This document shows, piece by piece, positions 1-64,000 of a DNA stretch of 64,000 nt. The position numbers were made by a program, and so were the translations under genes. The stretch's first letter is position 1. The number at the start of each line of letters is the position of its first letter. The stretch lies in IMG/VR virus record IMGVR_UViG_3300045973_000169, positions 142,639 through 206,638 of that record; one strand, given 5' to 3'. The notes below the pieces were generated by a model. The model had not been told where the DNA came from, searched no databases, and saw nothing but the letters and a program-made list of their open reading frames with translations.

Positions 1-469
1 ACTTAAATTGTTTTTGCTTTTTAAAGTATCCAGGGAATTGAAAAGATGTAGTAAATATATCTATCGAATTAATATCAAAATCACTGTCAAGAACACATAA
101 ATATTTATCTAGACTCTTTTCTGTAGTTTTAAATATTCTATTAACTGACCAACTAGTAATATCTTTATGAACTGTTAAATCTCCGCCATTGAATACTGGT
201 ATCTTTTTCCCTGATTTATCTAATATAGAATTAAGAGAAAGTTTCCCTGTACTAGTTATCCCAGATACAATAAAATGATCAGGTACACAATTCATATTAT
301 TGAAATTAGATGTATTAATTGATCCTTTATTTTGATTTAATGATACAGCTTTTATATCATACTTCATTGGGGTCAAAGATGAGCTATCAGAATAAAGTAA
401 ATCTGATAATTTATCTAACCCTTTTTGTCCTAAGAAATTAATTATATTAAACTCTAGATCAAATTTCAT
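1..469 (-). CDS. Hypothetical protein, 3'-truncated by the window edge (MKFDLEFNIINFLGQKGLDKL...)
   Basis: Not in the ORF track. I translated it by hand: the ATG at 467-469 overlaps the TAA of the upstream gene (TAATG) and the frame stays open to base 1. Confidence 0.8.
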   Translation of the reverse strand, partial: MKFDLEFNIINFLGQKGLDKLSDLLYSDSSSLTPMKYDIKAVSLNQNKGSINTSNFNNMNCVPDHFIVSGITSTGKLSLNSILDKSGKKIPVFNGGDLTVHKDITSWSVNRIFKTTEKSLDKYLCVLDSDFDINSIDIFTTSFQFPGYFKKQKQFK

Positions 470-1152
470 TATTTTATATACCTAAAATATTTATTATTAT
501 CTATCTTAAATACCTGAATTATTGGAGCAAGAAGATTTGACTTATTGCATTTTGTATTTTTACTAAATTGTATTCCTGAGTATGTTTCTATTTGTGGAGC
601 TGCACCAGATAAAAAACTTGAACTATCTATATTATAATAAAAAGTATATTGTGTAACGCCTAATAGAATAACTGATAAGTATGCACTATAAGGTATCATT
701 AAACCAAGAATCCCATATCCAGAATTAACATAACTAAATTGAGATGTATCTTTACTAACAGATACTTGCAAGTTTATATCAGGATCTTTTGATTGGACAG
801 TAGCCATTATACTATAGGCTTGTTGTCTTCTAGGATTTGGTGATATGATCACATATTCATCTTCATAATTCTCTGCAAGGAAATCAACATCAAATGATGT
901 GGTCGCTGTAGACCCATGAGTGTCTGTAAAGGTTACCTCAACTAATGTCTGCCCGTCATAGAGATCGGAGAAGATTATAAGGACTTCCCATATACCATCT
1001 GTTGCGAAATTGTTGAATGTAGAATAACCGCCTACAGAAACAGAAATTGTTCCGCTATCATTAGAGGTCCCAGATAGGATATAATTATTAGTTGTAATTT
1101 GAGAAGGCAATGGATTAACATTGACTACAGCAGGGGGCGCACTATAAGCCAT
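469..1152 (-). CDS. Hypothetical virion-associated protein with N-terminal bacterial Ig-like domain
   Basis: The N-terminus 'PPAVVNVNP..ITTNNYILSGT...ISVSVGG...DGIWEV...LYDGQTLVEVTFTDTHG' fits a Big-type Ig-like pattern. It is coupled to both neighbours by TAATG overlaps. Confidence 0.6.
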   Translation of the reverse strand: MAYSAPPAVVNVNPLPSQITTNNYILSGTSNDSGTISVSVGGYSTFNNFATDGIWEVLIIFSDLYDGQTLVEVTFTDTHGSTATTSFDVDFLAENYEDEYVIISPNPRRQQAYSIMATVQSKDPDINLQVSVSKDTSQFSYVNSGYGILGLMIPYSAYLSVILLGVTQYTFYYNIDSSSFLSGAAPQIETYSGIQFSKNTKCNKSNLLAPIIQVFKIDNNKYFRYIK

Positions 1153-2015
1153 TATATTTCCTTATCACATTTATCTTTAAATCCACAGTAAGCACATTCA
1201 AAATCGCCAAAAGGTTTTGTCTTATATGTTTCGTATCTCTTCTTAGAAACTATTCCTAACTCTACATATTTCTTTATTTGATCTTCTGGATAGGTCCCCA
1301 TGAATTCTCTGGGAGGGATCTTACCATCCTTAAGGCAGTTACCAAGAAGTTTGAAACGATCGAGCATATCATTTATAGTATAACGATAGTCAACAACTCC
1401 ATTTATTACAGGGTAGATTTTATCTTTGATTGGTTCAATGGAGATATTAAATACTTTTCTCTGTCCAGTATCTCGTCTCTGATAGTAGATTAAAAATGAA
1501 TCTATTGTCCCTCTAAATGCATAACAGTAAATAAGTGTTTGGAAAAGATTCTGCCATCTTGGAGCTGGTTTGTTCCATTGACTTCCCCAAATATCATTTA
1601 CAGTATATTGGTTATTTCCACCAACAGATTTTATTTCAAGCCCAACAAGCTTCTTATCTTTAACAATAATCCCATCTAGCTTGCCATATATGTTATATTT
1701 AACTACTTCAAATTTAAGAGCTTTGTCAACTAAGACTTTCTTTTTCTCGAGTATATCAAGAATCATCTTCTCTGTATACTCTCCTTCTAGTTGTTGTAAA
1801 GATCTATTAAGTTGTTCTTCACTATCTAGATTCGATTCTTCTTTAATCCCATTACATGCATAGTATGAGGCTCTCATGCATTTACCATGGAGTTTCTTAT
1901 ACTTACCATAATCAATATAGACTGATGCTTGAGTAGGGTATAATCGATCTTTATGTTCGAATGGTTCTCTTGTTAACAAACTTTCTTTTAAGACTTCTTC
2001 TATGAAATTAAGCAT
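1152..2015 (-). CDS. Cas4-like PD-(D/E)XK exonuclease with probable Fe-S cluster (solo, phage-encoded)
   Basis: It has GKLDG...LEIKS (PD-(D/E)XK core) and QTLIY (QxxxY motif). One N-terminal Cys (KCMR) plus C-terminal CAYCGFKDKC is the 1+3 Cys layout of the Cas4/AddB family. Confidence 0.85.
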   Translation of the reverse strand: MLNFIEEVLKESLLTREPFEHKDRLYPTQASVYIDYGKYKKLHGKCMRASYYACNGIKEESNLDSEEQLNRSLQQLEGEYTEKMILDILEKKKVLVDKALKFEVVKYNIYGKLDGIIVKDKKLVGLEIKSVGGNNQYTVNDIWGSQWNKPAPRWQNLFQTLIYCYAFRGTIDSFLIYYQRRDTGQRKVFNISIEPIKDKIYPVINGVVDYRYTINDMLDRFKLLGNCLKDGKIPPREFMGTYPEDQIKKYVELGIVSKKRYETYKTKPFGDFECAYCGFKDKCDKEI

Positions 2016-2286
2016 TAATTATATCTTCTATTGTTTTTAGTTCTTTAAGTAGCGATAGTGTAAATATTTTAAATTCAAATTTATACATTGATATTATATA
2101 AGCATCTTCTACTAAGCCTCTTAGTGTTTCTAATGGAGCGTACAGAGGACTATTTTGCGTAAGTTTAGATTCTGCAATCTTAATCCTATCAATAATAATA
2201 CTTAGTGTTCTTGTCTTAACGCTATTCTCTGTTAGTTGATCTTCTGAAAGGAATGTTTGATTTATAAATTTAGCATGCTTAATCAT
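2008..2286 (-). CDS. Hypothetical protein (92 aa)
   Basis: Open frame that abuts the upstream stop and overlaps the start of the Cas4-like gene by 8 nt; no recognisable motif. Confidence 0.65.
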   Translation of the reverse strand: MIKHAKFINQTFLSEDQLTENSVKTRTLSIIIDRIKIAESKLTQNSPLYAPLETLRGLVEDAYIISMYKFEFKIFTLSLLKELKTIEDIINA

Positions 2287-4338
2287 TTATTTCACCGAAA
2301 TATAAACACTATTTATCGTTGGAGTTTTATATTTATTATCAGTAGACATTTTTATTTTAACCGAAGAGAATAAGCTATCTGAATTTAGATTATATAATAT
2401 CTGAGAGCTATATTGATTCTGGATTTTAGGTAAGATAATATACCTTTTTAGAGAAGGTGAGGAGTCTGAATTTGCTCCATCAAAACTGAATAAAGTATCA
2501 TCAGTTTGTAAGCTATTTATATCTGCAAATGTTAATAACCTATTAAACATAATGCCTACAGGTCTCCTATTTGACTGAGCAGCTATATAAGAAGCAGTGA
2601 TGTACTTTACAGTTCCAATAGGATTAATCCTTAGTCGTCCAGTGAATGGCTCTATTGTATACGTCCCTTGGAGATTTGGAGTTGAACTTAATGTTAAGGA
2701 ATATTCATTCCCATAGTTATCTAAGATAATCTCTGTTAATGGAATGAATGACTCTCCAAATTCAATTGTATTAGTTGAGCTTATATCGAATGATTTCGTT
2801 TTTCTTTCATCTATAGTCAATTTATTCTGAGCATTATATGCAGGTAACCCAGAAAATAAATAGGCAAAGTTATATTGGTTCCTTGTAGTATCTCCATCAA
2901 ATAGATCTATATTAAAATCCATATTCATCTGATGAACTTGTATCACAGAAAAGCCAATTGGGATTTTGATATTACCAGTATACTCTTTATTATTAATTAA
3001 ACATTTTAAACTACCTATATTAACATAAACATTATCATAATAATTTAACAAGAATGTTGTATAATAATTTCCAGAAAGAGTCCAGTTATTATATCTACTT
3101 CCACTAGCCGAGAAACTTAAATAGTCTTTATTCAATCCATATATAATGGATGACTTCTTATAATTCATGTCCCACTTCTGATCTGTTGATCCTATCTCTA
3201 ACGAATAAAAATCTTTGCCAGAGATTGTCTTAGTTACAAGATCAGTCTCTTTGAATCCAAATGCATACTTAAGTCTATAAGATGTTACATCTAAGTCATC
3301 ATCTTTATAAACATTATTATAACTGGTTACATCTTTATTCGAAGATATAGATAGCATTGAATTTATATTATTGAAATTATATCCTAATGCATTATATGAA
3401 AGCGATAGGCGAGATATCTCTTTAGTAAGTCCTATCTCTGTATTCTTTGATTCGAATAATCCAAATCTTGAGAATTGGATATCTTTAAATATATGGATAT
3501 CTTCAATTTGAATAGATGAAGGTTTATCTGTATTCGTATTCACTGTAGATAGTTCGATTATAATAGTATCACAATCTATTTGGTCAAATGTAAATAGTAT
3601 CTCATTAGAGTCTAGTAACGATGAGTATTGAGTTACTCCTAGTTTACTATAAGTTACTATTATCTTATTTATATTAGCAGAAGCCTTAAAATAAATCGCA
3701 TTAGTCTTAATCGCATTAACTAAAGATAATGTCATTCTATAACTTATAGATGGATTTTTACTCTTTATTTTTATTGATGGATTAGTTATAAGAGGTAATT
3801 TAGTTATAAGTCCAATATTTGAAAACTGGATTTCATCCGATGAATATTCTGTTATTGTTAAATTGTCATTATATAAGGAAGCAGAACTAATGAAAAATGG
3901 TAGGGTTATATACTTCCCTATCTTACCACAAAAGCTTTCTTTTGTTTGGTTAGAAAATCCATTATCAATATTTATACATGTATAGCCTAATAAGTTACTG
4001 ATAATATCCTTCGCGTATGGAAGCCTAGTCTTGATTCTTTCATATACAATGTTATAAACATCAACTAAGTTTTTGTTAATTAAGTATGCATTATTCGCAG
4101 AATTATATATAGATGATATGCATGAGATTATTCTTGATGCATTCTCTGTAGAGTCAGATGATTTTAAATCAGATTTATATGCAGTGGATGGAATATTCTC
4201 AGGAGAAAATATCTTGTTAATCCAGATCTCATCAGAAGCATAGATAGATGATAGTGAATTCAAGACTCTCTTATTTACAATCCCATTAAGTAAATCTGTT
4301 TTAACTAATTCATTTAGAATATCATTTTTTAGGCTCAT
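2287..4338 (-). CDS. Large hypothetical protein, probably baseplate/virion structural (683 aa)
   Basis: Long Asn/Ser/Ile-rich ORF with an ATGA overlap upstream, lying downstream of baseplate genes. Function is inferred from context only. Confidence 0.6.
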   Translation of the reverse strand: MSLKNDILNELVKTDLLNGIVNKRVLNSLSSIYASDEIWINKIFSPENIPSTAYKSDLKSSDSTENASRIISCISSIYNSANNAYLINKNLVDVYNIVYERIKTRLPYAKDIISNLLGYTCINIDNGFSNQTKESFCGKIGKYITLPFFISSASLYNDNLTITEYSSDEIQFSNIGLITKLPLITNPSIKIKSKNPSISYRMTLSLVNAIKTNAIYFKASANINKIIVTYSKLGVTQYSSLLDSNEILFTFDQIDCDTIIIELSTVNTNTDKPSSIQIEDIHIFKDIQFSRFGLFESKNTEIGLTKEISRLSLSYNALGYNFNNINSMLSISSNKDVTSYNNVYKDDDLDVTSYRLKYAFGFKETDLVTKTISGKDFYSLEIGSTDQKWDMNYKKSSIIYGLNKDYLSFSASGSRYNNWTLSGNYYTTFLLNYYDNVYVNIGSLKCLINNKEYTGNIKIPIGFSVIQVHQMNMDFNIDLFDGDTTRNQYNFAYLFSGLPAYNAQNKLTIDERKTKSFDISSTNTIEFGESFIPLTEIILDNYGNEYSLTLSSTPNLQGTYTIEPFTGRLRINPIGTVKYITASYIAAQSNRRPVGIMFNRLLTFADINSLQTDDTLFSFDGANSDSSPSLKRYIILPKIQNQYSSQILYNLNSDSLFSSVKIKMSTDNKYKTPTINSVYISVK

Positions 4339-6182
4339 TGTAATTTAACCTTATAACTATTACAAATTGGAGTATAGTATTTCATTTTTAGTTTATCATT
4401 TGTATTTGCATATTTGTATCTAAAACAAATCTGGCTCTCTGGTACGTCTATCAAAGACTGAGCATTAATTTCTGTAGTCGTAATATTAGGAGGAAGAGCA
4501 TTGCTTATATCCACTAATGGATAATAAGATATACTATAAACTATATCTGGCGCATATGCTTTATTATTAATATGTATCTTAGTCTCTTGCAATGTATCAA
4601 CTATTTCGAAGTCAGTACTGTTTAATGTAACTGTATTACCATTTTTACTTGCAGTAATTATAAAGCCATCTTTCGATAAGATAAATGATCTTTGTGGCAA
4701 CTGGATTTCTTGACTGCCTGAAGCTGATAAAGAATTATATGTTGCAGATAATGTCCCTTGGCTTGGAGTCAATGCTGTATTTTTAATTGCAAGGATACTA
4801 TGTTCAGGAGAAGAAGCTGGAAGTATATCATAAGTATCTCTGCTATTTCTAACTTTAGCATTATTTAAAGTTAAAGCCAGACTATCTACTAGAGTATCCG
4901 AGTAAGGAATATAGAATAATTGAATTGTCCCATAAATCCCGTCTACAGGAGTTTCAAGAATTGAAGTATCGATGATATCAATATTCTTTGTATTGATTAT
5001 ATAATGGACCATAGGCCCATAGGATATATGTTTTCCGTAATACATTTCAATTGATAATGGTACCTGGGATAAATAGTACTTCCCTAGGTTATTTATAGAA
5101 GTAAACTCTTCAGTAGGAATAGTCCCTATTGTTAGATTAGTTTTATCAATTGACACAAATACTTTTATTGATGTTATATCAGAATCTGCTCTAACCCCCA
5201 TTTTATCATTATATAATATAAGTGTTTCTGCATCATGGACTCTAACTAACTTAGTCCCATTATTAGCAGATATATAATAGTTTACATTCCCAGTATCTTC
5301 ACTATTGAATGCAACAGATGAAATTGTTTTATTGTTTGTAAATGGGATTGATATATATTGTCCTGCATTATCATATATTGTTTTCTTGACAGAAATTTGC
5401 CTGATACCAATTAAGTATTTATATCTTATCCCAAACCCAGTATTAGTTCCAGTGTAAGTAGATTGTGAGAACCTTAATCTAACAAATCTTGTAAACTCTG
5501 GACTGAATCTAATATAGTGGTCGGACTTATTAATTTCATATGTGTAATTTACTTTAGTGTAAGTTTCTCCATCACTTGAAACTTCAACCATCTCTATGTT
5601 AGGATATTGTGTATTGTTATCTGTATAGAGTTGTAAATAAAGCCCATTTACTATATCTAAAGACTCTGTTTTAAGAGTAACGGTTAAAAATAGATCAGAC
5701 AGATTTAGCACATTAGATATCTTCTCGTACTGGAACAATGAAGATGAATCTCCAGATAAAATCGATGATATATTATTATTCTCTACCGGAGATATACTAC
5801 CATTAGAATCTGATTCAATTATAATCCCAGTGACTGTAACAGTGGAAGTATTCACTATTGGAAGAGTCAAATCCCCATTTTGAATATCTATATTAAGATT
5901 CTTGTCTAAAGGGAACTTAGAATCAAAGTAATCTTGTGATAAAAATGATTCAATTATTATATTACTTTTATTGTTACTAGTTATTGCTTTAGCAGAATTA
6001 AATATTGATAAGAAATCATTCAATACCATATCTTCCGATATAGAAGATTCTCCATATAACATATTTATTTTATCAAATATATTAGATACTTGACTATGTA
6101 CCATTGATATATTAGCACCAATGCTAATCCCTTGAGATGCTAAATCAATAAAGTTTACTAATTTATTTTTATAAATATTCAT
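4335..6182 (-). CDS. Large hypothetical structural protein with discoidin/F5-8 type C-like segment (615 aa)
   Basis: 'VEVSSDGETYTKV...FSPEFTRFVRLRFSQ' matches the S-x-DG...aRyvrl pattern of discoidin-like jelly-roll domains. Confidence 0.55.
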   Translation of the reverse strand: MNIYKNKLVNFIDLASQGISIGANISMVHSQVSNIFDKINMLYGESSISEDMVLNDFLSIFNSAKAITSNNKSNIIIESFLSQDYFDSKFPLDKNLNIDIQNGDLTLPIVNTSTVTVTGIIIESDSNGSISPVENNNISSILSGDSSSLFQYEKISNVLNLSDLFLTVTLKTESLDIVNGLYLQLYTDNNTQYPNIEMVEVSSDGETYTKVNYTYEINKSDHYIRFSPEFTRFVRLRFSQSTYTGTNTGFGIRYKYLIGIRQISVKKTIYDNAGQYISIPFTNNKTISSVAFNSEDTGNVNYYISANNGTKLVRVHDAETLILYNDKMGVRADSDITSIKVFVSIDKTNLTIGTIPTEEFTSINNLGKYYLSQVPLSIEMYYGKHISYGPMVHYIINTKNIDIIDTSILETPVDGIYGTIQLFYIPYSDTLVDSLALTLNNAKVRNSRDTYDILPASSPEHSILAIKNTALTPSQGTLSATYNSLSASGSQEIQLPQRSFILSKDGFIITASKNGNTVTLNSTDFEIVDTLQETKIHINNKAYAPDIVYSISYYPLVDISNALPPNITTTEINAQSLIDVPESQICFRYKYANTNDKLKMKYYTPICNSYKVKLQ

Positions 6183-6191
6183 TATTTAACC

Positions 6192-8150
6192 TTAATTAAA
6201 TATAAGTGTATGTTCGTATACCATCGGAGAAATATATGGAAGGTCAACTGATTTCATTGTAATAGACAAATAACAATCTCCAGAGAAATGAACAGCTTTA
6301 CCATTAAGTATATTCCTTAATGCTATACAGTCTTTCCCTTTTATATCTTTATAATAGATATAGCAAATGTTATTATTTTTATTCCATTTCGTATTTGTTA
6401 TTAAGTCATTATCAATTATATCAGCGAAAGAATATTCTTTTATTGTATATTCTATTACATAGTTAATATTGTTTCTGTAATTTTCAAATGAAATATATTC
6501 ATCACTTGTTCCAGATGCAGAAATACTTGTAATATTAATTATTGTTTTATCATAAAGATTATATATTTTTACTGGTTTAGTTAAGTCGATAGGGAATCTA
6601 GTCTTTACTTTAGCAATATTCCCAGTAGAGATTGAGACCGGAGTTATATACTCTAGTGAATTTCTATTCTGTATACCACTATTTAATATTGGGATTTCCA
6701 CTCTGTCTGAATTACTTTGGACATAAATGCTATTTTCAATAAACATACTTTGAGTTATGAAATCATTATGAGGATATTGCTGTTCGCCTTTTAGTGAATA
6801 ATTTAACTGAAGACTAACATTATTTATATTGTCTAATTTTATAGTATCGAAAGCTATTGATCCAGATGATGCATATTCATTTAATACAGAAGTTAAATTA
6901 TAGATTCTGTAGTCAAAGTTATATGACATTAACCCATTTTGATTAGCGACGTATGGTTCATCTTGTACTGCTGAGATTTTAAGTGTATCTATTTTAGAAT
7001 GAATAGGCACAATGAAACTCATATCATCAGTAAACCATTGAGAGCATAAATCGTAGTTATTGTACTTAATATCCTTGAAGCTAATGTTTTCTATTGCTAA
7101 TGGAAATTTACTAACATCATCAAACTTAATATAAGAAACTTGTTCTAATAATGAGAAGTCTGTATTAGAAGTTATTGTTGGGTTATCTATTTGGATTGTT
7201 TTTATATTTATCTTCCATGTATCATATTGCTTTAAACCATTATTATCATGAAGAATTATTGAAAGCCCAGTATTGCTATTATCTTCTATTTTAATTGGAG
7301 TTAGTTCAGAAGGAGTTATCTTATAAACATCAGACCATGCCAAACTATCTGTACTACCCTTTATATTTATATCTTTAATTGTTCTGTCTGCATTATAATC
7401 TATACTATCAATAGAGACATAGATATGCTCTCCTACATAGCCGAAGATAGTTCCTTGTACATCTGGCATTAGTGAATAAGAAACACCAGCCTTAGCGGTT
7501 AATATGGGACCACAGACACCTATCTTAGAGAATTGAGTACGAGCTATTATATAATCAAGATTAGACTGAGTGCTATTGTTTAAAGTCAGGTGAATTGATC
7601 TGTCATTATCGGATACAATAGATGACCTAGGGTTTATATTCCTAGTCTTAACTATAGGTAAAGTCAATGCATCTGTTACTCCTAGTATTTCATTCGTGTC
7701 TTTGCTATAAACTACTGATTGAGATATAGGAATATTAATATAATTTGGGTTTAAATAATTAGTATATTGGACTAATATATTTTCTTTTAACCCTGTCTTT
7801 TCCTTTATTAATGCGAATGTTGCTCTGTAGAGAGAGAATATGTATAAGTATTTATTTAAAGCAGATGCTTGTAAGTTATTAAAAATCACATAATTTGATA
7901 GTACTATAATATAGAGTGCATAAAAATCAAGATATGAAAGCAAATAGATTGCACTTATTTGCGATGAAGATATAATATCATATCTAAAAGAATATAAATT
8001 CAGTAAAGAATCAAATGTTGTGGTATTCGATTTTAAATCTGAAAGTATGTCATTTTTAATATATGGGAAGTTGATATTGATATTACTTAGAATTGTACTT
8101 AGTGCTTGTTTCTTAGATTGACTAAGTAATGATTGTATATTGATTGACAT
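6192..8150 (-). CDS. Large hypothetical protein, probably baseplate/virion structural (652 aa)
   Basis: Long ORF with an AGGAG RBS. It contains 'IKGSTDSLAWSDV', weakly similar to the S-x-D motif of the neighbouring gene. Confidence 0.6.
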   Translation of the reverse strand: MSINIQSLLSQSKKQALSTILSNININFPYIKNDILSDLKSNTTTFDSLLNLYSFRYDIISSSQISAIYLLSYLDFYALYIIVLSNYVIFNNLQASALNKYLYIFSLYRATFALIKEKTGLKENILVQYTNYLNPNYINIPISQSVVYSKDTNEILGVTDALTLPIVKTRNINPRSSIVSDNDRSIHLTLNNSTQSNLDYIIARTQFSKIGVCGPILTAKAGVSYSLMPDVQGTIFGYVGEHIYVSIDSIDYNADRTIKDINIKGSTDSLAWSDVYKITPSELTPIKIEDNSNTGLSIILHDNNGLKQYDTWKINIKTIQIDNPTITSNTDFSLLEQVSYIKFDDVSKFPLAIENISFKDIKYNNYDLCSQWFTDDMSFIVPIHSKIDTLKISAVQDEPYVANQNGLMSYNFDYRIYNLTSVLNEYASSGSIAFDTIKLDNINNVSLQLNYSLKGEQQYPHNDFITQSMFIENSIYVQSNSDRVEIPILNSGIQNRNSLEYITPVSISTGNIAKVKTRFPIDLTKPVKIYNLYDKTIINITSISASGTSDEYISFENYRNNINYVIEYTIKEYSFADIIDNDLITNTKWNKNNNICYIYYKDIKGKDCIALRNILNGKAVHFSGDCYLSITMKSVDLPYISPMVYEHTLIFN

Positions 8151-8158
8151 TTATTCTC

Positions 8159-8722
8159 CTAGGTTCCACCATAAGGGCCTGACCCAAAGCCACCAGCTCC
8201 GAAACCGAAGGTTGAGTTATTTTCATTTATATCTGTAATAGACATACTACTATTAAAATCACTTCTATAGTAAATAGCATTTATAACTAATCTTGTATTA
8301 TCAAATATATGCTTTAGTAGTGTAGGATCTTCTATATTTGTAAAGTCTAAGTTTAGGTCTACATGATCATCTAATGTTCTTTCATTCAAACCACTAGCCC
8401 AAGTATTTCCGAATGGGCTATTATCAGATCCTACTATTAACCCTATAATCTTATCACTTATATTATGTATCTTTATTTTAGATCTCGATATTGGTCTCTC
8501 AAACTTTATTGGGTTTAAAGATGATTCTCCAAAGTTATCTCTTGATATAATAAATTCTTCAGTGTCAAGGGTTAGTGTTGGAGTCGAGTCTAATAGTTTA
8601 TTATATACATCGCTTGATTCACATGATAGATAGACTTCAACCCCTTTTAATGGAGAGGTCGTAAGATTATAAACTTTAGCAATCACATTTTGGTTTTTAA
8701 ATTCAGATAGATTAACTAACAT
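8159..8722 (-). CDS. Hypothetical structural protein with C-terminal Gly/aromatic tail (187 aa)
   Basis: Ends in FGFGAGGFGSGPYGGT; located in the baseplate region. Confidence 0.6.
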   Translation of the reverse strand: MLVNLSEFKNQNVIAKVYNLTTSPLKGVEVYLSCESSDVYNKLLDSTPTLTLDTEEFIISRDNFGESSLNPIKFERPISRSKIKIHNISDKIIGLIVGSDNSPFGNTWASGLNERTLDDHVDLNLDFTNIEDPTLLKHIFDNTRLVINAIYYRSDFNSSMSITDINENNSTFGFGAGGFGSGPYGGT

Positions 8723-8723
8723 C

Positions 8724-9503
8724 TTAGCCCCAAACTTTATCGTTTAAAACATATTCTAATTGCTCTATGAACTCATCTGTGAAACCATATTTACAATAAT
8801 TATTTAATGGGATTAGGTTAATATCAGTAGACTCTAAACAGAATGAATCATCATAGTATTTATAATTAATAAAGCCACCAGTAAAATCATTCTGTAAGAA
8901 TTCAATATAACCTAACTTATAGTCAACAAAAAAATCTCCAGTGATCTTAAGTCCATCAAGAGCTTCTTTTTCATTCTTTAAAGTGATAAGCTCTTTAGCT
9001 TTTACTGAACCAAATAATAGATTCTTATTATCTAATCTAAATTTATTAGAAGCTATATACTCATCTACAGTTTTAATGTTAGTATTTCTTATCAAGAACT
9101 TACATGGTAATTCAATGGCTGACTCATCATAAAGTTTATAAGTGAATGTATTTGAATTCTCTATTGCTGTTAATATCTTAGATAGTTTGCAGTCTTTAGC
9201 CCCAATGAAAACCCTAATAGACTCCTGACTGTTATTAAGAGTAAAATATTCCCAATCAATTTTACATGTATAGTTTGTATCTCTCCCAAAATTACTTAGT
9301 GAAGATATCTTAACTAAATTATTTGTTTCTAATGCAAGTTGCAAAGGGATAGAATGAACCTGAGTATAATAATCAGTCCTATATTTCCATCTCCCAAACT
9401 GTCTTATACGGTTATAGAAAGACTCGTTCGTTTCCGAATCAAGTCTTTCTAATCCCAAGTATAAAGCAATCTCATCTAAATTATTCCAGATATTGAATGC
9501 CAT
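8724..9503 (-). CDS. Putative baseplate wedge protein (gpI/T4 gp7-like N-terminal motif)
   Basis: 'LDEIALYLGLERLDSETNESFYNRI' matches the LD..G...gl.R...E.d..yr.RI motif typical of wedge proteins that partner baseplate J. Confidence 0.6.
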   Translation of the reverse strand: MAFNIWNNLDEIALYLGLERLDSETNESFYNRIRQFGRWKYRTDYYTQVHSIPLQLALETNNLVKISSLSNFGRDTNYTCKIDWEYFTLNNSQESIRVFIGAKDCKLSKILTAIENSNTFTYKLYDESAIELPCKFLIRNTNIKTVDEYIASNKFRLDNKNLLFGSVKAKELITLKNEKEALDGLKITGDFFVDYKLGYIEFLQNDFTGGFINYKYYDDSFCLESTDINLIPLNNYCKYGFTDEFIEQLEYVLNDKVWG

Positions 9504-9513
9504 TTAATATCCC

Positions 9514-12474
9514 TTATATCAAACTATATGTTGCAGTTACTGTATGTGTAGTACTTATATTAACTAAAGTTATTTCGTGTTTATTCGGATAAATTACAGG
9601 ATCAACAGGTAATGTTTGAACAACTCCATCTAAAGTAATTGATTCTATTTTATATCCACTATTAGGCTTTACTCTTATAATCGGACTACTACCCCAAAGT
9701 GGTGCAGATACTGGAACTTGTGAAATTACCCCTCCAGATGTTTGTGTTTTAGTTATTGGAAGCGGAATTCCACTAAATATAATTGCAATAATTATATTAG
9801 TTTGAATGTTTAATATATCAAAAGTAAATGGATTATAGGATGGAGTATACGTTAGCCCTGGTGCTGATAATGTCGAGATATAGTATCCAGTATCTGGAGT
9901 TACTGTGATAGTCTTATTTTCGCCTGGCGTAATACCACCAAAACCACCTGGTGTTGTCGCAGTACCTTTATGTTGTCCAATTATATTAACAGTAATACCT
10001 ACCCAGCCTTCTGATAATAAAGCCCTTTTCCATTGATTCTGAGCAGTACAAATATATAAATATGAATCTGAAATTCTTATTGAACCAGCTTTCCCATCAG
10101 ATGTAGGTGATAAAGGAATGTTATTTATTGAACTTCCAGAAATTTGGAATCCATTAACTGCATCAAGTACCATATTACATGAATTACTTACCCCATCGTC
10201 AACAGAAGTTGACATAACCGATGGTCTCATATTTATATAAGCACTTCCATCTAAACCGGTACCTAAAGCATTTGTCCCAATATCTATACTATTATCATAA
10301 GTATACATGTACGTTTGAGCTTGAGACCCATCACCAGGGAGAGTATCTGAGAAAAATCCAAGGGACCCAATCTCATTCACCATTCTATTTCTAATAAATG
10401 TATCAGATGATAAAACTTCACCAGAAGGTTTATTATTTAATTGTGTTTGAATAGATGAAGTTACTCCATCCAAAGCCGTTAACTCATTAGATGTAATTGT
10501 TGCCCCTGCTATCTTAAGCGACATAGATGGAGCTGCTAGTTCAAGATTATTGTCTTGGAACTTTACTGATGCTTCAGTTGTTATATTAGTCAAACTTGTT
10601 TCTTTTAAAGTAATAGATTCTTTTGTAGTTTCTATCTTCTTTACAGGTATTTTAGTTAATTGTTTTTCATACACACAAGATTCAGGTATGTTTTGTCCGA
10701 TCAATGTTTCATCGACAAATTGTAACGATATAAGTGTATCACTACCAATAGTTCTAACAATAAAACTCATTTTACCTGTATTGCCATATCCTGCAGGCCA
10801 TGTAACTAATATAGTGTCACCAAGAGTAAATACTTGGGTAAAGTTCGTGCCTGTACCTATTGCATTAAAGAATATATCTATAGTCCCTAATACAATTGTT
10901 CCAGTTGGTTCAAATACCTCTAATGGCTGAATAGTCAATGTATCAATAGCAACTGGGTTTAATTTATTAAGTTTTTCTCCACCAGAAGTTAGTGAATTTA
11001 ATTGGTCTGTTGTGACTAAGGTATTCCCAACTTTTAATGCTGTTATAGCAGAAGAACCTAGAGTTACAGTATTAGACCCAGCTCCTTTTGCTTGATACCC
11101 TATCACTATCTCATTAGTGGACTGATCCATCTGTGCTCTTGTAGATGTTCCAATAAAGATACTGTTATTTGATTGCACTAATGGACCTTCACCATAGGTC
11201 TCATCATCTGCACTACCATAATAGTTCCCAGAATCCTCTCCAATGGCTATTGTGTAAGTTCCATCATTATTACTTAAAGCATTGTTACCGAGAGCAATAG
11301 AGTACATACTATGCCCAGCCAAACCAGCACGATAACCAATATATGTATTGCCATACCCCGTAACTTTATCCCTAGCGACTTCAGTCCCAATGGCAATATT
11401 ATTACCATAGTTCCCACCCATAGTATATGCAAGTAAGGCACTTGTCCCGATTGCAATATTTCCTACTGGTTGAGTAGCAGTCTTTAATGAATCAGTCCCA
11501 ATAGCAATATTATTATTTGTATAATAAACAGCAGACATAATAGCATTATACCCTAATGCTATATTTCCTAGAGAGTTACTTTTAAGAGCAGTAAGGGCAC
11601 TTGTCCCGATTGCTATACATTTTGAATATCCAGAGTTTAATACGCCACCAGATAAAATCCCTGATAAGGTAGCATCACCGATTGCAATATTATCATTCTT
11701 AGCAACACTTGAGTATTTAAATGCATTATTTCCAATAGCTATATTTCTAGCACCTACAGTTAAGGCATTCCCTGCATAATTTCCAATAGCTACATTATTA
11801 GTTCCAGTTGTACGAGAAGCTAAAGCTGACTTGCCAAAGATGATATTATCGATCCCTGCTCCAGTCCCTTGTCCAATAGTAATCCCACCAAGGTTGATAT
11901 CCTTAATAAGACTAAGGACTCCAGTCCCTGAAAGTGACATTAGACTAATAGCATTACTTACTACGTTTAGGAAGTTGCCTGAATAAGTTGCCCCTTCTCC
12001 AACAATAGAAAATAGATCAGCTCCAGTTAAAGATCCAGTTGCTAGTTTAAGTATCGAGCCACTTGTTATATTATCGCCTCTTACGCTTAATACATTCCCA
12101 GATGTAACTCCAGCCCCAACAAATAATCCAGAAGTGAATCTTAACATATCCCCATAGACAGTCCCTGTAAATACAGGAGACTCTAATCCAGCAGTACCCC
12201 CTGATCCAACAGGATTACCCATGTAGTTAAGTACTCCATTATTATCACTTAGTCCATCAAGCATACCTTTATTAGTATGAGTATGATGGATAGATGCATT
12301 GGCAATATGAGCTAGTAGATCTGTCCTTAATCCTTCAGGGTCTACTGCTGCCATAATCCCATTAAATATATTAGCTAATGAAATTTTATATGTTTTATTG
12401 CTATGCCAAATAGGAAGATAATCTTGATTTATATAAGAAGATATCTCAGTAAGTCCATTAATTGTTTTATTCAT
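9514..12474 (-). CDS. Tail fibre / receptor-binding protein with YadA-like head repeats and C-terminal InlB-B-repeat-like domains (986 aa)
   Basis: About 15 N-x-A-I-G repeats, a coiled-coil 'ELTALDGVTSSIQTQLNNK', the fibre motif 'DGKAGSIRISDSYLYICTAQNQWKR', and two 'VTPDTGY / VKPNSGYKIESITLDG' modules. Confidence 0.75.
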   Translation of the reverse strand: MNKTINGLTEISSYINQDYLPIWHSNKTYKISLANIFNGIMAAVDPEGLRTDLLAHIANASIHHTHTNKGMLDGLSDNNGVLNYMGNPVGSGGTAGLESPVFTGTVYGDMLRFTSGLFVGAGVTSGNVLSVRGDNITSGSILKLATGSLTGADLFSIVGEGATYSGNFLNVVSNAISLMSLSGTGVLSLIKDINLGGITIGQGTGAGIDNIIFGKSALASRTTGTNNVAIGNYAGNALTVGARNIAIGNNAFKYSSVAKNDNIAIGDATLSGILSGGVLNSGYSKCIAIGTSALTALKSNSLGNIALGYNAIMSAVYYTNNNIAIGTDSLKTATQPVGNIAIGTSALLAYTMGGNYGNNIAIGTEVARDKVTGYGNTYIGYRAGLAGHSMYSIALGNNALSNNDGTYTIAIGEDSGNYYGSADDETYGEGPLVQSNNSIFIGTSTRAQMDQSTNEIVIGYQAKGAGSNTVTLGSSAITALKVGNTLVTTDQLNSLTSGGEKLNKLNPVAIDTLTIQPLEVFEPTGTIVLGTIDIFFNAIGTGTNFTQVFTLGDTILVTWPAGYGNTGKMSFIVRTIGSDTLISLQFVDETLIGQNIPESCVYEKQLTKIPVKKIETTKESITLKETSLTNITTEASVKFQDNNLELAAPSMSLKIAGATITSNELTALDGVTSSIQTQLNNKPSGEVLSSDTFIRNRMVNEIGSLGFFSDTLPGDGSQAQTYMYTYDNSIDIGTNALGTGLDGSAYINMRPSVMSTSVDDGVSNSCNMVLDAVNGFQISGSSINNIPLSPTSDGKAGSIRISDSYLYICTAQNQWKRALLSEGWVGITVNIIGQHKGTATTPGGFGGITPGENKTITVTPDTGYYISTLSAPGLTYTPSYNPFTFDILNIQTNIIIAIIFSGIPLPITKTQTSGGVISQVPVSAPLWGSSPIIRVKPNSGYKIESITLDGVVQTLPVDPVIYPNKHEITLVNISTTHTVTATYSLI
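11437..11613. repeat. 18-nt exact direct repeat (ggcacttgtcccgattgc) at 11437-11454 and 11596-11613 inside the fibre repeat region
   Basis: Read directly; both copies encode AIGTSA. Confidence 0.85.
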
Positions 12475-12486
12475 TGTATTCTCCCG

Positions 12487-14172
12487 TTATATAATAACAA
12501 ATGAATTGTTATCTTCATCAACCAGTTGTTCACCAATTTCATCTGCTAAGAAATCAAAATTATCACTTCTTATATTTGTTATTGTATCTGATGTTATTAT
12601 TGTATTTGTAAATTCATCATAGTTAAACGTATCAAAGATGTTTATTATCTCATATCCATTAAGTAAGATGTTTGCTTTTGTAGATAATTTAGTTAGAGTA
12701 AAGTCATTTATCCCAATATCTCCAGTAAGCGTTTGTAAGTAATTAGTATTTCTACTTGTGATATATGATGTAGAGAAACTTGAAGCATTCTCTGGTTGTC
12801 CAAATACTGGGATAGTAGTAAGATCTTTTATATATAGGTGTTCAAGAGTAGGATTACAAACATAAATTGGGCAATTACAATAATCTAATCCATAAGTTTT
12901 AAACTCGATTATTGCTTCGTCTGTATCTATGAATATATCTCTATAAGGAATAACTATTCTATTAGTTTCAATATTAGATCTATATAAGTCAAGAAGTAAA
13001 TCTGATTGGTATTCTTCACCATTAATAAAGATAGACATTGACTCTATATCATTTGTCTTACTTGATGGGAATATGTAAAATGAATATTCTTTTGCGATAC
13101 AATCATCATTATATTCTATATTTACTGACTGATAAAATGTCTTCAATGAATCTAGTTTATTACTATATTTAATAGGTATAATCAATGGGAAGCAATATAA
13201 TCTAGCTATAGATGTTGTTATATATAATAGTTTATTTGATCTATCTATAAAGTATGAATTAATATCTTCTTCTCCACCAATAGAAAGAGGGACTATTTTA
13301 AATTGCTCGTTATGGATTGGGAACTCTGTCTTATTATCTTTAACTATATTAAATATAAGATTCTTATTTGGCATATCTACTGTCATAAAAGTAGGGAAGA
13401 TCTCAAACATTTCTCTTTCTATAATGTCATTATCCCATTTCTCATACTCACCATTTATATAAGGGAAAACAAATATAGAAACTGAAGACATTGAACCTAT
13501 CATTCTTATTGTTTCTATAGATGTGAACTGTCCTTTAGATTTGTAGTCAATATATGAATTAATACTTATGTCTTCTTTTATTCTTTCACCAGTTAAACCG
13601 AATCCTTCAATTGTAATTGTAACTGTATTTGAGATCATGCTTATTGAATTAAGCCCAGAATAAGGACGAATGGTTATACTGCTTTTATTAACTGTTTTGT
13701 CTATAGTAGTTCTTATATTTGGATATAGAACAAATGATTCTTTTTCGCCTATTGTAACCAGTTTTTCAAAGAAACAATCACATGGGAAAGAATGTCTTAC
13801 AAAGTCTGTATTGTTTGGGATCTCTTTTAAGATATACTCTGATTGAGTAAACTCAGAGAATCCAATTAATGAATTATTGCATATAGTATCTGTTTGATCT
13901 TTAGTTAAAATTACGTTTGGGATATTATCTAATCTAAACCCATTGAATCTATCTATAGTAAGAAAATCAATTTCTCTTATATTGAATCTCGGCTTATAAA
14001 CTAAGTCTTCCAAGATATCCTGGGAAGTATCTATAGCAGCTCCAAGAAATCTTAATGCAGAACTTGAATCATTATTATACTTAAGTGTATTGATAAAAAT
14101 ATCAAGATACATATTATAAGTAAAGCTATCAATTGTTTTTACTGTAGTTGCTTTGTGTGGATAAATTAACAT
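12487..14172 (-). CDS. Hypothetical baseplate-region protein (561 aa)
   Basis: Long ORF between baseplate J and the fibre; ends in the acidic motif 'LADEIGEQLVDEDNN'. Confidence 0.6.
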   Translation of the reverse strand: MLIYPHKATTVKTIDSFTYNMYLDIFINTLKYNNDSSSALRFLGAAIDTSQDILEDLVYKPRFNIREIDFLTIDRFNGFRLDNIPNVILTKDQTDTICNNSLIGFSEFTQSEYILKEIPNNTDFVRHSFPCDCFFEKLVTIGEKESFVLYPNIRTTIDKTVNKSSITIRPYSGLNSISMISNTVTITIEGFGLTGERIKEDISINSYIDYKSKGQFTSIETIRMIGSMSSVSIFVFPYINGEYEKWDNDIIEREMFEIFPTFMTVDMPNKNLIFNIVKDNKTEFPIHNEQFKIVPLSIGGEEDINSYFIDRSNKLLYITTSIARLYCFPLIIPIKYSNKLDSLKTFYQSVNIEYNDDCIAKEYSFYIFPSSKTNDIESMSIFINGEEYQSDLLLDLYRSNIETNRIVIPYRDIFIDTDEAIIEFKTYGLDYCNCPIYVCNPTLEHLYIKDLTTIPVFGQPENASSFSTSYITSRNTNYLQTLTGDIGINDFTLTKLSTKANILLNGYEIINIFDTFNYDEFTNTIITSDTITNIRSDNFDFLADEIGEQLVDEDNNSFVII

Positions 14173-15365
14173 TACTTAATCCTTATAGTTATAGGATTCG
14201 CAATTGGTTCAATTACAAGCTTCTCTTGAGCAGCTAATATGATTGTTTGATTTTCTCCATTAGAGACAGGGATAGATATTGGGTACCTAAATGATTCAGT
14301 CCCAAGGTATTTATTAACTAAGTTAAAGCTAATTGAAAGAACATCATTATTTATACCTTCAATCATTCTAATTATATCTAATATATAGAAAGTATTATCA
14401 AGAAAATTATTTACATAACTTGATATTCTACTTTGGACTAATGCTATAAATGCAGTATTAGATGTATATAGTTCTGGGTTCTTCATTGTCATAGTAAGAT
14501 CTAATTGTAACCCTACATAATTAGGCTTAAGAACTTTATATTCTGCCCAAGGCGGTACAATTGTACTTATAATATCATGGACTTCATTGATTAAAGTATC
14601 TGGAGTTATTGGATTAATTGACTGGACATATATAGCAAAAGTTCCTCCGCCATTATATGATGGTACAATATCTACATATGAAACTCCAGGTACACCAGAT
14701 GCTACATTAAAGATCCCTGCAGTATTTGTAGTTGCAAATGATCTCTGTCCATTGAACAAACGATACCTATAGTTCTGATCAGTCTCATCTGGACGACCAG
14801 TTGATAGCATTGTAGGGTTAGTTATTAATAATGCTCCAGTGGTTGATTGAGCATAGTTTGTAAAGTAATGTCTATTAATAGTATTGATTGGAAGGACATC
14901 TGTCTTTCCTTGTATTAATTCTGCTGATATAAAACATTCTGAATCGTTTTTGCTTAGAGTGATTTGTACAGTAGTAGCTAATCTTACAAGAGTCCCATCT
15001 GATAATGTTCCTTCAACCATAGTCCCTTGTGGAATAAGAATACTATTCCCGTTATTAATATCACCAAATTTTCCTGATGATACATAAAATTTTAATGATT
15101 TCATTGTACTAGTAACTTCTGTAGGGAGAGCAAGTCTTTTCTCAATTCCAAAGAAAGATCCTATCGTAGCTAACTTATCACCAGTTGAATTTAATAGACT
15201 GTTATCGGTGCTATCTTTTTCTAATAGTAATTCAACCTGTAATTGTTCATAGGCTATAGATTGTAAGATTTGATATGATTTAGTACCAGGGATTACATTA
15301 GATAATCCAGTACGTTGCTCTATTGCTTTTATTAATCTATCTAATCTATTTTGGTAATCTGCCAT
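14172..15365 (-). CDS. Baseplate J-like wedge protein
   Basis: 'STGDKLATIGSFFGIEKR', 'GRPDETDQNYRYRL' and 'GVPGVSYVDIVPSYNGGGTFAIYV' are characteristic baseplate J motifs. Confidence 0.9.
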   Translation of the reverse strand: MADYQNRLDRLIKAIEQRTGLSNVIPGTKSYQILQSIAYEQLQVELLLEKDSTDNSLLNSTGDKLATIGSFFGIEKRLALPTEVTSTMKSLKFYVSSGKFGDINNGNSILIPQGTMVEGTLSDGTLVRLATTVQITLSKNDSECFISAELIQGKTDVLPINTINRHYFTNYAQSTTGALLITNPTMLSTGRPDETDQNYRYRLFNGQRSFATTNTAGIFNVASGVPGVSYVDIVPSYNGGGTFAIYVQSINPITPDTLINEVHDIISTIVPPWAEYKVLKPNYVGLQLDLTMTMKNPELYTSNTAFIALVQSRISSYVNNFLDNTFYILDIIRMIEGINNDVLSISFNLVNKYLGTESFRYPISIPVSNGENQTIILAAQEKLVIEPIANPITIRIK

Positions 15366-15367
15366 TT

Positions 15368-15766
15368 CTATCCCCTATAAATTCTTTGATTCTCTATATC
15401 AACGACTAGTTTAAATGTATCAGCGCCATCTAGTCGATTTGAGAACTTAATTATTAGATTGATATGTCTATCATTTGTTTCACTTATGAGTATTTTATAA
15501 TCATTCGGAGATAATAAGCCATTAGTCTGTAATGCATTATTGATTGCAGACATAATGTTATCTTTTGTATAGGAAGTTTTGGTTTGGAAAATGAAAGAGT
15601 CTAACCCTGCAGCAATATTATCAAGAATAAAGTCCTCATTTCTAGCGACTAATCTTCTTTCAACTGTATGCATAGTTGACTTTTGAGTACTGTCTTCTAT
15701 GATTATATCATCCAGAAGAATTATATCATCTGAATTATCTACTTTAAAATCAATTATCCCTAGCAT
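15368..15766 (-). CDS. Baseplate wedge subunit, gp25/GpW-like
   Basis: Size (132 aa), position directly before baseplate J, and the D-F...D-I-I-L...AGLDSFI...I..AL pattern. Confidence 0.7.
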   Translation of the reverse strand: MLGIIDFKVDNSDDIILLDDIIIEDSTQKSTMHTVERRLVARNEDFILDNIAAGLDSFIFQTKTSYTKDNIMSAINNALQTNGLLSPNDYKILISETNDRHINLIIKFSNRLDGADTFKLVVDIENQRIYRG

Positions 15767-15781
15767 GTTTGTTATTAACCT

Positions 15782-16183
15782 CTATCCTAAGCTTGATATT
15801 AATCCTACTATCTTTTGAATATATTTAACGTTTGGTGGCTCTTTAAAGACTAAAGTTGGGAGCGGTGTATAATTAGTACTAGGGAGACAAGTCATTAGTT
15901 TATCATTGAATATCCAGAATCCACCTATTCTTAAATCAGATGGTGGTCGACCAAGACTGATCTTCCCATCAAGAGAAGTCCCATACTCATCTACTGTAAG
16001 CCCATTGGCTTTATTCATTACAACTATACCATTAAGTGAAAGGAATATCTCAGCATCTCCACCTTCAATATTAAACTTTCTATGACCTAACTCAGCTTTC
16101 ATCTTATGTTCTGGAGCTTTGTCTTTGCTCTCATGGCTTGCCATACCAAAGCTAGACATTTCATTATTTGTAGCTATTGCCAT
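15782..16183 (-). CDS. Putative central spike (beta-strand) protein
   Basis: Short beta-repeat-like stretch 'AEIFLSLNGIVVMNKANGLTVDEYGTSLDGKISL' and a Pro-rich end 'LPSTNYTPLP'; lies between hub and gp25. Confidence 0.45.
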   Translation of the reverse strand: MAIATNNEMSSFGMASHESKDKAPEHKMKAELGHRKFNIEGGDAEIFLSLNGIVVMNKANGLTVDEYGTSLDGKISLGRPPSDLRIGGFWIFNDKLMTCLPSTNYTPLPTLVFKEPPNVKYIQKIVGLISSLG

Positions 16184-16186
16184 ATC

Positions 16187-16675
16187 TTATCCTTTTACTG
16201 CTGGTTGAACATGCGTAAACTTTTCTCTACCAGAGAAGAAGTTACAGAAGTTTTCATAGATAGATGTTACTTGGTTTTCATTATTATATTTAGTATTATC
16301 AAATCTAAACTCATAGCCACCAGCCACTGCTAGTCTTTTATTCAGCTCAAGGTCTGAGAATGGATCACATTTATCTTGGATAATACAATAAGAACTATCT
16401 TTCTTATGAGTAACATATACAATATCTTCAGCAACTAAGTTACCATGATTATTGAAATATTCTTTAGTCTTCCCAAGCATCGCCTCTGCAATTCTCTTAT
16501 CATCTTGAAGCTCAACACGATATAAGCCTTTATCTTTATCAAAGGATATAACCCTGGCCTTCTGACCAGGGTCTATCTGTTTTAATAAATCATAAACCAT
16601 ACTAAGTAAAGCAGAATTATTTTCTTGAGTTTGTAAATTCTCTCTTTGTTTCCCTGTAGATATACCTGTATCCAT
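16187..16675 (-). CDS. Putative baseplate OB-fold protein (gpV/gp5 N-terminal-like)
   Basis: 'KARVISFDKDKGLYRVEL...LVAEDIVYV' resembles the OB-fold strand pattern; directly follows the hub protein. Confidence 0.45.
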   Translation of the reverse strand: MDTGISTGKQRENLQTQENNSALLSMVYDLLKQIDPGQKARVISFDKDKGLYRVELQDDKRIAEAMLGKTKEYFNNHGNLVAEDIVYVTHKKDSSYCIIQDKCDPFSDLELNKRLAVAGGYEFRFDNTKYNNENQVTSIYENFCNFFSGREKFTHVQPAVKG

Positions 16676-16677
16676 AA

Positions 16678-19600
16678 TTAAACCTTACCTAATTCTTTTT
16701 TAAATTGCCAATAGTAACTTAGTACTGCATTTATGTGATCTGTATTTTTCATAAATTGAGGTCCATGTCCTGCATTGTATGCTGATACTGCTCTAGACAC
16801 ATCCCCATTTTCAGTTTGTATTAAATCAAATAAATACTTAACTCCATAGTCTATATTTGTTTTAGGATCAAATGGATCTTTACCATGGGTTCCATCCATA
16901 GAAGGATGAGCTTTCCCATTTATTTGCATTAAGCCTCTATCATTCTTGTCCTGTACCCCTATTGCTTTTGGGTTCCATCCACTCTCTCTTTGTATCAATC
17001 CATAGACAACTTCTGGCTCAAGTATATATTTCTTTGTTCCATTTAGTTTACTTAATGCTTCATCAACCATAGGCTTTAACTGGTTAAACATACTATCTTG
17101 TCTTACTATTTCTTCTGTGATCGAATATGATTTTAGTTTCATAGATCCACTAGGTGTTGATGCAAAAGCATTACCAGTAAATTGTATCCCTGGATCCAAT
17201 ATATCAGCAGCAAGTTTAACTGGTTCATAATCACTGAGAGAACTATATGCTTCATTAAATGCATCTTTAGCATTTATAACCATACCCTTCATATGCATCC
17301 ACATGTCATTATTTCTATAACCTTCAAGACCCGGCATTAACATAGAATCTTTAAACCAGATTGGCGAAATAACTACGATGTTTCCTTTTGTAGCAGCTTC
17401 TATTGCAAACATCTCAACTATAGATGGGAGTTCCATTACAACACTGAGAGCTAATAGCATTGATACATTCCTTGCTAATGGTCCACCTAATAATTTCTTT
17501 CCACCTTCAATAAGTTTCGATCCAACAGCTTTTGTACCAGCAGAATATTTACCACCAAATAAACCTTTAGGCTTCATCTTATTTAATAATACTTCATACT
17601 CTTTTTCTGTATTAACATTTATCTTAGTGTCTTTTAAAAGATCTTTCTGTGATTTTGATAAATCTTTCCAAGCTGTTTCTTTCTTCGCTAATATCTTTTC
17701 CATCGAAGCTATTACTTGCTTATCTACAATAGTCTCGGCGGCAAGTGCTGCATCTACTGCAGCAGCCTTAAGTTCTCTTGTGTAATCGGCGGTCTGTGTA
17801 GCCCATCTATTTAAGAAGTCAGGCACTTTCTTAGGCATTAAGTTAGATAGATATTCTCCTGGAGTTATCCTTCTGAATACAGTTTTTACTGCTCCAGCAA
17901 AAACATCAGAGAAAACATATCTTCCACTTTGAACGACTGAATTACCAGCGGCAACAAGTCCTCTTTTTGCTCCACTTGATCCAACAACTGCTGCTGTTTT
18001 ACCAGCATAAGCAAGTGCTGTATCTGCATAAACAGAATATTTCCATTCGACTACATTCTCTGCCCAGTTAAATTTATTAAGAGCATCTAGTGTATCAGTA
18101 GGTAAGCCATTGTATTTATTTACAAATGTCTCATTTTCTCTTGCTTGTGCAAAATGTTTATTTGCTTCAAGTAATCCATTAGCTACAAGTGAGAATCCTA
18201 ATGATGTCCAAGGACCTGTTGTTGCTCCAAGGACTAATGATGTAGCATCTATTGCTAATCCTGCAGCTCCTCGTTCATTCCAATAGTTACTTACCTTACC
18301 AATTATATATTTACGTCTTAAATCACCAGCAGTTGAGTAAGCTGTATCATTTATCTTACAAACCATATTAGGGACAATATGAGTAGTGAAACCCATTTCA
18401 GAATCAAACTTATGGATTACAGTTTCTACTTGAACCCAACCATACATCTTAGATACTTTATCACAAATATAAATCTTATCATAAGGTTCAATCTTCGAGT
18501 TTCCTCTAAGAATAAGTGTCCCGCCATATAGACGTTCTACTCCTTCCTTAAGTAATCCAAGTGCATATTGTTGAGATAGTCTTTCATCATTTGTCCAGTC
18601 AATAACTGCGAACTTCCTTCTTAAGGCATGATTAAATATATCTGCATTAGCAACATACTCTTCTGGCTTACCAGACCCATCAGACGATTTTGAAATTACA
18701 ACTGAATTCCATCCTCTTTCTGGAGTTGCTCTTACTCCATTATAAATTATATTATCCCATGATGTTGCTATATGATGTTTCTGGAAAGGAACCATTGGTA
18801 AGATTCCAGTAGATAAAGTCTCAGGATCTATATTCCCTAGTGTGTCTCTTCTAGGACTATAGTCCATAATAGCTTTTCTGTATCTATCATTGTTATTTCC
18901 AGACTCTCTTGTTGCATCTGATCTCTCAATAAATGAAGGAGCCATTGCAAGAAGTGGATCATCTGTTCTGAAATAATGGAAGTCGGGATCTCCTAAGAAC
19001 AATGTAGACCTAGAGCCATAAGGTCTTACATCTAAAGCATATCCAGGATAGATCCTTTGGATGTCTCTTAGCACATCCCAAACAGTCCTTTGGTTATTTG
19101 CTTTAAGTGTTACATTAGATCCAGAAGCACTTGCCCATATATCAAAAGCGAATATATTTGCATCTATGGGATTATGTCCATTCTCAAGAGTGTCAGCCAT
19201 ATGTCTAAATAATTGAGTTGTAGCTTTATCTGCATTAAATAAATCTCCACGAAGTCTACCATAAAGATTGCTAAATGTAGTCGAGAATCTTTCATTCCCT
19301 TTACATGACTCTCTGAATAAAGTCATTTTCCCAGCCTCAATCATCTTTCTACCATAATCACCTTCGGCTCCAAATGATGCATAGGCTAATGCTCCAACGC
19401 TTGTCCCGACTGCCGCTGCCGCTAAAGGAGATGCACCTATCATCCCAATAGCTGCTGCCCCAGCGAATGTTCCACCAGTGACTAATGCACTTGTACCCGT
19501 TCCAATAAGCCCAGTAATATTAGCTCTTGACATAATGAAGTTCATCAGGTTCTTATTTCTTCTGGAGAACTGTTCTATATGTGAACCAAACATTCTACCG

Positions 19601-22600
19601 AAATGGATAATGCTTGGATTGCTTCTTAACATCTGGCTAATTAAGTCACTAAAGTTTGAACCTGATAGTGATGAATTCTGAATAGATGAAGGTGTTGCTA
19701 ATTCTCTTCCATCGCCTCTGCCTTCAATTTCATACATACCCATACCAGCAGCAGATAGATTAGTTATAGTCCCAATGAACACTGTATCTAAATATCTTGG
19801 ATCAGAGTGATATCCTAGCTTAACACAGATTCTCATCCCTTGACGTAATGGACTTCTTCCACCCATAAAGGAATACATTTCTTCTGTATTAATCTTAGAT
19901 TCATCATCTTGGTTTCTAGTCTCAGTTATCATCTGAGGTTGACCAGTAACCTGATTAACTCCTTTATAACCATAGCGGCTATCATACATTGCTGAGGTTG
20001 TAGTCTTCCTTGGATCAACCACAACTCTACATTTTAGTATATGTGCAGGATTATTTCTATCTCTGATAACCATTAGGTCTTGGAGTAATCTAAAATCCCA
20101 GTAATCATCTAGTGCTTTATATTTATAGTCAGTTAAATTGTCATGTATGATATAAATCTTATATGTTGGATATGCATTCTGGATACCAATAGTTATAGCC
20201 TCTGAGTTATATACTTGTTGTAGTAGATAGTTTTCAGTTGATTCATCTATTTCTTCTCCTGCAGTTTCAATATAGTTTGCAGGGAGTGTATCAGAAATAC
20301 CAGTTGTATTATATTTTGCTCTTAAGGCAATAAGTTTTGCATTATTTTCTTTCCATAATTTGGTGTCATTTACTGACTCATGCATTGCAAGTAATATCTT
20401 TTTCTCTTCTAGTTTAGCCCATTGCTTTTCGTTACTAATAGATGGAGTTACTGATTTTGGCTTTACAGAAGGAGTTACATCAGGAGCATTAACATCTTTA
20501 TATGAAGCCCCTGTCACTCCACCTGGCTTACTAGAAATTGTCTTATGACAAATCTGTGCACTTAAAAACTTCTTAGCGTAGTCTTCTTGTTTTTCATTTA
20601 CTTTCTGGTTTGATAATGGAGCATGTAAATTCTTCATGCTTGTTGCAGATGGTTTGTGTAGAATACCATCAGATGTTAAGACACCCATTGATCTTCCATT
20701 ATCATCATAGACACTTGAAATCCTACTCCCCATATTATTGTCAAATACATCAGTAGGGTCATATGGATTTTTAAGAGAATTTACATTGCCTGCAAATGAC
20801 TCTTTCATATATTTAACAATAGCAGGGTCACCTTTAAAATGATGCTCATTAAACATACATGTAGAGAATTTATTTAAAGCAAAGTCTTTCGTTACAGGTT
20901 GTCCATCATTTTTAAGGATAGGGTAAAATAAACCAGCTCTATTCCCACTTTTATCATTAATCGGATTTCTACTATCAGATGCGAATGATGTTGTATCTTT
21001 TCTCATCGAAGGGATAGCAAGAGTACGTCCTATATTAAGACAACTATTCTCTTTCCCAATCATTTCTTCTTGGAGACCTCTCCAGGTATCTTTAATATAG
21101 ACAGTTTTATATGCATCTGTATCTGTCATATAGTCACCAATGAAATCCATCTCAGTCTTAAGCGTAGATACTTCATCTCCCATCATTCTTAATCTATTCT
21201 GAGAATACCAGTAACCTACTGAATTACTAAACATTTTATTATATGATATAAAGTTATCAACTCTATTAAACCATCTATGAGCTGCATAAGGTTTAGCTAA
21301 AAGAACTCCAGCTTGAAGATCTACTTTTATCTTCTCTCTCATTTTCTCGGTTATAACTTTATCTAATACAGCAGTGCTTGTAACTGTTTCTTTTGTTAAA
21401 GCATTTACGTCTGCTGGCATTTTACTTACACTTAATTGTTTGCTATCCCCTCCAACCTTAAATCCTCTTTTTAAAAACTCACCTTTTAAGAACTCAAGTT
21501 CTCCTAGAGAAATACCATTCAAATCAAATGTAGCTACATATCCATTAACTAACATATAATATGTATTAAAGTTAGATAAGACCTTTTTAAGTCTACCTTT
21601 ATCTGATTCTGATTTAACAACTAATGAAGTTAAGTCTAGTTCTATTTGAACTTCTCCAGGAGCTGAATATACTAACCCTGGATGTTCGGCTTCCCACTTC
21701 TTCTGCAATGCATTAAAATTCGATACAACATTATTTACGAATGCTCCATCAATTCCATCTGCACTATTGGATATAGACTCAGCAAGTTTTGCTTGTTTCC
21801 ATTGTAATCTATCGACTGCATGCTGTCCATTTACATTCTGAGTTACTGAATCTCTACTTTCATAAAATGACTTAGGAGTCTCTGTTGTCTGCATTCCTTT
21901 TGTTTTAGATATTTCATCTAAAGCTTTATTTAGATCAGCAGCAAATCTTTGAGATAGGCCATCAATATCTACGCTAGCAGAATTTCTTACTTTATAAAGC
22001 ATTGAGTCTTTACGTTCTAACTTCTCCATATCCTTAGCCATGTCTTGATACTCAGGCATATCTAACAGATGAGTTATACGTTTTAAACCCCAGTAGTTAT
22101 CAAACTTAACTGGGTCATTATCAGCTCTTGCTATAGATTCAAATATAGTCTTAGAGAATATTAAATTAACATCTGATAGATGTGGCTTCCCATCTACACT
22201 AGAGACTACAAGATTCTGTATAGTTAAAATATTAGCATCAGCAAGATCAAGGATAGGTGTCTGTACTAAGAATCTATTCTCAAAGTTACCAAATCTATCT
22301 GGAGTAATTGATTCTTTATATGATCTTAAAACCTGTCTTACTGCTTCAATGTCAGTTGTCTTAAAGTTAACAGAGACTTGTGTCTCACCAGGTCCAATGA
22401 ATTGAGCTGTTGGGATAGCATGCTCAAGAACAGGAGTCCAAGCAAAGTTATTAGAGTAAGACAAGGATACACTATGAGCATTTTCAGTTATACTACTTGC
22501 AGCTATAAGTTGGATACAGTCATTTTCTGTAAATCTTTTCCCTGCCGACTGTTGCATCAATTCCCAATGTTTATCGGAGAATGGATTATCTATCTTAAAT

Positions 22601-24279
22601 ATATTTATTTCAGATGGAGCATTATGATTAACATTATAAGCATGTAATTGTTTCTCATGTTCAATCATAAAATTATATGGATGAACTGATTCTTCTAAGT
22701 CAAATGTAGGATCAAATGCAGAGTCATCATCTTTTTTAGACTTCATTCTTATTACATCTCTTACTTTAGCCATATCACCAAGAGTAGTAACTGCTTGGAT
22801 TTCTTCATGATATCTAATATACTGTATCTTTTCAGAAGAGTTATTATGGAAGTAAGGCATAGGATTAAATAGAGACATCTCAAGACTACAACCAATACAT
22901 CCTGGGTGTCCTTCTATTGTATAAAGAGTATAAGTATCCATAGTAACAGGGACACAGTATCCTGATAATGATTCATGTCCACTGCCATATTGAGTAGCAA
23001 GGAACTTATTCTCTTTGCTTAGTTTATGAAATATATCTTTAGATCTTATGATATTAATTGGTACATATTTGAACTGTTGTAAGATCCTAAATAGATTATC
23101 ATTTATTCCATGTTCGCCTTGGAATATTAAGTTAAGTTTTATAATTGTTCTGTTAGTGATAGAAGTCATTTGTGGTCTTGACTCCATACCTAATAGTGGA
23201 ACATTTTGCGATGATCTTAACTGAGATATAAGTAAATGAGTTGGAGGAATATCAAGCCATACATCACCAATCTTAACCTTGTCAGCATTATCAGGATTAC
23301 TTAAGTCATATTGTGTCTGCCCTCTCTTCTTGTTGAAGATAGGTTTTAGTTGAGATAGGTGATTATAAAGTAAGTCAGACATATTTGTTTTAGCATCTTC
23401 GAATGCTTTAACTCTTGTCTGTACTTCTTGTGTATGAACTCCAAACCCTTTTTGCCCTGCACATTCTTGTGCTCTACGGAATGCATCTTGAGTCATGGAA
23501 CTATCCCTGTCAGGGTTATTCCAGTTAACATGGTGCATAAGCACAGCACCAGTTTTAACCTGTAGAGCTTCCAAGTCAATCGCAGGGTTACCAAGGCCAA
23601 AGTCGATTTTATAACTTTGTACAGGACGTGGACCTATATCGTCATAGCCTAAATCACTAGGAATAATTTTAGGGTATCCATTAGGATATACATCATTAGT
23701 GTTTCTTAGTGCCTGAGCATTAAGTAACATTTTCTCTGTAATTCTAGCTTGTATATTAGAATAAGGATCAGACTGTCTAATGATTAGATAATCTTTATCA
23801 CCTTCATGTCCAGCTTCATAATAGTATTCATTTTCATCACCCATTAAGGCTTTACTATTCTTATAAGCTTTCCCTGTCTCAAAGGCATCGATTTTTCTTA
23901 AACGACCTTCATCAAAACGAGTTATTCTACCAGTAGAATCTTTTACACCACCAGGAGAGTCACCGTCCTTAATCCATATCATTTCTTTTACTGCCTGTCC
24001 TTGCTCATTAACAATATCTCTGTCTAATGTAATAAGAGGAATATTAAACTTATTATCATAAGTAGGAAGATAGTTATCACCATAAGCTAATACAGGATCA
24101 CTAATTCTAGGGTCACCAAATCTTTGGATAGCATCAAATTCACTTTTTTTATTATCTTTTAGATTGGCTAACTTTTTATCATAATCATCAAAGTTAAACC
24201 CAAGTTTTTCTTTATCAAAAAATGGGATATTACTTATCAGTAAAAGTTCTTCTGTAGAAAGTCCATCGCAAGCTGACAT
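16678..24279 (-). CDS. Giant baseplate hub / tail-associated lysin: N-terminal thermonuclease-like domain, hub-like core, hydrophobic segments, C-terminal SLT lytic transglycosylase (2533 aa)
   Basis: SLT: 'IQRESGWNPKA' (catalytic E2432), 'RGLMQIN', 'FDPKTNIDYGVKYL', 'AVSAYNAG'. Hub-like: 'LRQGMRICVKLGY...TVFIGTITNL'. SNase: DGD105-107, R126, D131, E134. Confidence 0.8.
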   Translation of the reverse strand: MSACDGLSTEELLLISNIPFFDKEKLGFNFDDYDKKLANLKDNKKSEFDAIQRFGDPRISDPVLAYGDNYLPTYDNKFNIPLITLDRDIVNEQGQAVKEMIWIKDGDSPGGVKDSTGRITRFDEGRLRKIDAFETGKAYKNSKALMGDENEYYYEAGHEGDKDYLIIRQSDPYSNIQARITEKMLLNAQALRNTNDVYPNGYPKIIPSDLGYDDIGPRPVQSYKIDFGLGNPAIDLEALQVKTGAVLMHHVNWNNPDRDSSMTQDAFRRAQECAGQKGFGVHTQEVQTRVKAFEDAKTNMSDLLYNHLSQLKPIFNKKRGQTQYDLSNPDNADKVKIGDVWLDIPPTHLLISQLRSSQNVPLLGMESRPQMTSITNRTIIKLNLIFQGEHGINDNLFRILQQFKYVPINIIRSKDIFHKLSKENKFLATQYGSGHESLSGYCVPVTMDTYTLYTIEGHPGCIGCSLEMSLFNPMPYFHNNSSEKIQYIRYHEEIQAVTTLGDMAKVRDVIRMKSKKDDDSAFDPTFDLEESVHPYNFMIEHEKQLHAYNVNHNAPSEINIFKIDNPFSDKHWELMQQSAGKRFTENDCIQLIAASSITENAHSVSLSYSNNFAWTPVLEHAIPTAQFIGPGETQVSVNFKTTDIEAVRQVLRSYKESITPDRFGNFENRFLVQTPILDLADANILTIQNLVVSSVDGKPHLSDVNLIFSKTIFESIARADNDPVKFDNYWGLKRITHLLDMPEYQDMAKDMEKLERKDSMLYKVRNSASVDIDGLSQRFAADLNKALDEISKTKGMQTTETPKSFYESRDSVTQNVNGQHAVDRLQWKQAKLAESISNSADGIDGAFVNNVVSNFNALQKKWEAEHPGLVYSAPGEVQIELDLTSLVVKSESDKGRLKKVLSNFNTYYMLVNGYVATFDLNGISLGELEFLKGEFLKRGFKVGGDSKQLSVSKMPADVNALTKETVTSTAVLDKVITEKMREKIKVDLQAGVLLAKPYAAHRWFNRVDNFISYNKMFSNSVGYWYSQNRLRMMGDEVSTLKTEMDFIGDYMTDTDAYKTVYIKDTWRGLQEEMIGKENSCLNIGRTLAIPSMRKDTTSFASDSRNPINDKSGNRAGLFYPILKNDGQPVTKDFALNKFSTCMFNEHHFKGDPAIVKYMKESFAGNVNSLKNPYDPTDVFDNNMGSRISSVYDDNGRSMGVLTSDGILHKPSATSMKNLHAPLSNQKVNEKQEDYAKKFLSAQICHKTISSKPGGVTGASYKDVNAPDVTPSVKPKSVTPSISNEKQWAKLEEKKILLAMHESVNDTKLWKENNAKLIALRAKYNTTGISDTLPANYIETAGEEIDESTENYLLQQVYNSEAITIGIQNAYPTYKIYIIHDNLTDYKYKALDDYWDFRLLQDLMVIRDRNNPAHILKCRVVVDPRKTTTSAMYDSRYGYKGVNQVTGQPQMITETRNQDDESKINTEEMYSFMGGRSPLRQGMRICVKLGYHSDPRYLDTVFIGTITNLSAAGMGMYEIEGRGDGRELATPSSIQNSSLSGSNFSDLISQMLRSNPSIIHFGRMFGSHIEQFSRRNKNLMNFIMSRANITGLIGTGTSALVTGGTFAGAAAIGMIGASPLAAAAVGTSVGALAYASFGAEGDYGRKMIEAGKMTLFRESCKGNERFSTTFSNLYGRLRGDLFNADKATTQLFRHMADTLENGHNPIDANIFAFDIWASASGSNVTLKANNQRTVWDVLRDIQRIYPGYALDVRPYGSRSTLFLGDPDFHYFRTDDPLLAMAPSFIERSDATRESGNNNDRYRKAIMDYSPRRDTLGNIDPETLSTGILPMVPFQKHHIATSWDNIIYNGVRATPERGWNSVVISKSSDGSGKPEEYVANADIFNHALRRKFAVIDWTNDERLSQQYALGLLKEGVERLYGGTLILRGNSKIEPYDKIYICDKVSKMYGWVQVETVIHKFDSEMGFTTHIVPNMVCKINDTAYSTAGDLRRKYIIGKVSNYWNERGAAGLAIDATSLVLGATTGPWTSLGFSLVANGLLEANKHFAQARENETFVNKYNGLPTDTLDALNKFNWAENVVEWKYSVYADTALAYAGKTAAVVGSSGAKRGLVAAGNSVVQSGRYVFSDVFAGAVKTVFRRITPGEYLSNLMPKKVPDFLNRWATQTADYTRELKAAAVDAALAAETIVDKQVIASMEKILAKKETAWKDLSKSQKDLLKDTKINVNTEKEYEVLLNKMKPKGLFGGKYSAGTKAVGSKLIEGGKKLLGGPLARNVSMLLALSVVMELPSIVEMFAIEAATKGNIVVISPIWFKDSMLMPGLEGYRNNDMWMHMKGMVINAKDAFNEAYSSLSDYEPVKLAADILDPGIQFTGNAFASTPSGSMKLKSYSITEEIVRQDSMFNQLKPMVDEALSKLNGTKKYILEPEVVYGLIQRESGWNPKAIGVQDKNDRGLMQINGKAHPSMDGTHGKDPFDPKTNIDYGVKYLFDLIQTENGDVSRAVSAYNAGHGPQFMKNTDHINAVLSYYWQFKKELGKV

Positions 24280-24282
24280 TAA

Positions 24283-27200
24283 TTAACCTCTGTATTGGTG
24301 CATATCTGATTTATAAGGATCAGTCCCATCCGAACGAACAGAGACTGTATTGTTAAGTCGTCCACCGAAAGCAGCGGAGATAGATGAAATTGAATCATTA
24401 TGGTTTTCTCGTCTGTCTGTTAATAAACCCATGTGCATATTATTCCCCATAGATGATCCCATCTGTCTTGGTGTTCCCATATATCCTCTATGTGAATCTC
24501 CAAATGATGGATTAGATACAGAAGGAAGATCATTTATATCTTCTGGAGTCCCATCCCCACCAAGTACATTTAGTGCAGTCATTGCAACTAAACCTGCTCC
24601 AAGAGCAAGTCCAACTTTCCCTGGAGTAATTTTACCCATAAGATTTCTTACTTGCTCTGCTCCATAAATTTCTCTCTTAGATATCCCTTTTACAATAGAT
24701 CCATGTAGTTCAGGATTAATAAATGACTCATGACCTAAGTGTCTCTGTAAGTTTGAGTCTCCAAGAAGACCTTTAAAGAATCCTTCTTCGCTATCTCTAT
24801 GTTGTCTTATAACTGCATCATAGCTTTCAGAAGCAGAGAAGTGACCTGTCTTCTTTAGGTCTTCTATAAAGTCGAAATAACTATGAGATGTAGTATATCC
24901 CATATTCTTAAAAGCTTCGGTTTCATTTGTGAATGTCATTCCTTTTGTCTTCTCTACATAAGCAGCAGCTCTAGTCTTAGCTAGTTCTGGAGTAAACCCT
25001 GGAAGTAACTTTAATGCATTCTCTACCTCAGTTGCTCCTTCACGCTTAAACATTGTATGTATATTAGTTAATGTTTCGAATTCTTTCTTAACGTTATTCT
25101 TTGACCCTTCACGTAAGAAAGCAGGAACTTCACCATTCCTATTCTGTACTGCATTTAATGTATTGTATAGATGTAATGCACCAACTTCACCTTGTAACTC
25201 TGCAAACCCAGTTAGAGCTTTCTCTTTAGTTAGCTCTCCCATGTTGGCAACCATGTGATCTATTTTGTTGGTTACACCAAGCATCTTCTCTACGTGCTTT
25301 GAAGATATAGACCCCTGGACAATTTCTTTAGCAGGGATATCTATTGCATGAATCATTGCATTCATCTGTTGTTCTTCAGATAGAGATGAATTTCCAATAA
25401 TCTTGCTCATCATTGCATTAGTCATCTCTTTGGTTCTTACATGCGCTGAACCAGTAGTTCGTTTAGTTAACCAAGCTGCAGTAACAGATTCTTTTTCAGA
25501 ATATGCCATAGCCTTAGTCAAATCATCTAATCTGTCTGCATGTGGGAGGAAGTAATTCTTAGATTCATTATTGAAAATAGCCTGTAATGAATTCTTCTTA
25601 TTTTCTTTTATCGCATTGATAACATCATGTGACATGCTTTGTTCTTTTAAGATTCTATCATATACATTAGATCTGTTTTGAGTATGGAATAAGAATTTAG
25701 CAAATGCAATATCACCGTCATTATCAGCATTCATTAATGTTCTTAGGCGATGTCCGAATGCTATAAACTTACCACCTTCGACATATCCTTTATCTGTAGC
25801 AAATGTGAAAGATAAAGCTTTAGAAGAAGAATAGATATTAGGGAAACGGTCTACAAATGTAGACTGTCCCGCTCTCTCTATTAATGAAGCTGCTTTATCA
25901 TGTTGTCCACTTTGGACTAACGAATGTAATAAGTCATAATCTTTAACAGATTGTTGAGCTATACTATGACCTACTTGTTTAAATTTATCTCCTGAAGCTA
26001 TATCAGCATAATGCTTTTCGAATATATTCCCTTTACCAAATCTATCTTCTAAGAAAGAACTAATTGTTTTATTATTATCCTTAGCTGTTATATATGATTT
26101 CTGTAATTCATCAGCGATAGAAGATGCATATGTTTCTTTGTCAATTACAGTAGTGTTACCAAATAGATGGTCTAGCTTAGATCCTTCTTCAATACTGCCA
26201 ATTAATTCTTTATTATTAATAAGATGAGTATCGGCAAATACTTTATCTAGTGAAGCTCCCTCAACTTGGAAAGCGCCTCTTCTTAAGTATCCTTCTTTAG
26301 ATGCCATATTACCAGTCGCTCTAATATCAATTAGCTTCTGATAGTTACTACTGCTAATCACTCCACCATTATTCTTTGCATCAACTAATATCTGTGTTTC
26401 TAATCTAACATCTCTAGAAACAGCTAACCTTTCTTCGTCATCTAAGTATTGTGACTTCTGATAAAAATCTCCAGATCCGAAATAAGCTAATCTCCCATCT
26501 TCAGTTGCAACACCAAATCCTTTGGCATTAACATCTGGGTTAAGAAATGATTTAGTCATTAAATAAGGATCATCTATATTGCCGCCTTTGATTATCTTAC
26601 CATCGGCAAGCATCTCTTCAAGCCCTTCTTTATTCAGGACTTTAACTCCAGTCTTCTCCATCTGTCCAGCTAACTTAGGATCTTTCATGAAGTTCATATA
26701 CATCTGACCTTCAGATAGAATCTTCCTTGAATCAGTTAAACTACTTCCTGCAAGCTCTTCCATTACTTTACTTGGAAGCAGATATGGCATATCATTGACA
26801 CCCATTCTATAAACATTATGTCCTATCCCTTGAGTATATAAACTCTCTTGAGGAAATATAGTTGACATGATATGGAACTGATTTATATTCTTAGTTTTAT
26901 CACCAAGGCTCTGTAAATGATCTGTCATTAAATCAGCAGCATCATTATAAGAGATATCTTGTGAGCCGCCTCTCATATGTCCTAGTAATCTAGTCATTAA
27001 GTTTATCTGTTCTTTCATCGGGCCAGCCCCTTGGTCGAACTGTAATCTCCCTTGTCGTGCTAGCTGAGTAAGATTCCCAGTAAATCCTCCTACATATTTA
27101 GATAAACTTTTTGTAAGGTTCTCATTTAATACAACATCTTTTTCTGCAGCATAAGCGTGTCCAGCTACCATTGACTGTAATGTAGTTAACATACTCCCTG

Positions 27201-29262
27201 CGCCTTTACCTGCAATTATACCATCAATCCCATCTTTACCTATAGATGAAGGAAATACTTTCTTGAAGAAATCGAGAGACATATCGAAACTAACATTCTT
27301 GCCATACAGAGCAGCTGTTTCTTGTGGCATTAATTGAGCAGCACTTCTTAGATCATGATAAGTTCCTACTTTAGTAAGGGCCTCAACACTTTGACCATAG
27401 AATGTTTTCTCAATTGTTCCTTCTCCGAATCCTCTTAATGTTCTTGCAATATCTTCTTTAGTCTGGATAACCTTAGTATTTGTTGTAACTAAACCATTAG
27501 AATGAGACATAGCTCTATCATATGAAGCAGCAGTATCTATCTGATTATTGGCAGTACCTAACCCAACTACAGTCCCAGGTCTTAGTTCGATCCTTTCAAC
27601 TTGGCTTAATGTTTTTGTATCATTATATAGGTCAAATAGAGTCTTATCACTGTGTGATTCTCCACCGATTATATATGTAGGATTCATTAATTTAGTCATA
27701 GCCTGTTTTTCACTTGGTAATCCACCCCAAGTATATCCAGTCTTTGCTTTCATCTCTATGGCTCTAGAAACCCTCATATTATCTTTTAAACCAGGGGCGA
27801 ATTGGATAACCTCTTCTGTATGTGGATTTATTACCCCTAGCATTGTTGCATGCCCTTGGTCATAAACCTGTCCATAAGCTAAAGGATTAGTCCCTTGAGC
27901 TAAATGACTCCAAACTAAAGGTAGGTTCTTATCAATATTTTCACCAAAACGTCCATGGAATTTAAAGTCTTTCATAGATTTGAGTGAGTCGATACCATTC
28001 CCTTTAGTCATGGTTGGGAAGAATGTAGATGTCCACATAGCCCCTTGACTCTGAGAAACATTATATCCAATGAATTCATTTATCTGTTGTTGTATTGGAG
28101 AATGGATACCTCTAAATTTATTATTAGCATTACCTCTTGCTACTTCATTCATTCCAGCTACTGCATTAATGGCTTCTGGTTCTATTGAGTGTAGACTATT
28201 TAATGAAACATTAGACTCCATCGCTCCCCTAAGTCCAGCATTTTCCATTTCATGTAAACCATAGATATCATTCTTTACTGTACGCCCTAACCTTTGGATC
28301 TTCGCCGGTGAGTTCCCTTCTGCCCACAATAGATGACTGCTAAGGTTTTTAAATAGTTGTTTGATGCCATGCATCTCATGGAAATCTTTAACTATTCTTT
28401 CAGCATTAGTCTTGCTCTCAATCATCTTTACATGAGCAGCAGCATCTTTCCCTTTAGTCCCTTTTCTTATAATATCATCATAATGGAGAACATCTCTTAC
28501 ATCTCTGGCATTCCCAGAGTTAGCTGTAATTAATGCTTTCTGATTATTAGAAATCATATCTAAGACATATTCATTATAAGACATGAATTCAGATCCAACT
28601 ACATTCTTACCTTCAAGTGTTGGTCTCCTAAAGTAAGGAGCCACATAATGTGCTCCTTCTTTATTTCTTACAATCCAAGCTCCAGTCTCTTCGTCGAATT
28701 TTGCTAAAGGAACTTCTACGCTATGATTACCTATCTTTACACTTAAAGATGTACTAGCTCCAACAGCATCTTCTCTCGTAGCTGTAATCCCTAGTTTCTT
28801 TAAGTTTTCTAATACCTTAGACTGGACATCTACATTATCAATAGAATAGACACCTTTGTTTAGGTTAACTCCATGGACAGTAGATCCATTAGAGAATCTT
28901 GCTATTTCTTCAGCGGTTATATCAATTCCAGTCTCTTTGAGTCCAACACTGTTTATGCTATTAATCTTCTCAATCATAGAAGTGTCTCTATGAGCATAAG
29001 TAGCTTTCTTCATCTCCATCCCACGCTTTAAGCCTGTGTCTATAGAGTCTGCTATATTAGATATACGTCTCTGTAATGGGGTTTGACTTGGGTTAGTTAA
29101 TGGCATAACCTTATCTAATATATTAGTTAGTTGCCCACCTAACCAACCTTCTGGCTCTCTATTAACTTTATATAAAGTATATGCTGAAGCACCTAGTATC
29201 CCAGTCATCCCTATCTTCGGGACGATTGAATCATTGTATTGTTCATAAGGTCTATTAGACAT
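24283..29262 (-). CDS. Putative single-chain two-barrel (DPBB) RNA polymerase, probably virion-packaged (1659 aa)
   Basis: NADNDGD (aa 1178-1184, nt 25711-25731) is preceded by R1139-F-P, KEGYLR (aa 989-994) and a beta-like K631-VGTY-H636-DL-R639. The motifs occur in beta-then-beta' order. Confidence 0.75.
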   Translation of the reverse strand: MSNRPYEQYNDSIVPKIGMTGILGASAYTLYKVNREPEGWLGGQLTNILDKVMPLTNPSQTPLQRRISNIADSIDTGLKRGMEMKKATYAHRDTSMIEKINSINSVGLKETGIDITAEEIARFSNGSTVHGVNLNKGVYSIDNVDVQSKVLENLKKLGITATREDAVGASTSLSVKIGNHSVEVPLAKFDEETGAWIVRNKEGAHYVAPYFRRPTLEGKNVVGSEFMSYNEYVLDMISNNQKALITANSGNARDVRDVLHYDDIIRKGTKGKDAAAHVKMIESKTNAERIVKDFHEMHGIKQLFKNLSSHLLWAEGNSPAKIQRLGRTVKNDIYGLHEMENAGLRGAMESNVSLNSLHSIEPEAINAVAGMNEVARGNANNKFRGIHSPIQQQINEFIGYNVSQSQGAMWTSTFFPTMTKGNGIDSLKSMKDFKFHGRFGENIDKNLPLVWSHLAQGTNPLAYGQVYDQGHATMLGVINPHTEEVIQFAPGLKDNMRVSRAIEMKAKTGYTWGGLPSEKQAMTKLMNPTYIIGGESHSDKTLFDLYNDTKTLSQVERIELRPGTVVGLGTANNQIDTAASYDRAMSHSNGLVTTNTKVIQTKEDIARTLRGFGEGTIEKTFYGQSVEALTKVGTYHDLRSAAQLMPQETAALYGKNVSFDMSLDFFKKVFPSSIGKDGIDGIIAGKGAGSMLTTLQSMVAGHAYAAEKDVVLNENLTKSLSKYVGGFTGNLTQLARQGRLQFDQGAGPMKEQINLMTRLLGHMRGGSQDISYNDAADLMTDHLQSLGDKTKNINQFHIMSTIFPQESLYTQGIGHNVYRMGVNDMPYLLPSKVMEELAGSSLTDSRKILSEGQMYMNFMKDPKLAGQMEKTGVKVLNKEGLEEMLADGKIIKGGNIDDPYLMTKSFLNPDVNAKGFGVATEDGRLAYFGSGDFYQKSQYLDDEERLAVSRDVRLETQILVDAKNNGGVISSSNYQKLIDIRATGNMASKEGYLRRGAFQVEGASLDKVFADTHLINNKELIGSIEEGSKLDHLFGNTTVIDKETYASSIADELQKSYITAKDNNKTISSFLEDRFGKGNIFEKHYADIASGDKFKQVGHSIAQQSVKDYDLLHSLVQSGQHDKAASLIERAGQSTFVDRFPNIYSSSKALSFTFATDKGYVEGGKFIAFGHRLRTLMNADNDGDIAFAKFLFHTQNRSNVYDRILKEQSMSHDVINAIKENKKNSLQAIFNNESKNYFLPHADRLDDLTKAMAYSEKESVTAAWLTKRTTGSAHVRTKEMTNAMMSKIIGNSSLSEEQQMNAMIHAIDIPAKEIVQGSISSKHVEKMLGVTNKIDHMVANMGELTKEKALTGFAELQGEVGALHLYNTLNAVQNRNGEVPAFLREGSKNNVKKEFETLTNIHTMFKREGATEVENALKLLPGFTPELAKTRAAAYVEKTKGMTFTNETEAFKNMGYTTSHSYFDFIEDLKKTGHFSASESYDAVIRQHRDSEEGFFKGLLGDSNLQRHLGHESFINPELHGSIVKGISKREIYGAEQVRNLMGKITPGKVGLALGAGLVAMTALNVLGGDGTPEDINDLPSVSNPSFGDSHRGYMGTPRQMGSSMGNNMHMGLLTDRRENHNDSISSISAAFGGRLNNTVSVRSDGTDPYKSDMHQYRG

Positions 29263-29264
29263 TG

Positions 29265-32200
29265 TTAATACCCATAACTAAACTGTGAGTGGATTAGATC
29301 ACCATATTGAGACTGTGATCTTTGTAAGTAATCTGCATGTCCATTTGTTTCGATATCTATACTTGTCATAGTATTCGGTGACATGGTTGGGAACATCTGT
29401 ATATTTGAAGCTCTATCATCTTGTATTATATATGAAACTATTCTGTTAATAGTTGAATTTGTTGTTGATCCTGCTGACTTTAATTGGTGTGATGCTAAAT
29501 TAGCACCATGATCAAATACTGCTTCTCTCAATTTATTATCAAAGAAACCATAATCTTGTATATTCTCTCCACCTTCTTTAAGTGCTAATAACTCTACATT
29601 TTCAATATTAACATCAGGGGAATAGCCTATCCAATCTTCTTTAGGCATATCATGAGACTTCATATATTCTCTTACATACCTAGCTCTTATCCAATCAGCT
29701 TTATTAGCATTTCCTCCAGTTTCATTCATATACATCTTACTCTCTTGACCTGACATTCCCCAACCTTCGGTTTCCTGTAGGTTCATATAAGCTTGTTGTA
29801 CATTTATATCATCTGAAGATTCAGCTAACTTCTTGCTCCATATTGCATTGTATAATCTTCTAGCACCTCTAGGGATATACTTCATGATCTTCCCGCGTTT
29901 CTTTGGGTCAGGCTCATTAGCAAATCTAGAGTAATAAGCTCTTTCATTTTCAGGCAAAGCAGCTAATTCATCTCTTGTATTATCATCAGTTGGGTCAGCC
30001 CCTATCATTGTAGAACGCCACATATTATGATAGTAAGTTGCATCTTCTTCATTGCCAGTTTTAGATGCTTGTACTGCTAACATCTTATATTTGACATATT
30101 TAAGAATATCCCAATACTCTTGGTTTTGTCTTCTTTCAACAGTGAATCCTGGTAGGTGATCTACACCAAACCATTGGTGCATAAAAGAAGATATAGCAGG
30201 AGCCAATAGATGTTGGATAGGGTGTGACCATAACTTAACTTCACGGTTAAATACTTGGTTAGTTAAGTAATTATCTAAATAGTCTTTTTTAGGGATTAAC
30301 TTATTAGCCCAGAAGGTCTGGTCATTAGAAATAGTCCCCCAGTATTTAGCCATTGCTCTCCCAGCATATCCAACTTCATCCTGTTGCATATTGAATTCTG
30401 AAAGATTTCCAGTATTAGTTCTTGCTGCTCCTGCTTCTATTAGATCTGAACTAAGATCTCCTATTAATGCTTCAGTCCCAGATTCAGAATTATTCATCTG
30501 ATCTGCAGATGGAGCTTGAAAAGAAATACTCTGACCAATGCCAATACGTGATGCTATAATTTGTGATGTCCTTGCTCTTGCCTCTTCTGCTGCTCTTGCT
30601 AATTCTGATGTTGAACTAAACTTTTCTTTTAATAGTAAATTAGCTCTTATATCCGCTTCTGAGGTTGAAACACCAGCGATCCTATAGCGAGTATCATCAC
30701 CTTCAAGAGTAAAGCTTCCTGACTCATCTACGGAGCTTACAGTGCCATTAACTGTATCAGTATTTAGTCTATAGTCGTACTCTGATTTAGATGTATAAAG
30801 TTTATCTTTGAGTTGTCTTACTTGGTCTAATGTTTCATAGAATCTTTGCTCATCGCCTAAAGATAATTGGTCTTGTAATGTTTGATGCATTACTTTATGA
30901 GATTGATTTCTAAACTCTTGTGTAAATGGAGCTATGGACTGTAATATCTCTAGCTTTTCAGGATCAGGATATTGTTCTAGTTCTTTCCCTTTTAATTCTG
31001 GGTAAAGATTCTCCCAACCTTTTCTTGTAGAATATAACCATCCTAAAGGAGTATTATCAAATGTAGTCCCATGAGTTACATCATTAGTATATCTTTTAAA
31101 TGCATCTTTCTTAGTGCTTTCTTGAGGGATCCAAGATACACCATTAAGTTCATTTGGTAAGTCATTGATTTTCCAATCCTTCATAGGATATGGGAATATA
31201 CGTCTTAAGAATTCTCCACCTACTCCAGAAATATCTCCTAGCTTCCATCCCCACATCTGTTGAGCTGGGTTATAGAACTCTCCTGCATTTTCTTTATAAG
31301 GAACAAACTGATCTGTAGATTCACCAGTTATATATTGTTTCGCAGTCTCATATGCGAATCCAGTGAAACCAATTAAGTCATGGTATTGTCTAGACCATCT
31401 ATCCATAAGATCTTTATTAGATCCTTCTGACTGCATCCCAATAGCTCTAGCTAATTCCATATTAGATGCACCAGCGCCCCTCATCCCAATTGTAGTAGGA
31501 GTATAAGGTTGAGGTTGTGTCCCTTGACTAGTTAGTTCATGATATACTCTAGTTGGTTTAATTAAACGTCCTATTGTTGCTGCTATAGGTTGACCAATTA
31601 AAGGGATGTTTGCCCCAAGTGGAGCTGACTCATATACTGGCTGATCTAACTTATGATAATTCTCTAAGATGTATGGTTTATATAATCCAAATGTTGCATT
31701 ATGTAAAGCTCTCTCCCAATAGTTAGGATATACAACTCCTCTATTCTCATAGTCAGATTCAATTACACTAAACATATGCTTTCTAAATTGGATAGGAGTT
31801 CCACCCTCATAAGGAGAAGAAGACAATAACCAACCTCTATACTTACGAACTGCTACTTCCTTATCACCAGCATACTCAGCTTTTCTTTCTTGATATGTTT
31901 TATTAGAACCTAAAACCCCAGGGAGAAATGGTAACATTGGTACCATCATAGCTGCGAAAATAGCCTTCTTAGGATTTCTTAGTGCCCAACCTGCATATCT
32001 TTCAAAGTGAGTTTTAGTTAAAGCACCAGCATAAGCTTCTGTTCTTAGAGCATTTTTTATGAAACTATTCTTACCGAACCTAGTCCCAACATTTCTTAGA
32101 TATTGCTTTATACCAACTGGGCCTTTATTGTAAAGGTATTCTCCAATTTTAAAGAATGAAGTTGCTGTTAGTGCAGGAGCTAATATGCCTAACCTAGTAG

Positions 32201-35111
32201 ATCCTGGAGCCACTTTTTCTTGCTTCTTTGTCAGTCTTGTGAATCCAGTTATATCTGATATCTTACTATAAAGTAATGTAGCTCCTTCGAAAGCTTTGAT
32301 AGGCCCCATAGTTAAAGGTCCACGACCAGTAGGACTCATTGTTATTGCACCTAGTAAATGGTCAGTAAGTCTGAAAGCTTCCCATGCAGCCATTACAGGC
32401 AGTGCACGTTTAAGCCCAAACTTAACTCCATACTCTAAGAAGCCCATATTATGAGTATAAGTTGCTAATCCTAAATGAGGTCTATTGATAACTCCAAGAG
32501 CTTTACCCGCTAATCCTTTGATAAGACTATTTGATGACTTTAATTTAGATGCAACCTTATCAAGTTTATTGCTATCAATCCCAAAGAATCCAAGTTCAAA
32601 AGGAGATTCCATAAACCTATTCCATCTATCAAGCATGAACGTTCTAGTAGGAACACCTATCTCTCTATATCTATTTTTTATATTCTGATATGTATGTCCT
32701 GGAAGAAGTATCTGATCTACTTGAGCCAAGGTTTTTGTATTAGCTGAACCTTTAGGCATCCAGTCACTAAATATATTAGCGCTCTCTCCTACACCTTTGG
32801 GTCCTAACTCAAGATTAAATTGGGTTTTCTTATACATACTCCAGAGCCATTTCCACTCTGGGTTATTTTTAATAGATGCAGGTATCTCTTGTTTCTTCAT
32901 CCATTCAGCACTAGAAGGCCAAACTGCTCTTCCTGATTTAATTTGTTGATGTTGCATTTCCCAATAAGTAGTTGGATTTGTTATATGATTTTCACCATAT
33001 CCTTTCCCGAATCTATTTATTGAGTTAACTCCTGACATGTTAGCATGTCTTGTATTCCTTAGCTTAAATGTAAATGGCAGAGTTAGTTGTTCAGTTTTTT
33101 GTAATACTCCACCTTCAAGTGTGTCTTGAGCATAAACAATCATTGCTCCATTATCTGCTGTAGCAAATCTTATTTCTTTAGAAACAATCTTCTTGGCACT
33201 TGAACTTATTTGGTCTTTCGGTGTAAGCCAAGACTCAAGTTTATTATAATCCTGTTCTGGTATTAGTCTTTTCGAGTTCTCTAATATATCAGTAAAGTCA
33301 ACTCCATGGACATAATCTCTTGTCCCATCTATCCCAATAGATTTGCCATCTCTGATTGTTTTGAAGACCTTATCATATTTTCTAATCTTCCCTTCAATAG
33401 CGGCTCCTTTTTTATCACCACGGAACCAATCTATAGTACCACCTACCTGTAAGACTCTAGTGATATTATGAGAACCTTCGATTGTCTTAAGTCCTCTAAA
33501 CATAGTATCAGTGATATTCTTTCTTGAGAAATCAAATGTTGCTTTATTGTTTAAAAGTCTTGGAGACATGATCTTACTATAAGCTCCAACTCCATATAAA
33601 AATGCACCAACCCCAGTTACTCCTTTAGCAATCGTAGCAACCTGAACAAATGAGTTATGTTTATCTTCAAAGAATGTACTGTAATTAGGAGCATGTGGGA
33701 GCCCAAGATTGTTAATCTTCATCTTATCAGAGAAAGGACTTAATGAATCGTCCCCTCTTAATCCATAGGTAGCTAACAGTCCTAGCCCTACTATGGTACC
33801 CATTGCACCCCATCTTAACTTATTAGCCCCTTTAAAGGCTTCAGTCATCTGACCTGCCATTTTAGAACCTTCAAACATAGATGGATATTTTGAGTAAGAT
33901 TCTAGTATTGGCTTTAATTGGTGAGTTAGATCTTCTATTATTGGGCTAAGTTTATTTTCTGATTGTAATAATTTAGATAAGTTGCCATGAACATCGCCTT
34001 TAATTATCTGGTCAACAGTTATTCCTGCCTTATTTAACTGGCTAAGAATAGCTTTCTCTATTTGTTTCTCAGTACTTACATCTAGTCCTGCAGCATGGCC
34101 TTGGACTAAATCTTTTCCAAAGTGTTTAGATACAATAGCAGCAGCCTTCTCCGCACTATATCCACCAGCATACTGGAACTCTTCAAAATTTAAAGGTACA
34201 CGTCCAGGTCTCCCTGTCGCTGCAGCAGCAACTGGATTATATCCAATCCTAAACATATTACCAAGCTCAGGATTCTCTTTCCCAAGCTGGTATAAGAATG
34301 CTTTGTATGCTCTCTCAACCTCATCTGTTTGGATTATCCCTTGCTGATATGCAGTATAAAGAGCTTTAGCTTCATCAGCAGCTCCCATCTTAACTAGCTC
34401 TGACATATATAAGTTAATATCGAAATAAGGATTCCATGCTCCTAATCTAACTGGAGCTTCCTTAGTTCCCATCTTAAGCATATTAACTACATTCTTCTTT
34501 AAGAATCCTTGGAACTGTTCATATGTAAAGTCACCAGCATACTCGACGCCTTCTTTCTTAAAGATGCCTTCTAGTGCTCCAGCTTTACTCTTTATTAATT
34601 TACCATCTTTCACACTAAAGTCTTTAGATTTTAATCCTAAGTCTAAGTTTCCTTTAGCAATAAATATATGCCCACCATTCTCAGTAGGGAGTTTAAATAG
34701 AGCATCCATTTGAGATACTTGGCTTGGCAGTATTCTCTTCTTATACCAATCTAATTTCCCACCCTGTAACTTAGACCAAGATGCACCAAATAAACTTTCT
34801 AGATCTCGCTCTGAATGTTTTGGAATTAGATAAGATTCTACCTGTCCGAACCCTTTAAGATGTCTTACATACTTAGAGTCTGGATTAACAAAGTCTGGGA
34901 GTTTATGTCTATTATTAAAATCAATCCCATAATGTTTAATAGTATTAGTCTGACCATCATGAATAGCAAACTGAGTTACATCAACGTGACCGAAGTGTAA
35001 GAATGCATCAGTAGGATTTAATACAGTTGTACGACCAAGCTTATCATAAGCCTTAGTTAAACCAGTATTTAATCCTATTGTTTCAAAGTCTACTATTAAT
35101 CTTCTAGACAT
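29265..35111 (-). CDS. Tape-measure-like / ejection protein with N-terminal DEDDh 3'-5' exonuclease and a degenerate thermonuclease domain (1948 aa)
   Basis: ExoI VD8FE10TIG, ExoII WNPYFD231, ExoIII H339AAGLD344. Several Gly/Ala hydrophobic segments. It directly follows the tail chaperones, the usual tape-measure position. Confidence 0.7.
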   Translation of the reverse strand: MSRRLIVDFETIGLNTGLTKAYDKLGRTTVLNPTDAFLHFGHVDVTQFAIHDGQTNTIKHYGIDFNNRHKLPDFVNPDSKYVRHLKGFGQVESYLIPKHSERDLESLFGASWSKLQGGKLDWYKKRILPSQVSQMDALFKLPTENGGHIFIAKGNLDLGLKSKDFSVKDGKLIKSKAGALEGIFKKEGVEYAGDFTYEQFQGFLKKNVVNMLKMGTKEAPVRLGAWNPYFDINLYMSELVKMGAADEAKALYTAYQQGIIQTDEVERAYKAFLYQLGKENPELGNMFRIGYNPVAAAATGRPGRVPLNFEEFQYAGGYSAEKAAAIVSKHFGKDLVQGHAAGLDVSTEKQIEKAILSQLNKAGITVDQIIKGDVHGNLSKLLQSENKLSPIIEDLTHQLKPILESYSKYPSMFEGSKMAGQMTEAFKGANKLRWGAMGTIVGLGLLATYGLRGDDSLSPFSDKMKINNLGLPHAPNYSTFFEDKHNSFVQVATIAKGVTGVGAFLYGVGAYSKIMSPRLLNNKATFDFSRKNITDTMFRGLKTIEGSHNITRVLQVGGTIDWFRGDKKGAAIEGKIRKYDKVFKTIRDGKSIGIDGTRDYVHGVDFTDILENSKRLIPEQDYNKLESWLTPKDQISSSAKKIVSKEIRFATADNGAMIVYAQDTLEGGVLQKTEQLTLPFTFKLRNTRHANMSGVNSINRFGKGYGENHITNPTTYWEMQHQQIKSGRAVWPSSAEWMKKQEIPASIKNNPEWKWLWSMYKKTQFNLELGPKGVGESANIFSDWMPKGSANTKTLAQVDQILLPGHTYQNIKNRYREIGVPTRTFMLDRWNRFMESPFELGFFGIDSNKLDKVASKLKSSNSLIKGLAGKALGVINRPHLGLATYTHNMGFLEYGVKFGLKRALPVMAAWEAFRLTDHLLGAITMSPTGRGPLTMGPIKAFEGATLLYSKISDITGFTRLTKKQEKVAPGSTRLGILAPALTATSFFKIGEYLYNKGPVGIKQYLRNVGTRFGKNSFIKNALRTEAYAGALTKTHFERYAGWALRNPKKAIFAAMMVPMLPFLPGVLGSNKTYQERKAEYAGDKEVAVRKYRGWLLSSSPYEGGTPIQFRKHMFSVIESDYENRGVVYPNYWERALHNATFGLYKPYILENYHKLDQPVYESAPLGANIPLIGQPIAATIGRLIKPTRVYHELTSQGTQPQPYTPTTIGMRGAGASNMELARAIGMQSEGSNKDLMDRWSRQYHDLIGFTGFAYETAKQYITGESTDQFVPYKENAGEFYNPAQQMWGWKLGDISGVGGEFLRRIFPYPMKDWKINDLPNELNGVSWIPQESTKKDAFKRYTNDVTHGTTFDNTPLGWLYSTRKGWENLYPELKGKELEQYPDPEKLEILQSIAPFTQEFRNQSHKVMHQTLQDQLSLGDEQRFYETLDQVRQLKDKLYTSKSEYDYRLNTDTVNGTVSSVDESGSFTLEGDDTRYRIAGVSTSEADIRANLLLKEKFSSTSELARAAEEARARTSQIIASRIGIGQSISFQAPSADQMNNSESGTEALIGDLSSDLIEAGAARTNTGNLSEFNMQQDEVGYAGRAMAKYWGTISNDQTFWANKLIPKKDYLDNYLTNQVFNREVKLWSHPIQHLLAPAISSFMHQWFGVDHLPGFTVERRQNQEYWDILKYVKYKMLAVQASKTGNEEDATYYHNMWRSTMIGADPTDDNTRDELAALPENERAYYSRFANEPDPKKRGKIMKYIPRGARRLYNAIWSKKLAESSDDINVQQAYMNLQETEGWGMSGQESKMYMNETGGNANKADWIRARYVREYMKSHDMPKEDWIGYSPDVNIENVELLALKEGGENIQDYGFFDNKLREAVFDHGANLASHQLKSAGSTTNSTINRIVSYIIQDDRASNIQMFPTMSPNTMTSIDIETNGHADYLQRSQSQYGDLIHSQFSYGY

Positions 35112-35683
35112 TATAAGTATCCATTCTCGTCATCACTCTTCTGTAATGCAATTTTAAGAGACTCAAGCATTTCTTTAGTAATACCTTTAACCCCAGTTTT
35201 AATCTTAGGATTACTTTTTACATTTTCTTGTTTAATATGTTCTCTTAATTTAGTTGTATCTATTAGTGGTTGATGGTCTACCATCTCTGCAAATGCTAAT
35301 AGCTCAAGTAACTCATTAAGAGTCTTAAGCTTTAGTTCATCTAATCTATAATTTGGTTGGGTAGAAACGATCTTTGCATAAATAGGATAATATGTATTAG
35401 ATGTTAGAGTCTTACGGATATTATCTATCTCATCAGGAAACTGTTCTTTCTTTAATATTACTCCGGATAACTTAAATGAAGTATAAACTATTAATGGAAT
35501 AGTCCCTGCAGAAAGATCTTTATCTGCATATTTATTATCTGTTATTAGATTAAATATATATTCTTCTAGATAAGGATTACTTTCTTGTTTAAGAGCAAAG
35601 TAGAACCTGTCTGCTTCTTCAGCAGATATAGTCCTAAACTCTATATCTAGATTATCTATAGTAGGAATTTTAAAATATTTCAT
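35111..35683 (-). CDS. Putative tail assembly chaperone (paralogue 2)
   Basis: Shares 'FRTISAEE...AGTIPLIVYTSFKLS' with 'FKKLSWAE...AGVALTLVYQILVMS' of 36465-36869; directly precedes the tape-measure-like gene. Confidence 0.6.
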   Translation of the reverse strand: MKYFKIPTIDNLDIEFRTISAEEADRFYFALKQESNPYLEEYIFNLITDNKYADKDLSAGTIPLIVYTSFKLSGVILKKEQFPDEIDNIRKTLTSNTYYPIYAKIVSTQPNYRLDELKLKTLNELLELLAFAEMVDHQPLIDTTKLREHIKQENVKSNPKIKTGVKGITKEMLESLKIALQKSDDENGYL

Positions 35684-35697
35684 GAATGGCTATATCC

Positions 35698-36423
35698 TTA
35701 TTGAATATCTTTTAGTATTAGTTCTATATTTTTCATTTCCCAATAAGGAATTTCTAATAACTTAATATTGTTATCTTTACAATACTGCTTTTTAGTACTA
35801 TCTCTTTGTTGTAAACTTACAAGAGCCTCATTACCTCCCCAGTATTTAACAGACCTATAATGTTGCATCCCATTAAACTCTATACAAACCTTATGGTTTG
35901 GTAGGTAGAAGTCAAATCTCAATGGGAGCCTTTGGTCTTTAAAGAATAAATTATCAAATGTTTTTTGCTGAATATAATCAATGTAATTATTCTCTAGCCA
36001 TTTTTTAATTCTTATTTCGCCTTTTGAAATATTACACTTAGGACATCCTTGTCCTTTTAAGTGATCATTTGGGGTTTGCCAAAAACTCCCATGCTTATGG
36101 CATATAATACAAACCTTAATTTTGCTTTGTTTGTATTCAACTAAAGAATAATCAAATTTATTTTCATGGATAGTTTTTGCTTTTCCTAAGAACTCAGGCT
36201 TAGACATTTTTGAACTATTCCCAATTATAGAATAATAACACTTTGGGCAACCATTTCCTTTTAAATGATTCTCAGGGGCCTGTTCAAATTCTCCATGCAA
36301 ATTACAAACAATAAGAACTTTTGTTTTATTATTTATATATTCAACCTTAGAGTAGTCATATTTAAAATTATGGATTTGATTAGCTTTATCAATAAGGTCA
36401 TTAGCAGTTAATCTTTTAGGCAT
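35698..36423 (-). mobile_element. Free-standing homing endonuclease-like gene (two zinc-ribbon repeats plus Vsr-like PD-(D/E)XK nuclease domain)
   Basis: Two repeats 'YDYS.VEY....KV.I.C..HG.F.Q.P..HL.G.GCPKC', then 'SKGE..I..WL', 'RFDFYLP...IEFNGMQHY'. Confidence 0.85.
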
Positions 36424-36447
36424 AGATAGAACCTCCTTGGTCTATCT
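36424..36447 (-). promoter_or_regulatory. RBS-sequestering hairpin directly upstream of the homing endonuclease start
   Basis: Minus strand reads AGATAGA-CCAAGGAGGT-TCTATCT-ATG: a perfect 7-bp stem enclosing the AAGGAGG Shine-Dalgarno sequence. Confidence 0.75.
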
Positions 36448-36464
36448 GTTAATAACCAAAGTGA

Positions 36465-36869
36465 TTAACCTTTTACCTCAAGAATCAACTCTAATGCTTT
36501 TGCAGGATCTTTGAAGAAATTTGACATTACAAGGATTTGATATACTAAAGTAAGCGCAACTCCAGCCTCTAAAGTATTTAGTGCGATTGGGTCCATCTTA
36601 GGCCATACGATACATGTGTTAAGAATATAATCATGGGTCATATCTTTATCTAGTTTCTTTGCTCTGATATCTCTGAACTCAGCCCAAGAAAGTTTTTTAA
36701 ACATATAAAAGGAATAATCATCTTCATTACCTAAAAATGTAGCATAAAGCTTTTCATTTCTAGCTTTAAGTTTTTCGAATGTAGCTCTATCTAATTTGTT
36801 ATAAGTAACCTTTTCCCAGTTGATATCTCCATAAAAATCATGAGTAGCTACTGCTGGTGTATCTTCCAT
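36465..36869 (-). CDS. Putative tail assembly chaperone (paralogue 1)
   Basis: 134 aa, follows the tube-like genes, and carries the 'FKKLSWAEFRDI...CIVWP...AGVALTL' pattern. Confidence 0.6.
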   Translation of the reverse strand: MEDTPAVATHDFYGDINWEKVTYNKLDRATFEKLKARNEKLYATFLGNEDDYSFYMFKKLSWAEFRDIRAKKLDKDMTHDYILNTCIVWPKMDPIALNTLEAGVALTLVYQILVMSNFFKDPAKALELILEVKG

Positions 36870-36906
36870 TATTTACCTCTAAGCTTTTATTTTATTACAA
36901 TTGTTA

Positions 36907-38301
36907 TTAAACTATCTTTCTTGCAATAAAGTTATACTGTTCTTTGACTGGAACACCAGATACTGCTAATGCATGACTATGACCAGTTAACTCACAGCTT
37001 TCTAATATCTTATGTGTATTCCCATTATAGTCGAACATAATATTGAATTTACCAAAGTCTTCAGGTCTCCAATCTCTCTTCGTTAATTCTCCTCTAAGAT
37101 TATTAGCAGATCCCATAGTGTCTAATTGGGCAGCAAGATCCATTCCTGATTGTTTTTCTTTTTCTTTCAATGCAGCGATCTCTTTTTTAATTGTCTCTAT
37201 CGAAGTTTTAGATGTATCAACTTTCTCTTTTTGGGTTTTTATTGCAGCAAGATTCTTTGTCTTCTCTCCTTGGATATCTAATGTAGGAGTGCTTTCTAAA
37301 AACTTAACTTGATCTGTTTGTACTCTAGCAAGAGTGGTATCGAAACTAATAGCCTTTTTAAGATTAGAGTCACCATCTAACATTCCTTTTAACTGATTAC
37401 TATTTTGTGTAATAGCAGAGTTAAACTGTTGTGTAGTTTCATCTCTTAATGTTAATAGATTGTCAACCACTAGATTATTGTCATCTATTCTTTTCTGTAC
37501 TTCATTTATACCATTAGTATAGTTAAATCTATTAGCATCAGATAGCACTGGTTCATTTTGTCCAGGTGATAACAATGACTGTAAGTTAGAAAGGGTTGTT
37601 TGTAAATCACTTACTTCTTGGTTTATTCTATTTAGTTCATCATTTATACTCTTTAAATTATCTTCATGTTGTTTATTTAACTGGACTAACCCTCCACTGG
37701 CTTGAGGATCATTGATGCCTTCATTAAATGTTTTAAGTTTCATCCTAAGAGCTTCTTGCTCTGTGTCTCCAAGCCCGTTTATAAATGAGTCCTTATCTGA
37801 CTGTATATTATTAATCTTTACTTTAAAGTTATTAGTCTGAGCTAATTTCTCTTGGTCTTGTATCACTAGATTTGCATCTATTTCTTTACCATAAGATTGT
37901 AATTCAGCAAGCTTTCTCTTATCATCTTGAAGAGTTTGTTGTAATTTCTTATAAGCAATAAGTTTATTTTTAAAGTTTTGAGCTGCTTTGCTATTTTCTG
38001 CCTGCCTATCAATCGACTTTTGTGCTGATTCTCCAGGTTGTAGGTTCTTTAATATAGCCCATAGATATTTATCATGCTTATAGTTAATTGTAAAACTGCC
38101 ATATATAATAACTTGACCTGGGAGGATAGCATCAAAATGCTTAGAGTTATATCCATAGATAGGCTCTTTTGATTCCTGATATGTATATTGGATATCATAG
38201 CATTCATCTAATAAGATCCCTCCTATATAAATCCTACCTTGGGCAGCAGTTACATAGTCTACTTTAATCTTCTTATCTGATATAATAGGATACTCTACCA
38301 T
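36907..38301 (-). CDS. Tail-tube-like paralogue (probable tube initiator) with long coiled-coil insertion
   Basis: N-terminal 'QESKEPIYGYNSKHFDAILPGQVIIYGSFTINY' aligns with the tube's 'REAGPLYVMGKKSPIAIPKGKRGIGGSFIL'. It ends in 'YNFIARKI' and has ~300 aa of Q/K/N/L heptads in between. Confidence 0.65.
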   Translation of the reverse strand: MVEYPIISDKKIKVDYVTAAQGRIYIGGILLDECYDIQYTYQESKEPIYGYNSKHFDAILPGQVIIYGSFTINYKHDKYLWAILKNLQPGESAQKSIDRQAENSKAAQNFKNKLIAYKKLQQTLQDDKRKLAELQSYGKEIDANLVIQDQEKLAQTNNFKVKINNIQSDKDSFINGLGDTEQEALRMKLKTFNEGINDPQASGGLVQLNKQHEDNLKSINDELNRINQEVSDLQTTLSNLQSLLSPGQNEPVLSDANRFNYTNGINEVQKRIDDNNLVVDNLLTLRDETTQQFNSAITQNSNQLKGMLDGDSNLKKAISFDTTLARVQTDQVKFLESTPTLDIQGEKTKNLAAIKTQKEKVDTSKTSIETIKKEIAALKEKEKQSGMDLAAQLDTMGSANNLRGELTKRDWRPEDFGKFNIMFDYNGNTHKILESCELTGHSHALAVSGVPVKEQYNFIARKIV

Positions 38302-38303
38302 AA

Positions 38304-39569
38304 TTAGTTACCACCTAAGTCATTTAACATACTGTCAAGTAATGTACTTCCTGTAATGTCTGTATTATAATTTATATTACTTCCATACTTCCCATTGGAG
38401 TAAGAACTCTCTATTGAGCTAACAGAACTAACAAGAACCGTTTTCTGGTTCCATTTCTCTACTTCATTCATAGGGATAAGGTCCTGTGCAACCCAGTTTA
38501 CCTTATTAATTATATTAGGTTGTTGAGTCCCTTGATATTGGTTTTCATCTATAATAGAAACATTCTTAATCATAAACTTACTGAAGATTCCATTTTCATT
38601 CGTTCCCATGCAAAGAATATGGAACAAAGGTAAGTCATCTAGTAATTGTACTTTATTTGATATAGCAGAATAAGCTTGTTTCTGTTGTAGCCATTCATCA
38701 TAGCGTCTATCTACATCAGCAGAAGCAGCTCTACTTTGAGGCTTATAACTATCAAAGCTAGCTTCTATTTGGCTGACTTCTTCTGATATTCTTCCTCTAA
38801 GATACTGAAGAATATCTTTAGTAAATACTCCAAATGCGATATGTCCAGATATAGTACGAATACCTCTAGTCATAGCTCTAGGGTTAATCTCACCTAATAC
38901 ACGGACTGGATATCTTTCTCTAATAGTAGAATAACTTAAACTTAAAGCATTCTCCATTTCAATAGTTAATATCTCTTTTTTCTGGATTGCCTCTGGAAGT
39001 CCAAGATCTGATGCAGTTGTAACTTCCATTATCATAAATAAAGAAAGGTCAGAACCACCTATTGTTTCATATAGTTCAGTAGTTGCATTCTTGTTTGGGT
39101 TAACTCCAGAGTAAGGATTTATTAAAGGCCCATCAACTGGGATCTTAGTTTTATAAGAATACCCTTCAACAACATTAGGGTCAGATATAGACTTTATTTC
39201 CTGTATAACAGGAATCTGTTCCATATAAGGTTCGCCTAATATTTGAGCTTTCTCTTGTGTTGTTTCATTACCGACTTGAAATGGATACTTTGGGCCATAG
39301 TCAATAACAGTTCCTGTGTCTCCATTAACAAGTAAGCCAGATTGATTTGGATCAATCTTAGGAGCGTTATTTGCAAATGACTGTAGCCCATCTTGCTCTG
39401 TGCCGTCTTGCTTTGATTTAATAAAAGCAGCTACTGCATCTGGGCCCTGTCTATCAGAGACTTGTTTTTCTGTAAGATTGGCTATATAAGAAATTGAAGG
39501 AGATGTATCAGATACTTGATATACGAATTGATATCCAGAGTCTGTTGGAGAAACTATTATTTTACTCAT
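38304..39569 (-). CDS. Tail-tube-like paralogue (probable tube initiator) with N-terminal extension
   Basis: 'GGSDLSLF' and 'RERYPVRVLGEINPRAMTRGIRTISGHIAF' align with tube motifs 'FSGADTVV' and 'RE..PLYVMG..SP....KG.RGIGGSFI'. Confidence 0.65.
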   Translation of the reverse strand: MSKIIVSPTDSGYQFVYQVSDTSPSISYIANLTEKQVSDRQGPDAVAAFIKSKQDGTEQDGLQSFANNAPKIDPNQSGLLVNGDTGTVIDYGPKYPFQVGNETTQEKAQILGEPYMEQIPVIQEIKSISDPNVVEGYSYKTKIPVDGPLINPYSGVNPNKNATTELYETIGGSDLSLFMIMEVTTASDLGLPEAIQKKEILTIEMENALSLSYSTIRERYPVRVLGEINPRAMTRGIRTISGHIAFGVFTKDILQYLRGRISEEVSQIEASFDSYKPQSRAASADVDRRYDEWLQQKQAYSAISNKVQLLDDLPLFHILCMGTNENGIFSKFMIKNVSIIDENQYQGTQQPNIINKVNWVAQDLIPMNEVEKWNQKTVLVSSVSSIESSYSNGKYGSNINYNTDITGSTLLDSMLNDLGGN

Positions 39570-39591
39570 TGATTGTCACCTATACAAAACT

Positions 39592-39623
39592 AAAGCCCAA
39601 GCCACATAATGGCACTGGGCTTT
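39592..39623 (-). terminator. Probable intrinsic terminator after the tail tube gene
   Basis: Minus strand AAAGCCCAGTGCCA-TTATG-TGGCTTGGGCTTT, followed by AGTTTTG. Confidence 0.65.
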
Positions 39624-39658
39624 ATTTGTTAAAGTTGAATTTTTAAATTGAAAGAGAA

Positions 39659-40291
39659 TTAGGCTTCTAGTTTCATCATTCTTGAAGCAGCAGTTGCAAC
39701 ATAAGTATAACGTTTTTCAATGTTAAGCTCATCAATTGAAACTCCGATTCCGTCATTAAGAATCTGAAGACCCATTACTCTCCATGCCATTTTGTCACCT
39801 TGTTCGTTTGTACCAACAACAGTAACATTGAATGGTGGAATTTGGTCAGCATAGAAAGGAGTAGTAGCGGCCCATAAATCTTGCTTTGCTAATAGAGCAG
39901 CTTGTGTAGTTGTGGCGGTTGCACCAGCAGCAGTTGTATTAGGATTGCTATATTCATTTCTTGTACTACCAGTTACTTGCTGAACAATCTCATCTTTACG
40001 AACCCAAATTTGTTGACGTGCTGGATTTGTTTGAATACTAGAAACATACTCAAGCAAAGCATCATATCCTAATTGAGCTAGAATAAATGATCCGCCGATT
40101 CCCCTTTTACCTTTAGGGATTGCGATTGGACTTTTCTTACCCATTACATAAAGTGGGCCAGCTTCTCTATTGATACCAAGAGTGAAAGACATACACTCTC
40201 CGACATATTCGTCACCGAAGATAACTACGGTGTCTGCTCCAGAGAAAACAGTTGAAAGTCCGGTTTTAGAATTATACAGATCTGTTGCCAT
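39659..40291 (-). CDS. Tail tube protein
   Basis: 210 aa directly after the sheath, with a GGAGG RBS. Carries the 'FSGAD...RE..PLYVMG..SP...KGKRGIGGS' motif I associate with jumbo myophage tubes. Confidence 0.85.
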   Translation of the reverse strand: MATDLYNSKTGLSTVFSGADTVVIFGDEYVGECMSFTLGINREAGPLYVMGKKSPIAIPKGKRGIGGSFILAQLGYDALLEYVSSIQTNPARQQIWVRKDEIVQQVTGSTRNEYSNPNTTAAGATATTTQAALLAKQDLWAATTPFYADQIPPFNVTVVGTNEQGDKMAWRVMGLQILNDGIGVSIDELNIEKRYTYVATAASRMMKLEA

Positions 40292-40311
40292 TGTAAAACC
40301 TCCGTGATATT

Positions 40312-40333
40312 AGGGGGTAGTTACCTACCCCCT
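40312..40333. other. Perfect 9-bp GC-rich hairpin between sheath and tube genes
   Basis: agggggtag-ttac-ctaccccct; no U-tract follows on the coding (minus) strand. Confidence 0.7.
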
Positions 40334-40345
40334 TTACCTTACTTT

Positions 40346-42856
40346 TTAGATTGCAGTTCTTTCGATTACAGCATCTATATCAACTTGTGTTAACTCTAGT
40401 GCTGGGTTTAGACTACATGTTAATAAGAACTTACCGATTGCATTTGCAGATTGAACAATCTGAAGATCCCATTTTGCATTTGAAGCTAGGTAACCTTGAG
40501 CAACATCGGTTGTGAATGATTCAGCAAGACGTGTTCTAGCTGCTTCGTAAAGTAAACGTGAAACAGGTTTACCGATAAAGTTAACTAGGATTGAACGCTT
40601 ACCTTCGATGATATACTTAATGGTTCTTGTAGTAGAAATTAAGAAGTATGCAGAGTTGCTTCTTGCTACAGCATTTGCATTATTAATAACCCAACCAAGA
40701 CCTTTTTCTCTAGTGATAACAATAAACTTAGCAGCAGCTAGGTCATTGTATAATGCTCTTGTAACAACAACACTTACAGTAGCATTTGAAGTAGTACCAA
40801 TCTTAGAGAATGATAGCCCTTCATTGTGTGGCTTACCTGCTAACATACCTAATGCATAAATACCACAACTATCAATATAAGCGTTACCTGCACCCTTATT
40901 TGAGAAAGTAATTAGACCAGCTCCAACACAAAGGAACTTACCTAAATCAATTACTTTATTGTATGTATCAATAGCTTCGATACCATCAACAAATCCTTCA
41001 TCTGTCATTAACAGACCAAGTGCTGGATCAGCATATTGGTTAGTAGTTGTATCGGTTAGATAGCAACGATTATAATGAGCAGACCCTGTTAAAGTAGCTT
41101 CACCTAATAGACCAGTTCCACTAGCAGTAACATCAGTGATATTACCATTAACATCAGATTTATATGTAGGCAATGTTCCTGCCCAAGCCTTAATTGCTCC
41201 ACGACTAAAGTTAGCTGCTTTTAAAGCACTAATGTCTACATTCATACCAGCCAGTGGAGTGTTATATCCAACAGCAGCATTATTACAGAAATTAGCAAAC
41301 ATATAACCGAAGTGAGCTAGATAGAATCCAGGTTGTTTTGTATCAGACCATGAGTAAACAAAGTTGTCGCCTGCATCAACTTCTTTAACATAACCAATAC
41401 CAAGTTCACGATTCTCTATTTTATTAAAGATAGCAGTCACAGTTGTAATATTAGCAATTGCAGGAGCAAGAACTTTTTGTAAGCTCGGAGCACTCTGATC
41501 GCCAATAGAAAGGGCTGTAGTCAATAGGATTGTTTTATTAGTTACATCAACTGAACTATAGAAGTAAGTTCCTGTTCCAATTGTTACATATCCAGAAGTA
41601 AGTAGTCCTGTAGTTCCAACTACACCAATTAATTTATTTGCATTTGCTCCAGAAGCAGCAACTGAAGTAATATTAATAACTGGCTTTGCAACTGTTAACC
41701 TATAGTCTACTCCGTAAGGAACTAGATCAGTATAGGTCATGAAGTTGTGGTCAGTCCCATCAAAGATATCAACTGTACCAGTGATAGGCCATGTAGCAGC
41801 AGCATCAACTACGATTGAAGAATCGCCAACCTGTACATTTGCCTTTAGTAAAGTCGATTCAATGTATTGTTTAGCATAGGTATCAGTAGCATTATAATTA
41901 ACACCACCAGCAGCAATATAGTCAGGAGTATACATTTCGATGTCTAGTAATGCATTTCTCATCTTACCGTAAAGTTCACGGTTAGTTAAGTTGAGTTGTG
42001 AATCACCAGCGACTAAAGTAGACCCAACCAGAGTAGCTGTCGAGTTAGTTGAGAAAGAAGTTCCAAGAGGCTCAGTTAATGCAAATGTTCTAGCCGTTAC
42101 ATTAGCTGCCTGATTTGAATAATTAACAAAAGAAACTGTAGTAATTGCTCCAGTAACTTCTGCAACTTTTAACTTTCCTTTTAGTGGAAATGAAGCAATT
42201 GAATCAACAACTGCAAGGACAGTATCATTACCAGCCACAGGAGCTGCTAACTCAAGACCTACCCCAATTACATCCTGTAGAACAATCTCACCCATGCTAA
42301 TAGGATTAGCAAGAGGATCATTATCAATATCAACACCATAAAGAGAAAGCTCATCGCCATCGCCAGCAGGAGTTGAATTAACAATAAAGTAACCAGCGTC
42401 TAATCCAGTAAATGAACTATAAACAAGTCTTTTATTCTTATCCCAAATCTTTACACCAGCACGATTAATTCCAGTATCTGCTGGTTGGTTATTTGCATAA
42501 ATAAAGAAATCATTTTCAATCCCATCATATGCATCAATAGTTTCAAGTGAAAGTCCATAAGAAGTAATAAGTGAGGCTGGTACGCCACCTACTCTTAGAG
42601 TAACGAACTTAACGGTATTTTTCTTTCCTGCATCCATATATCCATCATAGAATTCAAATACGGATTTCATTAAAGGATTATCAGTACCATAAATAGCAGT
42701 AGCACCATCAACTGTATTTAACTGGACTGGAATCCTAGGCCCTTTGGTAGCTTGTCCAAGGAAGACAGCAAGCTCACCATCAGATGATCTGGTAGTAATG
42801 TCGTCTCCAAGGAAGACCGATACCCCAGATAGGTATCTAGGCGCAACTTTAAACAT
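40346..42856 (-). CDS. Contractile tail sheath protein (836 aa)
   Basis: N-terminal 'AVFLGQATKGPRIPV...YG..NPL', C-terminal 'ISTTRTIKYII...FIGKP...A.L...L...V..GYL...L.P.LEL..V'; precedes the tube gene. Confidence 0.9.
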   Translation of the reverse strand: MFKVAPRYLSGVSVFLGDDITTRSSDGELAVFLGQATKGPRIPVQLNTVDGATAIYGTDNPLMKSVFEFYDGYMDAGKKNTVKFVTLRVGGVPASLITSYGLSLETIDAYDGIENDFFIYANNQPADTGINRAGVKIWDKNKRLVYSSFTGLDAGYFIVNSTPAGDGDELSLYGVDIDNDPLANPISMGEIVLQDVIGVGLELAAPVAGNDTVLAVVDSIASFPLKGKLKVAEVTGAITTVSFVNYSNQAANVTARTFALTEPLGTSFSTNSTATLVGSTLVAGDSQLNLTNRELYGKMRNALLDIEMYTPDYIAAGGVNYNATDTYAKQYIESTLLKANVQVGDSSIVVDAAATWPITGTVDIFDGTDHNFMTYTDLVPYGVDYRLTVAKPVINITSVAASGANANKLIGVVGTTGLLTSGYVTIGTGTYFYSSVDVTNKTILLTTALSIGDQSAPSLQKVLAPAIANITTVTAIFNKIENRELGIGYVKEVDAGDNFVYSWSDTKQPGFYLAHFGYMFANFCNNAAVGYNTPLAGMNVDISALKAANFSRGAIKAWAGTLPTYKSDVNGNITDVTASGTGLLGEATLTGSAHYNRCYLTDTTTNQYADPALGLLMTDEGFVDGIEAIDTYNKVIDLGKFLCVGAGLITFSNKGAGNAYIDSCGIYALGMLAGKPHNEGLSFSKIGTTSNATVSVVVTRALYNDLAAAKFIVITREKGLGWVINNANAVARSNSAYFLISTTRTIKYIIEGKRSILVNFIGKPVSRLLYEAARTRLAESFTTDVAQGYLASNAKWDLQIVQSANAIGKFLLTCSLNPALELTQVDIDAVIERTAI

Positions 42857-42883
42857 AATGAGTTTCCTCCATAATTATAACCT

Positions 42884-43615
42884 TTAGCTTTCTAAGCCAT
42901 ATTGTACTACAATTTGTTCTAAATTCTTTTCTCTAAAATCTCTTACCTCAGAGAATCGAATTTGGTAATCTTGAGTTTTGAATTTTCGTACACTTGTTTC
43001 ACGATACATTATATCTTCATAACTCCCTGTCCAGATTATATCTCTTAGTCCTTTATGTTTAAAATACCATATGTTAGTATCTATGATCTCTTTTAGCATG
43101 TTAGCCCTTGGACGTATATCTTGAAAGAATTTTCCCCACACTTTGAACTTTATGTTTGCTTCTACGTCCCTGGTATATCTGATAATAGAATAACCCGTAT
43201 ACTCTGGGTCATCATATGTTCCTGCATATTTCCATTTTAAATTTTTGAATCTACTTTCATTAATCTGATGTTGCCCTAAATTCCCATGGGTTTCACTAAC
43301 TGTATAGGTAGCTATTCTCATATCTGGCAAGTAGTTATTTATGTATAACTGTATATTTTCATCATACAAATTATTATTCAGTGTTGGGATTTCGCTTGCT
43401 TCTATTTCTTCTGAAAAGATAATTTGTTTATTCTGAGGGATTTGAAATACTTTATTGTATGTATCATTTGCTTCTATTACTAATGTCATAAATCCATCAA
43501 CTGTTTTGATTATACCCTCATTCAAAGCAGGTTCAGCTATTCGAACAGGCATATTAAGTGGCCCGTCTAGCAGTTCAAAAAAAACTTTTTTTGCGAATGA
43601 TTTTGTCTCTGACAT
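42884..43615 (-). CDS. Putative tail terminator / completion protein
   Basis: Position directly before the sheath, size 243 aa, 'IKFKVWG' strand pattern; mainly synteny. Confidence 0.5.
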   Translation of the reverse strand: MSETKSFAKKVFFELLDGPLNMPVRIAEPALNEGIIKTVDGFMTLVIEANDTYNKVFQIPQNKQIIFSEEIEASEIPTLNNNLYDENIQLYINNYLPDMRIATYTVSETHGNLGQHQINESRFKNLKWKYAGTYDDPEYTGYSIIRYTRDVEANIKFKVWGKFFQDIRPRANMLKEIIDTNIWYFKHKGLRDIIWTGSYEDIMYRETSVRKFKTQDYQIRFSEVRDFREKNLEQIVVQYGLES

Positions 43616-43650
43616 TATCTAACCTTAGTCTATTTTATTGTTATTAACCG

Positions 43651-44088
43651 CTATCTTGTGGAAGGTTGTTTTATAGCTTCTATTTTCATAAAATGAGGAA
43701 TATGATCCATGGATTGTGGTGGAGTAACTCTTTCTACAATCCATCTATTTCTCTTTAATATATTATCTCCAAGCTTTGGTTCTTTCAGAAACCCACCATG
43801 TTCATCTACCCAAATCTCAAATAACAAATCACCTTTTCTTATATAGTAAGTATCTGAATCAATTGAGCAATAGAATTTCATAACATCATTATCGAACTTA
43901 AATGTCTTCCCTTTCTTAATCCATTCTTGGAAGACAAATCCTCCACCTAAACAATTAGGACAGTTAGGGTCTGGAGTGGCTGTTTCTTTTCTCCAGCAGT
44001 GACAATGAGTAGTTGTATTATGTCTGATTAGCATAATGTCATGGTCTTTGCCAATAAACTTATTGAATTCTTTAGTAAGATCAATCAT
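43651..44088 (-). CDS. Putative head-closure / neck protein with CxC...CxxC motif
   Basis: 'HCHCW......DPNCPNCLGGGF' in a 145-aa protein at the neck position. Confidence 0.6.
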   Translation of the reverse strand: MIDLTKEFNKFIGKDHDIMLIRHNTTTHCHCWRKETATPDPNCPNCLGGGFVFQEWIKKGKTFKFDNDVMKFYCSIDSDTYYIRKGDLLFEIWVDEHGGFLKEPKLGDNILKRNRWIVERVTPPQSMDHIPHFMKIEAIKQPSTR

Positions 44089-45497
44089 TAGTACATTGTC
44101 TCCTGTTGTTCAGTCCAAGCTCCAATTGAAGGGAATGTTGCATGTGAGTTAAGATCAGCTCCACTACTTCCGAAGTTACTTGAGTAGTATCCTAATCTCC
44201 ATCTATAAGCAATAGTACGTGTTCCTTTAATCTCTATCTGTCTTCCTTCTTCATCAGTCATAACTCTATTATAACTGGACTCATTAACCCAAGGATAGTA
44301 ATCAGATACATCTAAGTTAGATCTACTTGTCTGAGGTCTATTAGGATCATAGATACCCTTAACAAATGTCTTAGATACATAAGGAGTATCTAGACCACCA
44401 GCTAATATAATAAGTTCATAGAACTTTAAGTTTTCATTAATATATCTATGGATACCAGAATTTAGATCCCTATCATATTGTTTATAGATCTTAAATCCTT
44501 CAAGGTCTTTACTCTCTGCACTAACATCTAATGGACCAGATGATAAGAACATATAAGCAGTCGTATATGCTACCCAGTTCTTAACTGCATTCCAGTATCT
44601 CTCTGGAGATGCTAATTTATTAGGTCGTAAATGTCTATCAACATTAGTTGAGAAGTCTACTATATTGTCTGCAATAACGAATGGATCAATAGTAGATAAA
44701 TATTCAGGATGGATATCAATGACATCAGCAAGACCACAATAGAATGGACTTAACTCTGATGTAAAACTAAATGTAGTACTAGGAGATACACTTCCATTTG
44801 TAGCTTCAACCCCATCTAGTGTAATCTCATACCTACAATTTAACTTTACTACATCTTCTAGTTTTCTATTAACCGAAAAACCAAACTGCATTAAACCATC
44901 AGGAAATACCCAATTATCAGTTAATGTATATAAAGATAAGTCAGGTGATGCATCGGTAACACCAACTACATTATATAATTTATGTAAAGAGAATGGTACT
45001 TTCCATTCGGTTATATAAATATCATTTACTAGATCAGCTTCTAATGTTGCTATTAGATTCCCAAATATATCTTTTATTTCTACAGGGATAGTTAATCCAA
45101 GTGCTAGTATGTCAGTTGAATCTACACGTAGAGCTAAATCTATTGTGTCTCCAATATCATAAACTGCTACTGTATTTATAATAGATCCTTCATCTAACTT
45201 TTGTCCATAGAATGAAGTCTTCGTTATCGCTGGTTGTCTAGGAGTTAGTATAAATCCAAATGGGTTAATAGTCCCATCAGCACTTTCAGTAACGATTTTA
45301 TGATACTTAGTTGGATCAGCTAATATAGATGCCCAAGTATATTTCCCTGCTAAGTCTACATATAGAGCAGATAGTAATGTAGTATCAACAGGTACAGCAT
45401 CCCATATTTTACCATCTACTGATTGATACCAGAGAACCATAAAGACTGGTTGCATATCAACCTGTGATGGTATTGAAAATAAAATTGTTTCACCCAT
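44088..45497 (-). CDS. Putative head-tail adaptor with N-terminal Ig-like extensions (469 aa)
   Basis: C-terminal adaptor-like region 'PFYCGLADV...SKDLEGFKI'; position before the closure protein. Confidence 0.5.
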   Translation of the reverse strand: MGETILFSIPSQVDMQPVFMVLWYQSVDGKIWDAVPVDTTLLSALYVDLAGKYTWASILADPTKYHKIVTESADGTINPFGFILTPRQPAITKTSFYGQKLDEGSIINTVAVYDIGDTIDLALRVDSTDILALGLTIPVEIKDIFGNLIATLEADLVNDIYITEWKVPFSLHKLYNVVGVTDASPDLSLYTLTDNWVFPDGLMQFGFSVNRKLEDVVKLNCRYEITLDGVEATNGSVSPSTTFSFTSELSPFYCGLADVIDIHPEYLSTIDPFVIADNIVDFSTNVDRHLRPNKLASPERYWNAVKNWVAYTTAYMFLSSGPLDVSAESKDLEGFKIYKQYDRDLNSGIHRYINENLKFYELIILAGGLDTPYVSKTFVKGIYDPNRPQTSRSNLDVSDYYPWVNESSYNRVMTDEEGRQIEIKGTRTIAYRWRLGYYSSNFGSSGADLNSHATFPSIGAWTEQQETMY

Positions 45498-45509
45498 TAA
45501 TTTACTCCA

Positions 45510-47378
45510 TTATTCATATGATGCATTTATTGTTAGAGGATATTTGGTCCTATTGTTAATAAGTGGACTTGCCAGTTCAACTTTATCTATTTGAATACTT
45601 TGTTCTTTATTTTCACTCTTTAATGATACTTCTGATATTGTAACCATTAAAGTTTCAGTATTATTAGGAGTCACGAGACAGTTATTTATTAAACCTTGAG
45701 TTATTATTGACTCATTAAAATAATCAATAATTGCTATATCATTTGGATAAGGACTAAATTTAATTTCTTCTATTATGAATGGGAAGCTAACTGAAGCTCC
45801 ACCACAAACTGATCCACCAGACCCAATCAATATAAAATTGATTAACTCTACCCAAGATGGATTGCTTTCACCATTTACAACTGCTCCACCATCTGGATAA
45901 AAATCGGAGTTGAATGTAAAATCAGCATCACCATTTATTATAGCTCCATCTTCTGAAGAAACTATAAATAATGCAAGTGGAGTTATCTCTGATATACCAG
46001 AAATAATAGCTCCACCTAAAGTATCATTAACCGATTCAAAGCTAAACTGAGTTTCAGAACTTACTACTGATCCACCAACTGCTGACACTATAAAACTATT
46101 TAGAAAGTCCGCACTGCCAGAAACTATTGTCCCACCAGAAGCTGATATACTAAAAGTAGCATTTGGGATTATAGTTGCTGTACCACCAGTTATCGATCCA
46201 CCAATAAATAATGGATTAAACTCAGCCTTAATAGATCCATTACTTCCTACTGTAGATCCACCAGATACAGCAACTGTAAACATTTGAATCCCTGACATTG
46301 CAATAGTTGCATTGCCTGAAATTACAACTCCACCATTCGCAATGATTGATAGGTTCTTGTTAACAGATATTGTAGAACTACCAGATACTACGGCACCACC
46401 AATTGAGACCTCAGAGAAACCTTCAAGTTCTAATGAATCACCAGAGGCAACACATCCACCAGCTCCGACTAAGTTAAAATTCTTAGTAAAATTAACATTA
46501 GTTATACCACCAGTAATACTTCCACCTGAAGGTGTTACTGTAAAGTTATTTATTTTGGTAATTGATGCAGTTGCACCAATGACTGCTCCACCAGTTTGGA
46601 TTAAGGAAGTATTAAAGTTAGGGATTATATCATAAGAACTATTTGAGGAAATAGCTCCACCTACTGATATAACATTCTTTCCTGATATGATAGGAGAAGA
46701 TCCACCTAGTATTGCTCCATTTGCTGGAGTAATAGAAAGTGTCTTAGTAAAAGATATATCAGCAGAGCCACTACTTATAGCTCCAGATGTTGGAGTTACA
46801 TTCAGATTATGTGCAAAACTGATAGTAGGTGAACCACTAGATACAGATCCACCAGAAGATACAAGAGTTGTATTAAAGTTTGCTGCTAGAGTAGATAGAC
46901 CTCCAGTTAAGCATCCTCCGGTCCCAGTAATTGGGAATGTATAAGTATAAGCAAAAGTAGAGGTTCCGCTAGCAACTGCTCCTCTATCAGGTAAGAATAT
47001 AAAGTTAAGTGGAATTAAGATTGCTGCTTGACCACCTACTAAAGCTCCACCAGATGCTGTGAATGAGAAGTTTTGGTTAAACGTTATTGTAGCATTCCCA
47101 CCAATAGTTGTCCCACCAGTTGGAATTATTGTTGAATTATAATTTGGAGTAAAAGATGCACTGCCACTACAAACACTACCATTCGTAGAAGAAATTGATA
47201 TAGTTGAAGTCTGAGCAATAGTAGAGTTCCCACCAACGATAGAGCCACTATCCCCTATTATTGAGAACGTAGCATTACCAGTAATAATGGCGGACCCACC
47301 AAAGACAGATCCGCCATTTCCGTTGACAGTTAAATTACTACTAGTTGCTTGATTGGTTAATGCAAGCAGTAGTGACAT
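45510..47378 (-). CDS. Repeat protein with ~24 tandem 20-24 aa 'xxGG-x-(V/I)-x-G' units (622 aa)
   Basis: Counted by eye, e.g. PTGGTTIGGNATITFNQNFSFT / ASGGALVGGQAAILIPLNFIFL / SSGGSVSSGSPTISFAHNLNVT. Confidence 0.75.
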   Translation of the reverse strand: MSLLLALTNQATSSNLTVNGNGGSVFGGSAIITGNATFSIIGDSGSIVGGNSTIAQTSTISISSTNGSVCSGSASFTPNYNSTIIPTGGTTIGGNATITFNQNFSFTASGGALVGGQAAILIPLNFIFLPDRGAVASGTSTFAYTYTFPITGTGGCLTGGLSTLAANFNTTLVSSGGSVSSGSPTISFAHNLNVTPTSGAISSGSADISFTKTLSITPANGAILGGSSPIISGKNVISVGGAISSNSSYDIIPNFNTSLIQTGGAVIGATASITKINNFTVTPSGGSITGGITNVNFTKNFNLVGAGGCVASGDSLELEGFSEVSIGGAVVSGSSTISVNKNLSIIANGGVVISGNATIAMSGIQMFTVAVSGGSTVGSNGSIKAEFNPLFIGGSITGGTATIIPNATFSISASGGTIVSGSADFLNSFIVSAVGGSVVSSETQFSFESVNDTLGGAIISGISEITPLALFIVSSEDGAIINGDADFTFNSDFYPDGGAVVNGESNPSWVELINFILIGSGGSVCGGASVSFPFIIEEIKFSPYPNDIAIIDYFNESIITQGLINNCLVTPNNTETLMVTISEVSLKSENKEQSIQIDKVELASPLINNRTKYPLTINASYE

Positions 47379-47383
47379 TTATC

Positions 47384-48841
47384 TTATACCCACTTACCAT
47401 CGAAAGTAACTATATAAGTAATGAGTCCAGTTGTACCAGAAAAGATAGTACCGGCTAAAAATTTAGCTACTATTGCAATATATTCTCCAGGCATTACTGC
47501 AATTGGTACAGTGAAAGGCATATAGATAGTAGGGTTAGTTGCTCCAATAGCAGCAGTAGCAGCAAATGTATCCAGACCTAATGCTATACGTCTTGGAGCC
47601 TTAGTTGGTGTATTAATATTTTCAGTTGTTGCTAATGATAAAGCACTATGACCATATGCTAATGAATAAGCAATTACTCCTGGTCCGCCTGTTAAAGCTG
47701 CAGTAACCATTCCTTGTATTTTAACCCCAGATATTAATAAAACTTTCGCTGGGACTGTAGCCGTTGGTGTGGTATTTACGAATGAACATAAAATACCATC
47801 TGTCCCAGCGGCTAAAGTTGGCTGAATAGTAAACTGTCCACCTAAACCAGTATAAACTGAAGTTGTGTTTGTTAATACTGCTCCTGCCCCCAATACCATA
47901 CTGTTTGAAAAATAAGCTGTAGAACCTGTTGCCTGCCCAGTTTGTCCTTGAGTTAAACTTTTCCCTGCAATAGATGCTAACTCGTTTTGAGATAATCCTA
48001 ATCCAATAGAATCTTGACATCCGATACAAACATATCCTACTTTAATTATATTAGCTAATGAAGGGACTCCGTTATTATATGTTCTAATAGAGAATGGTTG
48101 TGTTCCAGCATTCATCGGCATACCAGCATCACCTGCTGAACTTATAGTAGCTACACATATCCCATTAATATAGTATAATACTCTATCATTTTCGCAAATA
48201 ATTTTATACTTATGCATTACTCCAGGAGCAGGTATAGTATAAGCTTGACCAGTCACATAGTGGGTAGGGGAAATAGTCATTGACTGTTCAGTCCCCTGAT
48301 TTGATAAAACTGCCTGTAGTGTTCCACCAGAAGTTGAATATCTAAAGAATGCCCCATCAGTTGGAGCAGTAGTTGAAATGCACTGGAAAAATCCAGCCTC
48401 TGTTACACAGTTAGCTTGATGTGTTTGTGTGTGTAACATTTCCCAAACAGCAAATGTTGATAAGTCACATAGGAAAGGGAAGAAAGCAACGGTAGTCATC
48501 CTAGCAACGTTAGTAGAAGCTGTAGCTAAACCAGCATTTAAGTTAATTGTATTTGTCCCTGCAACTATCGTCATAGTTCCTGTAGGCAATACCCAATCAT
48601 TTGAAAATGGTAATGATCCACTAAAAATTGAGTTTAAAAGAATAATAGGCGACCCTACTCCTAATCTTCCTTGAGCAGAGGTTCTAATATCATTAACTAT
48701 TCTTCCTACTGGATCTGTTGGTTCTGCTAATTCCCCAGACAGCATAGCATACCCAGCCTGAGTAGATACTGTTGGTAAATTAGTTTTTATATTATTATAA
48801 GTATCAAGATTAGTTCCTGTTACTAGTACGTCCATTGCCAT
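47384..48841 (-). CDS. Hypothetical virion protein with concanavalin A-like (lectin) domain (485 aa)
   Basis: 'DGAFFRY...MHKYKIICENDRVLYYINGICVATI' matches the H.Y.I......V.fyiDG pattern of ConA-like beta-sandwiches. Confidence 0.55.
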   Translation of the reverse strand: MAMDVLVTGTNLDTYNNIKTNLPTVSTQAGYAMLSGELAEPTDPVGRIVNDIRTSAQGRLGVGSPIILLNSIFSGSLPFSNDWVLPTGTMTIVAGTNTINLNAGLATASTNVARMTTVAFFPFLCDLSTFAVWEMLHTQTHQANCVTEAGFFQCISTTAPTDGAFFRYSTSGGTLQAVLSNQGTEQSMTISPTHYVTGQAYTIPAPGVMHKYKIICENDRVLYYINGICVATISSAGDAGMPMNAGTQPFSIRTYNNGVPSLANIIKVGYVCIGCQDSIGLGLSQNELASIAGKSLTQGQTGQATGSTAYFSNSMVLGAGAVLTNTTSVYTGLGGQFTIQPTLAAGTDGILCSFVNTTPTATVPAKVLLISGVKIQGMVTAALTGGPGVIAYSLAYGHSALSLATTENINTPTKAPRRIALGLDTFAATAAIGATNPTIYMPFTVPIAVMPGEYIAIVAKFLAGTIFSGTTGLITYIVTFDGKWV

Positions 48842-48853
48842 AAAAATCTCCCT

Positions 48854-49147
48854 TTAGTCAGCCCAAACCCAACGTAATGTAAACTGTCCAGTTAGTTTTT
48901 GAGATGATCTTGCATATATGGTAAAGCCATTCCCAGCAGTTGGTGTCCCACATGTAAGTCCACAGAATGCTGATAAGTATCTATGGTCATTAGCAGTATG
49001 ATCAACTGAAGTGTCATCAGCCATAATAAAAGCCTCAGCTTTACTTGTTGCTGAAATGGTTGCTTCTCCAGTAACAGTAACCTGGGCCTCATTTGACCCA
49101 GGCGCTGTACCAAAATTAATTGTTGTAGTCCCTTGTGATGATGCCAT
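48854..49147 (-). CDS. Small hypothetical virion protein (97 aa)
   Basis: Compact beta-rich ORF with RBS and 'DHTANDH' motif, closely spaced (12 nt) with the 485-aa gene. Confidence 0.65.
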   Translation of the reverse strand: MASSQGTTTINFGTAPGSNEAQVTVTGEATISATSKAEAFIMADDTSVDHTANDHRYLSAFCGLTCGTPTAGNGFTIYARSSQKLTGQFTLRWVWAD

Positions 49148-49156
49148 TAGTTATCC

Positions 49157-49603
49157 TTAAGCTGCTGGAACGCCCCAAGACATTTGGAACTTAGGAGTAA
49201 TCTTATATGTATCGCCGTTGTTAGCAGGAGTAAAAGGACCAGAAGCTTTCTCAGCCCAAATAAGAATCCCATCAGCATCAACTACATAATATCCATAGAT
49301 ATCTTTAGCGGTAGATGTAAGAGGCCCAGTAAATGTAAATGTCTGTTGTGCATACACTGCATCTGAAGGATCATTAGCTGGAGTAACTGTCCAAGAACCA
49401 GCAGTTAAAGTTATAGCTGCATATCCTGGGCCTGCTGCTTCTGCTGCATTATAAGCTGCTGCTGTATCTCCACCGTTTGGGTTAGGAGTAATATTAGTTG
49501 TATAAAGCTTTAATGTTAAGTTATTCCCACCAACAGGTTGTGATTTATTAAAGTAAGATTTTAGGATTTGATCTGCACCTAAATCAGATAGTACTAATGC
49601 CAT
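49157..49603 (-). CDS. Small beta-rich virion protein, family member D (148 aa)
   Basis: 'LKLYT...EAAGPGYAAITLT..SW...QTFTFTG...IYGYYV...GDTYKITP' is a widespread phage pattern; AGGAG RBS. Confidence 0.7.
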   Translation of the reverse strand: MALVLSDLGADQILKSYFNKSQPVGGNNLTLKLYTTNITPNPNGGDTAAAYNAAEAAGPGYAAITLTAGSWTVTPANDPSDAVYAQQTFTFTGPLTSTAKDIYGYYVVDADGILIWAEKASGPFTPANNGDTYKITPKFQMSWGVPAA

Positions 49604-49614
49604 TGTATTGCTCC

Positions 49615-50571
49615 TTATTTAGATACTGATAAAAGAAAAATCTTTAACGTATCATTGTTTATTTTATAATAAAAATTAATATCTCTCTTTTGGTCTAAGA
49701 TCATATCTATTCTTTTGATTTTAATCTTATCCATTAATTCTTGTGGAGATTTTATTGGTCTATTAAACTTAATTGTTATTGGATTATATTTAACGTTATT
49801 AAACGTTACATTATCTGGAATAGTTTTTACTATTCTCATTGGATTCTGTAATTGATCTAGTATATTCCCAGGGGGAACAGTTAAACTAGTTGACTCTGGA
49901 GTAAGTGTATTATATTTACTTGTTTCAAAAGTTGTCTTATATATAGAAGTAAGCCCACTCGCCTTAAATACATCAATAGAGATAGAGTCTCCAATATCAA
50001 AACTCCCGGAGAATGAGACTTTAAGTTCTCCAAGATCTACTTCTTGTAATTGTTGATATGTGAATTCTCCTACATAAATAGCGCCTTTAGTCACATCTAT
50101 TCTGTTTCCAGATAATATATCAATAACAAATGTATCGTTAGTGTTCCCAGTATATGAACTTACAATTTCTAATGTTCCACTAGCAGAAGCACTTCTTAAA
50201 TATATAGGTTCTGATACAGTTACAGATGATATAAACCTAGAAGTGTCATCTCCAGGAAAGATAGAGATATAATGTTGTCGTTCAGGGACTAATGATGAAG
50301 TTGGCTTAATAAATAATTGGTTACCATTAAGAGTATAATTAAATTGATATTGGATAAACTCATCTGGACTATTATCAAGACTATTTGAAGAAGTATCTAA
50401 TATAGCAAGATCTGGACCTGTCCATAAGCCTGTAGATATAGTATAAAGACTAATGCCATTCTTTACTGTGAATGGGTCTATTGGGCTATCAAACTCAATC
50501 AAAAAAGTTGAATCTAGTGGAAGGTTGATGCTTCCATCTACAGGTGTCATATTAAGTACAGAAAGACTCAT
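49615..50571 (-). CDS. Ig-like (Big_5/SbsA-type) domain protein (318 aa)
   Basis: Two 'V....P.dg..n.......i.i.F..pi' starts: 'VLNMTPVDGSINLPLDSTFLIEFDSPI' and 'IVKTIPDNVTFNNVKYNPITIKFNRPI'. Confidence 0.7.
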   Translation of the reverse strand: MSLSVLNMTPVDGSINLPLDSTFLIEFDSPIDPFTVKNGISLYTISTGLWTGPDLAILDTSSNSLDNSPDEFIQYQFNYTLNGNQLFIKPTSSLVPERQHYISIFPGDDTSRFISSVTVSEPIYLRSASASGTLEIVSSYTGNTNDTFVIDILSGNRIDVTKGAIYVGEFTYQQLQEVDLGELKVSFSGSFDIGDSISIDVFKASGLTSIYKTTFETSKYNTLTPESTSLTVPPGNILDQLQNPMRIVKTIPDNVTFNNVKYNPITIKFNRPIKSPQELMDKIKIKRIDMILDQKRDINFYYKINNDTLKIFLLSVSK

Positions 50572-50599
50572 GCCTTACCTCTTTATTTATTTATACTTC

Positions 50600-50613
50600 T
50601 TAGTGTTATTAAC
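50600..50613 (-). promoter_or_regulatory. GTTAATAACACTAA promoter-like motif just downstream of a terminator
   Basis: Intergenic copy identical over 14 nt to the copies at 60794-60807 and 62820-62833. Confidence 0.6.
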
Positions 50614-50629
50614 TAAAAATTCTAAGTAA

Positions 50630-50650
50630 GGGGAGAGAGTTACTCTCCCC
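50630..50650 (-). terminator. Probable terminator hairpin after the 151-aa gene
   Basis: 8-bp stem ggggagag/ctctcccc; weak U-tract (TTACTTAGAATTTTT) on the minus strand. Confidence 0.55.
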
Positions 50651-50658
50651 ATATTAGA

Positions 50659-51114
50659 TTAAGATGATAAAGGAATGGTTGCTAGAACAGTTGCTGCAGG
50701 GAAGGAAATTTTACCACCGCCGTTAGCTGTCTGTCCTGTCCCGCTATTAGCTGCAGACTGGTCATCAGTACTTAGAAGACTTGCTCCTACAATTGCATTA
50801 GCTGAGTTAACCCAAATACAGCAATACTTTGCTGTTAAAGCATTCGCTGATCCATCTTGAGTCCAAGCAACCTCTGCAGATGTTCTAATTTCTCTTGTAT
50901 TCCCATTTAGGGCCGATATAACAGGAACGGTCTTAGTAGCCCTTGTGTAACCATATTGTGTTGCTAACTCACCTTTAAATCCTGCTGCTGTAAAAGTATC
51001 AGAACCAGATGGTGCTGCTACTGATCCATCATGTAATGTAGCGAAGTAAAAATATGCTGCTGCTGATGTTGCTTGTAAATCTCTAAATCCTGTTGATGCT
51101 GTAAAATCTGCCAT
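50659..51114 (-). CDS. Small beta-rich virion protein, family member C (151 aa)
   Basis: 'GELATQYGYTRAT...VAWT...AKYCCIW...GGKISFPA' parallels 'E..G.GY...' and the C-terminus of 49157-49603. Confidence 0.7.
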   Translation of the reverse strand: MADFTASTGFRDLQATSAAAYFYFATLHDGSVAAPSGSDTFTAAGFKGELATQYGYTRATKTVPVISALNGNTREIRTSAEVAWTQDGSANALTAKYCCIWVNSANAIVGASLLSTDDQSAANSGTGQTANGGGKISFPAATVLATIPLSS

Positions 51115-51126
51115 TTGAATGACTCC

Positions 51127-51756
51127 TTATATTATGTTGCTAAATTTATATGGTTCTCCAGTTATCCTTCTTAAATCTAATGGTTTCCCATCTGGGGCCC
51201 TTATTGCATTTATTATTTTCATCCCCTCTAACGTTGGAGGACTTACTAGTCTAGGCGTAGATAGAACTGTTGATGGTAAAAATAAACCACTTACTTTACC
51301 TGTTACATCTAATGAAACTATTGTTTGTTGTGATCTTACTGTTGACGGAGATAAAGTTCCATTTACTAATGTTATTACACCATTTGTTCCAATTATTTTA
51401 ACTGCATTAACAGTTATTAATGATTGAATAGTAGATATATAAATTAGTCCATCTGAAATTATTACATTACCAGAAATATTAATCTGTTCAATGGTCTGTA
51501 AACTATCAACTGAAGAAATATTTAAGTATCCACTTTGTACTCCAGATACTTCTGCCTCAACTGTTATTAAGTTAGGAGCATATACAGCTCTATTATTCCC
51601 TAATACAGTAGGGATACTTAGGCTTGCACTATTAAGATCAATTGTATATTGTCTTGTTTGTAAAGGTTCTACATTTCCATCTTCATCAATAGAGAAAAAT
51701 TTAATCTCTGTGTCTTGAGTTAGAATTATAGGACCAGTATATAGGATAGTAGCCAT
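51127..51756 (-). CDS. Repeat protein beginning with the C-terminal half of an Fn3-associated/chitobiase-C-like domain (209 aa)
   Basis: Starts 'LYTGPIILTQDTEIKFFSIDEDGNVEPLQTRQYTI', followed by ~5 repeats related to those of 55622-58063. Confidence 0.7.
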   Translation of the reverse strand: MATILYTGPIILTQDTEIKFFSIDEDGNVEPLQTRQYTIDLNSASLSIPTVLGNNRAVYAPNLITVEAEVSGVQSGYLNISSVDSLQTIEQINISGNVIISDGLIYISTIQSLITVNAVKIIGTNGVITLVNGTLSPSTVRSQQTIVSLDVTGKVSGLFLPSTVLSTPRLVSPPTLEGMKIINAIRAPDGKPLDLRRITGEPYKFSNII

Positions 51757-51785
51757 TTATTCCCATCACTAGATAGTAAGATATT

Positions 51786-52178
51786 TTAGTTTACTGTTGC
51801 TACACTTATAGTAAATTCTGCTGGAGTATAATACGTTCCTGCAGACAAAGAAGTATTCCCTGTATCAATTAGCTTGATAACTCCATCTGTTGCTCCACCC
51901 ATTGTTTTTAATATAATTGTATTAGCGATACCGCTAATGTTACACAATATCTGTGTTCCAGCTAAAACTTTAATACTAGACCCAGAGGTCAACTGGAATG
52001 AAGCTGGCGTTACAGTTCTAGATGCTAGTACATTGGTGATCATACTAGCTTGCAAGACTCCATTGCCATCAATTGGCTGTGATATCATATTACAATAAAG
52101 AATTGTTGTAGTAGTATCTATAATATTTTGTAGCATTAAATCAATAACTGCTTTATTTATTGCTTTTGATGTTGCCAT
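51786..52178 (-). CDS. Small beta-rich virion protein, family member B (130 aa)
   Basis: Similar size and pattern to the adjacent 131-aa gene (L..I....T.I..C..QP; C-terminal P.F.I); AGGAG RBS. Confidence 0.7.
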   Translation of the reverse strand: MATSKAINKAVIDLMLQNIIDTTTTILYCNMISQPIDGNGVLQASMITNVLASRTVTPASFQLTSGSSIKVLAGTQILCNISGIANTIILKTMGGATDGVIKLIDTGNTSLSAGTYYTPAEFTISVATVN

Positions 52179-52193
52179 AGAAAAACTCCTTAA

Positions 52194-52589
52194 TTAGATC
52201 GGATCTGCTATTACTAAATTAAATGCTGGACTATCCCATATCTGTGAGGTCGTTACTGATTGTCCCGAAGGGAAGTTAACACTTGTCCCAGCTAGAATAT
52301 TAACTCCATCTGTAAGTACAACATAGGTAATAATCCCATTCCCTGATGGTGTATTCCCTGTTGTTGCATTAATTGTTAATGTAGCCTTATTTGAATTACC
52401 TGTATCATCAAATGGCCCAGTATAATTTGCAGAAGTTAAACCTGTCTTATTAATTAATACTCTTCCAGAGGTTGCTAAGTCTGCATAATTAGTTGGTTGT
52501 TGATTACAAAAAGCTATCCTTGTTGCTGAGTTCTTAATTACATTCAATGCTGGATAAAGCACTAATGCATGATTAATATATTTTGCCAT
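52194..52589 (-). CDS. Small beta-rich virion protein, family member A (131 aa)
   Basis: 'ALNVIKNSATRIAFCNQQPTNY...WDSPAFNLVIADP' is a widespread phage pattern; AAGGA RBS. Confidence 0.7.
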   Translation of the reverse strand: MAKYINHALVLYPALNVIKNSATRIAFCNQQPTNYADLATSGRVLINKTGLTSANYTGPFDDTGNSNKATLTINATTGNTPSGNGIITYVVLTDGVNILAGTSVNFPSGQSVTTSQIWDSPAFNLVIADPI

Positions 52590-52601
52590 AATATTTCCTT
52601 T

Positions 52602-55600
52602 TTATTGTAATGGTATTGCTATACTATCAATACTTACTCCAGTATCATAACCATCACCTGTAGAATATGCTGTAATTGTTACTAAACCATTTGTTACAGA
52701 AGATGGTGTTGTAAATGTATATACTCCAGAATATGAACATCCAAACCATGAAATACCATTCACATCGACTGATGCAATTACCGAATCAACTCCTTCATCA
52801 GTTACCGTATCAGCATATCCACCACTTACTGCTATTATGAAGTCTTGCCCTCCACTTATATTTAATGTCTTACTCATTGAGACACTTGTATAATTTCCCG
52901 TACTAAAATTACCTAATGGGAGTGGATTTCCACCTGCCCCTTCTAAAATAGTCCAACCAGCGCTCCCTAGATCTTGCCTTAATCCAGGAGGATAGATCTC
53001 GATTAAAGGTAGATCAGTAGTAATATTTAAATCTTCTATAAATAATGATCCACCCGTTAATACTGCAGAGACATCAGGAATAGATATATTAGTGTCTAAA
53101 TTGCCAAGAGTGAATATATTTGGATTAATTAGATTAATAGATTTTATATAAGTATCTATATTAAAACTGTCTATTTTAATAGGCATTTTAATTGGGACTG
53201 AGATATTATCTATTGTTAATTGGCTAACAGTCGTACTCGCACATATCTCAATTAAATGACTACCTGAAGAAATAGGACATGAGAAAGTTTGGTTTATATT
53301 CCTATTTAAATCAACTGGAGCATTATAGACAACTCCATCGACTCTTATAAATATTGGGAATGTATTTAAAGTCCAGTATCCCTTTAATAAAATAGAGATA
53401 TTCCCTTCCCCAGTTATTATTGTTTTAGATAACACTGCTCTCCAGTTAGAGAAACTATTATTTGCTACTAGTGAATATGTACCATTTATTGGAGTAGTAT
53501 TACTGACAGTCCACATATCAAAAGTACTTAAATAGTTTCTATTTGTCACCCAACCATCTAAAGTTCCACTTTCGAAGTTAGTTATAGTACATACATAAGA
53601 AGGATCTGTGTTGTCTAACTCTATCTGTGCATTCATATTATCAATAGTGATTATTCCGCCACCAAATCCTATAATAAAATCAATATCATTAGCCTCTACT
53701 ATAACTGAGTTAAAATCAAATTCTGCTTCAGTCATTGAAATATTAGCTAATAAATTATCGGCATTTATCCACCATAATGTAGCAGGAGTCATTGAGATAT
53801 TAAACAATATGTCTTTCACAGCTATAACTGGGAATCCAGCAGAGGTCATACTGATATTAAGTTTTACAGACTTAGCAGCAACAACATTTGGAGCGGATCC
53901 ATCAGTTGAATAATATATTGCAGATGGCTTATAAGTTGATAAAGTGACTGGTGTCCCTTGAGTGATAGTCATACTTGGGAGTGGGTAAGGATCAGTATGT
54001 AAATAGTTAATCGCCTTTCTTACTGCTGCCCCAGCATTAGCTAACCCATAAGTAAACCATTTTTTATCACCTGGGATACTTCCAGTCGTAGGTTTGTAAT
54101 TGACAGATGTATCTCCTGTTGAGAATATACAATCAAGTACTTGTGCATTTGTTAAACTTGGATTAGCTGACCAAACTAAAGCAGCGATAGCTGCTGCATT
54201 TGGAGATGCAAATGATGTTCCACTCCCACCAGTAGCAACATATCCTGTATAGAAGTTAGCATTTACTGTCCCGCTTTGCTTTGCAGCATAAGACATCTTT
54301 ACTTCCCACATTGACTGCGGTACTCTATCGTTCGGAATAATCATGGTATAGTCTTCAACATATCCGGTACATTTAATAGAGCGAGAAACTAAATTATCAG
54401 ATGGTTCACTCATTAATCTTACATACTTACTCCCGGCAGTGAATATAACGCTGAATGTTTTAGTAGTAACTAGCGCGGCATTATTTAATGGGGCGAGAGA
54501 CCAATGTGATTCTGATTCTGCTCCTATTAAAACATGTGAACCATAATTTGAGTTACCTACTAATACGCCATTTATTGTACTCCCAACCTGAACAGCATGA
54601 CGTCCTGCTAATATATTCATTAAATTTTTTTCATCATTACCAGATGCAACGAATCCAAGTTTGCCATTATTCCACATTTGATCCCAACATAATTCTAATG
54701 TTCTATCATAAAACTCAACTTCATTAAAATTATTCATATCTCCTAATGGATCACTATCATAGAAGAAAATATCAAATGTTGTTTTCCCACCAGAATATGT
54801 CGCAGAAGTAGCTAACCCATATACTGGTCTTAAAGGAGAGTTCGTATTTGTACATAAGACTCCCATATTAGTGAATGTAGCAATAGCCCCAACTATTTTA
54901 AACCTAGTTGAATATAATATATTTTCTTGCAATACAGGATATTTCTGTCCATAAATTACAGTACCAAAACTCATAGAGAGTATCTTAATAGATGGATTAG
55001 TTGAGGCTGCTACTAATGCCACTGTCCCAGCAATTGAATTCCCAAAATGACCATCTGTAGAATTAGCTTTTATAGGGAATAATGTACACCCACTTGCAAT
55101 GCCTTCGATAGGGTACCCATTTGCCACAATTGATGAACACATAGTCCCATGTTGTTCATTGTCTGTTAGCATCTCTTGATGGTTAGCGGTTCCCCATAAC
55201 CATGAAGGATACCCCCATGTAGAATGTATTTTACCAGCAAACCCTGGATGTAAAGCATCTATCCCAGAGTCAAATATCCCAATAAGTAAATTTGGGTCAC
55301 CTTTAGTTATGGTCCATGCTATATCAATTCCCATACGCTCATAGGCAGTTCTCTGTTGCATATTATATAATGGAGCATCAGATACTATCCCAATTGTACA
55401 ATTTTTATGAGGTAATACGAATCCAGCAAAGTTAACATGAGGAGAGTCATCAAGTTCATCCATGAATTCAAGAGAAGCATATTCGTCTATTTCAACGATA
55501 TAGATATCTAAGTTAGTCAATTTCTCTATTAACTTAGCTCCATGTTTTTCTAATATGAAATGGAATTCGCTAAGGTCATGACCAGGAGCCATGTGTATAT

Positions 55601-55631
55601 TCATTTGTCTAGTAGCCATAATTAAACCCAA
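52602..55631 (-). CDS. Subtilisin-family (S8) serine protease with prodomain and C-terminal repeat/jelly-roll modules (1009 aa; start may be 55619)
   Basis: Catalytic triad IFD121SG, QH161GT, GTS473FASP; oxyanion ASGN332; 'AAIAALVWSANPSLTNAQV'. Confidence 0.9.
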   Translation of the reverse strand: MGLIMATRQMNIHMAPGHDLSEFHFILEKHGAKLIEKLTNLDIYIVEIDEYASLEFMDELDDSPHVNFAGFVLPHKNCTIGIVSDAPLYNMQQRTAYERMGIDIAWTITKGDPNLLIGIFDSGIDALHPGFAGKIHSTWGYPSWLWGTANHQEMLTDNEQHGTMCSSIVANGYPIEGIASGCTLFPIKANSTDGHFGNSIAGTVALVAASTNPSIKILSMSFGTVIYGQKYPVLQENILYSTRFKIVGAIATFTNMGVLCTNTNSPLRPVYGLATSATYSGGKTTFDIFFYDSDPLGDMNNFNEVEFYDRTLELCWDQMWNNGKLGFVASGNDEKNLMNILAGRHAVQVGSTINGVLVGNSNYGSHVLIGAESESHWSLAPLNNAALVTTKTFSVIFTAGSKYVRLMSEPSDNLVSRSIKCTGYVEDYTMIIPNDRVPQSMWEVKMSYAAKQSGTVNANFYTGYVATGGSGTSFASPNAAAIAALVWSANPSLTNAQVLDCIFSTGDTSVNYKPTTGSIPGDKKWFTYGLANAGAAVRKAINYLHTDPYPLPSMTITQGTPVTLSTYKPSAIYYSTDGSAPNVVAAKSVKLNISMTSAGFPVIAVKDILFNISMTPATLWWINADNLLANISMTEAEFDFNSVIVEANDIDFIIGFGGGIITIDNMNAQIELDNTDPSYVCTITNFESGTLDGWVTNRNYLSTFDMWTVSNTTPINGTYSLVANNSFSNWRAVLSKTIITGEGNISILLKGYWTLNTFPIFIRVDGVVYNAPVDLNRNINQTFSCPISSGSHLIEICASTTVSQLTIDNISVPIKMPIKIDSFNIDTYIKSINLINPNIFTLGNLDTNISIPDVSAVLTGGSLFIEDLNITTDLPLIEIYPPGLRQDLGSAGWTILEGAGGNPLPLGNFSTGNYTSVSMSKTLNISGGQDFIIAVSGGYADTVTDEGVDSVIASVDVNGISWFGCSYSGVYTFTTPSSVTNGLVTITAYSTGDGYDTGVSIDSIAIPLQ

Positions 55632-58063
55632 TGTACCTGAGCAGATCCATAAATCTGGATAGTGTTACCATTGACTACAGGGAATGAAGCAACAGGGTCC
55701 CCAGTAATTGAAGCTCCCGAACCACCATAGCCACCATTTCCTTCCCATGCAGAAGAACCTTCTCCACCGCCACCGGTAACACCAGGGGTTACTAATGTTC
55801 CAGTAATAGGAGCGATGGTCCAACCTGTCCCACCAGCTCCATCAACAGGGCCAAAGCCGCCAGCTCCGCCGCCACCAGCAAATGCTATTGTTGTTCCATT
55901 AAGAGTCAGATAAGAATTTTCCCCTGCTGTACCCTCAGTGCTATCTGCCCCTGTCCCATCTCCGCCTGTTATATAGTCTATAACAACAGTTTTAGAACTA
56001 GTAAATGTATATGGTCCACTAGTTAGTATATAAGCAGTTGTAGTTAATGCTGTATCAGTTGCGCTCCATGGAGATGTCAATGTAAAGCCAGCCCCAGTAG
56101 CCCTTATCTTAAAGTGATACGTGGTAGATATGTCTAGTCCAGTAAACGTATGTCTTGTGGTTGCCTGTGAAGGTATATTTATAATTCCTAATTCATAACT
56201 AGTTGTCTTACCATACTCGATATCATAACCAGTAGCATAAGTAATTGCATCCCAGTTTAAGTCAATCTCAGTTGCTCTTGTTGCCATTTCTCCAGCGAAA
56301 CCAAGAGTAGGGGCAGATAATGTTCCTCTAGTTAAAACATTAAATGTCTTAGGAGACCCATTAACTAAGGCTCCACATGTTACTGTAGTTAAGTTGCTTG
56401 TTGATGATAGACCTCTACATTTTAAAGTATCTCCATTTGCTATTGTTTTATTTCCACTAGCACTTGTAACCCAAGGGCCACCAGAGATCGATATTTGTGA
56501 TTGTGTTAAATAGGCACCTACATTAATGCTTGTATTTAAACCACTGATAGTTACTGTATTAGATTCAACATATGAGTTCTGTAATGCATCAGTGATATCT
56601 GAGAATACTATTGCATCAGGTGCATTGTCTTTACTGCCAGTATTAACTTTAGTTATATTCCAAGTATCACTTACTCCATTAATGGTTAATGTGAATGTAC
56701 GTGCTCCGACTGTTGTTTCAGAACAACTAAATTCTACTTGGTCACCAGCATTTAATGTTAAATTAGTAGATGGGTTGAGTAAGTTACTTGGGATACCGCC
56801 ATTTACATAGACAAAGCCTTGAGCATTATTAGCTAGTCCAGTCCTTGTAACGACTCCAGTTACAGTAGTGTCAATCCCAGTAATTAAAACTTTATTTGAA
56901 TGTACATCATCTGCATACCAAGCATTAGCTATATCAGTAAATGAGAATGCATTAGGAACTATATCTGCCATACCAGATACTATAATATCGAATTGTCCAA
57001 CAGTTATAGCACTATTATAAGAAGACGGGCTCAATAGTCCATTAGTAACTGATGTAATCGTAGGAGCAAATACGCCTCTTAAGGTTGGTGTCACTGAAGA
57101 AATAGACATTAGTCCAGAACAGAAACCTACTAAAGAAGGAGCATTAATAGTTCTAGTTACATTACCATAAGTAATACTTAGTGGTCCGTTAGTTACGGAT
57201 GGACCATAAGCTGCAATGTTTATTTGAGTTACTGCTTGTAAACTATTAACAGAAGATATATTTAATACTCCTGACATTACGCCTACAATAGAAGGAGCGA
57301 ATATACTTCTTATGCCTCCTACTGAAGAAATACCAAATAATCCATTATCAACTCCAGGGATATGACCAACAATCTTAGAGGCATAAATAGATGATGTATA
57401 TGTTACCCGAGATAAACTTAATAGCCCAGAACATTTACCTAAAATAGATGGAGCATTAATTGTATAGGGAGAATTTAAGGCAGATAAACTTAATAGTCCA
57501 TTTATTTTTTCAATTACTAGATCAGTACAATCCCAAACAATAGCCCAGTCAGGCCATCCAAGGTCTAACAATGCCTGTATCGCATTACGTGTAGTATCAT
57601 TAGGAAGAGTTCCATTTGAACTTTTACCTCTTACCCAAACACGTTCCCCAAGGTTAGCTCTCTGTTCTGCTGTAAGAGGATTGTTTATTACAACTGTTAG
57701 GTTACCATTAGAATCAGGAGCATTGCCATTTACAGACTTAACTACGCCTATTACTTGGCTAGCATTATGAATATGAGTAGAGGGAGTAAATGTTGTTGGT
57801 TTACCTTGGACAGATGCCCAATCAGTATTAACTGTAATCCCTTGTGTAGTATTGTTAATATCCATTATATCGGATATAGAATGTTTGTGGAATGAAGGTG
57901 GGAAGAAAGTAGGGACCTCTGCTATATTAGACCATTTAACATTTGAGGTTGCTAAAGTAATAGTGGTCTGGTCTGGCGTAAAGTCAGGTGCAGTCTTCTG
58001 TAATATCACTTGTAATTCTTGTAAAGTTGATAGTCCTGTTGGAACCCTATAAGACTTAGCCAT
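55622..58063 (-). CDS. Fibre-like repeat protein with HxH motifs, ~7 tandem repeats, Ig-like and fibronectin type III domains, Gly-rich end (813 aa from the revised start)
   Basis: Start moved from 58096 to 58063 (GGAGG RBS before MAKSYR). Two 'W....xxPT.F.PS.HxH' units, 'VKSVNGNAPDSNGN', and FN3 'IDLNWDAITYATGYDIEY...TYHFKIRA'. Confidence 0.75.
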   Translation of the reverse strand: MAKSYRVPTGLSTLQELQVILQKTAPDFTPDQTTITLATSNVKWSNIAEVPTFFPPSFHKHSISDIMDINNTTQGITVNTDWASVQGKPTTFTPSTHIHNASQVIGVVKSVNGNAPDSNGNLTVVINNPLTAEQRANLGERVWVRGKSSNGTLPNDTTRNAIQALLDLGWPDWAIVWDCTDLVIEKINGLLSLSALNSPYTINAPSILGKCSGLLSLSRVTYTSSIYASKIVGHIPGVDNGLFGISSVGGIRSIFAPSIVGVMSGVLNISSVNSLQAVTQINIAAYGPSVTNGPLSITYGNVTRTINAPSLVGFCSGLMSISSVTPTLRGVFAPTITSVTNGLLSPSSYNSAITVGQFDIIVSGMADIVPNAFSFTDIANAWYADDVHSNKVLITGIDTTVTGVVTRTGLANNAQGFVYVNGGIPSNLLNPSTNLTLNAGDQVEFSCSETTVGARTFTLTINGVSDTWNITKVNTGSKDNAPDAIVFSDITDALQNSYVESNTVTISGLNTSINVGAYLTQSQISISGGPWVTSASGNKTIANGDTLKCRGLSSTSNLTTVTCGALVNGSPKTFNVLTRGTLSAPTLGFAGEMATRATEIDLNWDAITYATGYDIEYGKTTSYELGIINIPSQATTRHTFTGLDISTTYHFKIRATGAGFTLTSPWSATDTALTTTAYILTSGPYTFTSSKTVVIDYITGGDGTGADSTEGTAGENSYLTLNGTTIAFAGGGGAGGFGPVDGAGGTGWTIAPITGTLVTPGVTGGGGEGSSAWEGNGGYGGSGASITGDPVASFPVVNGNTIQIYGSAQVHWV

Positions 58064-58098
58064 TAAAAATCCTCCAAACTTCATATACAGATACACCT

Positions 58099-58107
58099 GT
58101 TAATAAC
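58099..58107 (-). promoter_or_regulatory. GTTATTAAC(A) promoter-like motif downstream of the capsid terminator
   Basis: Lies in the gap between the terminator (58116-58146) and the next RBS. Confidence 0.55.
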
Positions 58108-58115
58108 TCTTTAAC

Positions 58116-58146
58116 AAAAAGAAAGGGTCCTCTTTCAAGGACCCTT
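58116..58146 (-). terminator. Rho-independent terminator after the major capsid gene
   Basis: Minus strand AAGGGTCCT-TGAAAG-AGGACCCTT followed by TCTTTTT. Confidence 0.85.
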
Positions 58147-58175
58147 CTATTACATTATAGTATTTAAAATATTTC

Positions 58176-59372
58176 TTATACCATTTTGTCGCTAACGGTA
58201 AGATCTTCTGACCACTTAACATCAGCAGCCTGTGCATTAACGTTTGTAACACCGAATTCAGCGAAACGGTTAGGTACAACTTTAACATTTTTCACGACAC
58301 CAACTCCACGACCCTCGTTCAGGATTGCAATACCATACTTCTCACGAAGCTTGATATTCTGGATATCACGCTCTGGATCACTCCATTGATGCTGATTAAT
58401 TTCTTCAGCTTGAACGATAGCTCCTGCATTACCTGAGTCTACAAAGTAGATAGAGGTTAATTTATTGACCGGATCAAACGGAACCTGTGGGGAAACCATC
58501 ACGCGGAATGGAATCTGTGCCCAAGCAGGAAGAACCGGAGTACCTTTAAAGTCGACAGGTGAAGTTTCACCAGGACGTGCACCTTTTCCAGCCATACCTT
58601 GACCTTCGAAGAAGGAATCACGGGAAACACCTTGAACGTCATATCCACCAATAAGTGGTCCGCCGCCATGTCTCCATGCGAATACTTTTAAGAACGGGTC
58701 TTTTGCCCAGATTGCCCAAGACAGAGGATGCATAACAATCGTGTCAGGAGCATAACCTTCTACAAGCATCGAAGCATAGATATCGAAGAAGTCTTCTGAT
58801 CCAAAGCTGTAGTTAAGTGCCCCAGTACCATCTTTACCAGACAGAGGACGTCCAATAACCGAAGCTGCTGGATTCTTGTTGTCTGCTAAAGTCAGACCCT
58901 GTTTTTCGAATAAACGGAAACAGATGTGATTTTTTCTACGAGCAAAAGCTTTACCAGCAGCTTTCAGCCATAGTGCGATAACGTCATACTGAGACTGATC
59001 AATCATTTCTTCAGTAAGGGAGAGTTTGATACCGTATTTACGGATGTCAACACGGATAACAGATCCTCCACCCATTGTGATTTCTTCAGTTCCGTATTCA
59101 GCACCAGGAGCGATCTCATCGATCATTTCCATTGCGCCTTCAGCAGGAAGAGTAATATAAATACCCTCTTTCTGAGAAATTTTTGTAAATAGTTGGTTTG
59201 CGATCAGAAGAGGTTCAGAAGCTTGACGAACGACCTCACTAATTGCGATTGGCAGATACTTAGAAAGATCACCATGATTTAAGATGTCTCTAAGTTTTAG
59301 ACTTTCTTTATTAGCATCAGTAAGCTTTAGCTCCTGACCAATTGCTAATAGTTGTTTTTCTAATTCACTCAT
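58176..59372 (-). CDS. Major capsid protein (HK97 fold, 398 aa)
   Basis: 'ISEVVRQASEP', 'EIAPGAEY', 'IRKYGIKLSLTEEMIDQSQYDVI...AAGKAFAR', 'IKLREKYGIAILN'; strong GGAGG RBS, terminator downstream. Confidence 0.9.
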   Translation of the reverse strand: MSELEKQLLAIGQELKLTDANKESLKLRDILNHGDLSKYLPIAISEVVRQASEPLLIANQLFTKISQKEGIYITLPAEGAMEMIDEIAPGAEYGTEEITMGGGSVIRVDIRKYGIKLSLTEEMIDQSQYDVIALWLKAAGKAFARRKNHICFRLFEKQGLTLADNKNPAASVIGRPLSGKDGTGALNYSFGSEDFFDIYASMLVEGYAPDTIVMHPLSWAIWAKDPFLKVFAWRHGGGPLIGGYDVQGVSRDSFFEGQGMAGKGARPGETSPVDFKGTPVLPAWAQIPFRVMVSPQVPFDPVNKLTSIYFVDSGNAGAIVQAEEINQHQWSDPERDIQNIKLREKYGIAILNEGRGVGVVKNVKVVPNRFAEFGVTNVNAQAADVKWSEDLTVSDKMV

Positions 59373-59409
59373 TGTTAATATTCCTCCATGCCTAATAGCA
59401 TTTTAATTT

Positions 59410-60594
59410 TTAGAATGATGGTACGTTGAAGTTAACTGCGATTCTAGCAATATACTTTGGAGCATTAGCGATTGATAGGATAGCGTTACGTCCATCAGTT
59501 GCAGAACCTGGAGCTTCCTGCCATAGGCCGAAGTCACGGAAATAAGTTCTTACTAGGGCTAGATCTTTAGAAGAACCTTCTTTAAGGTCTAGGATACGTC
59601 CAATTTTGTGTGTTGACACACCAGATGCACCAGTCAAACCAAAGTTTGATTCAGTATCAAATCCAACTTGTTTCATGATAAAGTCTTTCAGACCTTTAGC
59701 ACTGTTAGTACCAAGAGCATTGTTGATAGAAATATCAGCTCCGTTATCTGATTTTAAGCAGGTAAATGGAAGGTTGATAGTAGGGGTATAAGTAACAGTC
59801 CAAGTAGCAGTATCAAGTGGCGCATTGAAGAAAATAGTACGACCAACAACTGAGTACTGAGTAGGCTCTGCTCCAGAAGCTGGTAAGCTAAACAGGTTAG
59901 CTGAAGCTAATGCAGTAAGAGATTTAGTTGTTACACCTTTTTTGAATACATAAGTTCCACCGTAAAGACCAACACGGTAAGAAGTTACTGCTTGTGGAAT
60001 TGCTTCTGCACGAGGATTGATTTCTACGACAGGAACCTGAACGTATGCCCAACGTGTGAATGCTCTTGCTCCACCTGTGTCATATGCATGACGGTAGAAT
60101 GTTGACGGGTCGCTAGGATCAGTACCTGGAGCCATCAGTGCTGAATAACGGATCAGACCGACTGGATCAGCAGGGAAATCAATACCAGCAGCAATTGCTT
60201 TAGTTACAACTTTGTCTCCAGCAACAGCACGGGTACCATCAGCAGTTACAACACCAGCACCTTCATCGTTAGCTGTGTAAACATTCTTACGTGAGCCATC
60301 AGCAACAGCTTTATCAAGAATATATCCAGCAGGAACTAGACGTTTAGTGGTGTCAAGTGTAACTACCTTACCTGGCATAAGAACGAACCAAGATCCGACA
60401 GTGTTAGAAATTCTGTTCTCAGAAATCTGTACATTTAGATAGCCAGCAGGGAAGTAATCACCAGGTGGGTTATTACCTTCTCCGACTTCTATGTTGTACA
60501 TAGGAGTTCCTTGAATGTTTTGTGGTGCGGCAATATGATTACCAAAGTAGTTTACGCCTTGGGTAGAGCCACTTACGTTAAAATCTGTAGCCAT
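59410..60594 (-). CDS. Putative capsid decoration/cement protein (394 aa)
   Basis: Lies between scaffold and capsid genes, has a GGAGG RBS, a codon style like the capsid gene (many C-ending codons), and the 'PGKVVTLD...LVPAG' motif. Confidence 0.6.
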   Translation of the reverse strand: MATDFNVSGSTQGVNYFGNHIAAPQNIQGTPMYNIEVGEGNNPPGDYFPAGYLNVQISENRISNTVGSWFVLMPGKVVTLDTTKRLVPAGYILDKAVADGSRKNVYTANDEGAGVVTADGTRAVAGDKVVTKAIAAGIDFPADPVGLIRYSALMAPGTDPSDPSTFYRHAYDTGGARAFTRWAYVQVPVVEINPRAEAIPQAVTSYRVGLYGGTYVFKKGVTTKSLTALASANLFSLPASGAEPTQYSVVGRTIFFNAPLDTATWTVTYTPTINLPFTCLKSDNGADISINNALGTNSAKGLKDFIMKQVGFDTESNFGLTGASGVSTHKIGRILDLKEGSSKDLALVRTYFRDFGLWQEAPGSATDGRNAILSIANAPKYIARIAVNFNVPSF

Positions 60595-60627
60595 TGTTTA
60601 TTTCCTCCGAAATTTGTGTCTCTTAAA

Positions 60628-62523
60628 TTATACTCTAGAAAATGCTCTTCGTAGAGCTGAAACTATTTCTGCATCAGAGAGTGCTTTTTCTTCTTTTTGT
60701 TCGTCAACAATCTTAATATCGGAACTTGCAGAAGTGTCACTATCGTCTAATGCATCCTGTAGTGTGGGGTCGTTTACGGATTTAATATCCTCTTTAGTGT
60801 TATTAACGTCCTGTACTTTAAACTTAGCTTTTAGCTGTCTAAAGTCACTAACTTGTCCTACTAATACATTGTATGGATGAGAAAGTAATTTAGCTCTTTC
60901 TTCTTCTACACTATCAGTAAGTAATCCTAAAGTTTGTTTTAAATCAATGATTTCATCTACTTTAGATTGTCTAATCTGAACATTAAGATCACGATTAAGC
61001 TCATCAAGTAGAGTTACTTCTTCTTTTGCTTCTTGTAATTCATCTTGTAGTGAAACAAGATTATCTAATCCAGATAGTTGCTCTGTAGTAGCTACGCCTT
61101 GTCCTTTACCACTTAAGTAAGAACCGATACTTGCATCTAATGCTTCACCAACGAATTTAGAATCTAGTCCAATAACCATATCAAAGATACGAGTAACAGG
61201 AGATTTACCTTCATCATCAGTTAGTTTAGTAGGGTCAAGAGATTCTACCATAGTTTTTAATTCAGTGATAACTTCATCAATACTTCTTACAGTTTGATCA
61301 GTACCTTCTGCATCAGCAATCTTTACTTCTTCTTTTACTTCCTTCTCAAAGTTAGCTTCAATTCCGAGTTTCTTAGCAGCTTTACCAATTGATGATTGAG
61401 CTTTAATAACTTCAGCAGGAGTAAGATCTTCTGCACAGTCTAATAGTTCAATAGCAAGTTTTACATTAAGTTCATCATGTAAAGGAAATCTACGTTTAAT
61501 CTCATCTTCTGTCTTCTGAACAATAGCAAACTGGGAATCCTTCATGTCATCTTCAAGAGTTAACTTACCTTGATCTTCTTCAGTAAGCTCTGCATCTTGA
61601 ATCTTAATTTCCTTTAGTTTGTCTCCAAATTCATTGACATAAGATAAAGAAGTTACTTTCTTGTCTTCTGCCTTACGTGCCATTATAGCCTCCCTGTTAA
61701 CTATCTTACAAATGTTATCGCAACACACGATTGTTTTAGTTTCATCTGCAAGTTTAAAAAAGTCTCTCTTATTGATAAAATCCATTTCAATTAAGAGGTT
61801 TTCTACTTCATACTCAATTTCTTCAACTATACCATCATGTATCTTAGTAATCTTACCATGTGGATCAGCAGCTTTCTTATTTCTTAGGAATGATAGTTCT
61901 TCATACTCTAAGTCTTCAGCTAGCATGAAACCACCAGCTCTATGATGAAAGTGGTCACATATACCATCAGCTACTTGGTCTTGTAAACAATGGGAACAAA
62001 TAAGTCTCTTAGGATCTGCACCAATAGAAACAGTTGCAAACTCTTTAGCTAGTACTCGTCTAATACCTTCTTCATCATTAAGCATACCTACAGTTTCAAC
62101 ATATCCAAGACCATTGAACTTACTATCTTTCCTTTGGTGCGGGATAAGAAGATCATTACACATAGAGATATACTCTTCTGTAGTTAAGTCTTCTAGTTTG
62201 TTAAATGCAGAAAATTTATTATAATAATCTGTTAGTTTATAATCGACAGCTATAATACTACCAAATCTCTTAGATACTTTAGGTCTATGATTTTCAATAA
62301 TAGGTTTAGGAGCTGGATGAATAAATGTACCGATATTATCTTTTACTGTATCATGACGATAAACTACAACATTACCATTAAGCATACCAAAATGAGAAGC
62401 ATCAATAGTAACAAGAAGTTCTTCTTTCTTTCTTACTCCATCTTCTAATCTAATAAGAGCTTGTTCTGATAAATTAAAATTATGTACTTCTCGTATTTTT
62501 AATACACTATTATGAAATATCAT
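60628..62523 (-). CDS. Prohead protease fused to acidic coiled-coil scaffold (631 aa)
   Basis: 'KPIIENH79' and 'TVS166IG' fit the His/Ser of herpes/HK97-type head proteases. Adjacent 'CSHC...CDH' cluster; acidic helical C-terminus. Confidence 0.8.
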   Translation of the reverse strand: MIFHNSVLKIREVHNFNLSEQALIRLEDGVRKKEELLVTIDASHFGMLNGNVVVYRHDTVKDNIGTFIHPAPKPIIENHRPKVSKRFGSIIAVDYKLTDYYNKFSAFNKLEDLTTEEYISMCNDLLIPHQRKDSKFNGLGYVETVGMLNDEEGIRRVLAKEFATVSIGADPKRLICSHCLQDQVADGICDHFHHRAGGFMLAEDLEYEELSFLRNKKAADPHGKITKIHDGIVEEIEYEVENLLIEMDFINKRDFFKLADETKTIVCCDNICKIVNREAIMARKAEDKKVTSLSYVNEFGDKLKEIKIQDAELTEEDQGKLTLEDDMKDSQFAIVQKTEDEIKRRFPLHDELNVKLAIELLDCAEDLTPAEVIKAQSSIGKAAKKLGIEANFEKEVKEEVKIADAEGTDQTVRSIDEVITELKTMVESLDPTKLTDDEGKSPVTRIFDMVIGLDSKFVGEALDASIGSYLSGKGQGVATTEQLSGLDNLVSLQDELQEAKEEVTLLDELNRDLNVQIRQSKVDEIIDLKQTLGLLTDSVEEERAKLLSHPYNVLVGQVSDFRQLKAKFKVQDVNNTKEDIKSVNDPTLQDALDDSDTSASSDIKIVDEQKEEKALSDAEIVSALRRAFSRV

Positions 62524-62801
62524 AGTTTTACCTTTTGTAAGTTATCCTTTTTGAAGATAACATTAGTGCCATTAGCCAATTGGATTGTTGCATTATTCTT
62601 GTCGTCAATAGATAAAAGTTTGCCTTTCATTCCATTAAGACCACGAACATAAAAGTTTATAACACTAAGCTCTTCGCCTATATCAAAGATAACCTCATCA
62701 ATAAGCTCTTCGATAGCATCCATAGTTTCAGATACTTCTTCAGCAATAGTATCAATAACTTCAACTGCTTCTTCTATAATTTTAGCTTTTTTCTTAGCCA
62801 T
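62520..62801 (-). CDS. Small hypothetical protein: acidic N-terminus plus SH3/KOW-like C-terminus (93 aa)
   Basis: 'GMKGKLLSIDDKNNATIQLANGTNVIFKKDNLQKV'; ATGA and TAATG overlaps with both neighbours. Confidence 0.65.
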   Translation of the reverse strand: MAKKKAKIIEEAVEVIDTIAEEVSETMDAIEELIDEVIFDIGEELSVINFYVRGLNGMKGKLLSIDDKNNATIQLANGTNVIFKKDNLQKVKL

Positions 62802-64000
62802 TATTTATCATCCTCTATTTTAGTGTTATTAACGCATTTTAGTGTAAGGTTACTATTAGGATGGAAAGGAGGAATAACTTCAAGTATATTCTCTCTTGTT
62901 ACACTTATTTCTTTCCCTAATAATTCTGTCCCTTCACTAGATAGGCTATCTGCCATTGTGCAAATAACAAACTTATTAATGTTATTTTCTAAACACGCTA
63001 GGCTATACCCATAATTATAAGCTCTAGACTGTTCTGTCTTATTTGTTATAGCTAATCTATTAGCTCCTTTATTTACATAAGAGCTATCTTTGCTTAACTT
63101 CTCTGATACATCGTCTCTTAGTTTGTCTAGTGGACTGAATATATCATGTTGGATTTTTATATTAGAATAGTCTAAACCAAGATCAGTATAAGCATCTTCT
63201 ATCCCTTGGTATAGTTTATCTTTCATATTACTCTTGATCTCATCATAAGCAGACTTAGTAGCGAACATTATCCCAAGTTTATTAACCGACTTATTCTCAT
63301 CCTTAAGCCCATTGATTGCGAAAGTAAATCTATCTTTAATCCCTTGAGCTTGTTGAGCATCTGTTAATTCAAGTGAGTCTTGAGCTTTCTTTTTAACTAT
63401 ATTGGAATTAGTACCAGCACTCTTTATAGAGTCTCTCTTAGCAGCAGATCCAGTAGACTTAGCATGTCCAGGGACAATAGGCTTAGTATGTGTTTTCTTA
63501 GCTGGGGCTCCAGGTTGACTAGTCTTTGTAACGGTTTCTACTGTTGTAGCATGAGCAACCTTACCTTCTTGTTGAGCATACTTATCTCCATATTCAGTAT
63601 CAAGTAATGTCTTATGTGGAGGTGTAGCCCCAAATAGAGCTGGGTGAGTATACATTAAATCTTCATCAGATAGAGTCTTATCTCCACGCTTATTACGAAC
63701 TTCATGTATTGTCTTAGTTCCTTTAGAGAATAGATCTGCCTCATGGTTCTCTTGTCTAATCTTCCATTCGATATCAATCTCTTGGAATAATAACTTAGCC
63801 CTATTTTCTGGAGCAAAGTCAGCACTGAATGGTGATTGTAAGAATAGTTCAGTTAGAACTTGTTCTTCGAATTGTCTTGATAATTCTTGTTGTAGGAATT
63901 TAACTGTATCCATTAAAGCTTTAGAAGCTTCTTGAGCCTGAGCTTCTCCACCACCTGAATCAGCTACAGCCATATCAGCAGGAGATACACCTAACCCAAC
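62801..64000 (-). CDS. Portal protein C-terminal part (5'-truncated) fused to a Mu-F/SPP1 gp7-like domain
   Basis: The frame is open to the window edge (VGLGVSPAD precedes the track Met). Portal-like 'LGVSP', 'LFSKGTKTIHEVRNKRG'; then 'KTEQSRAYNYG' and 'PPFHPN'. Confidence 0.75.
   Translation of the reverse strand, partial: VGLGVSPADMAVADSGGGEAQAQEASKALMDTVKFLQQELSRQFEEQVLTELFLQSPFSADFAPENRAKLLFQEIDIEWKIRQENHEADLFSKGTKTIHEVRNKRGDKTLSDEDLMYTHPALFGATPPHKTLLDTEYGDKYAQQEGKVAHATTVETVTKTSQPGAPAKKTHTKPIVPGHAKSTGSAAKRDSIKSAGTNSNIVKKKAQDSLELTDAQQAQGIKDRFTFAINGLKDENKSVNKLGIMFATKSAYDEIKSNMKDKLYQGIEDAYTDLGLDYSNIKIQHDIFSPLDKLRDDVSEKLSKDSSYVNKGANRLAITNKTEQSRAYNYGYSLACLENNINKFVICTMADSLSSEGTELLGKEISVTRENILEVIPPFHPNSNLTLKCVNNTKIEDDK

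What the first reader, a model, noticed from the sequence alone, without database searches (positions are those of the whole stretch)
2530..62833. Recurrent oriented motif GTTAWTAACA: candidate phage-specific late promoter
Seen by eye, not exhaustively: core 9-mers at 2531, 15771, 36448, 43640, 50605, 58099, 60799 and 62825, plus a one-mismatch copy near 36903. All eight are followed by A on the coding strand. Five lie in very short intergenic gaps, two of them just downstream of terminators. Three share GTTAATAACACTAA exactly, and two share GTTAATAACA(A/C)TAAAATAGA. Two copies sit inside coding sequence (both encode VNNTK) upstream of head genes. It does not resemble a sigma70 -35/-10 pair. 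Inference: it is read by a phage sigma factor or phage polymerase; the near-palindromic core could instead be a regulator site.
Basis: partly seen in the sequence, partly recalled or inferred. Interest (0 to 1): 0.6.

Follow-up and report, generated by a model that had tools for sequence, protein, structure and literature searches.

The report
Promoter motif of a phage polymerase
A strictly conserved, oriented 10-letter DNA word (GTTAWTAACA) sits just upstream of late structural genes and of most homing-endonuclease genes in a 207-kb pond phage, and is most likely the start signal read by the phage's own, previously undescribed single-chain RNA polymerase.

Summary
The whole 206,638-bp phage genome holds 28 loci (about 2.5 expected). 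Every one is oriented with the local genes. 23 of the 29 strand-specific matches are intergenic, typically 15-38 nt before an SD+ATG. One-mismatch copies are almost absent. The exact 10-mer survives in relatives while its flanks do not: behind the capsid-gene terminator, inside the gene about 1.4 kb upstream of the capsid gene, and at the head of the whole late arm.

It is not a purely "late" signal. Fifteen of the 28 loci precede free-standing homing-endonuclease genes (HNH, GIY-YIG, DUF723 types), mostly in the early/replication arm.

The 1659-aa protein shows no polymerase features. Outside the window, however, the genome encodes a 1030-aa protein with an invariant DxDGD motif. Its confident model matches single-chain two-barrel RNA polymerases (Thermus-phage gp64, QDE-1, RDR2). 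No sigma factor, T7-like polymerase or multisubunit polymerase was found.

Best reading: a core promoter of this phage polymerase, which homing-endonuclease cassettes also carry. No RNA data exist, so initiation and the polymerase-motif link remain inferred.

The parts
62824..62833 (-). Exact motif GTTAATAACA in the last 11 codons of the 390-aa ORF, 22 nt before the ATG of the 93-aa ORF (62520-62801)
   Evidence: A relative (L005 6515) has the exact motif at the same distance from the capsid gene (-3486 against -3461), there intergenic.
60798..60807 (-). Exact motif inside the 631-aa ORF, 203 nt before the ATG of the 394-aa ORF and about 1.4 kb upstream of the capsid gene: candidate internal promoter for the head genes
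   Evidence: The exact 10-mer is kept at the homologous place in L001, L002, L004 and L005 while the flanking codons differ (VNNTK, VNNK, VINNK). L003 has TTTAATAACA there.
58176..59372 (-). Major capsid protein gene (context; used to find relatives)
   Evidence: Pfam Phage_capsid_4, 1.2e-12; relatives at 68-89% identity.
58122..58147 (-). Intrinsic-terminator-like hairpin after the capsid gene, 14 nt upstream of the next motif copy
   Evidence: 11 pairs, T-rich tail; dG -17.0. L001, L002 and L004 have hairpins of different sequence at the same place, each followed by the exact motif.
58098..58107 (-). Exact motif GTTATTAACA, intergenic, 34 nt before the SD-preceded ATG at 58063 of a tail-protein gene
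   Evidence: (tail PHROG hits).
50621..50658 (-). Strong hairpin (GGGGAGAG...CTCTCCCC) with a T-rich tail, 7 nt upstream of the next motif copy
   Evidence: dG -18.8; sequence.
50604..50613 (-). Exact motif GTTAATAACA, intergenic, 32 nt before the ATG of the 318-aa Ig-like-domain protein (49615-50571)
   Evidence: Big_5.
43639..43648 (-). Exact motif, intergenic, 23 nt before the ATG of a 243-aa virion structural protein (42884-43615), upstream of the tail sheath gene
   Evidence: phrog_20284; sheath. The G001 ortholog (45% identity) keeps the exact motif upstream.
36902..36911 (-). One-mismatch copy TTTAATAACA, intergenic, 32 nt before the ATG of the 134-aa ORF (36465-36869): possible weaker site
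   Evidence: The same variant replaces the exact motif in L003. Not conserved upstream of the G001 ortholog.
36447..36456 (-). Exact motif GTTATTAACA, intergenic, 23 nt before the ATG of a homing-endonuclease-like gene
   Evidence: The motif lies inside DNA that is absent from G001, where the two flanking genes abut.
35698..36423 (-). Free-standing homing-endonuclease-like gene (241 aa, treble-clef DUF4379/DUF723). It is one of four paralogs in the genome, and all four are preceded by the motif
   Evidence: Pfam; paralogs at 43-53% identity.
15770..15779 (-). Exact motif GTTAATAACA, intergenic, only 3 nt before the ATG of the 132-aa ORF (15368-15766)
   Evidence: G001 has GTAATTAACA after the ortholog of the upstream gene.
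2530..2539 (-). Exact motif inside the 683-aa ORF, 243 nt before the next start codon. Function doubtful; it could be one of the 2-3 copies expected by chance
   Evidence: No conservation test was possible.

Best explanation
GTTAWTAACA is the core promoter for a phage-encoded RNA polymerase. The genome has two divergent arms. The + arm (13-126 kb) carries early and replication genes, among them a 1030-aa single-chain two-barrel RNA polymerase. Its gene and its neighbours lack the motif, so the host polymerase presumably transcribes them. Once made, the phage enzyme, alone or with a small specificity factor, would start transcription at or within a few bases after the motif. The invariant 3' A or the conserved TA two bases later is a candidate start. 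This would drive the late arm from its head (genome 12905) and re-initiate at internal points, for example after the capsid terminator. It would also drive the many homing-endonuclease cassettes, which carry their own copy of the signal. Shown: the motif's strictness, orientation, position and conservation, and the polymerase fold. Inferred: initiation at the motif, and which protein reads it.
For: (1) 28 loci against about 2.5 expected, all co-oriented with the genes; 23 of 29 matches intergenic. Real one-mismatch intergenic copies are almost absent, so the motif is all-or-none.
(2) All 28 palindromic 9-mer cores carry the A on the gene-sense side (p 6e-8). T at +12 and A at +13 are enriched. 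This directionality is not expected for a symmetric operator.
(3) The motif ends 15-38 nt before the SD+ATG. At genome 31269 the SD starts 4 nt after the motif, so any transcript containing that SD must begin at the motif or within about 3 nt after it.
(4) Two copies follow strong terminators. The terminator-then-motif arrangement recurs in three relatives with different stems.
(5) The motif heads the whole - arm. The exact 10-mer, with unrelated flanks, sits at that place in G001, L024 and L021; L025 has a one-mismatch copy.
(6) The in-ORF copy is kept through changes in the surrounding codons.
(7) The 1030-aa protein has invariant D648-x-D650-G651-D652 in 26 homologs. Its AF2 model has pLDDT 84 and pTM 0.78. 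Foldseek matches QDE-1 at E 6e-12. VIA Z scores are 15.8 to Thermus-phage gp64 polymerase, 15.1 to RDR2 and 14.3 to QDE-1.
(8) No Sigma70_r2, Sigma70_r4_2 above cut-off, T7-type polymerase, or beta/beta-prime domain in the genome.
(9) There is no motif upstream of the polymerase gene, and no + strand copy from 13 to 33.9 kb.
(10) Precedents: YonO transcribes SPbeta late genes (PMC5467207); the two P23-45 polymerases each have their own promoter motif (PMC10770324).
Against: There is no transcript data of any kind: the only run holding this DNA is a DNA metagenome. The polymerase-motif link rests on co-occurrence in G000, G001, L024, L021 and L025. Relatives whose polymerase is only 24-28% identical keep the identical 10-mer, whereas G001 (52% identical) uses relaxed versions. 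This is odd for direct read-out by the enzyme and would fit a separate, better conserved reader. The 9-bp core is a perfect palindrome, the hallmark of dimeric DNA-binding proteins. A conserved small RHH-like protein is encoded right behind the first copy. For the related crAss-like gp66 polymerase no common promoter motif was found (bioRxiv 10.1101/2020.03.07.982082). Two in-ORF copies (window 2530, genome 127066) have no obvious gene to serve.
Confidence: 0.6

Rival explanations
1. The motif is a T4-late-type promoter: a single short AT-rich element near -10, read by the host RNA polymerase after a phage-encoded sigma-like or adaptor protein that the family libraries do not recognise has re-programmed it. 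The 1030-aa polymerase would have another job, for example other gene classes or priming.
For: It is a short, AT-rich single element close to the start codon with no -35 partner. It precedes both late genes and homing-endonuclease genes, as T4 late and middle promoters do (own knowledge of T4 seg, mob and I-Tev genes).
Against: No sigma region 2 or region 4 domain is present in the genome. Most early proteins have no family, so this cannot be excluded, but nothing supports it positively. A G/C-anchored palindrome is unlike known -10 elements. The phage carries a dedicated polymerase with no other detectable conserved motif in its intergenic regions.
Confidence: 0.15
2. The palindromic core GTTAWTAAC is chiefly an operator for a dimeric phage regulator. 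A candidate is the conserved 49-aa ribbon-helix-helix-like protein encoded right after the first copy. It would switch the adjacent promoters on or off, or act as the specificity factor that recruits the polymerase.
For: The core is a perfect 9-bp palindrome. The first gene of the late arm is a conserved 47-55-aa protein with a beta-alpha-alpha pattern, and its nearest named Atlas clusters are RHH families. It is 76% identical in L024, where the polymerase is only 24% identical.
Against: The strict one-sided A and the gene-sense orientation at 28 of 28 loci are not explained by a symmetric binder alone. The RHH assignment is only a lead: no Pfam or PHROG hit and no PDB fold match. The position at or just before the transcript start means a core promoter must overlap it in any case.
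Confidence: 0.12
3. The motif acts in RNA: it is a processing site for an endoribonuclease, or a translational operator in the 5' leader of polycistronic transcripts.
For: It lies 15-38 nt upstream of start codons, often in very short gaps within operons, and only on the sense strand.
Against: Copies sit right after strong terminators and at the head of the divergent late arm, where little or no upstream transcript is expected. Palindromy has no use in a 9-nt RNA, where at most a 3-bp stem can form. The distance to the ATG varies from 3 to 126 nt.
Confidence: 0.05
4. The motif belongs to homing-endonuclease biology as a DNA element, either a cleavage or homing site or a cassette end, and its presence before structural genes is secondary.
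For: 15 of 18 HNH, GIY-YIG or DUF723-like genes have it, against about 10 of about 250 other genes (Fisher p 2e-15). The window's endonuclease insertion carries it.
Against: At least four unrelated nuclease families share the same word at the same place, 15-35 nt before their SD+ATG and always in the sense orientation. Thirteen loci have no endonuclease nearby. These include the conserved sites at the head of the late arm and after the capsid terminator in relatives.
Confidence: 0.03

Closest known systems
YonO of Bacillus prophage SPbeta and its late promoter (PMC5467207)
   Same: A phage-encoded, non-virion, single-chain two-barrel RNA polymerase of about 100 kDa with a DxDxD site, which transcribes the late structural genes.
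   Different: No sequence similarity is detectable: the profile search found only 30 relatives, and Pfam, PHROG and PDB-sequence searches found none. YonO starts one operon from one site whose sequence was left undefined. Here a defined 10-mer recurs at 28 loci, in a 207-kb myovirus-like genome.
Thermus phage P23-45 gp64 (non-virion) and gp96 (virion) polymerases with their GC-rich and AT-rich promoter motifs (PMC10770324)
   Same: Homologs of gp64 (P32 gp64, P74 gp62) are the best structural match (Z 15.8 and 15.7). In that system each enzyme is tied to a short conserved motif upstream of mapped starts.
   Different: Those enzymes serve pre-early, early and some middle genes. The protein here is about 400 residues longer and aligns over a greater length to QDE-1 and RDR2. 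The motif sequence is unrelated. The motif here serves late genes and endonuclease genes.
T7-type phage promoters
   Same: All-or-none conservation, strict orientation, multiple copies heading late genes, and possibly inclusion of the start site.
   Different: The enzyme fold is unrelated; no T7-type polymerase is present (PF00940). The conserved core is 10 bp rather than about 23 bp, and it is palindromic.
T4 late promoter TATAAATA, and phage-promoter-driven homing-endonuclease genes (own knowledge)
   Same: A single short AT-rich element with no -35. Free-standing and intron-borne endonuclease genes carry their own phage-specific promoter.
   Different: T4 uses the host polymerase with gp55, gp33 and gp45. 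No sigma-like protein was found here, and a phage polymerase is present.
N4 virion-polymerase hairpin promoters (own knowledge)
   Same: An inverted repeat within the promoter.
   Different: N4 needs a 5-7-bp stem with a 3-nt loop extruded from supercoiled DNA. GTTAWTAAC can form at most 3 A/T-rich pairs around a 3-nt loop. N4 promoters serve early genes and are read by a virion enzyme.

Membership tests
Promoter specific to a phage-encoded RNA polymerase | Conserved, oriented sequence over-represented immediately upstream of genes | tested here: met
Promoter specific to a phage-encoded RNA polymerase | The phage encodes its own RNA polymerase | tested here: met
   A 1030-aa two-barrel enzyme, identified by its invariant DxDGD motif and by fold. 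Catalytic activity was not tested.
Promoter specific to a phage-encoded RNA polymerase | The polymerase gene itself and the earliest genes lack the motif, because the host must transcribe them | tested here: met
   no + strand copy between 13.2 and 33.9 kb, and none upstream of 17155.
Promoter specific to a phage-encoded RNA polymerase | Primary 5' ends at a fixed distance from the motif | not testable with these tools
   Only one DNA run holds the sequence.
Promoter specific to a phage-encoded RNA polymerase | Motif-dependent initiation by the phage enzyme | not testable with these tools
   Needs in vitro transcription or a two-plasmid reporter.
Promoter specific to a phage-encoded RNA polymerase | The motif co-occurs with the enzyme in relatives | tested here: met
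   G001, L024 and L021 have the exact motif and L025 a one-mismatch copy. All encode the polymerase within about 5-7 kb of the motif at the head of the late arm. The sample is small, and no relative lacking the enzyme was available as a control.
Sigma-70-type bacterial promoter | -35 and -10 hexamers 16-18 bp apart, with the start about 7 nt after the -10 | tested here: not met
   TTAACA resembles TTGACA, but nothing is conserved 17 bp downstream, and the ATG is usually only 22-35 nt after the motif. The sigma-70 scan shows no enrichment.
T4-type late promoter | A phage sigma-like factor (gp55 class) that re-programs the host polymerase | tested here: inconclusive
   No sigma region 2 or 4 domain was found. 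No gp55-specific model was run, and most early proteins are orphans.
N4-type hairpin promoter | Inverted repeat giving a 5-7-bp stem and a 3-nt loop | tested here: not met
   Read directly from the sequence: 4+1+4 palindrome, so at most a 3-bp stem around a 3-nt loop.
Single-chain two-barrel RNA polymerases (QDE-1, RDR, YonO, P23-45 gp64 clade), for the 1030-aa protein | DxDGD metal-binding loop in a double-psi beta-barrel | tested here: met
   D648, D650, G651 and D652 are invariant in 26 sequences. The loop aligns to the NADFDGD loop of the phiKZ beta-prime-like subunit, though the E-value is not significant (1.4).
Single-chain two-barrel RNA polymerases (QDE-1, RDR, YonO, P23-45 gp64 clade), for the 1030-aa protein | Overall fold shared with solved members | tested here: met
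   Foldseek E 6e-12 and TM 0.41-0.47 to QDE-1. VIA Z 15.8 (518 residues aligned) to P32 gp64, 15.1 to RDR2, and 14.3 (668 aligned) to QDE-1. Cellular beta-prime subunits score Z about 8 over residues 504-843.
Single-chain two-barrel RNA polymerases (QDE-1, RDR, YonO, P23-45 gp64 clade), for the 1030-aa protein | Sequence-level membership in a described family | tested here: not met
   No Pfam, PHROG or PDB-sequence hit. The protein belongs to a family of only about 30 representatives among 1.84 billion.
Ribbon-helix-helix operator | An RHH protein that binds the palindrome | tested here: inconclusive
   Atlas feature hits to RHH clusters score 0.92-0.93, and the AF2 model shows an N-terminal extended segment plus two helices. 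There is no family or fold hit. Binding cannot be tested here.

The most novel reading that the evidence does not exclude
The 10-mer is a complete, minimal, palindrome-cored promoter read directly by a new family of single-chain two-barrel (QDE-1/YonO-like) DNA-dependent RNA polymerases. The signal stays constant across phages whose enzymes have diverged to about 25% identity. Unrelated homing-endonuclease cassettes use it as a portable expression plug that works in any phage of the group. It would be a rare sequence-defined promoter, with many copies, for this enzyme clade (YonO's was undefined in 2017, and none was found for crAss gp66). It could also serve as a compact orthogonal transcription system.
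Probability: 0.35. Interest if true: 0.75.

Novelty: new member of a known kind. Interest (0 to 1): 0.6.

Why it matters
Single-chain two-barrel RNA polymerases are viewed as minimal relatives of cellular polymerases, but how they find promoters is poorly known. YonO's promoter sequence was left undefined, and no common motif was seen for the crAss-like gp66. Here an uncultured phage lineage offers an enzyme together with a short, strict, 28-copy candidate promoter. This makes promoter recognition directly testable with one expressed protein and a 10-bp site. It also shows homing endonucleases of several unrelated families converging on the same phage-specific signal. That would restrict their expression to infected cells in which the polymerase has been made, and would make their cassettes portable among phages sharing the signal. 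A 10-bp promoter with a roughly 1000-aa polymerase could be a compact orthogonal expression pair.

Tried and rejected
2. Literature search for the 10-mer returned only primers and unrelated sequences.
3. tblastn of the 318-aa protein against INPHARED phages: no match.
4. Nothing supports it as a polymerase. It is too long to fold whole.
5. The -35 idea (TTAACA resembling TTGACA) was rejected: there is no -10 partner and the ATG is too close.
6. The hairpin-promoter idea was rejected because the stem is too short.
7. The sigma-70 and terminator scans showed no promoter enrichment.
8. A terminator precedes the motif at only 2 of 28 loci. This is supportive, but it is not a general rule.
9. The search for related loci failed with the 26-sequence alignment. 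With the 4-sequence alignment it found only G001.
10. The genome search on the Logan contig behind L024 is not possible.
11. Distant relatives L028-L031 (27% identity, GC 0.24) have no exact motif and are uninformative.
12. The RHH-like protein has no Pfam, PHROG or PDB fold match.
13. An RNAP alpha-CTD-domain protein lies next to the polymerase gene in L024 but is absent from this genome.
14. The costly profile search was used once, because Pfam, PHROG, PDB-sequence and word searches had left the 1030-aa protein open.
15. No genetic code other than table 11 was used.
Full report
**The observation**

The window is the last 64 kb of a single 206,638-bp virus record (GC 0.34). All the long ORFs listed in the window lie on the - strand. 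Dinucleotide shuffles give 0.66 on average and never 8. The contexts confirm each detail:
- The A follows the palindromic 9-mer on the gene strand in all eight copies.
- Five copies sit in short intergenic gaps.
- Two copies sit behind strong hairpins with T-rich tails.
- The shared extensions are as stated.
- Two copies inside ORFs read VNNTK.
- The one-mismatch copy TTTAATAACA is at 36902-36911.

**The whole genome**

There are 29 matches at 28 loci; one site is symmetric on both strands. Markov models of order 1-5 predict 2.2-3.3.
- 23 of the 29 matches fall in the 8.1% of the genome that is intergenic (p 2e-20).
- All 28 loci point the same way as the gene downstream.
- All 28 palindromic cores carry the extra A on the sense side (p 6e-8).
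- One-mismatch copies in intergenic DNA are almost all just the reverse reading of exact sites, so the element is all-or-none.
- It is the most intergenic-enriched 8-mer family, ahead of the Shine-Dalgarno words.
- Weak extra conservation follows it: T at +12, A at +13, A at +19.
- The motif ends 15-38 nt before an SD-preceded ATG in most cases.
- At genome 31269 the SD begins 4 nt after the motif. A transcript containing that SD must therefore start at the motif or within about 3 nt after it.

**Genome layout**

A + arm (13.2-126.3 kb) holds small early genes, replication and nucleotide-metabolism genes and at least 24 tRNA genes. A - arm holds terminase, capsid, sheath, tail and giant virion proteins. 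A relative's contig bridges the two ends of this record. The - arm therefore runs 12905 -> 1 -> 206638 -> 127588. The motif at 12905 is its first element.

**What lies downstream**

- In the - arm, 12 loci precede structural or unknown genes and two endonuclease genes.
- In the + arm region, 13 of 16 loci precede free-standing nuclease genes. The types are HNH (Pfam or a visible HH...N...CxxCH signature), GIY-YIG (one with NUMOD3), and a four-member DUF4379/DUF723 treble-clef family.
- Overall, 15 of 18 such genes have their own copy, and a sixteenth overlaps the end of one that does. Only about 10 of about 250 other genes have one (Fisher p 2e-15).
- In the window, the endonuclease gene at 35698-36423 is an insertion relative to G001, where the flanking genes abut. 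The inserted DNA starts 8 nt before the motif.
- The element is therefore not a late-gene signal in the narrow sense.

**Comparative evidence**

Capsid-gene relatives at 68-89% identity keep the exact 10-mer in two places:
- Directly after the capsid terminator, whose stem differs in each phage.
- Inside the upstream ORF about 1.4 kb before the capsid gene, although the neighbouring codons differ.

At the head of the late arm, the exact motif with wholly unrelated flanks is found in G001, L024 and L021. L025 has a one-mismatch copy. G001 otherwise uses relaxed versions before late genes: GTAATTAACA, CTTATTAACA, GCTATTAACA, GTTAGTAACA. This points to A-W-TAACA as the hardest core.

**The candidate reader**

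- A scan for the universal polymerase loop found NGDFDGD in a 1030-aa + arm ORF at genome 17155-20247.
- Pfam, PHROGs and PDB sequences gave nothing. The word search gave three homologs.
- In 26 aligned members, D648, D650, G651 and D652 are invariant, together with a few basic residues.
- The AF2 model is confident: pLDDT 84, pTM 0.78.
- Foldseek matches QDE-1 (E 6e-12), RDR2, crAss-like gp66 and the Thermus-phage polymerases.
- VIA-align gives Z 15.8 to P32 gp64, 15.1 to RDR2, 14.3 to QDE-1 over 668 residues, 10.1 to P23-45 gp96, and about 8 to cellular beta-prime subunits around the catalytic barrel.
- BFVD matches are uncharacterised phage proteins, P23-45 gp64 and crAss-like proteins.
- The genome has no sigma region 2, no region 4 above cut-off, no T7-type polymerase and no beta or beta-prime domains.
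- The polymerase gene has no motif upstream.

**Mechanism proposed**

1. The host polymerase transcribes the early + arm, including the phage polymerase gene.
2. The phage enzyme then initiates at GTTAWTAACA. This turns on the late arm from its head and re-starts transcription after terminators and before highly expressed head and tail genes.
3. It also expresses the endonuclease cassettes, which bring their own copy of the signal.

This parallels two known systems. YonO is a single-chain two-barrel enzyme that transcribes SPbeta late genes (PMC5467207). In P23-45, each phage polymerase has its own motif (PMC10770324).

Shown here: motif statistics, orientation, position and conservation, and the polymerase fold.

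**Caveats and rivals**

No RNA data exist. The only run holding this DNA is a DNA pond metagenome.

The identical 10-mer persists where the polymerase is only 24-28% identical, yet a 52%-identical relative relaxes it. A separate, better conserved reader therefore cannot be excluded.

The first gene after the head-of-arm copy encodes a conserved 47-55-aa protein. It has a beta-alpha-alpha pattern and RHH-like language-model neighbours. It has no family or fold hit. Given the perfect palindrome, it could be a specificity factor or an operator-binding regulator.

A T4-like scheme, with the host polymerase re-programmed by an unrecognised factor, remains possible.

RNA processing and a DNA role in homing are unlikely. 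Copies occur after terminators and at the head of the arm, and four unrelated nuclease families share the same word at the same 5' position.

**Verdict**

The kind of system, a phage polymerase with its cognate promoter, is known. This is a new member with unusual traits: a palindromic 10-bp core, an orphan two-barrel enzyme family, and use by endonuclease cassettes.

Only table 11 was used.

Noticed in passing
genome 17155-20247 (+), outside the window (L008:2155-5247): A 1030-aa orphan protein with an invariant DxDGD loop and a confident two-barrel RNA-polymerase fold. Its family has only about 30 representatives among 1.84 billion proteins. The N-terminus looks like a Rho_N/HeH domain (PF07498 is recorded on homolog P0003).
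   Followed up: yes
genome 12717-12866 (-), L007; orthologs at L024:6128-6271, L021:694-849, L018:7888-8055: A conserved 47-55-aa protein is the first gene of the late arm, directly behind the first motif copy in G000, L024 and L021 and about 230 nt behind it in G001. It looks ribbon-helix-helix-like (Atlas features, beta-alpha-alpha model) but has no family or fold hit. It is followed by a caspase-like Peptidase_C14 gene (4.7e-33) that is conserved in L024.
   Followed up: partly
L024:13052-14020 (+): In a distant relative, the gene right after the phage polymerase encodes a 322-aa protein with a bacterial RNA polymerase alpha C-terminal domain (PF03118, 2.3e-21). No such domain exists in the window's genome.
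   Followed up: partly
genome about 86.2-91.3 kb (L011, L012), plus 23.7 and 31.3 kb: A cluster of at least 22 tRNA genes is interleaved with HNH genes. A truncated tRNA-like 5' half (acceptor, D-arm, anticodon stem) abuts the motif at genome 90378-90416, just before an HNH gene. A complete tRNA-Leu follows that gene.
   Followed up: partly
window 16678-35111 (-), and genome 130441-136953: Three tandem giant ORFs (2533 aa with a C-terminal SLT lytic transglycosylase domain, 1659 aa, 1948 aa) and a fourth of 2170 aa. None has any other family hit. They are presumably virion or ejection proteins.
   Followed up: partly
contig ends: genome 1 and 206638; G002 (L020/L027): A 16.2-kb relative contig carries orthologs of genome 9338-10411 and of the capsid gene about 14 kb apart. 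The two ends of this 'linear' record are therefore contiguous in relatives, and the genome is probably complete and circularly permuted or terminally redundant.
   Followed up: partly
whole genome; in the window for example 45554-45563, 40418-40427, 24418-24427 (-): The 9-mer TTAWTAACA with a non-G first base occurs 11 times on the sense strand of ORFs and once on the antisense strand. These could be weaker internal sites or a codon effect. G001 uses such variants before late genes.
   Followed up: partly
genome 51395-51405: One site is fully symmetric (TGTTATTAACA) and so matches on both strands. Only the + reading has a gene (HNH, 51430-52167) downstream.
   Followed up: no
genome 60544-60679 (+): One motif copy is followed by 126 nt without an ORF before a signal-peptide protein gene. 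This could be a long leader or a small RNA.
   Followed up: no

Follow-up and report, generated by a model that had tools for sequence, protein, structure and literature searches.

A predicted two-barrel RNA polymerase in the tail module of an uncultured giant phage, encoded between genes for an exonuclease-bearing and a nuclease-bearing protein

What does a contractile-tailed phage encode when the position normally occupied by the tail tape-measure gene holds, instead of a recognisable tape measure, one of three giant and almost contiguous genes with enzyme motifs? This question is raised by a stretch of 64,000 nucleotides (the window) covering positions 142,639 to 206,638 of the IMG/VR record IMGVR_UViG_3300045973_000169, a 206.6 kb contig related to Bacillus phage 0305phi8-36 and Acinetobacter phage ME3. 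An initial annotation, made from the sequence alone, described here an 18.4 kb tail cassette (16678-35111) delivering an RNA polymerase flanked by two nucleases and a wall hydrolase. The three co-oriented genes, of 1948, 1659 and 2533 codons, are separated by 2 and 3 nt, with junctions reading TAA-ca-ATG and TAA-tta-ATG, and the module is arranged as follows, all on the minus strand.

36465..36869 (-), 134-aa tail-assembly chaperone candidate, first of a pair
35111..35683 (-), 190-aa protein, second gene of the chaperone slot, its stop overlapping the start of gene 1
29265..35111 (-), gene 1 (1948 aa), virion-protein family of 0305phi8-36 gp145 and ME3 gp035, with an added N-terminal exonuclease
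24283..29262 (-), gene 2 (1659 aa), single-chain two-barrel RNA polymerase homolog in the tape-measure slot
16678..24279 (-), gene 3 (2533 aa), enlarged baseplate hub protein of the 0305phi8-36 gp147 and ME3 gp037 family
14172..16675 (-), downstream baseplate genes (162, 133 and 132 aa, and a 397-aa Baseplate_J protein)

The three giant genes and a low G+C content first suggested a crAss-like phage, a reading that was rejected since sheath, tube and tube-paralog genes lie upstream, a Baseplate_J protein lies downstream, and the homologs belong to 0305phi8-36 and ME3. The 134-aa protein resembles by blastp the 'putative tail chaperonin' ME3 gp033 (5e-7) and 0305phi8-36 gp144 (6e-7), and occupies the same position in relatives. 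The 190-aa protein had no family hit and is assigned from position only, a gene of 185-198 aa being conserved directly upstream of gene 1 in the related loci that extend that far. Downstream, the 397-aa protein matches Pfam Baseplate_J (4.3e-14), phrog_6 (baseplate wedge) was identified, and the 133-aa protein resembles ME3 gp039, the same order being seen in relatives. Conservation of the three-gene order among related phages was one of the checks named in the initial annotation, and this order is kept at all eight distinct related loci that keep both flanks. Gly/Ala-rich hydrophobic segments, as had been claimed, occur in all three proteins.

The identity of gene 2 is the central issue, and its parts can be summarised as follows.

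24838..28005 (-), residues about 420-1475, confidently folded globular polymerase core in the predicted model
27193..27594 (-), residues 557-690, candidate beta-like barrel (DPBB-B) with invariant K631, R639 and K686
25693..25866 (-), residues 1133-1190, beta'-like barrel (DPBB-A), with R1139-x-P1141 followed by the metal-binding D1180-N-D-G-D1184 (codons 25711..25725)
24286..24621 (-), residues 1548-1659, hydrophobic helix (1548-1570) and strongly conserved C-terminal tail (GDGTPxDPNDLPSVNNPSF ... VSVRxDGxxPYKxDM)

Direct searches for genes 1 and 2 were uninformative: no Pfam or PHROG model recognises gene 2 or the exonuclease of gene 1, phmmer against PDB gave only noise, tblastn of gene 2 against phage genomes found nothing, and a word-indexed protein search and a scan of IMG/VR returned only the query itself. 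Gene 2 nevertheless belongs to an unannotated family of 41 representative clusters. Scans of metagenome and genome collections with the family alignment gave no confirmed locus; the full 26-sequence alignment was too divergent for pattern scanning. The motif NADNDGD at residues 1178-1184, noticed in the initial annotation, is real. By our own estimate, from an aspartate frequency of about 5.5%, one DxDxD is expected by chance about once in every four proteins of this length, and the significance therefore comes from conservation and fold rather than from the motif alone. All 26 aligned members, which share 17-40% identity, keep RxP...NADxDGD; D1180, D1182, G1183, D1184, R1139, P1141, K631 and R639 are invariant, so that a lack of conservation of the catalytic motif in homologues, which had been specified in advance as a ground for refutation, was not observed. 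R1139-F-P1141 lies 38 residues before D1180, and all 26 sequences satisfy the [RK]xPx{20,100}DxDxD filter used in Supplementary Data 4 of PMC10770324.

Structural evidence points in the same direction. The AlphaFold2 model of gene 2 has a mean pLDDT of 77.8 and a pTM of 0.77, and places the DxDGD loop between strands. The best 50 of 834 Foldseek matches in PDB are all RNA polymerase beta' chains or an RpoA-RpoC model, from AR9, phiKZ and bacterial enzymes, with a best E-value of 1.4e-4 and probabilities of up to 1.00; these E-values are modest and the TM-scores are low, because only the core superposes. The two best PDB matches of the family profile are beta' subunits, with E-values of about 0.08, and the profile aligns the barrel to the NADFDGD region of Staphylococcus aureus beta' and of the phiKZ non-virion polymerase. 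Among the best 50 of 375 matches in BFVD there are poxvirus polymerase subunits, including the beta-like 132-kDa subunit, a metagenomic 'minor tail protein' and two ME3 proteins. For the second barrel, which should supply two basic residues to the active site, K631 and R639 are invariant, 8 residues apart, on strands of a beta-rich upstream region; this assignment is suggestive only, resting on invariant basic residues and secondary structure, and as no coordinates were available to check that these residues face the Asp triad, the question was left undecided. No other ORF of the window has a credible DxDxD context, a search for a second polymerase that did not extend to the remaining 142 kb of the contig, where the presence of a second, non-virion polymerase is therefore unknown.

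It could be argued that gene 2 is first of all the tape-measure or tail-lumen structural protein, and that its polymerase fold is an exapted or inactive remnant. The gene sits in the slot assigned to the tape measure in 0305phi8-36, one gene after the chaperone pair, and it ends with a hydrophobic helix and a conserved C-terminal tail, like tape-measure proteins; for this tail a role as a hub- or membrane-contact element is only inferred. Moreover, the positional counterpart 0305phi8-36 gp146 has no DxDxD, and no degenerate polymerase motif was found in it, so the slot does not always hold a polymerase. However, the invariance of the metal-binding triad, the glycine within it, the upstream RxP and two basic residues in the other barrel is a pattern expected only if catalysis is under selection, and phage P23-45 shows that a tape measure and an active polymerase can be the same chain (PMC10770324). 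We thus regard a remnant as unlikely, although RNA synthesis was not assayed. Whether gene 2 also determines tail length was left unsettled by what was observed: no long helical tape or metallopeptidase was found, and the tail length is unknown.

A different possibility is that the polymerase is active but that its main task is not early gene expression, the enzyme acting as a motor that pulls the genome into the cell, or as a primase or RNA-dependent polymerase. The two-barrel superfamily includes RNA-dependent polymerases (QDE-1) and the DNA polymerase PolD (PMC10770324; PMC7824862), Hardies et al. raised a role in injection for the 0305phi8-36 polymerase (PMC2147016), and the P23-45 authors propose transcription coupled to DNA translocation. 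Nothing in the sequence separates these activities. In P23-45 the virion enzyme does transcribe pre-early genes, and we hold this alternative to be doubtful.

Gene 1 can be divided into three regions.

33897..35111 (-), residues 1-405, DEDDh (DnaQ-like) 3'-5' exonuclease domain
32502..33896 (-), residues 406-870, poorly conserved, low-confidence helical and hydrophobic linker
29268..32492 (-), residues 874-1948, conserved C-terminal module shared with gp145 and gp035, with a hydrophobic segment at residues 1049-1069 (31905..31967)

The DEDDh motifs named in the initial annotation are real: D8-x-E10, W226-N-P-x-x-D231 and H339-x4-D344. D8, E10, H339 and D344 are conserved in 42 of 42 relatives, N227 in 41 of 42, and position 231 is D in 35 and E in 7, so that the exonuclease residues also passed the conservation test that had been announced for the homologues. 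The AlphaFold2 model is confident for residues 1-405 (pLDDT mostly 75-93). The fold also points to an exonuclease, the consistent Foldseek hits being dominated by the N-terminal/exonuclease part of the RB69 and T4 family-B DNA polymerases, but these are weak (E 0.04-1, probability 0.4-0.98) and there was no Pfam or PHROG hit, so that the structural comparison does not by itself decide for an RNase-H-like exonuclease fold. The 'degenerate SNase' that had been proposed for the same protein was not found: there is no SNase motif, no Pfam hit and no conserved catalytic pattern, and the linker where it would have to lie has a pLDDT mostly below 50 and is not matched in 0305phi8-36 gp145 or ME3 gp035, although a distant relative of gene 1 does carry PF00565. 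The description of gene 1 as tape-measure-like was likewise not established. Its C-terminal module matches ME3 gp035 (blastp 1.5e-19) and 0305phi8-36 gp145 (1.8e-13), with dozens of invariant residues across 42 sequences. Profile searches of the gene 1 and gene 3 families against PDB gave nothing useful.

Gene 3 carries the remaining enzymes.

23410..23997 (-), residues about 95-290, staphylococcal-nuclease-like (SNase) domain
18334..20235 (-), residues about 1349-1982, hub core, interrupted by a Gly/Ala-rich hydrophobic stretch at 1598-1637 (19369..19488)
17392..17493 (-), residues 2263-2296, hydrophobic segment ahead of the wall hydrolase
16759..17037 (-), residues 2415-2507, SLT lytic transglycosylase

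The SNase motif DGDS...RLRKIDAFE...GPR is present, and D105, D107, R126, D131, E134 and R218 are invariant in 7 of 7 relatives; D107, R126, D131, E134 and R218 are the equivalents of D21, R35, D40, E43 and R87 of SNase. The match to the family model is less clear-cut and allows no ruling either way: the window's own copy gives no Pfam hit, whereas the aligned ortholog passes the gathering score for PF00565 (24.7 bits against 21, E 3.3e-5), and hhalign to the canonical SNase region of ME3 gp037 gives E 1.2e-4 at a probability of 54%. The hub region is homologous to ME3 gp037 (blastp 1.5e-15 and 3e-8) and 0305phi8-36 gp147 (1e-7), matches phrog_20474 and phrog_8809, and gives tblastn hits annotated as baseplate hub. 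A T4 gp27 domain was found in gp147 by Hardies et al. (PMC2147016), but since the profile search against PDB found nothing, the gp27-type assignment of gene 3 itself rests on this homology and is not settled. The SLT domain is a firm Pfam hit (PF01464, E 3.5e-20, 72.2 bits against a cutoff of 21.3), with QRES, GLMQI and AYNAG readable in the translation; relatives carry a glucosaminidase, M23 or NlpC/P60 domain instead.

These swappable wall hydrolases suggest another reading, in which the nuclease domains are envelope- or matrix-clearing tools on the outside of the particle, the SNase for example digesting extracellular DNA in biofilm or capsule, rather than an intracellular nucleic-acid-processing set working with the polymerase. 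The SNase shares the chain with interchangeable wall-degrading domains, and in ME3 gp037 it lies at a different place in the chain, which is typical of shuffled accessory modules. SNase enzymes are typically secreted and Ca2+-dependent, which argues against a cytoplasmic role for that domain. ME3 gp035 and 0305phi8-36 gp145 lack the exonuclease, which is therefore not needed for the polymerase slot. On the other hand, in this clade the exonuclease (42/42) and the SNase (7/7) are both fixed with intact catalytic residues, and the exonuclease sits on a protein with membrane-type segments encoded directly before the polymerase. This reading is possible, but we give it only tentative weight.

Where the proteins reside in the particle is a further matter. 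It may be that all three are packaged in the head as ejection proteins, as in phiKZ-like or crAss-like phages, and are merely encoded in the tail gene block: a folded polymerase core of about 1000 residues is hard to fit in a tail tube, and the virion polymerases of phiKZ-like phages and N4 are carried in the head (PMC7824862, PMC7598289). This is unlikely in our view, since gene 3 is a baseplate hub homolog and must be at the tail tip, the genes follow the chaperone pair and are 2-3 nt apart, and the C-terminus of gene 2 is conserved like a hub-contacting tape-measure end. Virion presence was not examined for this phage or its clade, nor was transcription of pre-early genes; the evidence is indirect, the positional homologs 0305phi8-36 gp145 and gp146 having been identified by mass spectrometry according to their annotation.

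Taken together, the observation behind the initial annotation is confirmed, with the exception of the SNase assigned to gene 1. Its interpretation is supported only in part: the enzyme identities, their conservation and the gene order held, and the precedents it cited, the P23-45 tape-measure-fused virion polymerase and the crAss-like phage polymerase gp66, are real (PMC10770324), but a membrane-spanning complex ejected through the tail, host-independent early transcription and nuclease action on nucleic acid at entry were not demonstrated. Nor is the arrangement unique to this phage, being a conserved module of a whole clade. We favour, with reasonable confidence, a conserved tail-tip and tail-lumen module of a clade of 0305phi8-36/ME3-like jumbo myoviruses. 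The analysis itself establishes a single-chain two-barrel RNA polymerase homolog with an intact catalytic site in the slot that relatives assign to the tape measure, a conserved virion-protein family member with an intact DEDDh 3'-5' exonuclease set added at its N-terminus, and a baseplate hub family protein with an N-terminal SNase and a swappable C-terminal peptidoglycan hydrolase, here SLT. What follows from this is inference: the proteins would be built into the tail, genes 1 and 2 in or at the tube lumen and gene 3 at the tip; on sheath contraction the SLT would cut the wall; genes 1 and 2 would leave through the tube ahead of the DNA and anchor in the membrane by their hydrophobic segments, as tape-measure proteins do; and the polymerase would transcribe the first genes to enter, and may help pull the genome in, without the host polymerase, following the model for P23-45. 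The exonuclease would act on nucleic-acid 3' ends at the entry site, and the SNase may act outside the cytoplasm. Tape-measure ejection and channel formation have precedents in P23-45 (PMC10770324) and T4 (bioRxiv 10.64898/2026.03.06.709160). How a core of about 1000 residues, predicted to be a large globular body with about 450 residues between the two barrels, would sit in or pass a tail tube is unexplained, since the P23-45 enzyme is flat and lacks a clamp, which its authors link to passage through the tail.

A bolder reading, which the data do not rule out but which we consider unlikely, is that of a coordinated 'entry enzyme set' ejected through a contractile tail, in which the exonuclease, and possibly the SNase, would resect or nick the leading end of the incoming genome. 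This would give the co-ejected, membrane-anchored polymerase a single-stranded or open template, so that transcription could start without any host factor and help pull in the 200 kb genome. In that case, tail-lumen polymerases would be a general and overlooked feature of the 0305phi8-36/ME3 supergroup of jumbo myoviruses, and nuclease-assisted transcription initiation at genome entry would be a new mechanism.

Tail-delivered polymerases are so far documented for a single siphovirus group, P23-45, and the present family adds a second, unrelated-looking one in contractile-tailed jumbo phages, represented by dozens of environmental clusters. No description of a polymerase in the tail module of these myoviruses, or of the three-enzyme arrangement, was found in the literature searched, in which most subscription journals were not represented. 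By motif and structure match the family also reaches cultured phages, as ME3 gp036 and Bacillus phage KLEB27-3 gp034, currently annotated as 'hypothetical' or 'structural' proteins, carry the polymerase motif in the same slot. The finding raises the physical question of how a large folded polymerase travels in or through a tail tube, links nucleases to the entry apparatus, would explain how these phages could start infection independently of the host polymerase, and shows for annotation purposes that the 'tape measure' slot of this supergroup can hide an enzyme.

Among known systems, 0305phi8-36 gp145/gp146/gp147 and ME3 gp035/gp036/gp037 show the same layout of three giant genes after the tail chaperones, with detectable homologs of genes 1 and 3 and a hub that carries wall hydrolases. 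In 0305phi8-36, however, gp146 is annotated as the tape measure, and a separate YonO-like polymerase, orf99, is present (PMC2147016, PMC7824862). ME3 gp036 has RxP...DHDQD and a structural match but no sequence similarity to gene 2, and in ME3 the SNase sits mid-chain. By hhalign, the gene 2 family gave no significant match to ME3 gp036 or 0305phi8-36 gp146, and the comparison with KLEB27-3 gp034 aligned only the DxDxD barrel.

The virion polymerase gp66 of the crAss-like phage phi14:2, and the YonO/QDE-1-type single-chain enzymes, share a single polypeptide carrying both barrels, of which the beta-like one is here only a candidate, embedded in a very large virion protein, with host-independent early transcription proposed. 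The crAss-like phages are podoviruses whose polymerase is thought to be carried in the head; only low-probability matches to crAss-like phage proteins were seen, the best structural matches here being beta' subunits of multisubunit enzymes. Tape-measure and hub proteins with lytic domains, such as T4 gp5/gp27 and the mycobacteriophage and T5-type tape measures with peptidoglycan hydrolase motifs, also carry the wall-cutting enzyme on tail-tip or tail-lumen proteins, with hydrophobic segments thought to form the channel, but those carry only wall hydrolases, whereas here three nucleic-acid enzymes are added.

The closest precedent is the tape-measure-fused virion polymerase gp96 of Thermus phage P23-45 (PMC10770324), likewise a two-barrel polymerase with a DxDGD-type site encoded in the tail module at the tape-measure position, with almost no sequence similarity to known polymerases and found through the DxDxD motif, with the barrel order B then A (here resting on a candidate B barrel), hydrophobic segments on the same chain and a proposed role in tail-delivered pre-early transcription. 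Homology to gp96 was not detected: it is not among the best 50 of 834 matches in PDB or the best 50 of 375 in BFVD, a limited test in which the sole P23-45 match was a weak one to a 616-aa protein (probability 0.41). P23-45 is a siphovirus with a 5002-residue chain in which the polymerase is the N-terminal part, and exonuclease- and SNase-bearing neighbours are not described for it; in the present phage the tail is contractile, the polymerase gene has 1659 codons, the core lies in the middle to C-terminal part, and the connector between the barrels is long (about 450 residues) rather than the short one of the flat, clampless gp96.

The contig IMGVR_UViG_3300045973_000169 is 206,638 bp long and only its last 64 kb were read, so that a second, non-virion polymerase and candidate early promoters were not sought on the remainder, nor on the long related contigs. 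G+C content is about 34%, no tRNA genes occur in the window, and every gene of interest lies on the minus strand. Together with the low G+C content, the only hint of a host is that one close relative of gene 1 (P0047) is deposited from a metagenome-assembled genome labelled Tenuifilaceae (Bacteroidota). The features of this stretch are as follows:

55622..58096, minus strand: 824-aa protein containing fibronectin-III
52602..55631, minus strand: 1009-aa protein with a subtilase (Peptidase_S8) domain and a TTG start
38304..40291 and 36907..38301, minus strand: tube protein (210 aa) and its two larger paralogs (421 and 464 aa)
35698..36423, minus strand: free-standing HNH homing endonuclease
29265..35111, minus strand: gene 1, 1948 codons
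24283..29262, minus strand: gene 2, 1659 codons
16678..24279, minus strand: gene 3, 2533 codons
16759..17037, minus strand: wall-hydrolase (SLT) module at the end of gene 3

The three giant ORFs are separated by 2 and 3 nt, the junctions reading TAA-ca-ATG and TAA-tta-ATG, and their context is that of a contractile tail. An 836-aa protein is sheath-like, and the tube protein and its two paralogs, which share its tube-like segment, resemble gp140, gp141 and gp142 of Bacillus phage 0305phi8-36; PHROG labels this family 'major head protein', following a mislabelled GenBank product whose own note says 'tail tube'. A 134-aa protein resembling the 'tail chaperonins' ME3 gp033 and 0305phi8-36 gp144 and a 190-aa gene precede the three giants, which are followed by small baseplate genes, a Baseplate_J protein and a tail-spike-like protein. 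The HNH homing endonuclease (phrog_559, E 2.9e-61) sits between the 134-aa and 190-aa genes, which are adjacent in six related loci (L004, L005, L009, L011, L013 and L014), and it therefore looks like a recent mobile insertion specific to this phage. The subtilase protein overlaps the end of the fibronectin-III-containing protein just downstream of the capsid-protein gene, and could be a decoration or maturation protein.

Searches with gene 1 and gene 3 by tblastn find Bacillus phage 0305phi8-36, Acinetobacter phage vB_AbaM_ME3 and Bacillus phage vB_BauM_KLEB27-3. The host of KLEB27-3 is Bacillus australimaris sKR4M-27 and the host strain of ME3 is A. baumannii DSM 30007. Both 0305phi8-36 (gp145, gp146, gp147) and ME3 (gp035, gp036, gp037) have three giant genes in the same place. 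According to the GenBank notes, gp145 and gp146 were found in virions by mass spectrometry; gp146 is called the tape measure on the basis of tail length, and gp147 is a 'hyperplastic' T4 gp27-type hub with wall-degrading domains (PMC2147016). Gene 1 matches gp145 and gp035 over residues 874-1906 and gene 3 matches gp147 and gp037 over residues about 1349-1982, while gene 2 matches neither middle protein by BLAST.

The identification of gene 2 as a two-barrel RNA polymerase is well supported. An exhaustive phmmer search found 41 representative clusters, mostly of 1700-1900 residues, and in an alignment of 26 full-length members, sharing 17-40% identity with the query, the columns R1139, P1141, D1180, D1182, G1183, D1184, K631, R639, K686, Q1316 and K1322 are invariant, the consensus reading RxPxIY..S ... 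NADxDGD. All 26 pass the [RK]xPx{20,100}DxDxD filter used for polymerase detection in PMC10770324. The two best PDB matches of the family profile are weak (E about 0.08); they are the S. aureus beta' subunit and the phiKZ non-virion polymerase, both aligned on the R-P...NADFDGD barrel. An AlphaFold2 model of residues 401-1600 is confident (mean pLDDT 77.8, pTM 0.77), showing a globular core up to about residue 1475 and a low-confidence C-terminus. The 50 PDB matches listed by Foldseek are all RNA polymerase beta' chains or an RpoA-RpoC model, the best being the AR9 non-virion polymerase at E 1.4e-4. Basic residues come first and the Asp triad second, which is the B-then-A order described for P23-45, QDE-1 and gp66. 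The beta-type barrel is, however, only tentatively assigned; the model was not superposed on 6VR4 (phi14:2 gp66, crAss-like), 2J7N (QDE-1) or the gp96 structure to see whether K631 and R639 face the Asp triad and whether a clamp is present. At the C-terminus, a hydrophobic helix at residues 1548-1570 is followed by a strongly conserved tail.

A Foldseek search of BFVD with the same model returns an unnamed protein (6e-12), a metagenomic siphovirus 'minor tail protein' (1e-9), a Microcystis phage protein, two ME3 proteins, one of which is an 802-residue second half whose length fits gp036, and poxvirus polymerase subunits, including the beta-like 132-kDa one. From the hit A0A172Q0S6 (ME3, 798 aa), ME3 appears to have a second polymerase-like protein, a possible non-virion enzyme, and a Microcystis myovirus protein (A0A075BUT7_2, Microcystis phage MaMV-DC) also resembles the gene 2 model; tail-linked or duplicated two-barrel polymerases may be more widespread than annotated. 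In the same slot of cultured phages, ME3 gp036 contains R1174-E-P ... D1217-H-D-Q-D, and KLEB27-3 gp034, annotated 'structural protein', contains R1893-Y-P-T ... K-A-D-Y-D-G-D, a stretch that hhalign aligns with the gene 2 family barrel at E 1.2e-4. No paper describing a polymerase in this slot of these phages was found in the literature searched. No such motif is present in 0305phi8-36 gp146, and that phage carries a separate YonO/RdRP-like polymerase, orf99 (PMC2147016, PMC7824862); a phylogeny of the gene 2 family with YonO-like and phage beta/beta' sequences was not built.

In gene 1, the first 405 residues fold confidently, whereas the next 470 or so do not. The DEDDh motifs are kept across 42 full-length relatives at 30-63% identity, with D8 and E10 present in 42/42, position 231 being D in 35 and E in 7, and H339 and D344 present in 42/42. 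Foldseek gives weak but consistent matches to the N-terminal/exonuclease part of RB69 and T4 family-B DNA polymerases, which leave the exonuclease fold itself undecided, and Pfam returns no hit. This N-terminal half is lacking in gp145 and gp035. The C-terminal 1075 residues are a well-conserved family of unknown function with a hydrophobic segment at residues 1049-1069. The initial annotation had proposed a 'degenerate SNase' in this protein, but none was found in a motif search of gene 1. Among relatives of gene 1 (P0063, P0068, P0087, P0093, P0126-P0134), several carry intein or Hint domains (PF14528, PF14890, PF07591) or a Vsr-like endonuclease insert (PF04480/PF18741), and one shorter relative (P0132) carries a Pfam SNase domain; inteins usually target conserved sites of essential proteins.

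Gene 3 carries the SNase pattern at residues about 95-290, where D105, D107, R126, D131, E134 and R218 are invariant in seven relatives. The window's own copy is too divergent for Pfam, although the aligned ortholog in the related locus L011 passes the Pfam SNase threshold and hhalign to the canonical SNase region of ME3 gp037 gives E 1.2e-4; taken alone, the family-model comparison does not settle the assignment. In the ME3 hub protein a canonical SNase (DGDT...RVAGLDTPE) lies in the middle of the chain (L003, the ME3 locus, 26989..27516; gp037 residues about 1083-1258), followed further along by a peptidase-like region, and a nuclease on the hub therefore recurs at different positions in this supergroup. 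The hub core of gene 3 (about 1349-1982) is interrupted by a Gly/Ala-rich hydrophobic stretch, and a second hydrophobic segment precedes a firm SLT domain. Relatives replace SLT by a glucosaminidase, while the ME3 and 0305phi8-36 hub proteins carry M23 or NlpC/P60 domains instead; when the module of the window is compared with the gene 3 C-termini of L004 and L005, ME3 gp037 and 0305phi8-36 gp147, SLT, glucosaminidase, M23, NlpC/P60 and CHAP all occur. The hydrolase is therefore a swappable module, as Hardies et al. described, and the swapping may track host envelope type.

Conservation of the three-gene order across related phages had been put forward in advance as a way of testing the proposal, as had that of the catalytic residues, which are retained in the alignments described. 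Ten loci for members of the gene 2 family were recovered with DNA (L004-L009, L011-L014), plus two contigs known only from their gene lists. Eight distinct places keep both flanks, namely L004, L005, L009, L011, L013, L014 and the two DNA-less contigs, L006 and L012 being second copies of L005 and L011. All eight show the same order, that is, about 134 aa, about 190 aa, gene 1, gene 2 and gene 3. The shorter contigs L007 and L008 show large flanking ORFs cut by the contig ends. The six places with DNA continue into small baseplate genes and Baseplate_J, and one of the two DNA-less contigs continues into small baseplate genes.

The observation of the initial annotation is thus confirmed, with the single exception of the SNase proposed in gene 1. 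Its interpretation, in which the tail ejects a membrane-spanning complex that opens the wall, starts host-independent early transcription and acts on nucleic acid at entry, is partly supported. What the analysis itself establishes are the domain identities, with the beta-type barrel tentative and the exonuclease fold undecided, the intact catalytic residues, the conserved order, the tail-module position, and the homology of two of the three proteins to proteins of known virions. The remainder is inferred by analogy with P23-45 (PMC10770324) and with T4 tape-measure channel formation (bioRxiv 10.64898/2026.03.06.709160). In this view the proteins would be tail-tip and tail-lumen components, the SLT of the hub would open the wall after contraction, genes 1 and 2 would leave ahead of the DNA and insert by their hydrophobic segments, and the polymerase would transcribe the entering genome end and may also pull the DNA in. 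The substrate of the exonuclease was not identified, the SNase may well act outside the cytoplasm, and the main physical difficulty is the size and globular shape of the predicted polymerase core; the whole delivery model is plausible and is held with reasonable confidence, but it is untested. A tail-associated virion polymerase is already a known idea, and what is new here is its occurrence in a different phage morphotype and protein family, with an undescribed pairing with two nucleases.

What the first reader, a model, noticed from the sequence alone, without database searches (positions are those of the whole stretch)
24283..29262. Hidden single-chain two-barrel RNA polymerase inside the tail module
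Seen, in order: K631-VGTY-H636-DL-R639-SAAQLMPQE, aligning to E. coli beta GDK1065MAGRHGNK1073GVISKINPIE with the same K-to-K/R spacing and the His in register; 'FDMSLD', like beta 'VDIVLN'; KEGYLR (989-994), like the yeast Rpb1 switch-2 KEGRIR; R1139-F-P, like beta' R425-A-P; and LMNADNDGD (1178-1184), keeping all three Mg-binding Asp of NADFDGD. R-to-N spacing is 39 aa versus 33 in cellular enzymes. Beta-barrel-then-beta'-barrel in one chain is the layout of YonO/crAss-type enzymes. Hydrophobic segments at both ends and the gene position suggest it is packaged and injected. It stands as its own gene here rather than as a tape-measure fusion.
Basis: partly seen in the sequence, partly recalled or inferred. 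Interest (0 to 1): 0.95.

Follow-up and report, generated by a model that had tools for sequence, protein, structure and literature searches.

The report
Hidden RNA polymerase among phage tail genes
A 1659-residue gene sitting where a giant contractile-tailed phage normally keeps its tail tape measure is very probably a working single-chain RNA polymerase of the cellular 'two-barrel' type. No sequence database recognises it, and it is likely delivered into the host with the DNA to start phage transcription.

Summary
The minus-strand ORF at 24283..29262 encodes 1659 aa, and every quoted motif is at the stated residue.

- **Sequence searches:** Pfam, PHROGs, PDB sequences and phage tblastn find nothing. 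An exhaustive HMMER scan found 18 relatives, and three more turned up on IMG/VR contigs.
- **Invariant residues:** across 17 sequences at 20-42% identity, K631, R639, R1139, P1141, D1180, D1182, G1183 and D1184 never change. These are seven of the eight residues that define two-barrel RNA polymerases. An always-acidic E/D484 is a candidate for the eighth.
- **Fold:** all 50 best PDB matches of an AlphaFold model of residues 380-1560 are RNA polymerase large subunits, of both beta and beta' type.
- **Not conserved:** H636, FDMSLD and KEGYLR.
- **Context:** the gene is the middle of a conserved trio of giant genes, placed after sheath, tube and chaperones and before the baseplate. Its neighbours are homologous to Bacillus phage 0305phi8-36 gp145 and gp147 and Acinetobacter phage ME3_35 and ME3_37. 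In 0305phi8-36 these are virion proteins by mass spectrometry.

Packaging, injection and activity are inferred. I rate it a new, sequence-orphan variant of the known virion two-barrel polymerases (crAss gp66, P23-45 gp96), and the first in a contractile-tail lineage.

The parts
24283..29262 (-). ORF B: 1659-aa single-chain two-barrel RNA-polymerase-like protein (the finding)
29170..29226 (-). Residues 13-31: weakly hydrophobic, glycine-rich N-terminal segment, conserved in the family
   Evidence: consensus GTGxLxGxxYGxYK; not flagged at the Kyte-Doolittle 1.5 threshold; about 1.0 by hand calculation
27793..27825 (-). Residues 480-490 (PHTEEVIQFAP): E484 is E or D in 17 of 17; candidate for the fourth, beta-side metal-binding carboxylate
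   Evidence: It lies 147 aa before K631; Rpb2 D837 to K979 is 142 aa (positions from PMC2919709). This is an inference
27346..27372 (-). Residues 631-639: K631 and R639, the invariant basic pair of the beta-like barrel
   Evidence: 17 of 17 each; on adjacent strands of the model, E240-254 and E260-265
27205..27207 (-). K686 (GKG), a further invariant lysine with no assigned role
26281..26298 (-). Residues 989-994 KEGYLR: possible switch-2-like element before the first strands of the beta'-like barrel; only K-x-G is moderately conserved
   Evidence: in the model a short helix followed by three strands
25840..25848 (-). R1139-F-P1141: invariant R-x-P of the beta'-like barrel
   Evidence: aligned to E. 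coli beta' R425-A-P427
25711..25731 (-). Residues 1178-1184 NADNDGD: metal-binding aspartate triad, with D1180, D1182, G1183 and D1184 invariant
   Evidence: aligned to beta' NADFDGD 458-464; model pLDDT about 90 in this block
25393..25479 (-). Residues 1262-1290: bridge-helix-like long helix carrying invariant T1266, K1267 and G1271
   Evidence: the resemblance to beta' ALKTAxSGY comes from my own knowledge and is an inference
25294..25317 (-). Residues 1316-1323 QGSISSKH: trigger-loop-like motif at the end of a helix, followed by a low-confidence loop; Q1316 and K1322 invariant, S1320 in 16 of 17, H1323 in 10 of 17
   Evidence: it matches the pattern Q-x-[ST]-x-x-[ST]-x-H of beta' and Rpb1 (my own knowledge, an inference)
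24559..24615 (-). Residues 1550-1568: predicted transmembrane helix
   Evidence: Kyte-Doolittle 1.84; conserved; an equivalent segment exists in ME3_36 and 0305phi8-36 gp146
24286..24558 (-). Residues 1569-1659: highly conserved polar C-terminal tail (GDGTPEDxNDLPSVNNPSF ... YNTVSVRSDGxDPYK); candidate anchor to tail or hub
   Evidence: the PSF[GS]DS motif is shared with ME3_36
29265..35111 (-). ORF A: 1948-aa giant neighbour, homologous to ME3_35 and 0305phi8-36 gp145 (a virion protein by MS); one hydrophobic segment at 1050-1068
34032..35111 (-). ORF A residues 1-360: DEDDh-type 3'-5' exonuclease-like domain
16678..24279 (-). ORF C: 2533-aa giant neighbour, homologous to ME3_37 and 0305phi8-36 gp147 (baseplate hub, a virion protein by MS)
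16759..17037 (-). ORF C residues 2415-2507: SLT lytic transglycosylase domain
   Evidence: PF01464, E = 3.5e-20
40346..42856 (-). Tail sheath
   Evidence: weak match to phrog_16991, E = 3.4e-8; same position as the sheath in ME3 and 0305phi8-36
38304..40291 (-). Tail tube (39659..40291) and tube paralogue (38304..39569)
   Evidence: both match the same PHROG, which is labelled 'major head protein'. The tube assignment rests on gene order matching 0305phi8-36 gp140 and gp141
35111..36869 (-). Two small genes in the tail-chaperone position (36465..36869 and 35111..35683), separated by an inserted HNH homing endonuclease (35698..36423)
   Evidence: position of the 0305phi8-36 gp143 and gp144 chaperonins
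14172..15365 (-). Baseplate J-like protein downstream of the trio

Best explanation
ORF B is a catalytically competent single-chain two-barrel RNA polymerase. A beta-like barrel supplies K631 and R639, and probably E484. A beta'-like barrel supplies R1139-x-P and the D1180/D1182/D1184 magnesium triad. A bridge-helix-like and a trigger-loop-like element follow.

The gene belongs to a jumbo contractile-tailed phage: a 206.6-kb IMG/VR contig, distantly related to Bacillus phage 0305phi8-36 and Acinetobacter phage ME3. It occupies the tape-measure slot of the tail operon as the middle of three giant genes.

The proposed mechanism is inferred. The protein is built into the virion with ORF A (exonuclease-like N-terminal domain plus a hydrophobic segment) and ORF C (hub homologue with a lytic transglycosylase). 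After sheath contraction it leaves through the tube. Its terminal hydrophobic segments and conserved C-terminal tail first hold it at the tail or hub and then at the membrane. The polymerase core then transcribes the first phage genes to enter, independently of host polymerase, as shown for P23-45 gp96 and crAss phi14:2 gp66.

Shown here: fold class, order of elements, invariance of the catalytic residues, conserved synteny. Inferred: activity, DNA template, packaging, ejection, early-gene role.
For: - Motifs are at the stated residues.
- The family has 18 relatives from an exhaustive HMMER scan plus 3 IMG/VR loci.
- K631, R639, R1139, P1141, D1180, D1182, G1183, D1184, T1266, K1267, G1271, Q1316 and K1322 are invariant in 17 of 17 sequences at 20-42% identity; E/D484 is acidic in 17 of 17.
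- These correspond to seven of the eight residues said to be shared by all two-barrel RNA polymerases (PMC2919709).
- AlphaFold model of residues 380-1560: mean pLDDT 69, with core blocks at 80-93.
- Every one of the 50 best PDB fold matches is an RNA polymerase large subunit, of both beta-type and beta'-type, with probability up to 1.00.
- BFVD matches include poxvirus and jumbo-phage RNA polymerases, crAss pieces and two ME3 proteins.
- hhalign against E. coli beta' hits only the R-x-P to NADFDGD stretch, in register.
- The trio A-B-C, preceded by the small chaperone-position genes where the contig extends that far and followed by small genes and a baseplate-size gene, is conserved in six further loci plus one contig read without DNA.
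- ORF A is BLAST-homologous to ME3_35 and 0305phi8-36 gp145, and ORF C to ME3_37 and gp147. gp145, gp146 and gp147 are annotated as virion proteins identified by mass spectrometry.
- ME3_36, in the same slot, has R1174-E-P, then GGDHDQD 43 residues later, and the same C-terminal helix plus PSFxDS motif.
- No relative was found in 185,579 bacterial and archaeal genomes.
- Precedent for a tail-borne two-barrel polymerase exists (PMC10770324).
Against: - No biochemical or proteomic data exist for this protein or any family member.
- The fold-match E-values to solved polymerases are modest (2.6e-4 and weaker). TM-scores are low (0.1-0.3), the model's pTM is 0.47, and the alignment behind it has only 18 sequences.
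- I could not examine coordinates to see the barrels or check that the catalytic residues lie close together.
- Sequence and profile searches find no polymerase family.
- The eighth signature residue is not securely identified.
- 0305phi8-36 gp146, the gene in the equivalent slot, has no DxDxD at all and was assigned as tape measure from tail length (PMC2147016). The slot therefore does not always hold a polymerase.
- A folded protein of about 180 kDa cannot pass a tail tube without unfolding or an unusual flat shape.
- Linkage of ORF B to ME3_36 is not detectable by HMM.
Confidence: 0.65

Rival explanations
1. It is a real two-barrel RNA polymerase but is not packaged. It would be made late with the tail genes and work inside the infected cell, for example in late transcription or priming, rather than being injected.
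For: There is no direct virion evidence for this protein. 0305phi8-36 and ME3 carry other two-barrel polymerase genes outside the structural module: gp99 with a Pfam RdRP hit, and ME3_309/307. This lineage therefore does use non-virion enzymes of this class.
Against: - The gene is translationally packed between two genes whose homologues are virion proteins by mass spectrometry.
- This position is conserved in all seven other contigs examined.
- It has a conserved C-terminal transmembrane-like helix and tail shared with the slot-equivalent genes of ME3 and 0305phi8-36, which a soluble cytoplasmic enzyme would not need.
- A polymerase made only with late structural genes has no obvious intracellular task.
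Confidence: 0.15
2. It is a structural tape-measure or ejection protein whose polymerase-like core is an inactive relic, kept as a scaffold or DNA-binding module and no longer polymerising.
For: It sits in the tape-measure slot. The slot-equivalent 0305phi8-36 gp146 lacks the Asp triad. ME3_36 has a degenerate GGDHDQD without the glycine, which shows the element can drift.
Against: Within the family, every catalytic residue is invariant across 17 sequences that otherwise share only 20-42% identity: three Asp, the Gly between them, R-x-P and the basic pair. Bridge-helix-like and trigger-loop-like residues are invariant too. This pattern points to selection on chemistry, not on shape.
Confidence: 0.12
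3. It is a chance motif collection in a large unrelated protein.
For: D.DGD alone is expected about 0.4 times in the window's open frames (my extrapolation). No sequence method recognises a polymerase.
Against: All pre-named residues fall in the 2.4% of invariant columns. All 50 top PDB fold matches are RNA polymerases. hhalign places the barrel in register with beta'.
Confidence: 0.03

Closest known systems
Thermus phage P23-45 gp96, the tape-measure-fused virion RNA polymerase (PMC10770324)
   Same: It is a single-chain two-barrel polymerase encoded in the tape-measure position of a tail operon. It has a DxDGD triad and membrane segments, and no sequence similarity to known polymerases beyond the motif. 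The proposed role is also the same: first transcription during DNA entry.
   Different: - gp96 is the N-terminal part of one 5002-aa tape measure in a non-contractile siphovirus, with a metallopeptidase domain.
- Here the polymerase is a separate 1659-aa gene between two other giant genes in a contractile-tailed jumbo phage.
- The cell-wall enzyme (SLT) is on the next gene, and no metallopeptidase was found in the trio by Pfam.
- No sequence similarity to gp96 was detected, and the P23-45 structures are not among the top 50 PDB fold matches.
crAss-like phage phi14:2 gp66, virion RNA polymerase (PDB 6VR4; 10.1101/2020.03.07.982082)
   Same: It is a giant virion-delivered single-chain two-barrel enzyme with a DxDxD motif, hidden from sequence searches, and encoded next to other giant ejected proteins. 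Pieces of crAss phage proteins appear among the BFVD fold matches.
   Different: The crAss enzymes belong to podoviruses and are carried as capsid cargo. Here the gene is in the tail operon of a myovirus. 6VR4 is not among the top 50 PDB matches, and there is no sequence similarity.
YonO of SPbeta and 0305phi8-36 gp99 (YonO-like, Pfam RdRP PF05183)
   Same: The layout is one chain with the beta-like barrel first and the beta'-like barrel second. gp99's GGADTDGDK resembles the family's NADxDGDxI. gp99 comes from the same broad phage lineage.
   Different: gp99 matches Pfam RdRP (E = 1.2e-18), whereas ORF B and all 13 other aligned relatives do not. gp99 lies outside the structural module and carries no virion note in the record. 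ORF B is larger and has terminal hydrophobic segments. Its candidate beta-side carboxylate lies 147 aa before the lysine, a spacing like Rpb2 and unlike the 29 aa of QDE-1 (positions from PMC2919709).
Multisubunit RNA polymerases of cells and of jumbo phages (PhiKZ, AR9)
   Same: These are the best solved-structure matches: Pol I A135, Rpb2, bacterial beta', AR9 7s01_d, PhiKZ 8que_A and 7ogp_A. The NADxDGD motif and R-x-P are in register with beta'.
   Different: Here both barrels are in one polypeptide. There are no alpha- or omega-like partners and no Pfam RNA_pol domains (one member gives a weak Rpb1_2 hit, E = 0.076). PhiKZ-type virion polymerases are capsid cargo made of four or five subunits.
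0305phi8-36 gp146 ('hypothetical tape measure protein') and ME3_36 (hypothetical protein)
   Same: They occupy the same slot between homologues of ORF A and ORF C. They share the C-terminal hydrophobic helix followed by a polar tail of about 100 aa. ME3_36 also has R-x-P, then DxDxD 43 aa later, and PSFxDS. A BFVD piece of exactly the expected length (802 aa) from ME3 matches the model.
   Different: There is no BLAST or HMM similarity to ORF B. gp146 has no DxDxD and instead carries an exonuclease-like DIETTG. Neither has been described as a polymerase in the literature I could search.
Coliphage N4 virion RNA polymerase (functional analogue only)
   Same: It is a giant polymerase ejected with two other ejection proteins to transcribe early genes (PMC13434306 abstract).
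   Different: The N4 enzyme is a T7-like single-subunit polymerase. It is an unrelated fold, carried in the capsid of a podovirus.

Membership tests
Two-barrel (double-psi beta-barrel) RNA polymerase superfamily | DxDxD metal-binding aspartate triad in the beta'-like barrel | tested here: met
   D1180, D1182 and D1184 are present and invariant in 17 of 17 sequences. They align to beta' NADFDGD.
Two-barrel (double-psi beta-barrel) RNA polymerase superfamily | Invariant R-x-P upstream of the triad (Rpb1 R446/P448; QDE-1 R962/P964; PMC2919709) | tested here: met
   R1139 and P1141 are invariant in 17 of 17. They lie 39 aa before N1178 and align to beta' R425/P427.
Two-barrel (double-psi beta-barrel) RNA polymerase superfamily | Two invariant basic residues in the beta-like barrel (Rpb2 K979/K987) | tested here: met
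   K631 and R639 are invariant in 17 of 17, with spacing of 8 or 9 residues. Their equivalence to the beta lysines rests on spacing and on beta-type fold matches, not on a residue-level structural alignment.
Two-barrel (double-psi beta-barrel) RNA polymerase superfamily | Fourth carboxylate in the beta-like barrel (Rpb2 D837; QDE-1 D709) | tested here: inconclusive
   E/D484 is acidic in 17 of 17 sequences and lies 147 aa before K631. The acidic pair at 603-604, about 28 aa before K631, is not conserved. No structural superposition was available to decide between them.
Two-barrel (double-psi beta-barrel) RNA polymerase superfamily | Two double-psi beta-barrel folds facing each other | tested here: inconclusive
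   All top-50 PDB matches of the model are RNA polymerase beta-type or beta'-type chains. The strand and helix order around both motifs fits. Coordinates could not be inspected, and pTM is 0.47.
Two-barrel (double-psi beta-barrel) RNA polymerase superfamily | Bridge helix and trigger loop after the beta'-like barrel | tested here: inconclusive
   Long helices follow the barrel, with invariant T1266, K1267 and G1271. QxxISSKH then sits at a helix end, followed by a low-confidence loop. The assignment is by resemblance recalled from beta' and Rpb1, not by alignment.
Two-barrel (double-psi beta-barrel) RNA polymerase superfamily | Template-dependent NTP polymerisation | not testable with these tools
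   This needs in vitro transcription with an Asp-to-Ala control.
YonO / QDE-1-like clade (Pfam RdRP PF05183) | Match to the RdRP profile | tested here: not met
   None of the 14 family members hits PF05183 even at E = 10. The control, 0305phi8-36 gp99, hits at 1.2e-18. hhalign against gp99 aligns only the 20 residues around DxDGD (E = 0.079).
Tape-measure-fused virion RNA polymerase (P23-45 gp96 type) | Polymerase and tape measure in one polypeptide | tested here: not met
   ORF B is a separate ORF bounded by stops, in a different frame from ORF A. Relatives are stand-alone in all seven other contigs read.
Tape-measure-fused virion RNA polymerase (P23-45 gp96 type) | Encoded in the tape-measure position of the tail operon | tested here: met
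   The order is sheath, tube, tube paralogue, chaperone-position genes, A, B, C(SLT), small genes, baseplate J. It is the same order as in 0305phi8-36 and ME3.
Virion-packaged, ejected protein | Presence in purified virions and entry into the host | not testable with these tools
   The evidence is only indirect. The flanking genes are homologous to virion proteins proven by mass spectrometry. The slot-equivalent gp146 is itself a virion protein by mass spectrometry.
crAss-like virion RNA polymerase (phi14:2 gp66 family) | Detectable sequence or closest-fold relationship to gp66 | tested here: not met
   There is no phage tblastn hit, no PDB sequence or profile hit, and 6VR4 is not in the top 50 fold matches. 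Only weak BFVD matches to pieces of crAss proteins were found (E = 6.5e-3 to 7.6e-2).

The most novel reading that the evidence does not exclude
An ancient lineage of jumbo contractile-tailed phages (0305phi8-36 / ME3 / this metagenomic clade) uses the gene long read as its tape measure as an active RNA polymerase. The polymerase would travel down the contractile tail's tube with a giant exonuclease-bearing partner and a cell-wall-cutting hub, forming an injected transcription-plus-nuclease kit. The enzyme would form a previously unrecognised clade of two-barrel polymerases. Its solved-structure neighbours are the multisubunit enzymes, and its beta-side spacing resembles Rpb2. It would therefore sit between the cellular and the phage single-chain clades.
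Probability: 0.35. Interest if true: 0.85.

Novelty: new variant of a known kind. Interest (0 to 1): 0.72.

Why it matters
Virion-delivered two-barrel RNA polymerases are known from only two settings: crAss-like podoviruses (capsid cargo) and the Thermus siphovirus P23-45 (fused to the tape measure). This gene would add three things.

1. It would be a third setting, and the first in contractile-tailed phages. That raises the question of how a polymerase of about 180 kDa passes a rigid tail tube.
2. It defines a new sequence-orphan family: 21 members, all on phage contigs (up to 401 kb where the contig was read), and none in 185,579 cellular genomes. The family widens the known diversity of the enzyme class that transcribes all cellular genomes.
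3. It suggests that 'tape measure' and 'hypothetical' giant genes in cultured jumbo phages such as Acinetobacter phage ME3 deserve re-annotation and testing.

It also gives a route to explain host-polymerase-independent early transcription in this lineage. Finally, it supports a screening method: a DxDGD motif, invariance among homologues and a fold search together find polymerases that HMM libraries miss.

Tried and rejected
- **Pfam and PHROGs** on ORF B gave nothing. Pfam on all 14 aligned members gave only one weak RNA_pol_Rpb1_2 hit (E = 0.076).
- **PDB by sequence and by family profile** gave only chance-level hits to unrelated proteins (E of 0.16 or worse). I disregarded these.
- **tblastn against 50,697 phage records** gave no match at 1e-5. 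At E = 10, the bridge-helix and trigger-loop stretch touched Erwinia phage PhiEaH1 gp147 (E = 0.6). hhalign showed no relationship, so I rejected it as chance.
- **The word-indexed 5.8-billion-protein search** returned only the query itself, both with the protein and with the family profile. The index-free HMMER scan found the family.
- **hhalign of the family** against ME3_36, 0305phi8-36 gp146, gp99 and E. coli beta showed no significant similarity beyond the DxDGD stretch. An hmmsearch of the family profile against the ME3 and 0305phi8-36 trios was negative. The ORF B to ME3_36 link therefore rests on synteny, motif order and one fold match.
- **The acidic pair at residues 603-604** as the fourth metal ligand, with QDE-1-like spacing, is not conserved.
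- **ABS83659.1**, the YonO-like enzyme cited for 0305phi8-36 (PMC7824862), might have been the slot-equivalent gene. It is not: it is gp99, near the right genome end.
- **Paralogy among ORFs A, B and C:** none found.
- **tRNA scan of the window:** none found.
- **Bacterial and archaeal genomes:** no relative.
- **Not attempted:**
  - recovering the other 142 kb of the contig to look for a second polymerase, because it would have needed too many capped scans;


Full report
**1. What is at the coordinates**

The window is the last 64 kb of a 206,638-bp IMG/VR contig, IMGVR_UViG_3300045973_000169. It is about 35% G+C, and all the substantial ORFs (every one of 130 aa or more) run on the minus strand. 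The finding's coordinates, 24283..29262 (-), are one ATG-initiated ORF of 1659 aa.

- K631/H636/R639
- FDMSLD 659-664
- KEGYLR 989-994
- R1139-F-P
- NADNDGD 1178-1184, which is the only DxDxD in any of the three giant ORFs here

The ORF is bounded by stops. The upstream 1948-aa ORF A ends 2 nt before its ATG, in another frame. The downstream 2533-aa ORF C starts 3 nt after its stop and is preceded by a GAGG ribosome-binding site. So it is a gene of its own, tightly packed with its neighbours. I read nothing through a stop.

**2. Is it more than chance?**

The motif alone is not. D.DGD is expected 0.027 times in a protein of this composition, which I extrapolate to roughly 0.4 times over the window's open frames.

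No sequence method recognises the protein:
- Pfam and PHROGs give nothing.
- PDB sequence search gives only chance-level hits to unrelated proteins.
- tblastn against 50,697 phage records gives nothing.
- The word-indexed 5.8-billion-protein search returns only the query.

An index-free HMMER scan of 1.84 billion cluster representatives with residues 380-1560 found 18 relatives. Fourteen are full-length (about 1700-1850 aa) at 20-42% identity. Three more came from IMG/VR. None was found in 185,579 bacterial and archaeal genomes.

In the 14-sequence alignment only 40 of 1659 columns are invariant. They include K631, R639, R1139, P1141, D1180, D1182, G1183 and D1184. All remain invariant in 17 sequences. 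Six residues named in advance all fall in the 2.4% of invariant columns, which is not chance.

By contrast, H636 (3 of 17), FDMSLD and most of KEGYLR are not conserved. Those three resemblances should be dropped or downgraded.

**3. Fold**

I built an AlphaFold2 model of residues 380-1560 from the 18-row alignment. It has mean pLDDT 69 and pTM 0.47, and the blocks around both motif regions reach 80-93.

*Foldseek against the PDB.* All 50 best matches are RNA polymerase large subunits:
- second-largest (beta-type) chains: Pol I A135 7aoc_B at E = 2.6e-4, 5m3f_B, and Rpb2 7lbm_B
- largest (beta'-type) chains: Thermus, Mycobacterium and E. coli
- phage enzymes: AR9 (7s01_d) and PhiKZ (8que_A, 7ogp_A)

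*Foldseek against predicted viral structures (BFVD)*. The best matches are unannotated phage proteins, followed by recognised polymerases:
- A0A7R7G2L5_2 at 2.9e-10
- a 'minor tail protein' piece of Siphoviridae sp. ctnpt50 at 1e-9
- two proteins of Acinetobacter jumbo phage vB_AbaM_ME3
- then poxvirus and jumbo-phage RNA polymerases and pieces of crAss phage proteins

*Profile comparison.* A comparison of the family with E. coli beta' gives one hit only. Residues 1127-1193 align to beta' 415-473, with R1139 = R425, P1141 = P427 and NADNDGD = NADFDGD (E = 0.0025).

*Secondary structure.* The order around the triad is strand with R-x-P at its end, strand, strand, helix, DxDGD loop, strand. This matches the beta' barrel.

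I could not view coordinates. The two double-psi barrels are therefore inferred, not seen.

**4. The signature residues**

Ruprich-Robert and Thuriaux list eight residues shared by all two-barrel polymerases: three Asp, R and P in the beta'-like barrel, two basic residues in the beta-like barrel, and one Asp in the beta-like barrel (PMC2919709). Seven are invariant here.

For the eighth, the best candidate is E484. It is E or D in 17 of 17 sequences, sits in PHTEEVIQFAP, and lies 147 aa before K631 (Rpb2 D837 to K979 is 142 aa). The acidic pair with QDE-1-like spacing (603-604) is not conserved.

Downstream of the triad I noticed two further invariant patches:
- L-T1266-K1267-x-x-T-G1271-S, at a kink between long helices.
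- Q1316-x-x-I-S1320-S-K1322-H, at the end of a helix and followed by a low-confidence loop.

From my own knowledge of beta' (ALKTAxSGY; QLTMRTFH) and Rpb1 (QMTLNTFH), these look like the bridge helix and the tip of the trigger loop. That is a lead, not a test.

**5. Surroundings**

Reading in the direction of transcription, the order is:
1. sheath (40346..42856)
2. tube and tube paralogue
3. a 464-aa gene
4. a 134-aa gene
5. an inserted HNH homing endonuclease
6. a 190-aa gene
7. ORF A
8. ORF B
9. ORF C, with an SLT lytic transglycosylase at residues 2415-2507
10. three small genes
11. baseplate J
12. tail spike

The block 'about 133 aa, about 190 aa, A (about 2000 aa), B (about 1700-1800 aa), C (2200-3200 aa), three small genes, about 396 aa' recurs on every other contig that extends far enough, and all seven keep A-B-C in that order. 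Contig lengths reach 401 kb. In two relatives ORF C carries a glucosaminidase domain instead of SLT.

The same layout exists in two cultured jumbo myoviruses:
- Acinetobacter phage ME3: ME3_35, ME3_36, ME3_37.
- Bacillus phage 0305phi8-36: gp145, gp146, gp147.

BLAST links ORF A to ME3_35 and gp145, and ORF C to ME3_37 and gp147. The GenBank record marks gp145, gp146 and gp147 as virion proteins identified by mass spectrometry. It calls gp146 a hypothetical tape measure and gp147 the baseplate hub.

The middle gene evolves too fast for BLAST or HMM. Even so, ME3_36 shares several features with ORF B:
- R1174-E-P
- GGDHDQD 43 residues later
- a hydrophobic helix about 110 aa from the C-terminus
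- PSFSDS, where ORF B has PSFGDS

One BFVD match is an 802-aa second piece of an ME3 protein, exactly half of ME3_36's 1603 aa.

0305phi8-36 gp146, however, has no DxDxD. The slot is therefore not always a polymerase.

**6. How it most likely works**

*Shown:* a two-barrel polymerase fold class with beta-like then beta'-like order; catalytic residues under strict conservation; a fixed place in the tail operon between homologues of proven virion proteins.

*Inferred:*
- The protein is assembled into the tail, in or with the tape-measure complex, and leaves through the tube after contraction.
- ORF C's lytic transglycosylase opens the wall.
- The hydrophobic segments of A, B and C engage the membrane.
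- The polymerase core transcribes the leading end of the genome without host polymerase.

P23-45 gp96 is the precedent. There a clamp-less, flat polymerase is fused to the tape measure and transcribes pre-early genes during DNA entry (PMC10770324).

I put the fold and catalytic-competence part at about 0.85, and the packaged-and-injected part at about 0.6-0.65.

*Rivals:* a non-virion enzyme (0.15), an inactive structural relic (0.12), and chance (0.03).

**7. Comparison with the known**

- **YonO/QDE-1 Pfam family.** It is not a member. No PF05183 hit appears, whereas 0305phi8-36 gp99 hits at 1.2e-18.
- **P23-45.** It is not a tape-measure fusion like gp96.
- **crAss.** It is not detectably related to gp66.
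- **Nearest solved structures.** These are the multisubunit enzymes.
- **Nearest predicted structures.** These are unannotated phage tail or virion proteins.
- **Literature.** Searches found no paper that calls the middle giant gene of this lineage a polymerase. Hardies et al. treated gp146 as tape measure and gp99 as the phage polymerase (PMC2147016). Iyer et al. list only gp99 (ABS83659.1) for 0305phi8-36 (PMC7824862; identity confirmed).

**8. Verdict**

It is a new, sequence-orphan variant of a known kind, the virion-associated single-chain two-barrel RNA polymerase, and the first proposed for a contractile-tailed jumbo phage lineage. Activity and packaging remain to be shown. Interest 0.72.

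Noticed in passing
window 34032..35111 (-), ORF A residues 1-360: The N-terminus of the upstream giant protein carries the three motifs of a DEDDh 3'-5' exonuclease: D8-x-E10, W226-N227..D231 and H339-x4-D344. They are invariant in 5 homologues at 22-49% identity. An AlphaFold model (pLDDT 61, pTM 0.62) best matches the N-terminal plus exonuclease part of RB69 and T4 DNA polymerase (E = 1.6e-3, probability 1.0) and also the Pop2 RNase. Pfam sees nothing. A low-confidence insert of about 215 aa separates motifs I and II. A nuclease probably delivered together with the polymerase would be interesting in itself.
   Followed up: partly
L008:2623-10236 (0305phi8-36 gp146), residue 1223; L004:3645-9989: 0305phi8-36 gp146, the 'tape measure', contains an exonuclease-like DIETTG at residue 1223 and no DxDxD. 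The ORF A homologue on the 401-kb contig has extra nuclease-like Pfam hits, PF18741 and DUF559. Enzymatic domains seem to be shuffled among the three giant tail genes in this lineage.
   Followed up: no
window 35698..36423 (-): A free-standing HNH homing endonuclease (phrog_559, E = 2.9e-61) is inserted between the two small chaperone-position genes. These two genes are adjacent in all relatives examined.
   Followed up: partly
L020:37214-41949 (-), Acinetobacter phage ME3 genes ME3_309, ME3_308, ME3_307: ME3_309 (798 aa, 'hypothetical') ends in ...VRNPS. ME3_307 begins with ...AEHSDVDGDH. Between them, ME3_308 looks like a zinc-ribbon-repeat homing endonuclease. Together they look like one two-barrel RNA polymerase gene split by an intron or homing-endonuclease insertion, and it is unannotated. 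ME3_309 has the length of the BFVD entry A0A172Q0S6, which matches the ORF B model at E = 3.8e-8. ME3 may therefore have a virion and non-virion polymerase pair, like P23-45.
   Followed up: partly
window 52602..55631 (-): A 1009-aa protein among virion genes has a subtilase (Peptidase_S8) domain (E = 6.8e-23) followed by chitobiase-C and Fn3-associated-like repeats. It overlaps by 10 nt the next ORF (55622..58096), a tail protein with an Fn3 domain. Both have non-ATG starts in the mechanical ORF list.
   Followed up: no
window 29265..35111 and 24283..29262 (-): ORF A and ORF B contain no cysteine at all in 1948 and 1659 residues. ORF C has 0.6%.
   Followed up: no
window 38304..39569 and 39659..40291 (-): The two genes after the sheath both match the same PHROG, which is labelled 'major head protein' (phrog_9206). 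By position they correspond to the tail tube and tube paralogue of 0305phi8-36, gp140 and gp141. The PHROG label looks misleading.
   Followed up: partly
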